From Kudoa neothunni (taxonomy: Eukaryota > Animalia > Cnidaria), in contig OZ199840.1 of assembly GCA_964304625.1 (NCBI GenBank), forward strand, positions 10,943,224 to 11,007,223: 64,000 nucleotides of DNA. The letters run 5' to 3'. Under the pieces are notes generated by a model. The model made no database searches and was not told where the DNA came from. It saw nothing but the letters and a program-made list of their open reading frames with translations. The translations under genes were made by a program, and so were the position numbers. Positions 1 to 64,000 of the stretch are shown here, in pieces. Each line of letters begins with the position of its first letter. Position 1 is the first letter of the stretch.

Positions 1-989
1 ATAGTTTCTTCGCGCAAATGCCACTAACGTAAGCACTTTTTTCATTCGAAGTAATTACGATATATTTCGCCTTTATCGAAAAAATACAATATTAAACTCT
101 TTGATCGATATTTTGATTATGGTCCTATTTTATTTTTCTATTTTAAAAATCCAATCTAATGTCGAGGTAATTAATAGACTCGGTATTACTAACTAGTATA
201 TGGCCTAACAATGAAACAGTGGTCAGGATAAAGCGATAGACAAAAAAAGTCTTGACAACGAATCAAAATAATTTATCATATTTTTTCATACAAATATGGG
301 ATTAATTGAAGTTTTATTTCTCATTTTTTTCTAATTTGAATAATTGGTTTATTCGTAGGCAAATTCTCTACTAAAATGTAATTAAATCATATACAGATTA
401 TCAAAATTTATTATAATTAAAAAATTTTGCTTATTTGATGCATTAAATTTTAAACTTAAATTATATAAATTCATAAATAAACTAAATGAAATGTTTGATT
501 TGTTAAAAGTTAGTATAAAACTGATGTTCTACTGTTTATTAGTAATCAATTACGATGATAATGATTAAGAAGCCTCATCAATTTGTTACCCCTAAAATAA
601 CTAATAATTATATTAAAACTATATATATATATATAAGTTTATTGAACAAAAATTACCTTTTTTATCTGACTCGGAGGGATTATTAATATTATTTAAAATA
701 GTGGATCATTTCGTCTAAAATTTCAGATTTACTAATGTTGTTTGAATCAAGTTTTAGTTAAATTAAGATATAATCAAGAAACAATTTTAAATATTAAATT
801 GAAGATTAATTCAAGAATTTTAAAATTATGGAGTGAATTTAATTGTCTCGGTGGAATTATATTATTAAAAAATTTTTTGTAAATATGACAGGATAATATC
901 ACTTAATGGCACCATTTATTTGGGCGGATATCAACGAAAATTGAATTCCTTCATTGTCACACACTTAATCCTATTTCATGCATTTAAAA

Positions 990-3942
990 ATGAAAAAATA
1001 CTCCTATTTTCTTTCCTTAATTTTTACATTCAACTGTAAGTATACTACAAACAATTTATAAATCTTATATCAATTTAGTAATAACGAAAGGAAACGTTTC
1101 AGAAAATGAACCTTCAAGAGAACTCAAATACGAATTTTTATATGGTAGAATTTTAACAAGACTAAATTTTTGGTTGGTTGGAAAAAATTACTCAGAAGAC
1201 AAAATGTGTCATTTAATGATTGAAAATGACATTAAGGATGGATATATGGAAATCAATGATTTTTCGGAAGACAATGAAGGAATTTCTGCGGAAAATATTA
1301 TGTACTGTGAAGAGGTAGAGATTGGTCTGCGTATCAGCGAACAAACAATAAGTAAAAAATATCTATTCGTAGAAGATGGAACGACAACAAGTGATATAAT
1401 GGCCCAAAACTCCGCTGTGAAAAAAACTATTTTTGGAATGCAAATACGTAATATATAACTACAGTGCAACTTCGGTCTTCGACCATAATCCGTTCTAGAC
1501 GTGTGTTCGAACTCTGAATCAATTTTTCCCAAGTAAAATAATGAAAGTTAATTTAATTCGTGCTACTCATCAAATAAATGACTATTTTTATTCTTATTCA
1601 TTAAAAAACAAGCATGCCTTGTGTTGATAAATATATAAAAAATAAACATTGAATTTAATAATGAAAATGAGATATACGATGTAACGCAAGCTCCGAATTG
1701 GGATTCGAATCTGCGTTATTGGCGTTAAAAAGCGGTGGGGCCATACCGCTCTCGATCGCGCTTATGATTGGTGGATTACAACTCTTGTAATCCACATGTT
1801 ACATGGGATAAAAATTTGTTGATCGTCATAAACTAAATTTTTAAGGTTTTATTTCGATGACGTTTGCATTATTTGATTGAGCTAATCTCCTTATAGAATT
1901 CCTTTTTATTTCGGTTTTTTGCTCCCACTTGAGTTGTTCTGAATACCCCTTCCTATGTATTCGAACTCAAGTGTTTTTGACTCAAAATTTTTGGTCAAAC
2001 TCCGAGGTTGCATCGTATTATAATATTTGAGCGATATTTTAAATTAATTTAGCATTAATAAAAAATCCCGAATTTAAAGTAGCTGTATCTGATTCTGGTT
2101 TGGTTTTCATACAAAAATTATGCCCTGCGGTCGCTTGCCATACCTATTATAATGGAATTTTATTTGACGTTGAAATAGAAAGTGGAGATTGTCAATCCGC
2201 TTCACTACATTACGTGGACAGTTATCATTGGATTCCTGAGTTGGAATTCAGATGCCCAATGTATCCATCTTTTTATTATGATATGACCAATAAATATATT
2301 CGTGAAACTATTGATATTTACAAGCCGCAATTTTATGTCAGCAGAAATAAAGATGAAGAATCGAATATATATTATCTAAATTTTACAAACAGTTTTCGTG
2401 GCGAAATTTGTAAATTTAGTATTAGAAAATATGTTAAGGGTTCATTTGCGGAGTATTCCTCGGTTTGCAAAATAGGAACAGATGAGTGTTTCGCTCCATG
2501 TGACAATGTTCGACTGATTTATGAAACGTCAGCATTAATTGTAGAAGTTCTGATTCAACAAAGGCATCACATAACAAATCCAACCATTATTGAGTATAAC
2601 GATGGTTATGTATATAAAAAGATGAGTAAATAAATTTTGGTGACTTTGTTTATATTGTGAACTAGTTGTAACAGAGGGGGTGAAAAAGGATGAGAAACTA
2701 GTTAGTTCTCTCACCAGTTCTACAGTTGGCTTAACTGTACCCCTATTCAAATCTACGGATCCTTACACTGAGTTCGAATCATGTGTGGTCTATTTTTATT
2801 ACGCGGATGAAATTAAGAATGCTACAAATACTGTCACTTGTGAGCAGGGATCCACTTGCGATCCTTATTGTAGTTCGTTACTAAATATACAAAATCTGAA
2901 TGAGGGGGCGTGCCATTATGTTTGAAATAAATATGCGAATTAATTCCACATTAAACTTCAATGAATATTTGTATATAACAACAAGTTAATACATTCTACG
3001 ATAATTTCAAATATTTTATATATACATAGAGCCAAATGAAGGCACAAAATTTTCCGAAGACCTTATACACGTCCAAGATGAAATGGTATCGATAATTGCA
3101 ATAGAGAGTAAAGTTTTCGATAAAGAAGACATTAAATGCGAATACTATTTGAGAAATACTGAATACGATAGTTTCTTCCCAGCGAAATGTGACGGATTTT
3201 CCACATGCAGAGGTTTTTGCGGGGAAAACAAAACCATCACCAATCTATCTCAAACGGCCGACTACGATATTAAAGTTGTAACGCAAAAGATGTATGGAAC
3301 AAAAATATATAAAAATATTAGGGAAGGTAAAATATAATTGAGATAGACATATGAATATAACTGTATAGAATCGGAGGTTAATAGTAATGATGAAAATAAT
3401 AAAATGGTTGTCAACTATACACGCGATGATGGCACCATCACTATTACCACAAAGTTCTCCTCTACTATTAACAATTATAAATGTCTATGGAAATTATATT
3501 CCATTTTTGGAAATACATCCACGTTAGTAAAAAGATGTATGTACATTGACGACGTTGATTGTGACATTATTCCACTATGCAAGGCTTTCACCATCGAAAA
3601 CGTAGATAATAACAAAAGATATGTTTTGCACGTTTTTATGTATGATAAACCAACCGTATGGGATCAAATTCAAATTACAGCAAGTATAATAATATTTTTT
3701 TATTGTTCAACTAATGATTGAACTATAAAGAAATATATGAATCCTCTACTTCCGGGTAATTTTATATTTTCTTGTTCAATAAGTTTACTAAATTTTAGAT
3801 ATAACATCATTATGTAATTTTTTTGTTTAATTATAATTTACTAATTGCTATAAATTAATTTAGAATTTCTGTAATCCTAGGTGCAGTAGGTATTATGATC
3901 ATATCACTAGGATTATATTTTGGATACCGGCAAAGAGAATAA
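990..3942 (+). CDS. Surface-protein family copy 1: type I membrane protein with Cys-rich FN3-like modules; lacks one module exon; one frameshift
   Basis: ATG 990 and signal peptide MKKYSYFLSLIFTFN|LITKG. GT-AG spliced exons cover ORFs 1174, 2100, 2680, 3083 and 3404. Motifs PQFYVS..YYLNFTNSF..EIC.F.IR and ITNLSQTADYDIKV are shared with copies 2-4. TM exon ISVILGAVGIMIISLGLYFGYRQRE* ends at 3942. A +1 frameshift lies near 2905-2915 (G run). Confidence 0.8.
1690..1761 (-). repeat. Degenerate tRNA-like sequence (possible SINE head or tRNA pseudogene) inside intron 2 of copy 1
   Basis: Minus strand is about 72 nt and GC-rich, with a B-box-like GATTCGAATCC and an A-box-like GAGAGCGGT. The cloverleaf is poor. 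Confidence 0.35.
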
Positions 3943-6509
3943 ATTCGTATTCTTTGTTTACTGTTTTTGTTCTTATTTTATAATTATTATTTTCCACGTG
4001 AATCTACGCTAAAATATACTCAATAATAAAGATTTCATCAACTATTAATTAATATTTTATTATTTTATTTCGCTTTTTATCGACATATCTATTTAACACA
4101 ATACTTAATAGGATAAGTATGTTTTTTTATTAAAAAAAGTTAATCTAAATAGATCATGATTCCAATAATTCCACATACACTTATCTGTCGCATTTTTTTC
4201 TACATATAACAATAATTGTTTATGTAATTAATAAAATAATTTTTTTAATATTGATTCGGAAAATTTATATGATGATGCTAAAAATTTTACCCCTCAAAAC
4301 TATGGGTAATTAAGAAAAAATTAAGATATTGACTAATAATTCAAAAAATAGATAAATAATATTAGAATAAACATTAAAATTATTATAACTAAGGATCGGC
4401 GCTTTCCATCAAGAACGACATTGGTCGATTTAAAAAAATATTTAGACATTTTAACTCTTTAAGGGAACAATCAAAAATTTCCTAAAAAGTTTAAATGAGT
4501 AGTAATAGGTAATAGATAATAGGTTATAAGAGAGAGATAGATAGTTTTCTTGTTGAATAGACCTAGTTAGAGTAAATGAAAACGGAGTTGATTGTAAGTA
4601 TTGCGACGTGAAAATATCCCACACAAAAAAATATTTTTTAATCAGAAAAGAAGTGAATGAAACATATTTCGATAAACAAATTCGACACTTCGCTGTCAAT
4701 TATTTTTATAAAATCAAAAAAGTGACACAGCTAACAAAGATTTGTTCTCTGTTATTGTTTTCGATGACCTGTCGTTATCGATATTTGATAAAAAAGTTGT
4801 TTCAATTTATTTTAAAATGTATGCGCACGCGCGCGGATAATCGACCAACAATAATTTTTTAAAACTTTATTATCTGATTTTCGGAGAAACATATGATAAA
4901 TGAGTTGGGTTAGAACTTGTGAAACTTTGATTCAAAATAAATCCATTGGTATCTCAATCACGTGATTAGTATGAGAACCAAAAATATATTGATTATTTGT
5001 TTATATTTGTCATGATTAATAATTATCAAAGTTTAAAATTTTATGATTATTTGAAAACCACAATAATTTTAACAGGTCCAAAAAATGAGTGAATAAAGAT
5101 ATCGTACAATATTTTTCTATTTTATAAATGAATTTACACATTATTTATATTTTTTGGATATGAAATAAATTGTGTAATTTTAAATCGACGAAATAATATT
5201 ATAATTAGGCTGATGAATAGCCAAACAATTTTTTAGTGTATTTTTTGAGTTCGAGGACGATCAAAATTTAACGTTTTATACTACACCTATAATAATTGCC
5301 TAATCATGTTTAATATTACAAATACTAAAAGTAAGAAAAGATTTTAATACGTCATATATTTAAAATAACTACAAATTTTTAATACTGCTAATAATAAAGT
5401 AGCTAAAGTGACGAAATCGCTATAAAATTTTAGATCTGTTTTAATTATGCAATTAGAAAATATACAGGTTATATCAGATTAATTAATTTAAAAAAATTAA
5501 GTTATAAAATTATATTATATGGATCAGTAATAGGTTGTTTCGCTATTTTTAATATTTTTAAATTATTATCTGCCATACGATAGGTAACCGATTTTTCACA
5601 CGTTTACGCAAACGCCACAAAGGATAAATAAAGTTTTATCCTACAAATTTATACAACTATATTAATCTACCCTCATTTTATTTAAATTATATTATTATAT
5701 AATATATTACGTTTAGTTTACAAAATAATTATGGACCCTTATGGATCTATCTAAATTATAGGATGTGCAACAAATATCTTAAAAAAAAAGAATTTTCATC
5801 AATACGTTTACACTAATTATTATTAATATCGCTAGATCTATTAAAATTAGAATTATTATAATTCTCGTATTTCTCTTGGCATAGAAAACCTTCAACAAAT
5901 ACAGGAAATAACATAATAAAGTAGTCAGTAAATGGGATTTGTATCCATACGGAAGTTCGAATTATCATAAAGCAATATGTACGTTTATCAAAGATAACAA
6001 AATCTGATTATTAAAAAACAGTTTTAAGGAGAATGTGACGGAAATTGTACATACATTATACAAATTTGTCATCCAACTAAAAGAAAATTATATTTATCGC
6101 ATGTTCATCAGAGCAACAATAGGATTAAAGGCGGGAAAATGTGCGAAAAATCAGTTAACAACTATAGTTAAGATCACTTATCACCAAAAATGCTTTGCTT
6201 AGAAATTTTAATTATTTCTCCTTACATCGTTGACTATTTCCAGTGGAGTTTTATGATTACCATATAAGATAAAAGATACCTGTGGCCGTCGATCATAATT
6301 TAAAACAATTATGTTTGTTTAATTATCATAAATAATTAAGTAAAACTAAATTAATTATCATTATAATTCATGCTGAAAACATGAGAAAATACAATTAAAT
6401 AATTTATACAGTATTATCTTCGATATCAAATAACCATCGTATATTTTCCGACAAGTGAATTAATTTCGCGATAAAATAAACTTTTATTGGTGAGAAGATA
6501 TAAGTAAAA

Positions 6510-9421
6510 ATGTTCTTGTACATATTATTTCTCACATTATATTGTAGCGTTCTTGGCGAATGAATAAGAAAATATTTAGTATTGAACTGTGGATTTATTT
6601 TGGTGGTATTTAAAGATTAAAATACTAATTTATAATTTTAATCATTTTTTTAGGAATTCTCAGCTATTTTGCAGTTGATACGGAAAATTCTGTGTCCAGA
6701 ATTGTTCATTATGACATGAAAAGATACTCCACTACGGTTCTTAATTACAATAAAATTGGAAGAAAGTAAAGACAGTTCCAACAATGCTTTGCCATATAAT
6801 GAGAATAAATGGAATGCAACATAAGTTTATGGAAATAAGAAATTGCGTTGATACATCCTACGATCCTTCAAAAAAATGTATTATCCCATGTAACAATGCC
6901 AAAATACGATATGAATATAATGAAAAGTTCAAAAAAAACAATTATATCATGATTACAGAAGGAGATAATAGAAAAGATATTTTGAATTCTAATGGTGAAT
7001 ACATTAGAAAAGTCTACGGATTTCCAAGTTGTAATATGTAAGTTTCCATAGAGATTTTGATTATTGTTAGATAATTTAATCAATCCCTACTTCAAAATAT
7101 ATTAATGTTGGAAGTTATTTTTACTTTCGTGCAAGAACCTGCACCAAAGGTGGATGTCGTACGGGAAGAGTTGTTCAACAACAACTTCATTAACTCCACA
7201 TACGAATGTTATAATATTTTGTTCTCCAACCTAAAGCTTTACACATGGATACCGTATTTTGTAGTGAGATGTTGGCGATATCCCCCTTACTATTATTTTC
7301 TCCCCAATAAATTTATAAGGAATAATATAGAAAGTTATAAACTACAATTTTACGTTAGCAGAAATAGCAATACTGAATCGAAATACTACCTAAATTTTAC
7401 CAACTCATTTACTAACAGAATATGCCGTTTTAATATTAGAGACGGATCTATCGGCTCTAAATCAAAGTTTGTATCCAATTGTGGCTATCATATGATTATT
7501 GCTACGCCCCATGTGATAATGTGCAACTCATCTACACAACTAAAACATCGTATGTGGAAATAATGATTTTAGAAAGACACCACATTCTAAACAATAACGA
7601 TCGTAGTGGTAATGTAGGATATTTATATACTAAATTTGGTAAAGTACTTGCATAATCCCAGTTTAATATTACTTTATAGTTGCTATGGAACATTCAGATG
7701 AGGATGGAAGATTGATTTCTTCCATCCAAAGCACTGGGGTACGTTTGAATATGGCCCTTTTTGAGTCCTATCGTTTAGTCAGCCCAAATTATAAATGTTC
7801 TGTTAAATATTATGAGGCCGACGTTTTCAAAATAGTTGATTTAATAGGATCAGCATTCTGTGATTATGATGTTGAATGTGGCCATAATTGCGATCCTATA
7901 ATGAATATTCAACAATTAGCTGACAGTCACTCATATATGTTTATAATTAAAATAACGAGTAATGATGGTAACACTATATTTTCAGAGTCTCTTTTTATCA
8001 GAACATGTATTTATTTAATTTAGTTTGTATGTATGTATGTATGTATATAAATAAGAAATATATTTGTAGTACCCAAGGAAGGGCATCACTTTAACAAAAA
8101 TACACCTACTCCTCATAGCACAAGTATCTCCATCAAAGCAGAAAGTGGCGAATTGATAGAATCTGCTGAGGAAGTCACATGCAAATATTACATAAGAATT
8201 GTCGGAAGTCATCAGTTTTTTGCAGCAGTTTGCGAGGAAAATCGTGAGTGTAGAGGTTATTGTAAACAACCAAAAATTATAGTGAAACTTTCCCCTAAAA
8301 CCTCCTACGATATCAAGGTTGTTTCACATAGGTGGTATGGTTCAACAATATACCCAAATATTACAACAAGTAATGTTTTTCATATTATTCTATTCATCAT
8401 CAGCATAGAATCGTTGTTTATATCCACTTTCAAATATTTAAAAAATGGGTTTATCCTAAAAGGAAAGTTATATCCCTCCAACAAGAGGGCACGATGTCAC
8501 TATGTAGTAAATGTGCTCAACCAAACACAATGGGAACCGCTATACAGATGTCCCGGCCAATCTAATTTAATCGTCTATTCAAATTATGACAATAACGATC
8601 ATGAAGAAGCTTTTTTATCAAACTCTGTTTCAGTTTGTAGTAATACAGCTTTTTGTAATGAAATAAAATTCATGAATGACTACGATGAAAATAACACATA
8701 TAAAGTAATTGTTGCAATGGAAGAGGAATCCTTAATTAACTCGGTGATAATAAATCCAAGTAAAATAATTAAATTTATTATGGGCTTTATTTTCTTTGGA
8801 TATTTAATAGGGCCAAAACACTCAACAATGCTTAAACAAATCCTAATGAATTTGGAGCGTCAGGGTGACTCTATACTAGTGAAAACAAATTTTTCAGTCA
8901 ATGTCAAGAAAGATTCTCAATGCTTATGGGAATTAATTAGCATGGATCAATCCACACGTTCAACATTTTCACAATGTATGTTTAATAATGATGTTGGATG
9001 CATTTCTCCGCCAAAATGCGAAGAATTTTTGATCGAAGGAGTTAGTAGGAATGTCAGCTTCATTTTAAGGTTGTATCTGAGTACCGACTATTTAATTTGG
9101 GGAGATAGTGAAATGATTCCAAGTAAAATATGACCCATTAATTAACATTTACATTGTTTATAATAGGATCTATGGAGACGATAGAGGTGGATGAAGGAAA
9201 TAATAAAGTCAGTTCTGGGTAATTGTTTAGTGTTCCAATTAGATGTACTAATTTTTCTTTAGTGTTATTAAATACATGTATTCTGTTTATGGTTGTAATA
9301 CTTAATTTTATAATCATAATATAGGATTTCTGGGTTATTCGTCTCCGTATTCATTATAATTGCGGGGGTTTACATGCATTTCAAATATTGGGGACAGATG
9401 AACAATACTTTGACCAACTAA
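6510..9421 (+). pseudogene. Surface-protein family copy 2, with several frameshifts
   Basis: Signal peptide MFLYILFLTLY at 6510. Exons are collinear with copy 3 (ORFs 6784, 7105, 7685, 8153). Frameshifts against copy 3 lie near 6740-6780, 7100-7180 and 7487. TM exon MISGLFVSVFIIIAGVYMHFKYWGQMNNTLTN* ends at 9421. Confidence 0.75.
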
Positions 9422-9853
9422 AATTAGTTAAAATTAGTTAAAATAAGCGGTGTAATCATATTATGATTATTTTTAGTTTTCTGATCAAAAATTATTTTTT
9501 TATAATATCATGATAAAAAATTTCATTATATTTCTAATGTCAAAACATAAAATGTACTCAAGTAATAATTATCCTCTAAATCCACTATTATAAGTTTCTT
9601 TATTCTAATATTAGTATCTAAATAAACATTTTCTAAATATTTTAGAAATTAAAAAAAATCGCGTTAATCATTAACCTATGGCTAATTTAATCCACGTTAG
9701 TATTTCTCGGTGAGATTCTGAATCATATTGAAACCTCTCGAAGTAACAGGTCATGTAGTTATTATTTTTTATTCAAAAATGGAATACAGTAAGAAACCAA
9801 TTTCATGTATTCCTTTCTGGACTAATAAAAAAGTGTGTCAAATCGGTCACTCC

Positions 9854-10775
9854 TAGGACGTCCAATGAGACTATCGGAAAAATCCCAAGGTCGCAAAGAA
9901 AACATAATAATATTATTAAAATAATAAATTTTTTAATTTAAGTGCGTTTTCTAATTAATGTCATCAACTGAATTGTATTCATCATCTTCACAAACTTCAG
10001 TTAAGAAGTTTGAACCATTTTTCAAGCGTTCAAGATATCGTTGGCCTACAACACCGCTGCCTACATAATGTATTAGTTTATTCGTTGGATGCGACGTCAA
10101 ACACATATTATTATTTCTTCTGATCAACTGCTTTGCGAGAAATTAATATTTTATAGTTTTAACCTTTAATGAGTTCGTTTGTTTAGTTTGTACTGTGTTC
10201 ATTAATGAAAAAATTTGTTCAACGTTTGCAGTGGCTGGAATTGCTTTCCTTACTATCTTGATCAAGCCAATCTTTAAAATCTTTAACCTTTAACCAATCT
10301 TGATTGAAGCTCATATTATACCAAGCTTTTTTGCTCTGTTTGAATTTTCATTCATAAATTTAAAAAAAATTCGTCGTTAATTTCAAATTATGCTATTAAA
10401 GAAACTAGAAAATTTAGAGACAGCGTTGATATACCCAAATACAACCACACAATAATAAGAATAATAAGAACAATTGATCAAATGACAAATATCCAATGAT
10501 CGGAAAACAGCGCGTTGTCGACAATCGTGATACTTTTTTAAAATTTCGAATATGTTTAATTCACTCCATTACTAAAACAATAAATATATTTATTTTACCT
10601 AATTCTAAAACTTATTATTTATAAACTGATCTCAAAGAATTAAATAATCTACACGTTTTGTAAATAAAGAAAAAAAACTAAATATTTAACTTAGAGTGAA
10701 ATAAACCCCCAATAACCCAGAGTTAGTAGAAAAATCCCAAGATCTTGGGGGAAAACCGAAGGTTTGGACGCCCTG
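9854..10775 (-). mobile_element. Internally deleted hAT DNA transposon
   Basis: TIRs TAGGACGTCCAA / TTGGACGCCCTG with imperfect 8-bp flanks gtcactcc/gtcacctt. Minus strand near 10170-10250 reads AIPATANVEQIFSLMN, resembling the hAT C-terminal dimerisation motif. Confidence 0.65.
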
Positions 10776-10841
10776 GTCACCTTTAATTTCACACTCTTGC
10801 TTGCGTAATAATTTCAGAAAAATATTGACATTTAATAATGA

Positions 10842-11972
10842 CTAGCGGGAACTGCCCAGCGTTGCTTCGGGAAGGTTTTGCATATATACATTTCTTAATA
10901 ATATTCAAAAATATATTGAAGTTTCGAATTAACTCATCGAAACAAAATAACTAAAAAATTTTAAGCATCAGACTTTAACGATTTGGATTATGAAATTTAA
11001 ATTAAAATTCATTTCTTTTAAGGAAAGTATCAATCCTGGCATTCACTTAAAAATTTCGTGGCCCGGCACCAACGCTAAATGATTTATTGTCAGTGTTGTA
11101 TTTTTTTGCATTCCCGAGTTATTTAAATCCCGTTAAAATGTTACCCTAACCTTTATTTTTGGCCTGGCGCATAAATTTTGTGCACAACTGTTTACTGGAG
11201 ACAAATAAATAGAAAAAGATATAGAGATAGAAGAAAATGGACGAAAATTAATTTGTATTGCTCAAATTAATATCCCTCGGCCCGGCAAGAGCTAAACGCA
11301 TTTTTCCCATAAACAACCATAAATTGAGTTAATTGCAACATAAAAAATTTAAATAATTTGATGAAATAAAAGTACAACCATCTGAATTGAATTCAATCAC
11401 GGAAAGTTAAACTTAGCGGACGATTTCAATGAAATCTACGAAGGCGGTATTTCCATTATAATGCCTCAAACAATGTTATTTTAACGTTCTCCAACAATTC
11501 GTTATTCATGAAACATATATAGATTTTTTATCATATCTAAAACCATTAATAGAACCTTCAAAATGGGTTTATCAAGTCAAATACGTTAAAACTCCACGAA
11601 TAAGGAGTGAAGTTGCGCAAACACCAAAATTTATACATTAAATTTATATACAAAATCAGATGATATCGCCTAATTTAATTTTTATAAAGCGTATAAGGAG
11701 GAAAGTTAACTTCAACCGAACATCAGTAGGCCATAAGCAGGTGTTAATCCCAAATCATCTGATAAACAAACATTGAATCGACAAAATCCTCATTTTCTAA
11801 ACACATTAGGGAATATTTAATAATTTAAAATCGATTTAAACATTTTTTGAAACAATGTGATTTTTAAAAAATTTCATTTATGTCTCTATAAGGAAAAATA
11901 TCTTGACGCACATGTGTACTTGCTGACACTCACACGGACACTACTACCTTATATATTGGGATAGATAGTAGA
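10842..11972 (-). mobile_element. Non-autonomous Helitron-like element
   Basis: Minus strand begins TCTA..TATATA and ends with the hairpin CCCGAAGCAACGCTGGG followed by CTAG|T at 10842-10845. No TIR or TSD. Confidence 0.55.
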
Positions 11973-14900
11973 TTAAGTTGCGTTTAAAAAAGCCAGTTAA
12001 GTATATATTAATTTTAAAAAAATAATTAAAACAAAAAAGCCATTTATCAGCAATCTATGAGATACTCCCATTGTTGCTATCGATAGAATAAGACAGTTTC
12101 GTCTACATTGTGAATAAAATTTTCAGAGAATATTTTAAAAAATATTCTGATTTAATTAATCCACTCTGAAATAGTTTCAGCCGTAGCATCAGCAGGCTGA
12201 TTAATAAAATTCGATTTTTAAATTTTTGACCTTTTTTTAAAACAGCGAAACTCACCACGAATTGCACATAAAGGTAAACCTTTTTCTTTGATTAATTAAT
12301 TTCTCTTAACGATCATCACGACGACGCCTAATACAATCTTTTTGTTCCGTGCCCACTCAATCTACCCATATACATCGTTGTCAACAGAATGCAATTGTCT
12401 GCATATAAATAATTTCTATTTTTATATTCTAAAAACATGTATAGGTTTTGATTATTTTATTTTTCATCTCTAGGATGCCATTAGTAGTCGAGATAATAGA
12501 TATTTTAAAACGTGATACAGTGGCAGTTTTTGGGTTATTAGATTGGAGACTTTCATAATAATAAGTAATATTGTATTTTTAGGCAATAGGTATAGTTATA
12601 GGAGTTTGTCGGCATAAAATATTGACTTAACTAAATAAGAAACAAGAAATACTTTAAATTGGCCAATTACGTGACGTTAGTTACATTATTTCTCAACTTT
12701 TTAAAATAATTTTTTTAAAAATTTTGATTGAAACATTATAAGAAGCATATTATATAAACGATAACCAATCAATATTCTAACTAAATAGGTTATTAAAAAG
12801 TGCGTGAGATTGATTACTTATTGTATAATTATCTGCATGTTATCTCGCTATATAATTTAATGCGAAGTAAATTAAGAAAAACATAATAGCTTCAATCATG
12901 CATAGAGTTCCTTGGTGGAAAATGAATTGAAAAACCATACAGAAAAATTTGATATTTCTTTAGAAATAAATTTTTCTATATTAAGCGTTATTAACATTTT
13001 AGCTTCTAATTCACTTTTGATTATTTTAAATCTACTAATTTATCAATACTTACTAAATATTATTCCTTCTCGACCGATTTCACACGGTTTTAATAAAGAA
13101 TAATTGTTTGCGTATTATATCAGTACTTTATGTACGCTAATTTTAATATTTTAATGCGATATCAGATGATGGATAGACAATTAGTGGTGACTAAGGTCAA
13201 ATTAATTCTTTATTACCCCCCTAATGGATTTGGGATAGAAATCTACCTCAATTAGACTTTGTTTAGTGTATAATTCGTTACTTATAATTTAAAACTTTCT
13301 GAGATTATTATTATCTCTTCAACATAATTTTATCTACATACTAAAAAAAAATAAAAATTTTTATCTATCGCATTGGCGGAAAAATACATTTCCCACCCTC
13401 CGATAGACTTTGGGGGTGGAAAATTACCCCACAATTTTTTCATCTAAAATTAAAGAAGAAATAATTTTTAAGATAAATGATGAGTTATAGGATTTTCTAT
13501 AATCTAGATTTTACGGTATATCGCATACAAATTGTAAATAGATCACGTGATTCAGTTGAAAACGTTTTTAAATGGTGTTTATTGGAGTCTGTTCTTGAGA
13601 TAGTGGTGAAATTATTATATGGTTTTTTAATGGAGCGAATAATTGCAAGTAAATCATGGATATTCTTTAATCTTTATTCCAAGAATATGTGTTAAAAAAT
13701 TAACGTTGTGTGCGCAATTTTCAATAAATATTGGTGTTCTAACCACCTAATAAATGTTTGTAAGTCTTGTTTGCATTAAATGCGGTTTATTCATGACACA
13801 AAAAAAAGCTAAGGAATTATGTAGATTAATATTTTAATTTCAGAAGCTTTAATTAGAACAAATATCGTCAATCCAACTCGGGATTAAAAACTAATACGAC
13901 GGTTGTTGGCGAAAATGATATTCGTAGGAATGTCGGGATTATTGACGAATTTTTTGCGCTATAACTCTTTATTCTTTTGTTTCACCCATCGAAATATTCA
14001 ATATTTCTTCTTACGGAATTATTTTGTAACAAACGATAAAATATAAATCCGGAGGTAATTTTCTATCTCAGAGTCAATAGTCAATTGGAGGCAGTCGATT
14101 TTCGGTCTATTAGAAGAAGAGATTTCAAACGCGACTAAATTGTAGTATTTTTAATTTATATATATATATATATATATTGTAATTCATTTAAATAAGATTC
14201 TTAGTTAAAGACTTTTTAGTTAATATTAAAATTTGTCTAAATAATAACTCTCATTAAAATTAGGCAGATACGTGCCGCGGTAAATTTAGTTTTGAAAAGT
14301 ATGTTGTAACACGCACTGGAAATTTTTAATCTACGAAACTCTTATAAGCTATATGTATGTCGATTTAATGCTTCAGATTCTGGTATATTTAATTATTTGT
14401 GGTCCTAAGAGCGAAGGGGAGATCAAAAATATTAAAATTTGGATAGAGTTTATTTGCATGACGAATTTTAATGCTTAACCACATGTATATATTAACGCAC
14501 GCGCAAAAGAAATTTTAATCTTAGTATCTCTTACTTACAAACTATGTAAAAAAAATTTTTTAAACTGTGCTAAATTTAATTTTTTCGGACCACCACATCG
14601 TTTTTAGGAGCCAGAAAAAATTAAATATTATCAAAACTAACGACGCTTGATCACTATTTACAATGTCAATTGTCAATTCCATAAATTACATACATGTTGA
14701 TTTCATAATCATATTTTAATCTTTAGATATAAAATAGATGTAGAAACATTATTTTTTTTTTACTGTTAGAAAAATAAACAAAACTTCCTATTAATAATTA
14801 AAAAATATTTTGGTAGAACAATTACGTTATTTAAAATTTAATTTTGTTTCTTAATTACTCTGTGAATTTATCCGAACATATAATTTAAAATGCTATTAAT

Positions 14901-15316
14901 CCAATAATATATTTTAGAATGTATTCGAATGATTATTTTAGAAGAAGTTTTGCCAAAATTAGTTTACGCCAGTCTATGTGTAATATTTCTAAAATATTAT
15001 TACTCGTGTTTTATGTTCGCATATCATCGTCGGACATTTCCGATTAGATAAAAGTATAAATAAGCGTCGGAATAAAAAACTATTTGGTTTTTTACATTTT
15101 TATAATATTAAAAATTAATACTTTCTTCGAAGTATTGTGAAATATTTTAAAACATTAAAATGAATATTAAAAATAAATATCATCATATCCAACTTGGATA
15201 AACTTAAATTTATCTGTGATATATACTTTATATGCCTTTTAATCATAAATTCTCGGTGAAATTAATTTATTATCCGATAAATATACATTTTTGTTGGTGT
15301 AAAATTATTGTAGATA

Positions 15317-18194
15317 AGTTTTGGTGTAAATATTTTCTGAAGCCATTATTTTCGGAAACGTTATATTGAATGAATAAAAAAAAATATATTTTTCAACTCT
15401 TGATATATTGTTGGGGTATATCAATATTAAATCAATATTTTTTAAATATACTTTGAAATAAGGATTGATCAACTATTCTATTTCGGCCGAAAATTTCTCC
15501 AATAGTAGAACTGTGTTGTATGATGTGAGAAGAAACCTAAATAAAGTCCAAATTATAATAAATATGGAAGGTACTGAATATGATCCAAAACGAAGCTGTC
15601 ATGTAATGAAAATCAATGCTATGAGATCAAGTTTTGTGGAGATAGATCAATGCGATAAAAATGTAAAGACTTCCAACGATAAATGTATCGTCCCATGTAA
15701 AAATGCATCATGGAGATATAAACACAGAGAAGATCATAAAAGACTCAATTATATAACAATAAAAGACGAACCTAATCTTGATGACGTTAGCGATACCAGT
15801 CGAGTAAGCGTCAAAAAAGTCTATGGATTTCCCATAGGTAAATTGTAAATAATTATAAATATTTTTATTTTTATATAGCTATATTAGTTAATCCAAAAGT
15901 CGTGATTGTGAAATTTTCAACTCATTACTATTTCCATGTAAGTACATGCACAAAAGATGGATGTCGCGTTCGCGGCATTATACATTATAAACAGAACGAT
16001 TCAAAATACGATTGCTACAACACTTTTGTCGACAATATAGATTTCCATATTTGGGTGCCATTTTTTGTAGTGAATTGTTCTCTATATCCTCCCTACTATT
16101 ATTATGTGCCAAATAAAAATTTGAGAAACAAAATCGAGGTTTTCCAACCTCAATTTTATGTCAGCAGAAATAAAGATACTGAAACGAAATACTACCTAAA
16201 TTTTACCAACTCATTTCCCAACGAAATTTGTCGGTTTAGTATCAGAGATGGATCGATTGAGCCTAAATCGATGTTTGTGTCTAATTGTGGGCAATCAAAT
16301 GATTTTTGCTACGCCCCCTGTGATAGTGTACAACTTACCTTAGCAACTATAACCCCGCACGTGGAAATATTGATCCAAGAAAGACACCATATATTAGGCG
16401 AGAATGAGGGATATTTTTATTTTAAATTTGGTAAATTTTTATTTAAATTCATTTTAATAGTATCCTATAGTTGCCATTGAACATTCAGATGAGAATGGAA
16501 GATTAATTTCATCCATTAAAAGCACCAAGATTCGCTTGAATGCGGCCCTATTTGACAAATATAGTCTATTCAGCTCAAATAATAATAGATGTTCAGTTAG
16601 ATATTATCGTGCGGATGTTCTTAAAACATTCGACATATCCAGACCAGCAATTTGTGGGTATCGTATATCTTGCGGCGAAAATTGCGAACCGAATATGACT
16701 ATTCAAAAACTTGATGAGGGTAGTCCCTATATTTTTATAATAAGAATAACAGGAAATAATTATAAAACATTATTTTTGGAAACGTTGCTGATTAAAACAT
16801 GTAATTTGTTTTCGATAATTTAAAAATTTTACCTTATTATAGTGCCAAAAACGGGTGATAACTTGAACAAAAACAGACCTACTCCTCGTAGCACCAGTAT
16901 CTCCATTAAAGCTGAAAATGGTGATTTAACCAATTCTGGCGAGGAATTTACCTGCAAATATTACATAAGAGTTGTTGGAGATCGTCCGTTTTTACCAGCA
17001 GATTGTGAGGATATTAATGAGTGTAGAGATTATTGTAAAAAAAACAAGACCATAGTTAATCTTCTACCCAAAACCTCCTACGATATCAAGGTTGTTTTTC
17101 ATAAGTTGTACGGTTCAATGATACACGAAAATATTACTACTTGTAAATTATTTTTCGTTATTCTTTATATTTTTGTATAGACTCGTTATTGATATTATCT
17201 TATAAATATTTGGAGAATGGTTTTGTTGTAATCGGGGAGTTAAATCCCTCCAATTCAAATGCACGTTGTCATTATGTAGTAAATGTATTCAATGTGACAC
17301 ATTGGAATCCAGTATACTACTGTCCTAATAAATCTATTAACTTAATAGTTGATTCAAATTCTGGTAATATCGACCATGAGAAAGGTTTTTTAACGGACTC
17401 CGTTCCCGTATGTAATAATGTGGCTTTTTGTAATGAAATTAAATTCACGGATGGTTATGACGAAAATAACAAATATAAAGTAATAGTTGGGATAGAGGGA
17501 GAATCTGTCATTGGTTCGGTGATAATTAATCCAAGTAATATAAATTGAGTATAATTATATTTTTTATTTTACCTGAAATAGGGGAAAAAACTTCAACTCA
17601 ACCTGGAAAAATAATAGTGTGGTTGGAACGTAACAAAAGTTCATTAATAGTTAGAACAGAATTTACAGCTAGTGTAAAGAATGATTCCAAATGCTTATGG
17701 GAATTATTTCATGGGGATTATCCATCATCATCACCATCAATATTTTCTAAATGTATGTTCGATCACGATGTTGGATGCATTTCTCCACCAAAGTGCAAGA
17801 TGTTTGTAATTAAAGAAGTTGGTGAGCTTGGCAACTATATTTTAAAATTGTACTTGAATGAAAACCAAGCGACTTGGGGAGAAGCTGAAATTAAGCCAGG
17901 TGAAATTTTTGATATTTTACATAATAAAGAGTTATATAGAATTGAACGTGGAAAAAGAGGTAGAGGTAGAGGAAGAGAATAACAAGGTCACTTCTGTGTA
18001 ATTATGTACAATTTTATGGAGATTATAATAATATTTGTTTAGTCTTATCAAATTAATGTACATTAAGTTTATTTTTTGGAATAACATTATTTTATTACTT
18101 TAGGGTCACTGGAATTATTATTTCTTCTTTAATTATTATCTTGATCATTTTTGTATATTTCAAATTTTGGGAGGAAAATGAAATGGCACCATAA
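15317..18194 (+). CDS. Surface-protein family copy 3 (exons 2-10 appear in frame; first exon and start codon unresolved)
   Basis: ORFs 15465, 15902, 16536, 16842, 17189 and 17545 join through phase-1 GT-AG introns. Then come an acidic linker exon, the micro-exon 18043-18057, and TM exon MVTGIIISSLIIILIIFVYFKFWEENEMAP*. The region aligned to the copy-2 ATG reads AAG. Confidence 0.8.
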
Positions 18195-18634
18195 AATTTC
18201 GCATTTTCATTAACTTAGTTATGCATTATATTAGTAATTTTTCTTTTTTAGTTTTAGTTTCTTGTAAAAGTCAATTTTTGTGCTTCACATCCAAAATAGA
18301 TGTAAATAAGAATAAATAATTAATCTTTCTCATTATTATCAAGTTCATTAATTATTTTATTTTCAAAAAGTTATAATATATATATATAAATTATTAAACG
18401 AATATTCGAATTTCATTTTTTTGAATAATCTTAAATTGAGCACTTTTCAACGAATTGGTCACATTTAGATCGTGTTTTATATTTAATTAATTTATTTATT
18501 TATTTAAAGAGATAATTTCTATTTATTGTATAAACTTAGGGTGAATATTTTAAATGGTTTCCTAATGTATTGTACATTTAATTTTCACACGCGCACATAC
18601 ACATGAGTAATGTGTATTTAATAGAGTGACTTAT

Positions 18635-19274
18635 GGGTCGTGTGCAATCAAACTTATTAAGCGCGAGTCATAATTCCGCACCACACAAAACTTCGCGCAT
18701 ACGCGAACAAACAAAAATGTAAAAAAAATAAATATTCGAGTATATTTTGACCAATTGGTATGATAATTTAATTTAATATTTAATTCAACATGATTTATAA
18801 TTTGAAAATTCACTAAAAAATGTAATATGCGAAATGTATAATCTTTTTGTAAACCCCCAATCTATGTAGTAGATACAAGTATTGATTGTGAGGCACCACA
18901 AGGAATTCATTAGCTTCACTGATAAAAACTCACTGAGAATCTTCTATTTGATTTCTCTCATTCGTTAAATCCGCTCTTTCATTTGTAGATCAATATTCAC
19001 ATTTTCTCCTTTGAGAGTTTTTCTTAATTTGGAACATAACAATCGTCATAATGTTAAAATAACTAGTCCGTATGTTTATAATAGTATTCAAGGCAGTTCT
19101 TATTTTTACATCAAAGATCTTCATTGTTTTAAATTTAGCGTTTGATTTATTCATTACTTTTTTTTAATATTTTATAATTTCTAATTTTTGGTTAAAGTCG
19201 AAATTTTTTTATTATCAAAAGACGCACAATTTTGTTTCGTCGTAGTGATGAAAAAAAATCATTGCGCACGACAC
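18635..19274. mobile_element. Putative MITE (possibly MULE-like)
   Basis: Imperfect TIRs GGGTCGTGTGCAATCA / TCATTGCGCACGACAC. No clear TSD. Confidence 0.4.
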
Positions 19275-20662
19275 ATGAAATGCATAAAAACTACTCACAA
19301 TGTATTATATATAAAGTCGAATAGAAGTAATATGTTTCAAATATTATAAAGTTTATAGAGTGTAAGTTAAAATTGTTAAAAGTTGAATAATTTAGGTACT
19401 ATTGCAATATTACGTTCGACACATTATTGCCAAGAACCATAAATTACTGTATCATTTAATTCATATTAATATTGCTCTTTTTATTTTTTATAAATAGCTT
19501 TCATTAAAAATTATTCTTCAAAAATTAACAGCTACTAAACTTTTCCTACAATTTTCAAATGAAATAAAGTTTGACGATTGATTATATTGTCAAAATAAAA
19601 TTAGTATAACTTTCTTTATAATTCAAATAAATAAACGAAAAAAATATATAAACTAAAATAAGTGTTTATTGATCGTAGGTATTATTTTAAAAGACTAAAA
19701 GGTGACATATCAAAAAAATAGTGAAGATAATTTAAAATAATATGTGTAGAATTTATTTAAATCGCTAAGTCGTATAACATGGAAGTCAAACATTACTAAA
19801 AATGTTATTAAGGAGTATGATTAATTTAGAAGTTAGTATTCGGACAATCAAGTGGGTTTTAATCGGTTATTGGAAATTTAATGAAGACTTCACATGCGTC
19901 GGCGGTGTTGTATTTGGGATTCTGTAACAAAATTAGATGTTATCATAATTAGCTGAATTCTTCCTAAAGATCAGTGTTTCCCACCGGTGGGTCCTACAAA
20001 TTTTTGAATGTTTAATGAATGGCTTTTGTAGGACGTGGAAAATTCTGACCATTGATGTGACATGGATAATGGTGAGATAATTGGGGGCAGTGTGGCGCAC
20101 ACTAAAATAATTACTTCGATTTTGATCTTGTTTATTTTTAAGCAAATTTGAATATCCTAAAATAATACAAAAGCACTGATTAATTTATATAAAAACGTAT
20201 TACATGGTTTTTGCTCAATAGAACGGGAATGGTTATATTTCCAATGTTGTCATCTTTAAAATCGTGACCCCCTCTTTTGACTTATCCAAAAACAATATTG
20301 ATTAATTTTCAATATTAATTATTTAATTTCAGTTTATAAACCCCGAATACAGAAATATTTTGCTGGATGTGGGGTGGATTACCAGAAGTTTCACTTAACG
20401 CGATTTTGACTGAATAAAGAAATAAAAATGTTAATTTTTAGAGTCCATCTATAAATTAAATTAGATCTGATCGAATACATTTTAATCCTAATAAAAAAAA
20501 ATAAATATTAGTCATTTTCTAATTTTAATGTGGCATGAAGCTTGGTTCAAAATTATAACGAGTTTAATTTAATAAATATAATATATTTGAAAAAGTTGGC
20601 GATGCTCTTCCAAAACGTGTAGAAAGGAAACTTCACTTCTTTAGTCAACGTTTTTCAATAAT

Positions 20663-21321
20663 ATGAAAATAAAACTTCATAATTTCTTGGAGTTGGCGTA
20701 TTGTTGGCTTGAGGTTGTGAGAAGCGCTAACTTTGTTACAATTACGGGGCACTCTTCTCAAACAATTACTAACTATTATCACTATCTTTGCCAGCTTGTA
20801 ACGGACAGTCTGGGCTCTGAAAACGCAGTTATTGGATGGGAAAAAATAATTGTTGAGATTGATGAACCCATGTTTAATAACGTAGAGCATAACAGAGGAC
20901 ATGGCATTAATGGAGCATGGATTCTTGGAGGTGTAGAATGGACACCATAACGAAAGATGTTTTCAATAGAGGTTCCTGACAAACCGCCAAGACTCTTATC
21001 AAAAAAATTAAAACATACCTTCACCCTGGCTCCATTATCATGACTGACTGCTTCAAAAGTTATGGGAAACTCCCTAATTTCTGTGCTTATCACACTATAA
21101 ATTACAGTATAGAATATGTAGATAGTACCACGGGTGCTCGTACAAACATTATTGAGAAAACGTGGGTTGCCATCAAATACAAAATATCACCAAGGAACAG
21201 AACTGCCTCAGTAAATGAAGATGGTTTTATCAGTATGGATGGATTTAATGCATTTCTTGGCGAATTTCAATGGAGACGACAAAATAACCCTGATTTGTGG
21301 ACTGGCTTTTTATCCTTATAA
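20663..21321 (+). pseudogene. Merlin (IS1595/ISXO2-like DDE) transposase relic
   Basis: Motifs EIDE..HNRGH..WILGGVE, PGSIIMTDCFKSY..L, HTINYS..YVDSTTGARTNIIEKTW and FLGEFQWRR, interrupted by a stop and a frameshift. Degenerate inverted ends near 20370 and 21580. Confidence 0.85.
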
Positions 21322-21909
21322 CAAGCTGCAAAAAACCTGACCTTTAAAATAATAAAAGCAATCCGCAAATGTCCGAATGATAACTAATATAAAGGTTATT
21401 TGGAATGCTACAATCCTCATTAAAAAATTGTTGGTTAATATCAATTAGATTTTTATTTTTGTTATATTTTTATAACGTTTTTTTTGATTGATAGCGTCAA
21501 TCCTTTATTAAATCGGATTAGGGGGTGTATATCAAAATTCGGTCAAAAACTGTTTTAGAGGAATTTCAGTATAATTCCCCATACATGGATTAATTAAAAG
21601 GATCAGTTTATTAAAGGTAGTTGTTATTGACACGGATCATAATTAATATTCAGGTATGTGTAGTTTTGACTGTATTTAAGTACTTTTGATCCCTAGAAGC
21701 GGTAGCGAATGCCAAAAATATTATGCCATTTAAAGGAACAGAGAAAACTTGAGTCAAAACCAGAACGAGAAAAATCGATTTATACGCTTGATAAGTCATA
21801 ATTATTTTATAATATGGCTTAAGTTGCCATTAGTATAGATTACGTGACAAAAAATAATTAAATACAATTAAAATTACAGTTACCTGAATATTATGATTGT
21901 GTCAATATC

Positions 21910-22590
21910 GGTTAAAGTGTAGAATAATGGCCGTAATCCAAGTCAGCGACCATGATAAAAATCGAACCTGTTGATTACTTTAATTTTTTGTATTTATCAT
22001 TGTTTAATCACCAATAGGTTATTTTCGGTATTGTATTTATTATCAATAATAGTCGCTGCAATCTATCATATGGAAATAACTGCTAGCCCCTCGCAGTTAT
22101 TTCCACATAGCATATCATTTAATCCAGGGGTTCCCAACTGGGGGTGCGACATCCGATCAATATTGAAAATTTTTTTGGACAAATTCTGAGTTAATTACAC
22201 GTTATAGTATGTAAAGGGGTGCGAGTCCAGTTTTCGTTGAGAAGCTCTGATTTAATCGATCGATTAAAGCATGCTTTATTTATACTAAAATTTGAGTGTG
22301 ACAACTATTATTTTTTAACGATTGTCATATTTCATCCCTAGAAATTTTCTAGTATTAATTCTATGCCTATAAGAATAAGAAATTCATATTTTCTGCAAGC
22401 ACTAGGTGTTAAATTGTATCACATGCATAATGTTAATATCAAAAATAATTTATTATAATTAATTCGATCATTTCTATCATTAAATGTTCAACAAATATCA
22501 CGCTAATTTAATTTAAACTATGTACGATCAATATACGAACCAATTATAACCTTTAATCGGAAAATACCGCCATTATTTTATATTTTAGTC
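21910..22590. mobile_element. Merlin-type MITE, copy A (contains a nested hAT MITE)
   Basis: TIR GGTTAAAGTGTAGAATAATGGCCG.. and homology along its length to 50280-50840. Flanks tcaatatc/caaatatc. Confidence 0.7.
22125..22249 (+). mobile_element. 125-bp hAT (Buster/Charlie-type) MITE
   Basis: Ends CAGGGGTTCCCAAC ... GTTGAGAAGCTCTG with a perfect 8-bp TSD ATTTAATC. Absent from the paralogous site near 50500. Confidence 0.85.
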
Positions 22591-23031
22591 CAAATATCCA
22601 GTGACTTAATTTAATAAATAGCTTGTAATAGTTTTATCGATGTTGATTTTATAATCTAAGGGAAAACATAATGTTTGTCATTAAAAACACGTAGTTTAAA
22701 ATGAATCAATTAATTATTTGAAAAATAATTTTATCGTATCAGGCTTAACAATTAAAACGAATCAACCTTAAAAAGTGATTAATAAACTAAAGGGTATTAA
22801 ATATAGCACAAGAAAATCTAGCTTCCTAACTTTGTGACTTTGTACCGACAAAATTTGACTTGTTCTACTTAGCGGTGAAGGATCGCAATTTAAGCAGCTA
22901 CTCTGCTTGCTCGAATAGGTAATTATATAATTTTTACTGCGCGTATATCTGTATTTCTGAAATTTTACGTTGCAGTGATTAGATTGCTATTGATTTGAAC
23001 GTAATATCAAAAACAGCTGGTTAGATCGCAG

Positions 23032-24519
23032 ATGGAGAGTATAACCAAAGACAAGTTTGACTCTTCTATTCCAAAAAGTACTTCTGTTATAATTTTCATG
23101 GTAATTGAATGTTAGTGACCACTGCTGAAATAAATGTGGGATATAAGCCGAAGGATAATAATAAGAGTTCTCGAAAGAGATTTTATATAGTTATAGCAAT
23201 TGTGGTGGCAGTTGTGTTTTTGAGTCTGATGGCTGTTGCAATCCATTTTTTGATGCATCGTAAGAAAATACACAAAGATTTAATTACTTTGCCGACCATC
23301 GGATATTTGTTCATTGCCGACCTGAATAATTACCCCACTGAAAGAAAGTGTGAAGAAATGGATACGGATGATTTTGACGTTCTTTTTGAAAATTTTATCT
23401 CCAAAAAAAACATTGGGGTGCAAACATTTGCACTTATTTGCAAAAATATGCTTACATCCAATGGAATAATCATTGGCATCAGAAAACCGCTTACAGAATT
23501 TTTAGAAAAGGCCAATAGTCATGGCATATCCATTGGAATTATTATTCTACCATCCCAACTGAGACAAGAAGAACTTGTCAACAGCATTGAAAGGATCCCA
23601 TTTTTGTCTTTCTATATTTATTATAAGCAGAAAAATGAAATCGATAATGCTGCAATAAAAAACTTTGCTGACACTATAAACGAAAAATTATACTATACAT
23701 TGAAAAGATCTATAAATTTGATTCTTGAACTAGATAATTATGGGGAGGTTGAAGAAATAAAATCAATATTTGAATTCATTGATGGTGTGGTAATGCCAGT
23801 TGATTTGTTTGACGCGGAAAACATTTATGTATATCCAGAGTCAGTAACACTGATACTTATCCCAAGTAATTCAATTCTTAATTGTTTGGGCTACTGCTAG
23901 GTATTTAGGAAGGTTAAAAATCGATGAAAATGGAATCCTCCACCAAAGTCCTACTCCGACAGATATGAAGATGTATTTAATTTCAAGATGTAATTTTCTT
24001 TCGAATGCTTCCGCATTCACTAATGAAGATTTCTTTACTGGAGACGAATTTACGCGATACTTATCTCTTTTTCCAAATTTGGACACCAATGTGTTATCGT
24101 TCCACAGTTTCGTTAATGACTTTATTAATTTGAGAAGTAGAAATGATATTTGGAAGAAGATAAAACATGCACTCACCACGACAGATTACCTAAGCAATAC
24201 TAAACTAGCTTTGTCTTTTACAATTGAAATACCCTCTGATATTGACAGTGATTTCACTCACCTTGTGCTTGTTCAAAATATGAACTCACACAATAATGTT
24301 GTGGATTTTAGTTTGGATTTGTTCGGTTTTATCCCAGGGTTGAAAGCCCAAGTGCTCATTAGTTACCCACGTTATAATTCACTGGAAGAAAAAATTATCA
24401 TAAATACAAACAATTTTCAATTAATAGGAGGTGGTTCAATTGTTCTTGCCGTGTACAAAGTTGATAACGCTCGAACACTAAGCGGTGTTCTTGATGCATG
24501 GCCACCTAGCCGACCTTAA
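23032..24519 (+). CDS. Orphan type II membrane protein, 3 exons
   Basis: ATG 23032 (MESITKDKFD..). Introns at about 23078-23115 and 23840-23900 join ORFs 23109 and 23965 in frame. Basic RKR precedes TM helix FYIVIAIVVAVVFLSLMAVAIHFLM, followed by an ectodomain of about 400 aa. Confidence 0.75.
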
Positions 24520-24881
24520 TAACCATAAACTTCACGACGTTAAATTATAATATAAACCATTGTATAATTAGTCTCAACTACATAATTTTTGGTTTTCTGC
24601 TTGATTTTTATTGGTTACTTGCGCAATTTGCCCAGTTTAGCTCGGTGGTAAAAATGTTTTGAGTTGAAAAGTCCCTTAAAAGTTACACTAATACATTCAG
24701 TTAACCCATAGAAAGGATTAAATTAAAAAAATTTTTAAGTATTTTACTTTCAACAATTATATATTTGAAACTAAAAACAAGATCGATTCGTGTAGATCAC
24801 AAAATTGGAAAAATTTCTGCTAGAAGATAACTTATAAGATTATTTTTTTGACTCGAATTAATATCACATTATCCAACATAA

Positions 24882-25290
24882 CAGAGATGGGAAATTAAAT
24901 TTAGAAGTGGGCCACGTTATTGTTATTATGTAAGCTACTGAGCCGGATAATAACTGGTTATATTTTTTATGATATTTTTCATTAAAATTTCTATTTATGG
25001 TTTCATAAATAGTTTGTTTTTTAAGAATAAACTAATTAATTACTTACTCAACTCTATAAAATAGACAAATAATTTTTTTTAATATTTCCGGTACTCAAAT
25101 CAAACATGAAACTTCAAAAAATGTTATTTTTTAGTTAATGTGACAGGTGATATCGACCATAATCGTTCACCAAATTTAAAGTCTGGATCCAATTTCCTTG
25201 TGGTTGTTCCTAACATTGTTTGGAGGTTTGAATTGGTGAGAGGACATCTATTCTTTGATTTGTTCATATTCATAATTGAAGATGTTTCTT

Positions 25291-25326
<36 letters not shown>

Positions 25327-26960
25327 TAGATGCAAAATCAACAAAAAGCTTTCTTGGAAATTCTTTCAAGTTTTTGAATTTTTCATCATGTATAGTAAAT
25401 AGCATAAAAATCAATTAGCTTTTTATTTTCAAATGTAGACTTCAAGATTTTATCAGCTTGGAGACCTATTAGTTCCCATTGCAAAATTTCTGGTGCTTGG
25501 TCAATATTAAAAGTAAAAGGAGATCTCAACAAATCAAACTGGTACTGAATCGCCTTGAAATCTGAGAATCGTCGTTTAATTTCCTCTAGAAGTGACAACA
25601 TCTGCCTACAGTATTTTTAGAAAGTGTTAGTTTCACACGTTGGATTTTTAACAAGGAAAATGGAAAATGTTTTGATCAGATAACTGCTTCGCAAAAGGTG
25701 CTAATTTGGTTCCGAACGATTTGATCTCAACATATAAATAGTGAGAAAATACATCTTCGCCTTAGAGTTTTTTATTTAGATCGTTAAGTTTTTGCATAAC
25801 ATCAGTCGCAACAGCAAAATCTTACATCCTATCGTTGTCTTTAGTTTTCTGTGTGAAATCGCAAGTTAGATTTTTACTTTCAAAAAACAGTAAAATTTCA
25901 TCTTTAAGCTCCCAGACTTTTCTTAATACCATTCCAAGACTAAGTCATCATACAATTGTGTGGTACAAAACAGTGAAATCTGACTCTATTTCTTCGAAAA
26001 AATTCTGGGACTGTCTATGATTCATCCCATCCGATCTTATCATATTTACTGCATTTGTTACATCCTAATGTATAGAGGTGAACTTTGAAAACGCACCTTG
26101 TTGTTGCATTAATTTATTCGCCACACCCACTACCTACCTTTTGAATTCATTTTCAGTAAAGTTTGACCGAAATTTGGATGATGAGATTGGAAGTGCCTTT
26201 TTAAGTTATACTCCTTGAATACCGCACAAGCATAATGAAAAAACAGGCATGTGGCTTTGGTCCCAATATCAATAAAAAATACTTTCCTGTCTAATCTTTG
26301 TTAAAAACGCGACATTCATAATCAATCATTCGATTTGGCACGCTCATTATGGTTAAACTGGATTTCACATGAATGGATTGTGATGTATTTTATGTCCTGA
26401 TTATAAGATTTAATAGGCTGAATGGTCATAACAGTCTCTTAAATGTATTTTATAAAGAATTCTAAACGTACTTTGTTCAAAATCAATTTTTTTGTTTATG
26501 ATGGTGCATCTCATTCTTTAAAGGATTTTTATGGGTTATTGAGCTATACGGTTCGGTTTAGCGGAACTTAATTTTTAGCAGTGATGATTTTTGAATCTAG
26601 TTTATATTTATTAACCTATGATCAAGTTAAAAATGTTCTTTAGGTATACTTATTGCCCTAAATTGTGTTTCGATTGCAAACATTACATTGATTTTAAAAA
26701 GCGCTTCACAGATCATAGAACAGTCTTTATCACGTTTTAATGGAGAATTACGTTCATATTAAGATATACGTCAATGTTTTATTGATCATAGATTATTAAA
26801 ATAAATTAATACGGCAGCATGATATATGTACCTTCATTAACATTAGTCTCGCACTTAAATAATGCCCTAGTTGCATTGTTTAATAATCAAATCAGAAATT
26901 CACCCATTTCTTCATTAAACCTGGTCAAGATACATTCAGGCAGTAATTTGCCCATCCTTA
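24882..26960 (-). mobile_element. Decayed hAT (SPIN/GTF2IRD2-like, Buster group) transposon with transposase relic
   Basis: TIRs CAGAGATGGG.. / ..TTTGCCCATCCTTA with TSD caacataa/caatataa. Minus-strand relics include EEIKRRFSDF, ELIGLQAD, STY(IY)nICEETSSIMNMNKSKNRCPLT and VLRKVWELKDEI. Confidence 0.85.
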
Positions 26961-27827
26961 CAATATAACCTATAATACATTCTTGATTACAATATAGTTA
27001 CGCAGCTCCGAAATAATAAACAAATTATTTATATAGTCATATAAGGTGAGACTTCGACGTTTTTTATTTAATTTAATTGCTGAAAGGTTAGTTTACGGAT
27101 GGCCTCAACTGAATCCATGGTCATAGTCAGAATATTGAAGGCTTTAATTTACCTATTTTTAATATACACTACCAAATCATCATTAAAAATTTTCAAAATG
27201 TACTTATTTAGTAAAATATGTTTAAACTCCTTCTATAAGGAATGTGTTTGCACATATCTTATAAAAACACACCTAATTTATGTAGGCACTGACTATTGGA
27301 ACGGACGGGAATATCTCTTAAAACAACGCTTGTATCAGAATTTTAATTTTGTAAATACATGTAACAATAAATGAACTACTAATAAATATATCAGTTGACA
27401 TTTTACCTCTAGTTTTACCAATTATGCATGGATTAAGTTGTAAATTTCTTAAAAAAATTATAAATGACGTTGAAATTACTGAGAGTGAGGGCGCGTGCTA
27501 AAAATACTCTAATGCGTTCCATTTCGTTTCTGTCAATTTTATCTTTGTTTCTTGATCAAAGATGGGGAAAAATATTAATAATATTTTTCTCAGTTAACTT
27601 TATTATTAGAATTGATATAACTATTTTAAGATCAAATAATTGTGATTTTTAACTATTATCAATGATTAATTCTACCGGCCCCCAAAAACCTTTCTTTGAG
27701 TACCAAATTTCACCTAACTCTTAATATAAATACAGAATATAATATTAAACTAAAATATAAAGTTTATATGTATTAAATTATCATAGAATTAAATGAGTTA
27801 AAAATTTACATTTGAGTATATATTTAA

Positions 27828-28868
27828 CCTTCGAGCGTTTCTGGGGTCAAATTGACCTCAGAAACTATTGTATTATTGTATTACAAGTTTTAAATAGATA
27901 GGAGAATTTAACAAATTGGGCTATCCGGTGTATTCTCATAAATAACTAATACTTTATAATTGTTCAGTGAAAATTTGAAAAAATAGAATAAACAACGATA
28001 TACAAAAAAAACATACACTTTATGCTTTTTGGGGTAAATTTGACCCAAGGGTTTTTATTGCTTTAAATGATAACAGAATATTTAAAGAAATTGATGGTTG
28101 AATTCCATAAGCAGAATACTGGGAAAATAAGGAAAACATGTAAACGAGATCATATTCTATAACACGGATGCTTCCATTTTACCGCTCCATTCGCACAAAT
28201 TTACCCTAAACATGCTGACAAAAGCCTGAGGAAGCCTTGGATGAGATTTATCTCACTGATTATGAGAGGGATTCTAACGAATTATTTTATGTCACTTATT
28301 TTAATTGCCGAAATTCAAATTCTGGTGGATCCGACGATAAAAATGAGGATTTGAATGTGTTTTGCGAGAGGACTAATGTTTTTAGCCTAAATTAAATATA
28401 AAGGGCGACGTAGAAAAATTCATATTGTTTACGTGCGATTCAAACTGGATTAAAGGGGTTAAGTGATTATGTTTACTTTTTCCCTGTATCGGGGGAATTA
28501 CGTAAATCGGTTACCAACTACCAACTGTAGGGAACTAATTTGTTACTCACGTTGCAAACGAACTTAATTTATCAATGTTTTTAGTAAAACAAGAAGTTAA
28601 ACCATTTTTACACGCCAAAAATTGATTTATCTCATTAATTCGTTACAACAAAGTCCAAATTGACAAAAACATATGTTGCGCCAACAAATTCGAATTATTT
28701 TGTGTACACGCGATGTAAATCTTGGTGGAAATACGATAGATATTTGTCAATTAATTTTAAATATGATTACATAACTATTTATTGTATTTAACGATGCAAT
28801 AACCGCCTGGGGGTTAATTTGACCCCAAAATCATTAATTGTGTAGTTGATTTTGAGACGCTCGGAAGG
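27828..28868 (+). mobile_element. Non-autonomous piggyBac element
   Basis: TTAA on both sides (27824-27827 and 28869-28872). TIR CCTT(C)CGAGCGT. Subterminal palindromes GGGGTCAAATTGACC at about 27843, 28031 and 28810. Confidence 0.85.
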
Positions 28869-29564
28869 TTAAGCATATTTATCACCTTAATTCGGTAGAT
28901 AATGAAGCTTCAAAGATTTATCTGATCATTTTTTATTTGACTAATGATAATTATATTTTAAGTTATTTAATCGGACATTACTTTTAACAGAAAGAAATAG
29001 ATCATCGTAATGTGAGATTGAATTGAAATAATAGATATTTTTTAAACAAAATAAATTATTTTTAAGATTTACTTAAAGCTAATTATATAATAAAATTTAA
29101 TGTAAAAATTAATTTTAATATAAATCCCGCCAATGTTTATATTTGATCTATAATACTCATAAATTTAAACGTTTCTTCTATGAATCAACTTTATAGCATT
29201 TATCAATAAAATTTATGATTAGCCAATATTACGAAAATTTATAATGATAAAAGTTCGGTTGAAAAGTTTAAGTCGCATAAAATTTTTTTAAATATTTATA
29301 TTAAAAATATACATAAGGATGACGAAAATATGTTTAAAAATAATCATTATTCAACTAATTGAATTAAAGTTCTAGATAATTAAATTATAATTCGTAGAAG
29401 CTTTAAATCCAAAAATAATCTCTACTAAAAATTTGAAATAGGATTTATCTTTCAAATGAATTATTTTTATCACATAACATAACTTGGTTGACGTTTAAAG
29501 ATATCCAATCGATTTAGTTTTGGTGCTCTGTTTACCGTGAAAACTCAAAATCCTTAATGTGGTA

Positions 29565-32372
29565 ATGAAAGCAAAAGTGGTTTATGCCGTACTAATTGTG
29601 ACGCTATTTTGTAATTTCCATTCATTGTTATTTATATTACCATAGTATTTATACTCGACAAGGGACAAAAACCTTGCTCTCCTCTTCAAAATCCATCGAA
29701 ATCCTATATAACAAATTGAAGGATGATGCGTTCCATGATATATACGTAAATGGAAATGATCATTATCAAAATAAAATATGTCACATAATGAAATTCAACG
29801 CGGACAAGCTTAAATTTGGGGATATTAAAAATTGTAATAGCCATTCCAGTATTTCGAAGAAAAAGTGTCTTGTTCTGTGTAGAAATAATTCGTTGAAGTT
29901 TTTATATGAAATTAACAATATAAATAACTTTTTTAAATTAAAAATTGAAACAAAAAAGAACTCATCTAATGACCCAATGCAAATAATGAAGCCTAAAATC
30001 TTTGGATTTCCAATTCGTAAGATGATTATTGTGAGTGGAACTGATTTTTGTTAGCCATATTGAAAGTTGTAAATATAAAGGTAAACGTATATGAGAAAAC
30101 TTTACTGTTAACCACCAATACTTGTCCCTCAGTGTTATGCCTTGTTTATAATGAATACTTCAAGCTAGCTGAAGGCGATCAGCGTCTTGGTTGTTATGAA
30201 CGTGTATTCTATTTTGTTGACATTTCTCACTTAATCTCCTATATTAAACTACAATGCTATCAGTACCCTCCGTTTTATTACTATGAATCAAATCAATATT
30301 TAATCAGACATAATGAAATTAACAAACCCCAGTTTTATGTTACTAAAAGAAATAATGATATGAGTAGTTATTACCTTAATTTTACGAACTCATTCCCTTC
30401 CGAAATTTGCTTCTTTGCTATCCGAGAGGGAAGAGATGGAACATATTCTGATTTTATATCAAAATGTGGTCACATAAATAATGAATGCTATGCACCATGT
30501 AACAATGTTCAACTGAGCTACGATCCGGATGTTCCAATAGTGGAAATAGTAATACTAAAAATGAAACCATGGCTACCTAAAAATATTAAAAATAGCAATT
30601 TTGATAAATATCATTACAAAAAGTTTGGTAAATAAATTGATTTTTTCACTAGATAATAAAAATTTTTTAGTTATCAATGATTTTCGGGGAAAGGGAACAT
30701 TGATTCAGTCAATCAGAAGTACCGGTGTTATTTTGAATGCACCATTATTTAAATTGTCACACAATTCGGTTTCTTTTGATCAATGTAATGTTAAATATTA
30801 TGATGCCGATGGTTTCTTTACGAAATATTCGATTGCTGTTGCAAGGTGTGGTGGCGAAATTAATTGTGACTACAGCTGCAGTTCCCCTTTGAACATTAGT
30901 AATCTAAACGAAGGAACTTCATATATATTCGAAATTGCACCTAATAATTTGAATAATTACAAAAATTTTAAAGAATTAATACTAATTAAAACAAGTAGAA
31001 CTATTGCTTAAGTAACTGCTTAATGTAACTTTATAGGACCAAAGAAGGACATTTATCTGTCTGAAGGTAATTTAACTGTAACAGACACATCCATATCAAT
31101 TAAGGCAGAGGATGGGGTTCTCATGAACAATTACGAAATAATATGCAGATATTATATTAGCACTTCCGGTAGGAATGCCTTTGTTTTAGCAACCTGTGAA
31201 GATGGCCGTTATTGTAGAGGATATTGTAAAGAAACCAAAACAATTACTAAACTTAGTCCCAATACGACATATGACGTTAAAATAATCCCACAAAAAGTAT
31301 ATGCCCCAATGATATTGAAAAAAATAAAAACAAGTATAGTTAGTTATTTGTATGATTATTAAATAACTCAATAGAGCCATCATTAAAGTTTAATTACGAA
31401 TACACATTAAATGGATTTATCACTTGGGGAAACTTGCACCTAAACAGCACTATGAGAAGTTCTTGTCATTACATAATAAATGTTAAGAAAAATAAACAAT
31501 GGACACCACTCATTAGATGCCCGAATAATAATAACTATCTGATGAATTTTATATCTTCAACGAGCGTTTACAAATCAAAAAACACATCGCTATCACCTTT
31601 TCTAAAATCCTCATGCAAGAAAATACCTCTTTGTAATCGTATTGAATTCAATGCTAAATACGACGATAAGAATGAGTATCAAGTAATAGCTATGGCAGAG
31701 GGAATGTCTGGAATAGGTTCTGTGATTGTTTACCCTAGTAAATTTATTAATTATTTTAAATATATTGTTACATCAAATAATTTAATATTTGTATTAAATA
31801 GAACCAATAAAAAAGACACCAGATGGTCAAATTGGTTTAGATATAAATCTTGATGGAAACCAATTAAAGGTCACAACCGAATACAATGAGACAGTAATGG
31901 ATATACCCAAATGTCAGTGGAAACTAATCGTTTTTAAACAAAACACCGTTCATATATTGAAACAATGTATGATCGATAATGATAATGGCTGCGAAAAAGT
32001 TCCAGATTGCAATCAGCTTACAATAGAAAAAGTCGACTATCCCACATGTACTATTTTACGAGTTTATGTCAAAAACTCTCCTTTAACCTGGAGCGATATC
32101 AACATTGCAAAATGTGAGTATTATATTTATTATTTGACTCTAATATAAATAAATCATAGGTACAACAACAAGAAAATCACAGTGAATAAAAACCTAGAAA
32201 AATTTTTTATTTAATTATATTTTAGAATTAAAAATTCAATGTAAATTAATAATTAATTACATTTAATTTTTCGTTTAGGGTGGTTGTAGGCCTAATTTTA
32301 ATTGTATCGGTCTCTGGAGGGATTGGTTTTGGCTATGTGTATCGGAAAATTTCACGCCTACGCCCAAAATAA
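29565..32372 (+). CDS. Surface-protein family copy 4 (10 exons; one apparent 1-nt A-run frameshift near 29670)
   Basis: Signal peptide MKAKVVYAVLIVTLF. ORFs 29674, 30048, 30601, 31123, 31434 and 31897 join through phase-1 introns. FN3-like motifs LNISNLNEGTSYIFEI and ITKLSPNTTYDVKI. Micro-exon 32226-32240. TM exon MVVVGLILIVSVSGGIGFGYVYRKISRLRPK*. Confidence 0.85.
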
Positions 32373-32871
32373 TCGATTATAATGGATATAATGAACCAAA
32401 TAATAATTACATTCGCTGTTAATGTGAATCAATGATATTTTGAATGATAAAAAGAAATAAACGGATCAGCGATATCATAAGATGTTTCAGTGTACATCAA
32501 AGAATGTATTATAGAAGTGAAAACTTTTTATTATTATAAATTGTAAAAATGTTTGTTTATTTTAAGAAAATACTTATTTTTCTAATTTTCTAAAGAATTA
32601 TTTAATTTCTTGTAATATATTTATATTAAGCATCATGATCGAATTAGGTTTTAACCATCTCACTCAGTTTCAACTCGGCATTTATAAAAACATTAAACCA
32701 CCTTGTTCCATTCAGTTAATAATCATTCTAATGTATCAACATTTAAATTTGTATACTTTAGTTTATACACACTGTCCTTAAATACACTAAAACATTACCG
32801 ACTTACTAAAGGTTAACAAAGAATATCATGATGTCCTATGTATTGTTAATCTCCCTGACATCGTTATATAT

Positions 32872-33202
32872 CAAAGGTGGCCACACTTACCTAAAATTAA
32901 AATGGGAGTCACATTTAATGAGCTTCAAATTTTTCGGAGCCACTAGGATTAAAAATTATATTTGAGGGATTGTTGTTATACTTACATTTTGTCCACAAGT
33001 TTTAATTAATAACAGATTAATGTTAAAATCATGCGTTCTTATTCAGGATAGATGTATGATTCTATGACTTTCAAATGATCCAAATAACTTCCTGAGAAAA
33101 ACTTAATGAAACGGAAAGTCTAAGTGTTTCGAGAGCCGCACATCAGCTTCCAAGAGCAACATGTGGCTCGTGAATTCCTGAACCGGTGTTTTTTCATCCC
33201 TG
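32872..33202. mobile_element. hAT (Buster-type) MITE
   Basis: Ends CAAAGGTGGCCAC ... TTTCATCCCTG with a perfect TSD TTATATAT and internal GAGCCGC-type motifs. Confidence 0.7.
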
Positions 33203-34983
33203 TTATATATCCATATTTTAAAAGCATAATCACGTTACAACAATTTTAAAAAAGAAAATAAGCCTCTTTAGAATGACACAAATTTTTTATGAATAATGAA
33301 TAAAATTTTTCTCAGAATTATTGCAATCTGGAACTTAATTATTAGGCTCGGGAATGAAGGAACAAAATTCAAACGATAATTGGAAGTAATGTCAAACTGC
33401 AGAATAATGACAATCATCAACTTCGACAAAAGAGCAGACCAGATGAATTATTATTTTGGTGGATATATTTTTTAGTGTCGTTTTATTTACGTATATTCAT
33501 TATTATAGAGACATTATTTTTAAATATTAACAATTTGTGTTTATTTATTATTTTAGTGGATTAATTATTTTTATGTATGTATCGTTTTGGGGTATTTTTT
33601 ACTACAGGATATTTATTATTTAAATGTATTTATCATTTTAGTGTATTAATTATTTATGATTTATAATTAAAGATAATACATTTCATTTTCTACTTGCTAT
33701 AAAAATTAATTACTTTAATATTTTACGTATCTCATATCCTCTCGTAATCATTTTAACAGACCCGACAACAAAGTCGAGCAAAGCATCTTGTATGGAGCTT
33801 AAAGTTAAAAATAAAATCTAAGATTTCAACAAATTATCATAATTTTCATTATCGTTTATAAATTATACGACTATAAGCAAATTATTTCGTTTTTTAAACA
33901 TACATAAAATAATTAATTTGGACAAATATTCGACAAAACATTCTCTTTAATTTGGGATCAATATGACCCCAGATATTTTTTTGCTACAATGATATAATAA
34001 AATATTTGATGACGTTTTACAGGGAATAAACTTAAATCTAATCATTAATTTTTGAGTAATGACTAAAAATATCGCTCGAGAGATTATACGAATAATATAT
34101 AAAATCAATATTTGACTAATTTAAGTCGTATGGCCATCCCTATTTATGAGGTTCCAAATAAATGATAAATTTAGAGTAAGATATATTTTAAGAGTTAACA
34201 AGAATCAATCATCTACCAAGAAAAATGAAGAGTTAGATATATATTTTGTTGAAACCTAATAATTGATTTCATTGGAGCATTTTGAGTGATTTTCACAATA
34301 TACTTGTCATTCGGCACCGAATATTTTTATTTTTTTTCTCGAACATTGTAAAATGGATAACACCTTTTTCTAGTAGAACATTAGAACGAACGAGGCTCGT
34401 TAGTCGCAACATTTTGTTCAACTTATTTAAGTTATCGCGAATATAATTTTTAAATAGATTATCAACTAATAGTAATAAAAATTTGAATCTGAGAAAATAT
34501 TTTTGTGGTAGTCAAACCAGTTCTAAAGTTAAAAAACATGTTCATATTTAGTCACGTGCTTTATTTTAAGGTCATCTATAAACATGTGTGTAGATGCTTA
34601 TAAATTTATAAATCAATTGCTCTACATTGTTTATGTAAATATATGGAGTTTCATTAAATTCTATCGGTTAGTTTTAGAGTTATTAATCGCCTGCGATACA
34701 ACCACTGCCTCAATTAAACTATACGTGAACATTTCCCACATGCGCAAGGTGATCAAATTTGAGATTATAATAAGTGAAAACGCCACATATCTCTCAACTT
34801 ATTATTATATAATTAATGTATTATAATATTTAATCAATATAAAAAATAAATGTAGACGCAGAAGATTACACATCTTCAATACCTCTTACATTTATCTAAA
34901 ACTCAGGAGGTACCAATGTTGACAAATAAACATTGCATGCACTCGTGTAAATCCAACTGCAGGCGGCTAGGATTAGGCATTAG

Positions 34984-37049
34984 ATGAAAACGACTACGCC
35001 GGAAATATCATGGCATTCATGCTGTGCTCTTTACAGTGTAGACTTTTGTACGAAATTGCATCCAAATATTGAGTCCGATGGGCAGGTGTATTTTATGATG
35101 GCTACGGGCGGTGTGGATAGTCTTGTTGGTGTATGATATGTTAGTTGATGAGAAAATTTGTATTAAACACAAATTTCTCTTCCAGATTTGGCTGATATCT
35201 AGCAATCCAACGGGTGGCAAAAATTCAATCATCTTTTTGAGTTATTTGGAGAAACATGTTGGTGGGGTTAATGTGGTTCGATTCAGTGCTTGCGGTAGCT
35301 GAATATGATTGTGTTGAAAATATAATAATTGTTTGATTCTAGGAAACTTCTTAGCAACCGGAGGAGATGGTGAATAATTCAATTCATTGGGATTTCAACT
35401 TATGTTTTAATTAATTTAGATGGGAATTTGATAGTTTGGGAAATAAATCCACAAATCACCGTGAACATTGAACAAATGGACTCTTTAACTAATTCTGATG
35501 ATATTTGGTCATTTAAGTGTGTATTAAGGTGATTAGATTGTTTATATGAAACAGCTCACTCTCACATTGATTTCTAGAGGTCACATTGATGCTATTTACG
35601 ATATTTGTTGGAGTAACGATTCGACTATGCTCTGCTCGGGTTCGATTGATAACAATTGCATATTGTGGAGTGTTGAAAAAAGAAAATATCTCCATATTTT
35701 TTCCGATAACAAGAGTTATGTTCAAGGGTTGGCATGGTCTCCAAATCCTATCCACTTCAAAAAGAAAGGCATAACCCAGGCAATCTTATGTCACTGCGCT
35801 GATGGGTGATACTTTATAGTTGTGTAATTATGTTGTTTGACAATGCGACAAAATTAGGTCTGCAAAGATGTATGCAGTTTCTACAAAAAAAGTAGCACAG
35901 CGAATTTCCCGTTATATTGATGCTTCAGCTTTTCATAACGATAAGAAAAACTCCGCAGATGAGGTTATTCAAATTTTAATGATGTTTCCAGCGAAATACA
36001 TTCAACATAGAATGAAGAAGAAACAAGAAAACCATGCAATTTTCAAATATTCTCCGATGATTTACATGGATCATTCTATAGACGTTGTTCGTTCTCCCCT
36101 GATGGCCGCTTTTTTGTGCTTACTTCGGGAGTTATAACTAACAACTTTAAGGCATATATTGATGCTAATAGTTGTATGAATAAACCGATTCGAGTGGCTT
36201 TTCTTTATAGCACTTTAATTCCGTCAACGTAACTAATTAATTTCTATTATTTTGAGTAATTTTTTGTATGTAGTCCATTGACTTATTACTTCTCGTCTGA
36301 TAGCACGTCGTGTATTTCGGTGAAATTCTCCCCCAAAGTGTACCAACTTAGGGAAAATGTCACCAATTTGAACACCTACACACAACAGTATTGAATTTGT
36401 GCATTTCATTGATGAATTTCACTAATTTTTACGTTTGTAGTCTAAACTACAGAATGTTGTTTGCCATTCTAGCGATGGACACTCTGGTTATTTTCGACAC
36501 TCAATCTCTTGACCCAATTGGTTACGTTAGGAATACTCATCTTTCGTCGCACACAGATATTTCTTGGTATGGATAGGTTAATTGACCACATTTGTGACAT
36601 TTCTTATCGAAAGGTTCCCGGATGGCAATGGAATTGTATTCACTTCCACCGATGGTTACTGTACCATTTGCGAGTTTTCCGCATCGGAAATTGGCATCGA
36701 AATCGATCTCCCTGAAGTTGATACTCACGAACAGATGATGGACGAAAATGAAGTCGACGATGGAATTTCCGTTAATAATGGCAGTTGTTTGATGGACTCG
36801 TTTGGAAATCCTAATGATGAGGATGAGCCATCTTTATTGGAGCAAGGTTTTTATATCGACGTATTAAAATAGTTGTGGTCAACATTTTTAGATGCGGCTA
36901 AATTTTTCCCCGCTGATCAAATCAGTGTTCGAATTTCAAATTGTTGTCCAGAAGATATAAAAATAAAATCGAACACGGATTCTAATGTATCGAATTCAAA
37001 ACCCAAGCGTGTTTCATTTGTGACTATTTCGAAGCCATCGGATAATTAA
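34984..37049 (+). CDS. CHAF1B: Chromatin assembly factor 1 subunit B (p60/Cac2), WD40 protein, multi-exon
   Basis: Motifs MKTTTPEISWH, ATGGVD, LSYLEKHVGGVNVVRFS, LRGHIDAIYDICWS, SYVQGLAWSP, SFYRRCSFSPDG, NYRMLFAI, STDGYCT and C-terminal KRVSFVTI. Canonical short introns. Confidence 0.93.
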
Positions 37050-37402
37050 ACACATTCTTTTTGATATTTATAACTGTTTTCTTTATCATCATTTCATTTT
37101 TTTCATTATCCTTCTTAATCACTTTATTCAGATTTTAAAAATTAAAGTTATATTTTTTAACAACCTATCTTATTTGTATTTATTTGTTTAAACAGAGATT
37201 ATTTATGTTAGTTATATTCACGATTTTTATCGTATAATATAGTATAATATAGACATGGGAGGAAGTTATATTTTTCTGCGTTGTAAAATATCAAGGATAT
37301 ATTTTAAATACAATAAATATGTTTAAATTACACACCAATTTTTTATGTTTATTTATATTAATTCATGTAAGCGGCTACATCTCAGGCAATGGGTTTCTCT
37401 GT

Positions 37403-37917
37403 ATTATTATTATTATTATTATTTATTATTATTTATTTATTATTATTTATTATTATTATTTATTATTATTATTATTTATTATTATTATTTATTATTATTA
37501 TCATTATTATTAATCATTATTATTATTATTATTATCATTATTATTATTATCATTATTATTATTATCATTATTATTATCATTATTATCATTATTATTATTA
37601 TTATCATTATTATTATTATTATTATCATTATTATTATTATCATTATTATTATTATCATTATTATTATTATCATTATTATTATTATCATTATTATTATTAT
37701 TATTATTATTATCATTATTATTATTATCATTATTATTATTATTATCATTATTATTATTATTATTATCATTATTATTATTATTATCATTATTATTATTATT
37801 ATTATTATCATTATTATTATTATTATCATTATTATTATTATCATTATTATTATTATTATTATCATTATTATTATTATTATTATTATTATCATTATTATCA
37901 TTATTATTATTATCATT
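37403..37917. repeat. (TAT)n/(CAT)-interrupted trinucleotide microsatellite, about 515 bp
   Basis: Directly visible; it produces the poly-I, poly-Y/H and poly-M/I ORFs. Confidence 0.98.
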
Positions 37918-38711
37918 AAATCGTTTTTTTCATCTTATCTGTAACTAATTTAGTTTTTTATAATTTTTGAATATCCAACAAATTTTTCCGCTTAAAATTC
38001 CTATAGATAATGATAGGAATATTTAGAGGCGCATGATATTAAATCAGAAGATTGACTTTAAATTGTAAATTATTCCTCTTTGTTTACAAGGTAGACAACT
38101 TATTAGGTTGTGGAATTCTGGTTGGTCAGACCTCTTCCATTAACGTTGTAGGCACCGTAGGACGTAACATGAAACCCTATCCCTTATCTTATGCGGTAGT
38201 GTGGGACTTTAACCCACAAAACATCCTCGTCTCAAGGCGACCACCACCCCAAGCTCTATCCCTTTAAGGATGTTGGCTCTGTGAGGCCTTCAAATTACTT
38301 GCTTTTCGATGGGTTCCGGAGATTCCAACTCCTATTCATGTGAATTTGGCTGCTGGTGCACCCCACCACACAGCGAGCGTACACTGTAACCATAACTCCC
38401 AAATATAGGATAGAGACCCATCTATAAATTATAAGATTGTGAATTTTTGATTTTAAAAAACTAACTCAATTAAGAAAAATTCCGAATAATTTCAAGCATA
38501 TAGAAAATAATACGCAAACCTAAACTAAATTCTATTTTAAAATTTATGCAAAATAGTCCTAACTTTTACTTTATATATTGATTAATTCAACATTTAATTA
38601 TATATTATATTAGATAATTAGGTAAAAATAAATATATTTTTATTTGCACATCATAAGCGTAGAAATGATTTCAAATGGTACAAAATAGAAGATTAAAAAG
38701 CAAACCGATTG

Positions 38712-39733
38712 TTAACGTGAATTTTTGTTGGTTGCAATTTTCCAGAATTCACATCTTTCCTTGGATGGGTAATCGTCAATATCAGAAAAAGGTTCTTCGT
38801 TTTTCTCAATTCGTTTCAAGTATTTGTCAATATTGACATTATTGGTAGTTGAGGGAAAGTTGGACTTCCAAACATTCCAGTAAGATTTAGGAAATATATC
38901 CAGATCGTTATCGATAGGCTCACAATAGTCATGCTGAATGTCGTATGTATTTGCAGGATAAAATTCGGAAATATGTGTAGGTGATGTTTTCTGTTTCTCG
39001 ATTAATTCTAATATAAATTTAGAGACATAAAAGTGTAACAATATTACCTTTGACAATTTTTTTGAATCGATCGTAATCTCTCAAATACACAGACGCGGCT
39101 GTGTGGTTGAGGGGGTCAGAAGGATTTGGATATTCTAGGAGTTGGGGTAGAAACGTTTCAAAAATAATGTTCAAATCTAAATTTGCATTGATTTGAAAGC
39201 TGTTTACTCTAATTTGTTTCTATACCATAAATAGCACTCCAATTTTTGCTGATCACATCCAAACACACTGAACCTGAACTATAATAATTTTATTCGATTG
39301 TAATCCCGGATTTTTGTTATAAACAATAACGGCATACTCTTGCTCAACGTTTGGATGGAAAATTTTAGTGACAAAGCCTTCATTCATTCGTTCATAAAGA
39401 CAATCGTTATAATCATTTCGAAAATATATCTATCTACCAACAGAAGGAGATTTTTGAGGGTAATTTTCGGGTAAAGTCAACCGTATTTTATATATTCCGC
39501 CTTCATACACACCTGAACCATAATACAAATGCAAAAATACAAAAATACAAAATAACCAACTTCCTTGAGGAGCATAAAAATCCACATAATACTCGTTCGA
39601 AGAGTTTCCAGCGTTGATATTAAAGTTGGCCAACGATCTAATATCATTCATGAATTATCTCATAAGAAATTTAAAATAGATACAATTTTAAAAGGTCATG
39701 TTCCATTCTTTTCTTGAATTCATTGTTATCCAT
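38712..39733 (-). CDS. UBE2H: Ubiquitin-conjugating enzyme E2 H (Ubc8-like) with C-terminal extension
   Basis: Spliced: [100 protein letters not shown]. Confidence 0.9.
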
Positions 39734-40321
39734 GGCCAGTCAGCAAAACTATAAATAAATATACCTATGAATGCAGGTTGGATTAGTCAAGACAGTGGCC
39801 TATAACCTCTATCAATATCACACTTACTAGTTGTTATCCAGCAAGGATGTTAACTTGTATATTTTATCGATTATAGAAATCTCTGGAGATTTAATAGATT
39901 AATAATGCGACTATAGAGATAATCAAACCAAATCCATTGACCTGTAATCTCAGCGATACGATTAGCGGAATACGGTACGGTGTGTGTTGGGAGAATAAAC
40001 TTCGATAATTCGGTTGTTGAATGAAGCATAGTTAAAAAGTAAATATTTCATTAAAAAGCGTAATCACAACTCCACATAAAAGGTTAATGCTATAAGATGA
40101 ATAGATTACAAACTGGGTGGATAATGGGATCATAGAATCTTTTATTAACCTCCGTTATCAATGACTATAGAAACGACCAGTTGATAAATTGTTTAATAGA
40201 AACACAGCCAAAAAAAACCACATATCAATACTATATTTATCGACACAACAAATAAACCACTTCAAAATCAGGAGTTCACTGTTTATTACATGAAAAAAAG
40301 GAATGCGCTATCGAGCACATG

Positions 40322-41010
40322 TCACAAACTCTTATCGACATCTTTAGCGTACATATTAGTCCATTCTTTTGCTGGAGCAAAATAATAGATCAGATTAATA
40401 AACTACACCCACACAAAATCAACACATACCTCGTTGAACTGCATCGTTGTGGTTGTTAGTCCATTCGTTGGCACACTCGAAATTCAAAGGATCTTCAGGA
40501 TTAGGAGAACCCAACAGTGCTTGTATTGATAACAACACTGTTCTCACCTGTAACGCTGGACTCCATCTATCTACAAATCGTCAAATTCACACTCAACACA
40601 AATCCACCATAAACACCTTTTAATATGTCCAGACATATACGTCCAATCAAATCGATATTTGGATGGTAGACTCTGGTTAAAAATCTCACTTTTGGTGGTT
40701 GCATGGGATATTCCTCAGGAAGAAATAGTTGAAGCTTAAATTTTCCATTCTCGTAAGGCGACTACGAACAAATTACAGCGATAAAATGAATAGGTGTTTA
40801 TTCAATGATTGGGTATGTACGTCAGGAGGACCGTCCAATGTCACATAGAAATGACGGTTGTTCTCTGTGTCCAATGTGAAATGGATTCCAGGAATCGGTT
40901 CTTTGTTTAGTAGGGCAGTTTCCTAGATTATACCAACTATTCGTTAAGTATCTATTCGACTGATAACCAACTTTCACAATTCGTTTCGCTAACACCGACG
41001 AAGACTTCAT
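40322..41010 (-). CDS. UBE2N: Ubiquitin-conjugating enzyme E2 N (Ubc13)
   Basis: Spliced (5 exons): [99 protein letters not shown]. Confidence 0.95.
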
Positions 41011-41212
41011 AGTTAGGAAAAGTGCTTACTATAGCCCCGACTGTGGTCTGATCAAATCATCCACCGCGCAATCACGACGGGATTTGTATAATTTTCTCGT
41101 TGGTGACATGGTGTTTGTAGATCTACCTCACTGTGAGACATTGTGTCGGTCGTTTTTATTTTGTGTCGTGTCGGTTTCGAATTTTTTAATTGTAAACCAA
41201 TGTTGTGACACC

Positions 41213-43161
41213 ATGCCGTTAATCACTGTTTCGTCACAAAGCCCAACTGATAATACACCTGAAAGTTTACGCTCAAAATCAAATCAATTGCTTTTTAAGT
41301 TCGATTATGTGTGTTTTAATGAAAAATCGATCATAATTTAATAAACACCAAAAATATCCACTTGAACTACTGTGACCGTCTGTGATTGATGTCTTAAATT
41401 AGATAGAGATTGGAGGATTAAATTTAAAATATATTAACCAGATAATCATTATTTTTCCGTTTAGTTATGATTCTATTCATGGTACATGTCTCCACTTTGA
41501 TGGAGTGATTATCTAGCGGTTGATAAAGGTTCAAGTGTGGAATTTGATGGTCTCTAGGGAATTTTACCATTGTTGCTGCGCGTAATATTTAGTGTTGTTT
41601 TTTTAGGGTTTGTTATCCGTAATAGTAAAGTATTTTAAAAATTTAATATAGTTTGTCTCATTTTTTAATTAATTTTATTATAAGTGGTTATCGAAATTGT
41701 ATTTCTTATTGTAAAGGAATTGATTTTAATCTTATCATAAAATCTTACATCTTTTCTTTAAGGATGTTGTGATTTTATTTATTTATGTAAATATATTGTT
41801 GTAAATTTTCTGAAAAAATTAATCCAACTTGATGATATTACATATATCAATTAGAAAAATTAAATGGATTTTTGAGTATATTTATATAGTGTCATTTACA
41901 CTCACTCATCTCTCATATCTCATGACACTCATGACATACGGAAATCGGGCTTTTATTCAATAACCATAGAAATTGATATTTTATCAATATAGAATTCTAT
42001 AATTAGGTTCAATATTGTATTTAAATATGATTAACAAAAAGAGAGTATTAAAGATCTCATTTTTATATAACGGATCATTAATAGGTATTTTGCGCCAAAA
42101 ATCGAGATACAATATGACTATATTTATATATTTATTGATATAATAAAAAATATTTAATTTTCTAAAGCATATTTTTAAATATAATAGCATTTAAATCTAT
42201 TTGTTGAATTATAATATCAATTTTAATTTTAATTGATTGGTCAAAAAAATGTATAAACGTGTATGACAAAGAGAAATTTGATTTAACGCAGAGAAGAAAT
42301 AATTACAAGTTATATTATTATCGAAAAGTTTAAGAAATCACTTCTTCCGTAAATATTAATAATTTCGTTGGTTTTAAATGATAATTGAAGTTATAAAAGG
42401 CGAATATTCCAAGAAATAAATTAATGGAGGAAAAATCCTCGAATCAGATGTTGAATCTAAGATCTAAAAGCTAACAAAATGATTTCAAATATTACAATAG
42501 ATTGTGATTATCAAAATATTTAAAATTTATAAATATGATTGGAGTTAGAAGGAAGATATCTTGTGGTCAAAGGCTTAAAATAGGATAATCTTCTCAGTTT
42601 GACACTTGTCACATGGCGTGGGGGGTTAATTTTTACAGTAATAAATATTTAATAGAATTTTTGTAGTTTAAGTTCTACCAAAAATCATTTTATTTTCAGT
42701 TATTAGGAAATAAATGGAATAATATTTTTATTATAGACATTATGATATTAGGAGGGAAAATTTATGATTTTAAAAGGCGGTAAAATAATAATTGAAATGT
42801 ATTTTTTATGGAATATGCATGCGCGAAAATTTAAATACAATTAATAATGACACAAAAAGCATATTATACAAAATAATAAGTATTTTAATATTCATGTCTG
42901 ATTAAATTTTCTATTGTAAATTTTTGCAGAGGCTTTCTGAAAAAATATATCAATAGGAGTGATAATTTTAATAATTTTTTTCTATTCTACTGTGATACTT
43001 TACTTTGCGGACCATTATTGCATAATTTAAATATTATTTCTTCCTCAGTAGGATTTTTTTTGGTTTTAAATTTACAATAAATATCATCAATTGCAAATGA
43101 GCATGTTCAATATTCAAAATAGGAGTACAAATACCCTGGATAATGTTTGGCGTTGTTCGGG
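41213..43161 (+). pseudogene. Degenerate SIK/MARK (AMPK-related) kinase-like gene built from micro-exons
   Basis: Exons 41465-41481, 41517-41528, 41558-41581 and 41607-41629 splice in frame to YDSIHAVDKGNFTIVAARFVIRNSK (compare SIK YDIEGTLGKGNFAVVKL). Later fragments are GGKIYDF (about 42751), RLSEK (about 42930) and EYKYP..NVW (about 43123). Confidence 0.5.
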
Positions 43162-43747
43162 GTAAGTCTACATTCTTGAGTGTTCCAAGATGGCATTCAA
43201 ATAATCAGTAAGATATTGATTTCCTTTAATGAAAATTTTTGTTAACAAATTCTAGGGATGTTTTACATTAATATTTTCAAAATTACTTAAGTTGTCATAC
43301 AATTTTTATACACGTTCTCCATGCAAATAAGACACATGATATGGAGTTTAAATTAGAATTTTCATTATAATAAGTTAAAACTTTGGGATTTTTAGATTTA
43401 TGAACTTACTAAAGTGGAATAAAAAAATAGTCAATTTTAAATTACTGGTTAAAAAAGTTGCAGGAACAAACTCCAAAATTGAAAATAGTATTTTCAGGAA
43501 ATACCGTTTTCCCTTGATATCTAATTATTTTAATTGCGAGCTCATACATTTTCTGTAATTTGTATAACATCCAAACAAAATCCAATGGGAATATATTGTT
43601 GAGATATTGCCATGGAGAGTATAAAGCTATATAAACACCATTTTATATGTGCTATGAAAATAAAAAACTACAAGTGTAATAATTGGTCATAGTAGTAAAA
43701 ATAATCATTGGGGTGTTATCTCCGGATACAAACGCCCACTATCTCAA

Positions 43748-46019
43748 CCTTCCGAGCGCTTCAAAATCGACTATACACTTAGTGTTTTGGGATCTATTAG
43801 ACCCCACTTTTTTATTTAATATTATGAATTCAAGTAACTTTAAAAATTTCATCGTGCAAAAATTAAAAAATTCTATCGACAAAATCGTACAATATTGACA
43901 AAAAACATCAGACGGCGACGTTTTCCGATAACACCCGAAAAATGTTCAAGTCTATATATTCTTGTTAAATACATTTTTACGAAATATTATTTAACAAGAA
44001 CTTTCAGAAATATTTAAAATAATATGTATTAAAATATCTTATAATTAATTAAATAAAAACATTACGGCACAGCAAAATAGTTATCAACGAAATGAACTCC
44101 GACGTTCAACGTAAACACATATATTAATGTAAAAGTTAATATTTGCAATCTGTGACCTTCTATATTATTATTGTTATTATTGTTGTTATTATTGTTGTTA
44201 TTATTGTTGTTATTATTGTTGTTATTATTGTTGTTATTATTGTCGTTATTATTGTTGTTATTATTGTTGTTATTATTGTTGTTATTATTGTTGTTATTAT
44301 TGTTGTTATTATTGTTGTTATTATTGTTGTTATTATTGTCGTTATTATTGTTGTTATTATTGTTGTTATTATTGTTGTTGTTATTATTTTTATTATTATT
44401 GTTGTTGTTATTATTATTGTTGTTGTTGTTATTATTGTTGTTGTTGTTATTATTGTTGTTATTATTGTTGTTGTTATTATTTTTATTATTATTGTCATTA
44501 TCTGTAAGTTTAAGAGCATTGTAATATCATTATTTATATCAGGTCTACAATAAATCGATGGTCTCCCTCTAATTAACACTTTAATATGTACGTCAAAACA
44601 GAAATCTCATTCCGCAAAAATATGATATGTGTAATGTAAATATTATTTTTGTATAATGAACAGTTAAAAAAAGCACGTTAGGAATGTTCTTCGAAGCAAT
44701 GTTTCTTATATACAACACATATATGCATTGTCTTACGATCACTGTACTGTATCTTAGGCTTACAGTTACAGCACATAGTTTACGGGATTTTTTGGAACAA
44801 TAGTGGTGCTATTCGGATTTCCTACTCTTAATTTAGTTAAAAATTTAGCGCCAATGAACTGCTGAAGAAACGGAATGTGTTAGTGATATTCTCTAAAAAT
44901 TAGGCTCTTTTGATTTCTCCATCATTGAATATGATTTTGCATAAGCAAAACGCGTTAGAGAGATTTACGTCGTTATTATACAAAATAATTCCTGATCCGC
45001 GCCTGGAATATCTTTTTAAGGTTGTGGTGGTGAAAATCCGATCAATTGTATCAATAGCTCATTTAATTTTGTTATAATAATTGATGCTACCCGGCTTCTT
45101 TTCTTCATCATTCAATATATTTGTATAAGCTGTTGAATTTGCTAAAATTAAAAAATCCCTATTATTTTGGGGACTTACTTAAGGGTCCAGAATTCTCTTT
45201 TCATTCAACAGAAAAATTATGCTAAATAACTCCCTTGTTTTATTTTTTTGCATTATACGAGGAAAATTCCTTTTATAAGTTAAAACCATGGTAGGAACCA
45301 TTTTCAATAACTGAAATCTCTTTACAACAATGATTATAAGATTATAATAATGAAAGTCAAACATATTGATATTTGTATTACACGCAACTTTTCCGTAAAA
45401 ATTATCATTCAAAAATACGTCAAAAAATCTGTTATAAGAAAGATTCTCTGAGCAGCAACATTCATAAGGCCTTCCTTAATAAGTTTTCTTTTAGTATTTT
45501 GGAGGTTTTTAAGGCTTCTGTAGCCCAGATAAGGTTATTGTCATCATATTCAGATAAATTAGTAGCAGAATCAATATAATCAGAGGAATCGATGATTTCA
45601 CTGAAGTCGGGACTATAATCGGCGGAATATATTTCGTTAAAGTCCTCCACGAAGACAAATATCCCTAATAAGCACGTTTCGTGTATAATCGTATAAACTC
45701 GTTGACAAGTATATCTCATTTTTCTCTTTATTTCGTCGATAGATTTTGCTCATATTTTCAATTCCAATTTATTATAATTTTATACATAAAATGATTAAAT
45801 TAAATTGCATAGTCTATTGGACCCCCAAAACACCAAGTGTACAATTTTTAGTTTATTTTCCATCTATTAGTGATAATTTAAAAACTATTTGGCAGACATA
45901 TAATGTAGTAAATTTCATAAGAATAGACCGAGTTTTAGAAAATTTAGATGATTGGAAATGGGCAAAAACTAACCTTTAATATGGCTAGGGGTGTAATAGA
46001 CCCCAAAAGCCCTCGAAAT
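43748..46019 (-). mobile_element. Decayed piggyBac transposon with transposase relic
   Basis: End CCTTCCGAGCG..GGGATCTATTAGACCCC matches the ends of 27828-28868. Minus strand gives an acidic N-terminus (ORF 45462-45719), DNFY, KKPGSINYYNKIK*AIDTID and the C-terminal Cys motif CCNCKPKIQYSDRKTMHIC..HCFEEH. Confidence 0.8.
44162..44495. repeat. (ATTGTTGTTATT)n 12-bp / trinucleotide compound microsatellite
   Basis: Directly visible; it produces the poly-L, VVII and ITTI ORFs and lies inside the piggyBac relic. Confidence 0.97.
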
Positions 46020-46957
46020 GCAAAAGTTTCTCATGATTCATAAATTTTCGCCGAAGGATTTTTTTTCGATTATTATTAATATTATAGGAGAAAAACGTGT
46101 TTATAATCAACAGTAGTTAACTTATGGTTTCTTTAACCGTTGCAATAATATAAACTTACTAATGGGATAAGTAGTATTTTTAACTTTTACATGGAAAATC
46201 TTTTAATTTTGTTTGTCCTATAGACATAGTATGATTATGAAAATCTTCAATCTCAGTGATTTCCACATAGTTATATGAAGTGTTCTTTATCTACCTTTAC
46301 TTTTCCTGCCATATCCAATATTCGCACATATTATTCAGTTTGAAATTATTATTGTAAAAAATCTCTTTACAATAAATCATATATTTACTCTTTTTAATGT
46401 TGACAGCGGAAAATACACGGTGGAGTATTATTCGGTTCATATCTTTATAATTGCACACAACGAATTGCTGTGTAATTATTATTAAACTTCGCTCAAGCGC
46501 CAAAAAATTCTCGCTTTTAACTAAAATTTATAATACCTCCAAAGACTCTGATAAACTTCATGTAATTATTTAAACTGATTTTTATTAGAATATAATTCTA
46601 TAATACAGATAACAAATGTAACCGGTTAAAATTCATAATAAGTAGGAGGATTAAGTTTATCCAATTTTCAATTCCATTCATAAATAGTTGTCATATTCGA
46701 TTAATTTATATAAAAAATAACTAACTATTCAAAAAATCAATCATCCAGTTTCATTTGAAGCTGGAAATATTAGATAGTGTCATTTAAAATTATAATTTAC
46801 ATAATATCCACCTCTAACGATTTTATTATCAAAATAAATGAGTGACGGTACTTTTTTATATAAGGAAAGTAGTTACCACTCTTAAATTTGCAATAAAATG
46901 CGTTAACACTCTCCAGTTTTTAAATCAAAAGGCTCGCGCAGAACCCAATCGTTTAAA

Positions 46958-47851
46958 ATGGATAAGGCTTTACGTGCACTTCTTGGCGACAGCCTCAAAA
47001 GACAAATGATGAAGTTTTATAAAACTGAAATCGACACCAACTACATGCTATCCAGAACCTCGAAAAGCAAGTTAATTGAAGACAAAGTTTTTCCCTATGT
47101 GCGTTTTCCAGCTCGATTGGATCCCATTCCTATTGACACTGGAAAAATGAAACCTCTTTTTACCGAGAATCTTCTTAACAATCATCAAAAAAAGTATATT
47201 GGAGAGTGCGTAGAGAATTACAACGAGAGTGTTAAAAAATATTTCGCCGAGAGTACTCCCCACCTAGAATCTAGATTGCTTAGCGTTAGTCTGATTGGGT
47301 ATGTATGCTAGGTACGCCTGGAGTGGAACACGAGAAACTGTTAGGCGCTATCAATCACTACGGTGGTGCTATTATCAATATGAAAATCTATTGGAATACA
47401 CTCTCCGAAGAGGGTGAACCGAAAGGCCCACAATTTGACCTATTTCGAATTATACAACGTGATTTCGGTACCACCGCCAAAATGATTGACGAACTTAAAG
47501 CCACATGCATGGATATTAAGGGTTATGGCTGGGGATGGTTGGTAATTAATTGTTAATATTGTGACAATAATAATGGTTTTTATTGTTGCGGTAACGTGAT
47601 AGGGATTTGATGTCACCACCAACAGTCTGTCTATTGCTAGCACGCCAGATGAAATTCCACTCCAAATGAGAACCGGTCTCCTACCGCTTTTCGGCATTGA
47701 CATGTGGGAACATGCTTACTATTTACAATACAAAAACCTCAAAGCGGACTATCTGAATTCAGTTATTTCAAGACTCAACTGGAAAAACGCCAGTCAACTT
47801 TTGGACGAATATCAAGCGATTGCACTCGATTTGCATTCAAAATTAGACTAA
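46958..47851 (+). CDS. SOD2: Fe/Mn superoxide dismutase homologue (SOD2-like) with substituted active-site residues
   Basis: Three exons. Motifs RDFG, GYGWGWLG and GLLPLFGIDMWEHAYYLQYKN..DYL..LNWKNA. Long basic N-terminal extension. The N-terminal His motifs are degenerate. Confidence 0.85.
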
Positions 47852-47910
47852 TCAAAAACAATTGATAGCTGTTATACGCTTTAACAGTTTTTCTTAAGAG
47901 GTTTTTTATG

Positions 47911-50900
47911 CTACAAAAAAGCGCAGTCAGAAGATCCATAGTAATAATAGTGGATTTGTTTGGAGGGGTGTTGTGTGTCAATCCAAAGGGTGCCTTCTTC
48001 TATCATCTGATCCTAATAATTTGTATTATTAAATAAATATTATAAATTTATATTATTAAATAAATATTGATAATTAATAAATATTATAAGTAGACCTTGC
48101 AATTATTTGCGTTCATATTTGTAAATTCGATGAATATTTTGAATGTCGAATTTTCGGTGTTTATCAGTAAAAACAGGATTAGGTAAAAAAATTTCAACGC
48201 ATACCTTCCCGCACATTAATAATTATGTAGGCTTGAATGTCTCATTGTTTTAGAATTTTTTGTTAAATGGGACCTTTTATATTATCATTATTATTTTTAA
48301 CTAAATTTAATCCATACTCAAATTATGTTTGACTTAAGGTTTTATAAATTGTTCGGACTACATTATCAATAATTATCTGAACGTGAAATTTTTTCCCGCC
48401 TCAAATATCACTCATAATCCTCCGAAATTATTAATTAGATCACTTTCATGAATTTCGATATCGCTAATTTATAAAAATAAACTTACGATTTGATTGGAAA
48501 AGCAGTCAAAAAATAAAGAATAGAATTCATGTAGTACGCTTGCGCCAATTTAAAAAACATAAAGAAGACGTTAGAGGATAAAAATTAAGAGAAATTATTA
48601 GATTTTAATTATTAGTTTTTAACTATTAGATTTGGAGTTATTCACTTCCGTAACAATTAAAAAAAAAGCTACGCATACGAAGCCTACGGAACATTAAGAC
48701 AATATCCAGTGTCTTAAATAAAGTGCGGTCACACGCGTGTGGCTGCGTCTATTGACATTGGTCCGACAGATTAGCATCGCGTGTTTTATAAATTTACTTT
48801 AAATTTGTATACCATTAAATTTAACATCATAAATAACAATTCAATGATAAACATATCTAAAAATTATGTTTGATTGAAGAATAAGTAGGAAGACCCTATT
48901 TAGAAACGGATAACATCAAGATTTTTACGGTTAAACTTATGAAACGTTATATTTTTGAATCAAAGAATTCACTACGTTTAACTTTTCATAAAAATCTAAA
49001 CTTCATATTTATATATTCTGATGACTTAACTTTGTGTTATAGTGACCCCTAGAGCGCACCTACAAATAATAAATAATGGGGTTCAAATGTATTTTACTCT
49101 ATTTTTAAAAATACGAAAATATTATTTATATCAGCCCGATAATTTATCCGTATTTATTTTCAATAAAGAAATACTAATGAGTTAGTTCACACGAAGTTTA
49201 ATATACAAATAATTTATGTGGTCAGCAGCCAAGTAGTTTAACATATTTATATCCAAATATTTATAAAAATTATATTAACTATTTAATTAAAATAAACATT
49301 TTTTAACACCCCAATAAAATAATTATACATTTTCTTTTAATTTTCAAAAAAACTATATTAATTATGGTAGAATATTCTTAAACGATGAGCTTATATAATG
49401 TTGGTTACATGTTACATGTTTGATAACATAATTAGAGAAACTTAGAAAAATTTTAAAAGTTAATTTAAAAACGATATTACTAAACAAATCCGCCTTATAA
49501 CTCTAATCCTGCTAACATCAGAAAGAGTATTTACTGTATGATTTAAATCATTCAATAATATTACCGATATGATTTCATGGGACATTATAATACTCGAACA
49601 TATCGTTTTTGTGCACTCTCAATGACTTTGCAATTTAATATGGAAATATTATTGTTGTCCTGATATTCGACTCGAATTGTTAGATTCTCAATTTCAACTC
49701 TGAAATGCGACAAATTATAGCACTAACGTTAAAAAACTATTCTTGTTAATGTTAATATCACTATCTTCTAATCTACCATCGACGCTGTTCATCTAATATG
49801 TATAACAACGCTATCCTGTATAATGTTCCATAAAATACAACGTTACAACATTACAACATTACAACATTGTGTTGATACTATGGCTAATTAATCGATTTTA
49901 CATAAATATACTCGAAAAAATAAAACAATATAATGATAAATAAAATAATAAAATCTGAATAACATGAACAAGCTATATCGGTATGATTTCCCAATCAAAT
50001 GTATGTTTTTAAACGTTGTACTATAATAACCAATTTTATTTTACTAAATATGGTGCAAAAAAGGCAAAACCAATATAAAACTTATCTGCCAGTCAAATAC
50101 ATACTGGCTACACAATAAATGCCGATAAATTCTTAAAAATTCGACGAACATAGATTTTATTCGAAAATTAAATGAAAATGTATAATGTATAATGTATAAT
50201 GTATTATTATTATTATTATTATTATTACTATTATTACTATTATTTGGGGAAATTTGACCAAGAATTTCATAATAATAAAGGTTAAAATGTAGACTTGTGG
50301 CCGTAATCCAAAATCAACTATTACTATAAAAATCTAACTTATTTATTATTTTAATTTGTTGTATTTATCATTGTTTCATCCCCAGTAGGAAGTAGGAGTA
50401 GGTTATTATCGGCATTATATTTGTTATCAATAATAGTTTCCGTAATATATTCTTTAAAAAACTGCTAGCCCCTCGCAGTTATCTCCACAGGCCATACCAT
50501 TTAATCGGTCGAATAAAAATTGCTTAATTTATACTAAAATTTGAGTGTTACAACCATGATTTTTGATCGATTGTCATATTTCATCCTTAGCAATTGCCCA
50601 TCATTAATTCCATGTGTATAAGAATAGGTTGTTCATATTTTATACCAGCATTAGTTGATTAATTGGAGCGAATGTATAAATTTACTTTAAAAAATTAATT
50701 CGGTGGATGAAATCCACTCATTCCTATCATTAAATTTTCAGCAAATATAACATTAATTTAATTTAAAAGATGTAGGATTAATATACGAACTAATTATAAT
50801 GTTTAATCGGAAAATGCGGCCACTATTCTGCATTTCAGCCATAATAAATATATATGGGTTGCAATATATATTTTTCATTTTTCTGCGTTATAAATATATA

Positions 50901-51970
50901 ATAAAATTAAAATAACTTTATAATAGACACGAGTTTGTTAAAAAAAGTAATATTAAGATTATGTGGTCAATTATACAATTCAAATATTCACATACCTTGC
51001 ATTGAAATAGAAGAATAATTGGTTTATTAATTTTTGTTTAGGATTAAAAAAATATTTATTACCAATGCAAATTGGATTCGATCCATATTCCAATGACTCA
51101 AACTTTTCTGAATCACTTCAAAGGATAATGAACAGTTTTCCTTTTTAAATAAATCATAAAAAAATAACAAGTGAATATACGAGCTTACTTCGGCAAGTTT
51201 TAACACAGTTAAATGGTCATTGCTGAATGTATTCATGGAGAGAAATATTTTACCGTTTTTCAACTCAATCACCTGGATGAAAGAGCCAAGAATTTTTGTT
51301 TTATCCACCGCTTTTAGAATGTCATTAGAGGTCACTTGTTGATGACTTTTCTGGGAAAGATATTCAACAAGTTGATCGATCGCCACAAATCCGCCAGTGG
51401 AATCCATTTGTGCGGTCATAATTTCGATTATTCTAATAGCGAGCTATTATAACAATTTTAATATCCATGATATTATTACAATTATCTAAAGTATTATTAA
51501 AATTATGTATAACCTTATAATAGAACTCATGGAAACCAGTCAACATTCCCCAAATATTAGTATTCGCTAGTTGAATAAATTTAAAAACAAATATCATCGA
51601 ATCAATCCGTTAATAGAGAATTCTATTCACTTTCAAGAGGGTCCAAACCAACTTGTGAGCACATTTCTAAAAATTTCTCTCTAAATTCGTGACTGTATTT
51701 TAATTTTGTGCTGTATGATTTGGAAAATTCTTGAAGATTCTCTTTGAATTTTTTCATAATTTCACTCATCTGGTCGAAAAAATTTAATTTAATTGTATTT
51801 TTTATTTCTAGGTACTTTTTCAGTTTCATCATTGGTTAGCTGAACCATTTTTGATTCATATCGTTTCTAAAGATTGTAAATAATTCTATCAACTCATTTT
51901 ATGGGAGAGTGGAATAAACTTTTTCAGCTTTTTGCGCATCAATAGCTCCAATACCGTATTTTCGCCTCAT
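47911..51970 (-). CDS. SNF8: ESCRT-II subunit SNF8/Vps22/EAP30
   Basis: Motifs MRRKYGIGAI.., EFREKFLEMCSQVGLDPL, EFYYKLAIRIIE..STGGFV and DILKAVDK. Last exon 47911-48012 (DQMIEEGTLWIDTQHP) follows an intron at 48013-51062. Confidence 0.9.
50280..50840. mobile_element. Merlin-type MITE, copy B (within the SNF8 long intron)
   Basis: TIR GGTTAAAATGTAGA..GGCCG / CGGCCACTATTCTGCATTTCAGCC with a perfect 8-bp TSD ATAATAAA. Homologous to 21910-22590. Confidence 0.8.
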
Positions 51971-52005
51971 CCCCTAAATAAACACACTGTTGACATGCGC
52001 CAAAG

Positions 52006-53179
52006 ATGCTACTTTGCGAGGCTGTAGCGAACGACGTTAAAACATTAATTTATCAGTTTTCCGCACAAAATGATTCTAGCTATTCAGAATTTTTAAAGGT
52101 GTGGGCTAATGTCAAATTTCCTTTGATTTTGTGGTGAATGATAAAATTATTTTCTCAATATTTAATGTGGTTTTTAGCGCCCGACCTCAACTACAACGTA
52201 ACGAAGTACACGGAAAATCGTAGTTTCATAAATGAAAATGTTGCTATAGATATTTAACTATGTGATGTATAATTTCGTGAAAATTCTACGAAGTTCTGGT
52301 GGTATTTTACCGCAAATCGGCTGCATTTATGGAATGTTTTCGATGTGCGGGCTAAAAAGGCTAAATTGCGCTGAGATTTTCGTAATTATTTCAATCAAAT
52401 TAAAAACTATTTAATATGATTTTAATTAGATTCGGATTCCTATGGATTTTGTTGATGGCTTCAATCTATTTGTTTCCTATTTGAAACTTCACAAGGTACA
52501 TCATAAAAACACAGTTTTTGTGAATTTTCCAGAAAACCTATTAATCCTTTTTCTAGTACTATGAACCACTGTATATGATTATTTTTATGAAATCACATGA
52601 TTACTTTATTGTCTCAGTTGAATCGAGTTTAGTAAGTTAATTATTGTTGTGTGTATTTGCTTCAATGTGGGCTTGGTGTTATTTAGTATGATTATGGAGC
52701 TAGATCCTCCCTTTACACACATTCAAGTGAGAATCATAAGGAGACTAATGACATTGGATTTGTGCAAAATTTAGTTAAAAACAAAATCAACTCGGATAAA
52801 GTATTTTATTCGAAATTATTTATTTTTAAGGTGTTAGGATCGGATTGACTAGGATTTTATTTAGAATCTCTCGTACACCGAAACCGACTACAATCTATCC
52901 AAAATTCGTATTAAATGCCTATTAAATACATTCCACTCCAAATCACACGATGATGAATCCAAAAAATTAAAATCTGATAAGTCGAATAATGCATCCGACC
53001 CTAAAGCTTTAGATAATGAAGATTCAGTTCCTGGGTGGATTTTCGAAGATATCGGTCCTTCCAAAACTGCTGAAAATCATGATGAGAAAAGTCACCAGCT
53101 TGACTTTCTCACAGATAACTTTACGTTTGGTGAAATAATCAATCACATCAACATAAAACAACAAAAGCGGCGGAATTGA
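52006..53179 (+). CDS. SNAPC1: snRNA-activating protein complex subunit 1 (SNAP43)-like, multi-exon; missed by the ORF track
   Basis: Spliced: MLLCEAVANDVKTLIYQFSAQNDSSYSEFLKVWANVKFPLI..QIGCIYGMFSM..IRIPMD..YYEPLYMIIFMKSHDYF. This follows the SNAP43 pattern (D..LL..F...S.RF..F...W..M.F..I; RVGALYLLY; KIRV; D..YIF..L...AF). Confidence 0.7.
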
Positions 53180-54022
53180 GCTGACTTTTTTATTTTTTTA
53201 GAAAATTATTTTTCTCTCTTAATTTAGTTTAAAATTATAATTCATTCTGTTTAAAATTTTTAGTTTTAAATTCAATTCATTATTATATTGCAAAAAACGC
53301 GAATTAAATAAAACTTTAAATTTAAAAAATTTTTTTGAATCGGTTTCATTACCATTTTAAGATTTAGATGTGCGTATATAAAGAAATTATGTAAAATATT
53401 AATCAACTACATTGGTTGAAATCGGTGAGTTCAGCTGATGTATTAGTAAGGATGCGTGCGATTAACAATTTTTCTTTTTTTTAAATATATTAATCTTACT
53501 ACAAATAATCCGCCATTTTGAAAATAATTTTAATCCGGCACTAAATTACCATTTACAGCGGGCAGCCGATTTTTCGTACTCAAGGAAATCTTATGATCGA
53601 CGTTTTAGAACCGTCATTATTTTAAACGAATCATCATCATCATCATCATCATCATCATAATTCAATTCTATTATAATATTTGTGAAATATTAATTTGACG
53701 AAGAGAAGATAAAAATAATATTCTTTAGTTGGATGGCTAATTTGTACAAAGTTTGTATATTTTCCATTTGTTTCTTCTTCAAACTGTTGTTTTAATAATC
53801 AGAGTATGTTATATTTTTAACCGTACATATTGCTTTACGGTATTCGTACTTCCACATGAATACCAATCTCTTTTACAATCATTTACTAGTCATTTTATCA
53901 TGTTATTGCCTGTATTTACGGAAGGTATTTTATGTCAAGAGAAATAGGGAAATCTAGGTAATATAATAATTCTAATTTTAATAGATAAAGCCATATTAGT
54001 AATAATTGCTGTAAACCAGGTA

Positions 54023-54314
54023 CGAGTCGATTTTTACGAAAAAACCGGAGTATAATAAAAACATATATTTAATAACTCATAAGAATTTGTTTCCACTCAA
54101 GGCGTTCATACAATTAGAATTGAAAGCATTTAGGGAGCATGTAAAAGGAAAATTAATACTATTCGTATTAAGAAACCTAATCTAATTAAGTTATATTTAT
54201 CAGAACACACTTTCAAACAAATTGAAAATGAGGTTTTTAGGGAAACTACAAACGAAATATAACTTATTTACACTTTTGATTGATTAAATATGTTTTTTCG
54301 TAAAAATCGGCTCG
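54023..54314. mobile_element. MITE with 22-bp TIRs (possibly Tc1/mariner type)
   Basis: TIRs CGAGTCGATTTTTACGAAAAAA / TTTTTTCGTAAAAATCGGCTCG. TA on the left flank only. Confidence 0.6.
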
Positions 54315-57300
54315 CGCGCTAATGCTAAAATACACTTTAACCCATACCCTGATTGGTACAACAAAAAAAATTTCTTATAAAAATAATTTTACTTTGCTTT
54401 AATATTGTTATATTGATTTATTTGCATATTTTGGCTATAATAGTATAATTTTGATAGTTTTTTGATAGCATAAGCATAACCTGGCACTGCTCCAAAGAAC
54501 CCTTTGTAGATGATCATCCAAGAGTCATGTAAAGGTTGAACCGGACTCCAAAAGTCCAGTCGGATTAGTTTAATCATTTTAGGGCTCAACAATTAATCGG
54601 TTAGCTGTCTTCAGACTTTATTAACACATCAAAGATGTCTTATCATTGAATATCGTATTGTACACACTGATTCGGGCTAATGACCTTAAAACTAAAATTA
54701 AGTATTTTTTAAATTCGCCGCTAATTGTAAAAAATGCAAGTTCAGTATCAGACAACATATCGAATATGAAAGTAAATATGATTCTAATAGATTTTTTCAA
54801 TTTCTTTTTTACTCGCATATTATTTAAATGAAAACTGGATAAATATCAATTAGAATAAAGACCGAAAAATCATTATGAGATTTTCTATTCTTATTTCATC
54901 ATCACAATCCGTTTCTTATATTAATTGCTTGTTGAATATACCTAATTGTAATTTTAATAAAAACCTTTAAAAAAATTTTTCACATTTTATTATAATTCGC
55001 GATTTCACACTAATATAGAATATAGCTATCAGATAATTATGTATCAACAGCAAACAGTCTAATAAATAGAAACAGATACATGACGATTGAATCAAATGGA
55101 AATCTTCGGCAGATTCATTAAAATCTAAAAAAGTTCTATTCAATTCATCAGACGCAATGCTTTAAGTGTAGGATGAATAAAATTAGTCACCGGAACCAAC
55201 AAGATCTATCATTGTAAGAAGAAAACCACATGTAAGAGATTAATTGTGCATAAAACCAAAATTAAAGTTTATAACAATAATCCACTTTAGTTAAAACTCA
55301 ACTTACAATCAAGAGAAAAAAAATTTTTCATTAATAATATAAATTTTTAAAAAAGCATAATATAATGAATTAGCGTGAAATTCAGGTGGTTTAAAACGAT
55401 GACTTATTTGAGGTTAAAATGCCAATTTAACGAGCGGGTGGGCTTGTGGAGCGCATGATAATCTGATAAATTCTATGGGCGTGCCCGAAATTAGCATGTG
55501 TCGCAAGCGCTGATTAACACATGGAGGTTTATTGGCCACCGGAAGCAGATATCTTTGCTACTTCTCGTGACCTTTCGATTCGTTCTACAGAAATCAAAAT
55601 TTTACATACTTGTTTACACGACTTTTATGTTAGCTGATTAGTTTAAAATTGATAAAAAATTTATTTTGTTGGTAAAAACACGAAACTACATTTTACCGAG
55701 TAGATCACTAATCTCCGTTTTGTTTACTGTAATAATGTGGTCTAAATCATAAATAATAGCGATAATTTAAAAATATTCAAAATTTTCATACTAAGAAAAA
55801 AATGAATGTTATTGCTGATAGTAGATCTATTCCAGAGTTTCTACAATTACAGAAAAAGTTGTATAAAACTGCCAGAACATTCCAAACGAACTGGAACAAC
55901 AAAATAGAACGGTTGTGTGGTTGTATTATTAAGAAGCGACTTTTTACATAGAATTCAACTCAAAAGAAAGCCCACATATAATTATATTTAATTCATATAT
56001 TTTTTTTAAATAATTAAATTTGTTAGTTAAATTTTTTTTTGGTAATTTCAAAATTCGTGATAATCTAATATCTAATACTGAAGTAGAATCACTGAGTGTC
56101 TACCCAAAGAAAATACTCAGGACACGTGCCTGCTGTAAACGTTGTAAACGTATTGGCTAAAATTCATTTTTTCTTAGGGCACTTGTTTCACATCCTATAA
56201 TATAGATGAGTTCATAAAGGCCCATAATCGTAAACTGAATGTAATATATTATTTAACAATATGATTTAAATAAAATGTGGGGTGTGAAAATAGTATTTTT
56301 TCTAATATTGTAGGATCCAACTTAATTTTTTTTGGGCGCGCGCTAACACAAGCATGTGAAAAATAAGTCACGACTAATCTTTCGCATTTATTTGATGATC
56401 CCCAAGGGATTACAAAGAATCGTTTACCTACTGTGTAAGGATTCTAATGTTCATAACTTTTTATCACGGCTCTAAAATGAACTAATATAGAGCGTGTGGC
56501 TCTCCACTTTGAGAGCTTTTTACGTTATTTTATGGGAATCAATTACAAAATTATTATATTTTCTTCTCATGCCCAACGATTAAATAATTATTTTAAAAAA
56601 TAAATTTTTCTCCTAATCACCTATATAAATAACCATGTAGTAAGAGTAAGAGTAAGCATTATAATATCCATTTTATACACTCCTTTCTATATCTCACTGT
56701 GAACAAATATAAATTTTAACACAAATTATCTATTATAATGTTTATTATATTTTTGATATTATTTTGTGCAGATAAAAGTAACAAAATACATCACTATTAA
56801 CGAATGTTTTTTAGACATGTAGAATATTCAAAATTTCGTCATTCTCATAACCCATTTATATTTTCAGTTTTTGTTTATTTAGATCAGAATAAGTATTTTT
56901 AGTAGCTATAAATATTTTCAGCCGAAACTGTCTCTTTATGAAAGCAATTATTGAGCGTTATTTTATGAAATGACTCATACAAAAGATATTAAGAGTAATT
57001 ATAAATTGAAAAATGTATCAATAACTGATATAATATTATTGCTAAAATTCTAATAATAATAAAAATAATCTATACCAATAAAATTTATTTGTGTAGATTA
57101 TTAAAAGAAACAACTCAGATAACAAATTAATTAAAAATTATTTTTTTTAATTGCTCAATTTTTAAAACCGAATAAATTTAACTTTTTAATTTTAAAAAAT
57201 ATTCTTATAATCTTAGAATCCTCGTTTGGTTGAGATACAATCCATTTGGTCACAAGGTTCAATTCAAATTTTTATCCATTTTTCATATGATTAGGAAATT

Positions 57301-58021
57301 ACAAATCAACTGATTAGAATCACACGTTTTTATCATTCATGCGTTCTCAAAAAGGGGTACGCGAACGAGCGTTTCCCTTACTGTCATTTAGCCTATGCGC
57401 ACGTTCTATAATATTCATTTTTGGGATTCATCAATATATTTCCGGCTTTTTTAATTTTTAACCAACTAATACTAATGCCAATCAAGTCGTTAACTATGAT
57501 AAATTCATGAATTTGGATTTCTTTGTTAAATAGTTAGAATTCATTTCCTATCCAATCATATAATTTACACAAAAGGGAATCTAAAAAAATTTTTCCATTT
57601 TTAATTTTAATTAGAATATTTTAAAAGTATTGGAAATTTTAATTGATTTTCATGAGGTTTTCGTCCGATACACACAAATAATCTTTTTCCAAAAAATGGA
57701 CTCGAAGATTTAAAAAGTACATCGAATTTAAATTATATTTTATGCTGCCAATAAAAATAATAAAGAATTTTTCATGAATTGACATATATTACTTTTAAAT
57801 TAATTAGCCTTTTTAAAGTGTATCAAAAGTCAACATATTTATACACAAAATTGACCGAAGTACATCATTACAATTGTCAATAATTATTCATACAATAGTA
57901 TTATGCAAAATATTGAATCATGTTCCAAAATTATAATCGCATCGATAAAAAACCAAAAAAATGGCGTCAAAAAATAAAATAAATATTTGATAAAAGCTTG
58001 AGAGAGTACATCGTGAATATT

Positions 58022-58659
58022 TAAATCCCACCACCACCACCACCACCATTGTGATTTAATGGGTCGAATTGAAGGGTGATCGGACGGTATGGGGTGGTTT
58101 TGTTGCATCGATAACGTCCTCCAGTATAGGAAAAAAGCGCGCGCCACACAAAATCAAAAGGAAGAAGAATATAGCCATTCTGCTGTTAAAATATGTGGAT
58201 AGATTTTTGGTTGTAAATAGGATCACGAGTAATTTTGGGCGCGGGTAATCTACTCCCCAAATCTAAGGGAATAAAAAATTTTACATAGGCAACACTTTCC
58301 GAGGTGGAATCTATTTGTTTCGGTACAGATAGAGGTGGTGGTACTTGATCAGGAATGACCGCTGGTTTATCATTACCATTGGGTTCATTCATTTTCCTTT
58401 CTTTATTGTTTGGCTCTTCGTTAGTGTTCTTATCGTCTTTTGTAATGTCCGACTTTTCATCTTTATTCTCTTCTTCGGACGATTCATTAGGTATTTTGCC
58501 CTTATTCTCATTGGCTGGTTTAACATCGGGTTGTTTCTTTTCAGATTGGTCTTTTAAGTTGGCCACTGAAGGATTTTCATCTTTTTTGACGTCATCCGAT
58601 GCGGGGATAACCAACCGACAACCGATCAGTACCAAAAGCACCAACAAATAAGCTCGCAT
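58022..58659 (-). CDS. Signal-peptide protein with D/E/K/N-rich low-complexity region, probably single-pass membrane; 3' end uncertain
   Basis: Signal peptide MRAYLLVLLVLIGCRLVIPA followed by a charged region. The downstream segment near 58120-58180 reads MAIFFFLLILCGA..FFLYW across a frame change. Confidence 0.6.
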
Positions 58660-58888
58660 ATGTAATATATGTAATTGTTCTTATGGACCAAATCAACACT
58701 TAAACTAAAATATAAATATACGATAAGCAGGATTATACAATTAGATATTACAGTTGTAAAAACTATCACTAGAAACGGGAAGGAGTTGTTGTTTACAAAC
58801 CAAACGCAATACGCAAATCTGTGGATAAGTGATAATCTGAACATGCGCATTGAGAATATTGATTGATTATTTGCGAAAACGTTTAATA

Positions 58889-59821
58889 ATGGATCCTGCA
58901 ACAGCCAAACGAAAGAGAATTGATTCTGATGGTCTTTCAGTGACAAGTCTCGATGAGAGTAGTCGATCGGTATCGGATGTTGAAGATCAAGTTGAAAAAC
59001 CGGATAAAAAGACTTCAGCCGCCAATGTGGTAACACATTTGTGCGCATTGTTTCCCGCTTCATTCCCCACATTATTTGATTAGACTGAGAAGCACCGAAA
59101 GTTGAACGAATACAAAAAATGTTTGCGAGCAGCTGGTGTTTTTGTGAGTAATTATAACAAATATTTTTCGGATTGCGAAACTGAGAGTGAGAAAATAAAA
59201 AAAATTAAACGAAATCTAATCGATATTGGCCACGACGGATCACGGATTACCTTAAATTCATGCAAAAGTCTTAAAGCTGCTAATGACGAAAAGCGCGAAC
59301 TCGAGGAACTTTCCAAAAACACTATCCTAGAAGGTAATTACTATCTTTTAATATTTCATTTGTATATATTGATATAAAATTTAATTTTTATTAATTAGGG
59401 CGCAGACGCTCTCAAACTCATCCTGCCCCCGCCAAATCAACATCTGACAACACCGATGATAACACTGATGATGAAAGTGATGATCTCAGCGATGACGATA
59501 GTGACAACGTGGAGAGTAGCGATGAATTTGTTGGCGATTCGGATGACTATCAAGAAGGCAAATTTAATTAGCATTAATGAACAAAAATATAAATTAAATT
59601 CTGCTATTAGATAATGAATCTGATGTTGAAAGCAGTAGTGATGTTGAGAAAAAAAGACCAAAAAAATCCAAACGTGCTATCAAAAGTAAACGCGCCAGGA
59701 AAAGAAGGCCAAACTCCAATCAGACACTGATAGTGATGATACTGATACAAGCGACAATGATGTTATAGATAATGAAAGCGATGAGTCAGACGAGGTGCAG
59801 TCCTCTTCGTCAACCGACTAA
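58889..59821 (+). CDS. HIRIP3: HIRIP3-like histone chaperone domain protein
   Basis: YKKCLRAAGVFVSNYNKYFSDC..EKIKKIKRNLIDIGHDG.RITLNSCKSLK..EKRELEELSKNTILEGRRR matches the HIRIP3 C-terminal pattern. Acidic tail; 4 exons. Confidence 0.7.
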
Positions 59822-60282
59822 ATTTAATGATTTATTGATTGTGTATTCGAATTATTTCGATATTTTGAACATGTTCGATTTCACTGTCGAATTCTGATGT
59901 AACTAAAACAAATATATCCGTATTCTGGTTGTTGTGGTTGTTGTGGTTGTTGTTGTTGTTGTTGAAATTTGTTGGCAATTTTTTGAGTATTGCGACTGCG
60001 TTATCTGAGAGTCGTTCAAATTTGTGCATTATATCGTCCAATAAACATATTAATTTTTGATGGATTAAAGGGTGTAGTGTTTTTGTCTCGTAGAAATCCG
60101 CGATCTAAAATTTAAACAATAATTAATCCTTTATATGCTATTTTAATCATTTTATTAATAATATAATTAGATGATTAAATTTATTAATATTTATCAAAAT
60201 TCAATGAAAAAATTAAAGATTTTTTAATAATGTACAAAATATAAAGTTTATAATAAAATATAAGGTTGTGTATTATTTAGAG

Positions 60283-60896
60283 CAGAGGTTCTCAACCATT
60301 TTTTCAATTTATCCCTCCAACTTTGATATCAAATTCATATTTATTTTATGGGTTTATAGTGATTATGCTAAGAGAGAGGTTATTTGCACCAAAAATTATT
60401 ATCTTAAAAGGCAGGTACGCCTGGGTTATGACAATTTTTAATCCCAAAACTCTTACTCACAAGCTGTTTCCGAATTAAATTTTTCTAATTTATTTTTCAC
60501 AAATTTCTTTACCCATTGGGATTAGAAATCGTTAAAAATAGTCAAAACTAATGACATTTACACGTTGTTTATCACGCAGATTGAGACTTTAAGTGTTGTT
60601 GTTGTTGTTGTTATTATTATTAGGCTACATCGTAAAAATAAACAAACCATAAGAGAAAGAGACTGTTTATAGTTTTATAAATATTCGTTAAACATTTATT
60701 ACTGAAAATTTTTTAACAATATCTTCCTGCTTATTACTATTGATTACTATTGAGTTTTATAGCCCTGAATAATATAATTCCTTAGAGATCATGAGGTGTC
60801 ACAAACCTTATTCTGTAAGAATTGTCCCTACATAGTTTTGATGTTACTTTATTCATCCCTGCCATTTAAAATTTACCCAACATTTGAGAAACCCTG
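60283..60896. mobile_element. hAT (Buster-type) MITE
   Basis: Ends CAGAGGTTCTCAAC ... TTTGAGAAACCCTG with a perfect TSD ATTTAGAG. Confidence 0.85.
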
Positions 60897-61395
60897 ATTT
60901 AGAGATAAGCTGATTTTTTGATTCAGTTTTTTGCATTATCTTGAGTGAACAATCCTTAAACAATATTTTCCAACCGATAGCGTTATTAGTCACTAGTTAC
61001 TAATTATTGGTAAACATTTTTCGTTTTCAGAAAATTTGATACTGCGTTAAAAATTAATTTTTTTATAAATGAGCGATTATTTAGAACGAAAAAATTTGAG
61101 AAAAAAATAATCATAAATATGCAATAATGTTTGTTTCGCTGAATTTCGCCAAGTCGAATAAATCATGGTTTCCTCACTGATTAATTTAATAGAAGTGACC
61201 ATTGACATGGTAAATAATATTCAGATGGCACTAATTTTTACTATATTTAATTATGCCTAAACAACTGCTTCGCTCCTATGTGTTAGAAATAATTAAATAT
61301 AGCAGATTATAAAAAATTAAATCTATAAACAATTTGTAAGTAGGAATTGCTGAGATTAAAATTCCACATTGCGCGTGCGTACATACAGTTTAGGA

Positions 61396-61586
61396 CTGCG
61401 CCTCCCAACTATAACTGGACCCTCACCCCTTCGCATACAATATACGATATATGATATACAATAAGGTGTAACTGACTTAAAATTTATCAAAAATTATTTT
61501 CAATTTTATTCGGATCTCGCACCACCTGACCTTAGACTAGAGTTCGCACCCCCTAAGGTGCGGGTGCCTCTAATTGGGAACCCCTG
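61396..61586 (-). mobile_element. hAT MITE of the same family as 22125-22249
   Basis: Perfect TSD GTTTAGGA. The reverse complement begins CAGGGGTTCCCAA and aligns with 22125-22249. Confidence 0.85.
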
Positions 61587-62479
61587 GTTTAGGACAAGAG
61601 TCACCAATGCTTTTGATTGGCGGCGGGTCGCATTTTTGATTTTCATAAGCTTCAGGAGCCGGATTAAATTATAGCTGGCTTTTTTTCAAAAAAACTGATA
61701 TAAAAATGAAAAAAGAATAAATACAACAAATAATGAATTTTAGTTTGAATGTGAAACATGAAACTGATTCCTGTCTGAGAAAAGTTTACCTCAACTCGGT
61801 ACAAAAACAATAATTACAATCTTAAGAAATGCATTAAGATGTTCAGCTAACAAATGATTGTTGTATCAAGATTTAGTGTATTTTATTTTTGGGGCCTCAA
61901 ATGGAATTTCGAACGAATTGCCGTCTATCTTATAATTAAAAAAATCGCGATATTGGTTATATTTTTTGTTGTAATTATGAATTACAATTTTTTCGCGCAT
62001 AAAATTCATAGATTAATACAGTTGAGATTGGATATTGCGTAATATTTGGAACAGTGAAAAAAATTACGTAATGTCTATGAACGCGCGTGCGCATAGAATC
62101 AGCATGTTTTTTTACACTTGTTTTACATGTTTCTCTTAGTTCTAATCAATATTAATTAATTAATTAATTATCTTATATAAGAAAATTATTTCAAGTCAAA
62201 AAAAATAAATACGTCGATTTTTATAGACAAATGAGATAATTTTCAATTGATGTCATTTTTTAGATGATAATTTAAATATTTGATTCATTATTGGTGTGAG
62301 AACTAAGATTAAAGATGCAGTTGCATGCTTTTCTGAGTTAAAATTGCGTCAAATAATATCAAATGAATACACATTATTTTTTTCTAATTTTAAAACAATA
62401 AAATCAACATTATATGGATTTTTTTGAAAATAATTGTTGTATTTTTAGTTAAAAAAATCTTTATATTTCCAAAACAAAT

Positions 62480-63590
62480 GATTTTTTTGGGGGATGTGTT
62501 GGGCACTGGCTCCGCAAGATTAGCGTTTTTATGTTCTTTGCCACCATTTTAGAATTTATTTTGTTCATTCCTGAAAAATATATCCAAATCATCGAGGAAT
62601 TTTTTGGAGGACGATACACAAAAGGTATGTTTTAAACCCTTCGAAGCACCTTGAATTTCAATATTTTCCAATTATTGATAATAGCAACTTTTCTACACAT
62701 AAAAAAGGGTGATACCAAAGTTGTTATGTTTTTTTGATAAATTTTATGATTTGTGTCACTTTCCTTCCTTCAAAATGTAACTGTTGTTCTGTAATCGCAC
62801 ATAAAACATAGAGGTATCATCAATATTTATTATATATCTTGGACTATAGGTGTTTATCAAATTTTTATTTTCATAGATCCACTAATTAATAGATGCAAGA
62901 ATGCCGCTCGCAGCTTCACTATGAAAATGTTTAAAAATAGTTCCAATCTTTTATTAGAAATTTTCTACGCATCCCTTGCTTTCTTTATAATTTTGAACTT
63001 TATTCTTTTTTGCAATGATAATAAACATTATATGAATAAGTCCCCAGAAATAATGTGATCATTCGTGCGAGTTTTGATAAATCATTGACAAACTTCTTCA
63101 CCTGTGCCGATGAATCTCTTATTTAAATGTCTTTCCTGTTTTCTAAAACGTCTGAATTTTTCAGCTTGATTTCATGAGAAGGAATTCTGTCAAAATTGAA
63201 TGTCCTCAAATATGTATATATTCATATATAACAAAAATAACCATATCATTAAGGATAAATTTTTCAACCTTCATTTTTATGGCACCTTTGATTGTTTTTA
63301 TTGAGGTTAAACACCGTATTATTCTAATTTTCTCGATAACATCACATTGTTTCCTCTATATATTGAGGGTAAAATTACGCAATATCGAGTTACATTAATT
63401 TTTTCCTTACGCAATAAAAATTCGGGGACAAATTGAAAATATATTGTTTTATTTTCATTCGTAAATTACTAATCTGCTAAATGAACTAATAATAATAATA
63501 ATAATAGTTATTTAAAATTAATCTCGAATGTAATCTTATTACACTCAAGTTGTGTAGATGCTCAGGGGGGTGTCCATTTTCCGAGGTTAA
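62480..63590 (-). mobile_element. Possible heavily decayed Mutator-like transposase relic
   Basis: Weak minus-strand fragments (FMCDY, FEGFKTY, WQRT*K) and a GGGGGGTGTCCATTTTCC end-like sequence near 63565. Confidence 0.25.
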
Positions 63591-64000
63591 AATTTTGTTC
63601 CTTTTTGCTTAACCACCATTTGGATATAAATATTAATTGTATAAAATACTAGAAAATATCTAAGGAATGTTAATTATTGCTTCATCATTTAAAATTAATA
63701 ATATCGAACCAATTTAACTCATAAGTTTAAATATCAAGAATTTTAAATTATAAGAAACATAAGAATCAAATTAACCTTAAATGTGTATCTTATCGAATCA
63801 TATGTTCTACTCTCCAAATTTTGCAATATTAGCGCGTAGATTTTCTGTTTTAATTTAATTATAATCAAATAAAAACCATTATAAGGAACTAAATGAAGAG
63901 TCTTTATCGACACTCATTTACTAAAGTAATGTACAGATAACTTTCAACGAACAAATCCAGATAGGTGTGTGCGAATGTATTAGAATATTAAGGGAGATAT

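What the first reader, a model, noticed from the sequence alone, without database searches (positions are those of the whole stretch)
990..32372. Tandem array of four divergent Cys-rich FN3-like single-pass surface-protein genes: candidate undescribed variant-antigen or receptor family
Seen: four co-oriented paralogues share one exon plan. It runs signal peptide, 5-6 module exons each with C..C/CxxxC clusters, linker, 15-nt exon, TM, then a tail of only about 4-12 aa. Cysteines and cores such as YP.(F/Y)YY..N, QFYV and YYLNFTNSF...IC.F.IR are conserved while the intervening residues differ strongly. Known: motifs such as I.NL.P.T.Y.IKV resemble the fibronectin type III tyrosine-corner strand, but classical FN3 domains are usually Cys-poor. 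Inference: a lineage-specific, diversifying family of disulfide-stapled FN3-like surface proteins with little signalling tail, set among transposons. This resembles a parasite host-interaction or antigenic-variation locus and is the best candidate here for a novel system.
Basis: partly seen in the sequence, partly recalled or inferred. Interest (0 to 1): 0.88.

Follow-up and report, generated by a model that had tools for sequence, protein, structure and literature searches.

The report
Giant FN3 surface-protein family in Kudoa
The four neighbouring genes are real. They belong to an unannotated family of at least about 220 genes in a fish-muscle parasite (the genome matches Kudoa neothunni), each encoding a membrane-anchored chain of seven fibronectin-III-like domains with a diverse outer half, which makes it a likely host-facing surface family.

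Summary
Position 990 is the ATG of copy 1 and 32372 is the stop of copy 4. All four co-oriented genes share one plan: signal-peptide exon, module exons E1-E6 (copy 1 lacks E5) split by 38-64 nt phase-1 introns, mini-exons, a TM exon and a 4-12 aa tail.

This is not a four-gene oddity. The genome holds 222 hits to one family motif against 12 in the control, and 451 first-look candidates for exon E2. All 40 sampled loci have the same module order.

AlphaFold models (pLDDT 81-83) match FN3 arrays and cytokine-receptor ectodomains; exon E2 holds two sandwiches, giving seven per protein. 28 cysteines are conserved.

The genes are under purifying selection (dN/dS 0.25-0.47). In array neighbours, synonymous divergence is about 4-fold higher in the distal modules (12 of 12 pairs), which points to gene conversion of the membrane-proximal half.

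The signature domain finds only 21 unnamed fragments among 1.84 billion proteins.

The genome matches Kudoa neothunni (Myxozoa). Other first-stage notes on this genome flagged what looks like the same family elsewhere; none was followed up.

Expression could not be tested, and antigenic variation is unproven. Copies 1 and 2 each carry a one-base frameshift.

The parts
990..3942 (+). Copy 1. Five-module variant: signal-peptide exon 990-1035, E1 ~1078-1446, a ~600 nt gap, E2 ~2055-2625, E3 ~2666-2990 with a one-base frameshift at a G-run near 2903-2922, E4 ~3032-3326, no E5, E6 ~3369-3682, linker exon 3731-3755, 15-nt exon 3799-3813, TM exon 3864-3942 (tail RQRE).
6510..9421 (+). Copy 2. Possible ATG at 6510 (uncertain), truncated E1 6769-7026, E2 ~7099-7637 with a one-base deletion near 7463, E3 7682-8005, E4 8072-8368, E5 8411-8758 and E6 8813-9121 (one open frame through two in-frame introns), TM exon ~9325-9421 (12-aa tail). 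Probably a pseudogene, or it carries assembly errors.
15370..18194 (+). Copy 3, which looks intact. Signal-peptide exon 15370-15415, E1 15462-15837, E2 15879-16430, E3 16471-16800, E4 16843-17142, E5 17181-17534, E6 17582-17899, unresolved mini-exons in 17900-18103, TM exon 18104-18194 (tail KFWEENEMAP).
   Evidence: DNA contigs of run X1 agree with 0 differences.
29565..32372 (+). Copy 4, which looks intact. Signal-peptide exon 29565-~29610, E1 ~29646-30016, E2 30055-30627, E3 30671-30994, E4 31037-31333, E5 31375-31737, E6 31802-~32112, TM exon ending at the stop codon 32370-32372 (tail RKISRLRPK).
15879..16430 (+). Family signature exon E2 (copy 3). It encodes two tandem beta-sandwiches with 8 conserved Cys, the YP.FYY..N / PQ.YV / FTN...EIC.F cores and the CYAPC motif. 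In 33 of 43 copies the FTN core reads as an N-glycosylation sequon.
16843..17142 (+). Exon E4 (copy 3), the clearest FN3 module. It has 4 conserved Cys and the L.P.T.Y.IKVV tyrosine-corner strand.

Best explanation
The four genes belong to a very large multigene family restricted to one parasite lineage. The genome matches the myxozoan Kudoa neothunni, a cnidarian parasite living in tuna muscle.

What each gene encodes: a type I membrane glycoprotein made of a signal peptide, seven disulfide-stapled FN3-like beta-sandwich domains carried on six phase-1 exons (E1; E2, which holds two sandwiches; E3-E6), a short stalk from two mini-exons, one TM helix ending in a G.YFGY-like motif, and a basic tail of 3-12 residues that cannot signal on its own.

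How the family behaves: the genes sit in co-oriented tandem arrays, several of them near chromosome ends. They are kept under purifying selection. Array neighbours appear to homogenise the membrane-proximal half (E4-E6 and TM) by gene conversion, while the membrane-distal half (E1-E3) stays several-fold more divergent.

Most likely role (inferred, not shown): a parasite-surface binding or coat family whose outer half is kept diverse for interaction with the host. This resembles the contingency gene families of other parasites. Whether only a few copies are expressed at a time is unknown.
For: Shown:
- Exon plan and phase-1 introns.
- Identical E1-E6 order in all 40 sampled loci.
- TM exon and short basic tail across loci.
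- Family size: 451 candidates and 150 scored matches for E2; 222 CYAPC-motif hits against 12 in the control; 263 candidates for E6, with 148 of the 150 scored free of stops.
- FN3 fold of E4-E6: model pLDDT 82.7; Foldseek top hits are contactin, titin and Tie2 FN3 triplets at E = 3e-8, with 366 hits at E <= 1e-3.
- Fold of E1 and E2: model pLDDT 81.4; matches to IL-17RC, IFNAR1 and gp130 by Foldseek, and to LepR and neogenin FN3 domains by VIA-align; E2 splits into two sandwiches at model residues 160-248 and 249-343.
- Sequence-level FN3 signal: 22 of 114 modules hit Pfam fn3 (best E = 1.2e-5), and all 24 PDB profile hits are FN3 proteins or FN3-derived monobodies.
- 28 conserved Cys, distributed 4, 8, 4, 4, 4, 4 across E1-E6.
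- Purifying selection: dN/dS 0.25-0.47 per module; 0.20-0.55 for window copies 2 versus 3.
- dS gradient: distal median 0.39 against proximal 0.09 in 12 of 12 independent close pairs, Wilcoxon p = 0.0005. The ratio is 2.4-9.5 for array neighbours but 1.1-1.2 for the two pairs lying far apart.
- Lineage restriction: only 21 hits among 1.84 billion proteins; the ten looked up are unnamed Logan/ENA singletons.
- The same architecture occurs in a relative with 17% GC.
- Genome identity: three chromosomes plus a mitochondrial genome, GC about 30%, introns of about 40-50 nt, and (TAAACC)n at a single chromosome end, as reported in PMC12239612.
Against: - There is no expression evidence at all. The three RNA runs with the host's species label gave no reads on copy 3, and they do not demonstrably contain the parasite.
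- No whole module has dN/dS above 1. Local windows only reach about 1, so diversity could come from relaxed constraint rather than selection for novelty.
- Two of the four window copies carry frameshifts.
- The window copies are long-branch outliers of the family.
- Surface location, glycosylation and disulfides are inferred from sequence only.
- The structure models rest on alignments of paralogues only, and their inputs contained translated in-frame introns as linkers.
- The organism's identity is inferred from genome statistics and a paper, not from a sequence match.
Confidence: 0.6

Rival explanations
1. This is a true antigenic-variation system. One or a few of the 200+ genes are expressed at a time and switched, and segmental gene conversion creates new mosaics, so the parasite evades fish antibody responses.
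For: - Large family in tandem and chromosome-end arrays.
- Variable distal and constant proximal halves, with conversion-like mosaic dS.
- Scattered frameshifted copies, as in other contingency families.
- A conserved TM with a tiny basic tail recalls Giardia VSPs.
- A preprint on another myxozoan argues for variant surface families and subtelomeric contingency genes.
Against: - No expression data.
- dN/dS is well below 1 in every module.
- From general knowledge, not tested here: Kudoa plasmodia grow inside muscle fibres, where exposure to antibody is limited.
- Many arrays are not subtelomeric.
Confidence: 0.22
2. This is a self-recognition or cell-cell adhesion family used among the parasite's own cells (cell-within-cell development, sporogenesis, fusion or rejection between co-infecting clones). 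That would be analogous to the Hydractinia allorecognition Ig genes or to Dscam and clustered protocadherins.
For: - The organism is a cnidarian, and cnidarians use tandem arrays of variable type I Ig-fold proteins for allorecognition. This comes from the reference trail in PMC11792419; I did not read the primary paper.
- The FN3 arrays resemble adhesion molecules such as contactin and Dscam.
- Diversity is concentrated in the distal domains.
Against: - The tails have no signalling motif.
- More than 200 copies is far more than known allorecognition complexes hold.
- There is no evidence of allelic hypervariability, since only one genome was available.
Confidence: 0.12
3. These are ligand-binding chains of a receptor system, like cytokine or IL-17 receptors, that signal through a shared co-receptor.
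For: The best fold matches for E1-E2 are the IL-17RC, IFNAR1, gp130, LepR and IL-6R ectodomains. E2 aligns as a two-sandwich module with cytokine-receptor homology modules.
Against: - The matches are weak (Foldseek E about 5e-4; Z of 6-7, which is in the range of common arrangements) and generic for FN3.
- No WSxWS motif in any of the 251 modules checked.
- A 3-12 aa tail leaves no room for Box1 or SEFIR.
- Hundreds of copies is atypical for receptors of this kind.
Confidence: 0.04
4. These are not functional genes. They would be a decaying repeat or pseudogene family that merely looks like genes.
For: - Two of the four window copies have frameshifts.
- The published annotation lists 45.6% repeats and only 5,316 proteins, so the family may have been masked as repeats (inference).
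- There are no transcripts yet.
Against: - dN/dS is 0.25-0.47 in all modules, including the window copies.
- 148 of the 150 scored E6 matches are free of stops.
- Splice sites, intron phases, 28 cysteines and the TM exon are conserved across 40 loci and in a relative with very different base composition.
Confidence: 0.02

Closest known systems
Giardia variant-specific surface proteins (VSPs)
   Same: A large parasite family of type I membrane proteins with a disulfide-bonded ectodomain, a conserved TM segment and a cytoplasmic tail of only a few basic residues. They are candidates for a surface coat. (From general knowledge and the description read.)
   Different: - VSP ectodomains are CXXC-rich with more than 10% Cys. 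Here Cys is 3-4%, CXXC is almost absent and the domains are FN3-like.
- There is no sequence relationship.
- The genes here have 8-9 short introns.
- One-at-a-time expression is shown for Giardia and untested here.
FN3 arrays of animal adhesion molecules and receptors (contactins, Dscam, titin, Tie2, class I/II cytokine receptors, IL-17RC)
   Same: Tandem seven-strand FN3 sandwiches, the tyrosine-corner motif L.P.T.Y.V.V, phase-1 exon-per-domain structure, and a type I topology. These are the best fold matches.
   Different: - Every module carries two extra conserved disulfide pairs.
- There are no Ig domains, no WSxWS motif and no kinase, phosphatase, SEFIR or Box motifs.
- The tail is 3-12 aa.
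- Most modules fall below Pfam's fn3 threshold.
- There are hundreds of paralogues instead of a few genes.
Hydractinia allorecognition complex (Alr) immunoglobulin-superfamily genes
   Same: A cnidarian tandem cluster of type I proteins with beta-sandwich ectodomains. The most distal domain is the most variable.
   Different: - Those have Ig-like rather than FN3-like domains, a few dozen genes in one complex, and longer tails with signalling motifs.
- That organism is a free-living colonial animal.
- The comparison rests on general knowledge and on a citation seen, not on a test here.
Candidate surface-variation families reported in the myxozoan Sphaerospora molnari (VSP-like, RIFIN/STEVOR-like, ETRAMP-like; bioRxiv 10.64898/2026.02.11.705288)
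   Same: Lineage-specific, duplicated membrane-protein families in a myxozoan, proposed to act in immune evasion. That preprint also points to contingency genes in subtelomeric regions.
   Different: - Those families have 10-27 genes and other architectures, and are claimed to come from protists by lateral transfer.
- The family here is FN3-based, about ten times larger, and built like animal genes with phase-1 module exons.
Subtelomeric contingency families of Plasmodium and Trypanosoma (var, rif, VSG)
   Same: Hundreds of copies, arrays near chromosome ends, pseudogenes among intact copies, and mosaic evolution through ectopic recombination or gene conversion, with a conserved membrane-proximal part.
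   Different: The folds are unrelated. Here many arrays are chromosome-internal. Switching and exposure to host immunity are not shown.

Membership tests
Fibronectin type III domain (Pfam PF00041, E-set clan) | A beta-sandwich of about 90-100 aa with seven strands, superposable on solved FN3 domains. | tested here: met
   E4-E6 model, pLDDT 82.7: Foldseek top hits are contactin, titin, Tie2 and fibronectin FN3 triplets at E = 3e-8 and probability 1.0. E1 and both halves of E2 match FN3 domains of IFNAR1, LepR, gp130 and neogenin at Z of 5.5-6.6.
Fibronectin type III domain (Pfam PF00041, E-set clan) | A sequence match to the Pfam fn3 profile above its gathering score (25 bits). | tested here: inconclusive
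   The one module scored directly falls below the threshold: copy 3 E4 gives 12.5 bits, E = 0.17. 22 of 114 modules match at E <= 0.1, the best at 1.2e-5. A stacked module profile hits fibronectin 1fnf at 1.3e-4, and all 24 PDB hits are FN3 proteins or FN3-derived monobodies.
Fibronectin type III domain (Pfam PF00041, E-set clan) | The tyrosine-corner and E-F strand motif (L.P.T.Y.v.V). | tested here: met
   The E4 consensus reads IIxLxPxTxYDIKVVA. Equivalent Y..V motifs occur in E3, E5 and E6.
Giardia-type variant-specific surface proteins | More than 10% cysteine with many CXXC motifs in the ectodomain. | tested here: not met
   Cys is 2.8-4.3% per module, and CXXC occurs 0-0.2 times per module.
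Giardia-type variant-specific surface proteins | A type I topology with a conserved TM and a very short conserved basic C-terminal tail. | tested here: met
   The TM exon reads R-I-I...G.GFYFGY followed by tails such as WKNKN, KKKN or RKK in most loci. This is an analogy in architecture only.
Class I cytokine receptors | A WSXWS motif in the membrane-proximal FN3 domain of the homology module, and Box1/Box2 motifs in the tail. | tested here: not met
   No WS.WS in any of the 251 module sequences checked. The tails are 3-12 aa.
IL-17 receptor family | A cytoplasmic SEFIR domain. | tested here: not met
   The cytoplasmic tail is 3-12 aa. The ectodomain similarity to IL-17RC is weak (Foldseek E = 4.6e-4, TM 0.26).
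Parasite contingency (variant surface) gene families, a functional class | A large paralogous family in arrays, with evidence of recombination or gene conversion among members. | tested here: met
   At least about 220 copies. dS is higher in distal than proximal modules in 12 of 12 close pairs, and the effect is largely confined to array neighbours.
Parasite contingency (variant surface) gene families, a functional class | Expression at the parasite surface, with variant or mutually exclusive expression. | not testable with these tools
   The only RNA runs on offer gave no parasite reads. The published assembly paper also reports that very few RNA reads mapped.

The most novel reading that the evidence does not exclude
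Kudoa, an animal reduced to a few cells, runs a programmed surface-variation system built from animal FN3 modules. More than 200 genes act as donors and expression sites. Gene conversion keeps a constant membrane-proximal stalk and shuffles diverse distal domains, and only a few copies are displayed at a time. That would make it an independent, metazoan invention of the strategy known from Giardia, trypanosomes and Plasmodium.
Probability: 0.2. Interest if true: 0.85.

Novelty: new variant of a known kind. Interest (0 to 1): 0.62.

Why it matters
Myxozoans are widespread fish parasites whose genomes are full of uncharacterised, fast-evolving genes. How they deal with host tissue and host immunity is largely unknown.

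The published annotation of this genome lists only 5,316 proteins and 45.6% repeats. A family of 200-450 genes of about 3 kb each would therefore be its largest gene family, and it has apparently gone unrecorded: no named or full-length relative exists among 1.84 billion public protein representatives.

Recognising the family does three things. It gives a concrete candidate for the host-facing surface of Kudoa. It provides a set of profiles for re-annotating myxozoan genomes. And it offers a testable case of concerted evolution of the constant half combined with diversification of the distal half in an animal parasite.

Tried and rejected
- **Pfam on single exons:** nothing significant.
- **The search for homologous proteins with E2:** no hits, but its length filter excludes full-length kin, so this says little.
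- **Nematode identity (Strongyloides-like):** considered because of n = 3 and a 40 Mb genome. Rejected: no cuticle-collagen domain and only 3 nuclear receptors. Acceptor sites read ..ATAG rather than nematode-like TTTCAG; the nematode consensus is from my own knowledge.
- **Orthonectid identity:** literature searches led nowhere.
- **Sphaerospora molnari:** rejected because its assembly has 40 contigs and a 14.0 kb mitochondrial genome, against 4 contigs and 18.2 kb here.
- **Three-module alignment A3:** MAFFT stacked E4, E5 and E6 on top of one another. It was useless for structure prediction but was reused as a pan-module profile. A4, built with multi-module anchor rows, was used instead.
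- **A second batch of 20 family loci:** All family statistics therefore rest on 40 loci, which I chose mostly among E2 matches without stops. The sample is biased towards intact copies.
- **RNA test:** runs X10-X12 laid no reads on window 13000-18900 that bear on expression. This is no verdict, because the parasite is not shown to be in those runs.
- **E2 profile against PDB sequences:** no hit.
- **'Fused' exons:** open frames spanning two or three modules are not intron losses. They are in-frame, stop-free introns with normal GT..AG ends.
- **Spliced proteins:** Every search used single exons or natural open frames by reference. The tree and the dN/dS work were done module by module.

Full report
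**1. The observation**

The window is AT-rich (GC about 0.29).

Splice-site analysis shows GTAA..(A/T)AG introns of 38-64 nt at homologous positions, all in phase 1. In copy 3 the exons are:

| Exon | Coordinates |
|---|---|
| Signal peptide | 15370-15415 |
| E1 | 15462-15837 |
| E2 | 15879-16430 |
| E3 | 16471-16800 |
| E4 | 16843-17142 |
| E5 | 17181-17534 |
| E6 | 17582-17899 |
| TM | 18104-18194 |

990 is the ATG of copy 1, and 32370-32372 is the stop codon of copy 4. The linker exon (3731-3755), the 15-nt exon (3799-3813) and the TM exon (3864-3942) of copy 1 were read directly. The tails are 4, 12, 10 and 9 residues.

- Copy 1 has no E5 module and carries a one-base frameshift in E3 at a G-run.
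- Copy 2 has a one-base deletion in E2 at a G-run, and a truncated E1.
- Cysteine makes up only 3-4% of the modules.

Run X1 holds DNA contigs that agree with copy 3 without a single difference, at about 5-6x depth. That run is probably the source sample, so it is not independent support.

**2. Size and layout of the family**

| Query against the window's own genome | Result |
|---|---|
| Exon E2 of copy 3 | 451 first-look candidates; 150 scored, all E < 1e-28 |
| Degenerate DNA pattern for the nearly invariant CYAPC motif | 222 hits, 12 for the reversed control |
| Exon E6 | 263 candidates; 148 of the 150 scored have no stop |

I fetched 40 loci. Module profiles built in the sandbox find E1-E6 in the same order in every one. 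A TM exon follows, of the type R-I-I...G.GFYFGY, with tails such as WKNKN, KKKN or RKK.

The window lies at C3:10.943-11.007 Mb of an 11.05 Mb chromosome, so the finding is 73-104 kb from the end. Two more co-oriented copies lie just upstream, at 10.932 and 10.940 Mb. Other dense arrays sit at C3 0.04-0.17 Mb, C3 9.75-9.86 Mb, C1 16.3-16.9 Mb of 17.15 Mb, and C2 9.8-9.87 Mb. Further arrays, such as C2 7-8.6 Mb, are chromosome-internal.

An E2 tree shows local arrays as clades. It also shows clades that mix chromosomes. The window copies, together with the copy at 10.93 Mb, are long-branch outliers of the family.

**3. Fold**

Every query was a single exon or a natural open frame given by reference.

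Some open frames run through introns that happen to be in frame and free of stops; their GT..AG ends are intact. Two such frames served as AlphaFold inputs, so each input contained short translated-intron linkers. These linkers came out as low-confidence segments or as a spurious helix.

*Signal peptide + E1 + E2 of locus L010.* The model used 73 rows and reached pLDDT 81.4.
- Foldseek matches IL-17RC, IFNAR1, gp130 and myomesin weakly, at E about 5e-4.
- The Foldseek-independent aligner shows three sandwiches: E1 at model residues 26-148, and two in E2 at 160-248 and 249-343. Each is similar to FN3 or Ig-like domains at Z of 5.5-7. The E2 pair aligns with cytokine-receptor homology modules.
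- Z values in this range are common, so I take them as fold class only.

*E4-E6 of window copy 2.* The model used 88 rows and reached pLDDT 82.7.
- It matches FN3 triplets of contactins, titin, Tie2 and fibronectin at E = 3e-8, with 366 hits at E <= 1e-3.

*Sequence-level evidence.*
- 22 of 114 single modules hit Pfam fn3, the best at 1.2e-5.
- A stacked module profile hits only FN3 proteins or FN3-derived monobodies in the PDB, the best being fibronectin at 1.3e-4.
- E3 and E4 are mutually detectable, and E5 and E6 weakly so.
- Every module has four conserved cysteines and E2 has eight, giving 28 in all.

The protein is therefore a chain of seven disulfide-stapled FN3-like domains on a TM anchor.

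**4. Selection and recombination**

I computed Nei-Gojobori estimates module by module.
- Pairs with dS of 0.05-1.2 give a median dN/dS of 0.25 (E2) to 0.47 (E3).
- Window copies 2 and 3 give 0.20-0.55. These are coding sequences under constraint, not decaying repeats.
- Sliding windows reach pN/pS of about 1 only in a loop of E2, in parts of E3, and in the indel-rich centre of E5.

The strongest signal lies in the synonymous sites.
- In 12 of 12 non-overlapping close pairs, dS is higher in E1-E3 (median 0.39) than in E4-E6 (median 0.09); Wilcoxon p = 0.0005.
- The ratio is 2.4-9.5 for neighbours in one array. It is only 1.1-1.2 for the two pairs that lie on different chromosomes or 7 Mb apart.

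The simplest explanation is gene conversion that homogenises the membrane-proximal half among neighbours, while the distal half stays diverse.

**5. Relatives and annotation status**

A profile of 43 E2 sequences was run against 1.84 billion protein representatives. It found 21 hits, all fragments of 101-479 aa.
- The ten I looked up are unnamed singletons from Logan or ENA assemblies.
- The six contigs I fetched are AT-rich, at 17-35% GC.
- One 4.6 kb contig, at 17% GC, holds a complete gene with E1-E6, a Ser/Thr/Pro-rich linker and a TM exon ending in KKK.
- Another contig carries a family member next to SNF5 and ribosomal protein S14 genes.
- Two hits are intron-free ORFs spanning several modules.

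The family therefore exists in at least one related organism and has no named or full-length public record.

**6. The organism**

- The genome has three nuclear contigs of 17.15, 12.04 and 11.05 Mb, plus an 18.2 kb mitochondrial contig that reads TGA as Trp.
- It encodes nuclear-receptor zinc fingers, so it is an animal. It has no nematode cuticle collagen.
- A preprint pointed to a chromosome-scale Kudoa neothunni assembly obtained as a by-product of host sequencing.
- The source paper (PMC12239612) reports three chromosome scaffolds, a circular mitochondrial genome, 30.4% GC, a median intron of 49 bp, and a (TAAACC)n telomere at one chromosome end.
- I find that repeat only at the right end of C2.

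The identification is an inference, but a strong one. The same paper lists 5,316 proteins predicted from protein hints and 45.6% repeats, reports almost no mapped RNA, and does not mention fibronectin, surface proteins or expanded families. It is therefore plausible, though not checked here, that this family was masked or missed.

**7. Function**

*Shown:* the gene architecture, the fold class, the size of the family, purifying selection, and the dS gradient.

*Inferred:* surface location (from the signal peptide, the TM helix, the conserved N-x-T sequon and the paired cysteines); inability to signal alone (from the tail length); and a role in binding something variable or external (from the diverse distal half).

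My best reading is a host-facing surface binding or coat family of the contingency type.

True antigenic variation, self-recognition between parasite cells, and co-receptor signalling remain rivals. Expression could not be tested: the RNA runs gave no reads bearing on copy 3 and do not demonstrably contain the parasite.

**8. Earlier notes of this scan**

Other first-stage notes on the same genome describe what appears to be the same family at other places on C3. My locus L012 lies inside the span of s1-682508 and has the family architecture. None of the notes had been followed up. I tested their 'variable tip, constant base' idea independently on my own loci (see section 4).

**9. Verdict**

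The functional claim of antigenic variation is still open.

The kind of thing is known: an expanded parasite surface family built from FN3 arrays. This particular family, its scale in a reduced animal genome, and its pattern of concerted evolution appear to be unrecorded.

Noticed in passing
window 20645-21318 (+): Two adjacent open frames lie between copies 3 and 4. The second matches the IS1595/ISXO2-like DDE transposase domain (PF12762, E = 2.4e-9), so this is a remnant of a Merlin-type DNA transposon. It is the only recognisable transposon I found inside the finding.
   Followed up: partly
window 23109-24516 (+): Two long open frames (263 and 221 aa) start with an ATG, a basic stretch and one TM helix (IVIAIVVAVVFLSLMAVAIHFL). 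They look like a type II membrane protein of about 480 aa with no significant Pfam match. It is unrelated to the FN3 family.
   Followed up: no
G000:C4 (18,219 bases; loci L003, L004): The mitochondrial contig has 44% GC against about 30% in the nucleus. Its cox1 holds 8 in-frame TGA codons. ARAGORN's tRNA calls are few and mostly implausible, which fits the tRNA-poor, fast-evolving mitochondrial genomes reported for myxozoans.
   Followed up: partly
loci L005-L044 and window 8051-9130: At 32 module junctions among the 40 loci and the window, the intron is a multiple of three and free of stops, so two or three modules read as one open frame even though the GT..AG ends are intact. By my rough estimate this is somewhat more than chance. 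[quoted passage not shown]
   Followed up: partly
L045 (Logan SRR33849685 contig, 63-1502) and L047 (Logan SRR31175926 contig, 233-1429): Divergent relatives of the family occur as intron-free ORFs of 479 and 398 aa that span several modules. The contigs have 23-25% GC. So some relatives have lost the module introns, or these contigs derive from spliced RNA.
   Followed up: partly
G000:C1:10296485-10306767 (-): The only three nuclear-receptor zinc-finger (zf-C4) matches in the genome lie within 10 kb of each other. Two of them have identical scores, which suggests a recent tandem duplication.
   Followed up: no
window 37327-37945 and 44065-44606: These are long low-complexity tracts that read as poly-Leu, poly-Ile, poly-Asn or poly-Tyr in several frames (trinucleotide-type repeats). 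They lie outside the finding.
   Followed up: no
window 2903-2922 and near 7463: Both frameshifts in copies 1 and 2 sit in short G-runs. The assembly was built from HiFi reads at about 7x coverage according to its paper. They could therefore be consensus errors rather than real pseudogenising mutations.
   Followed up: partly
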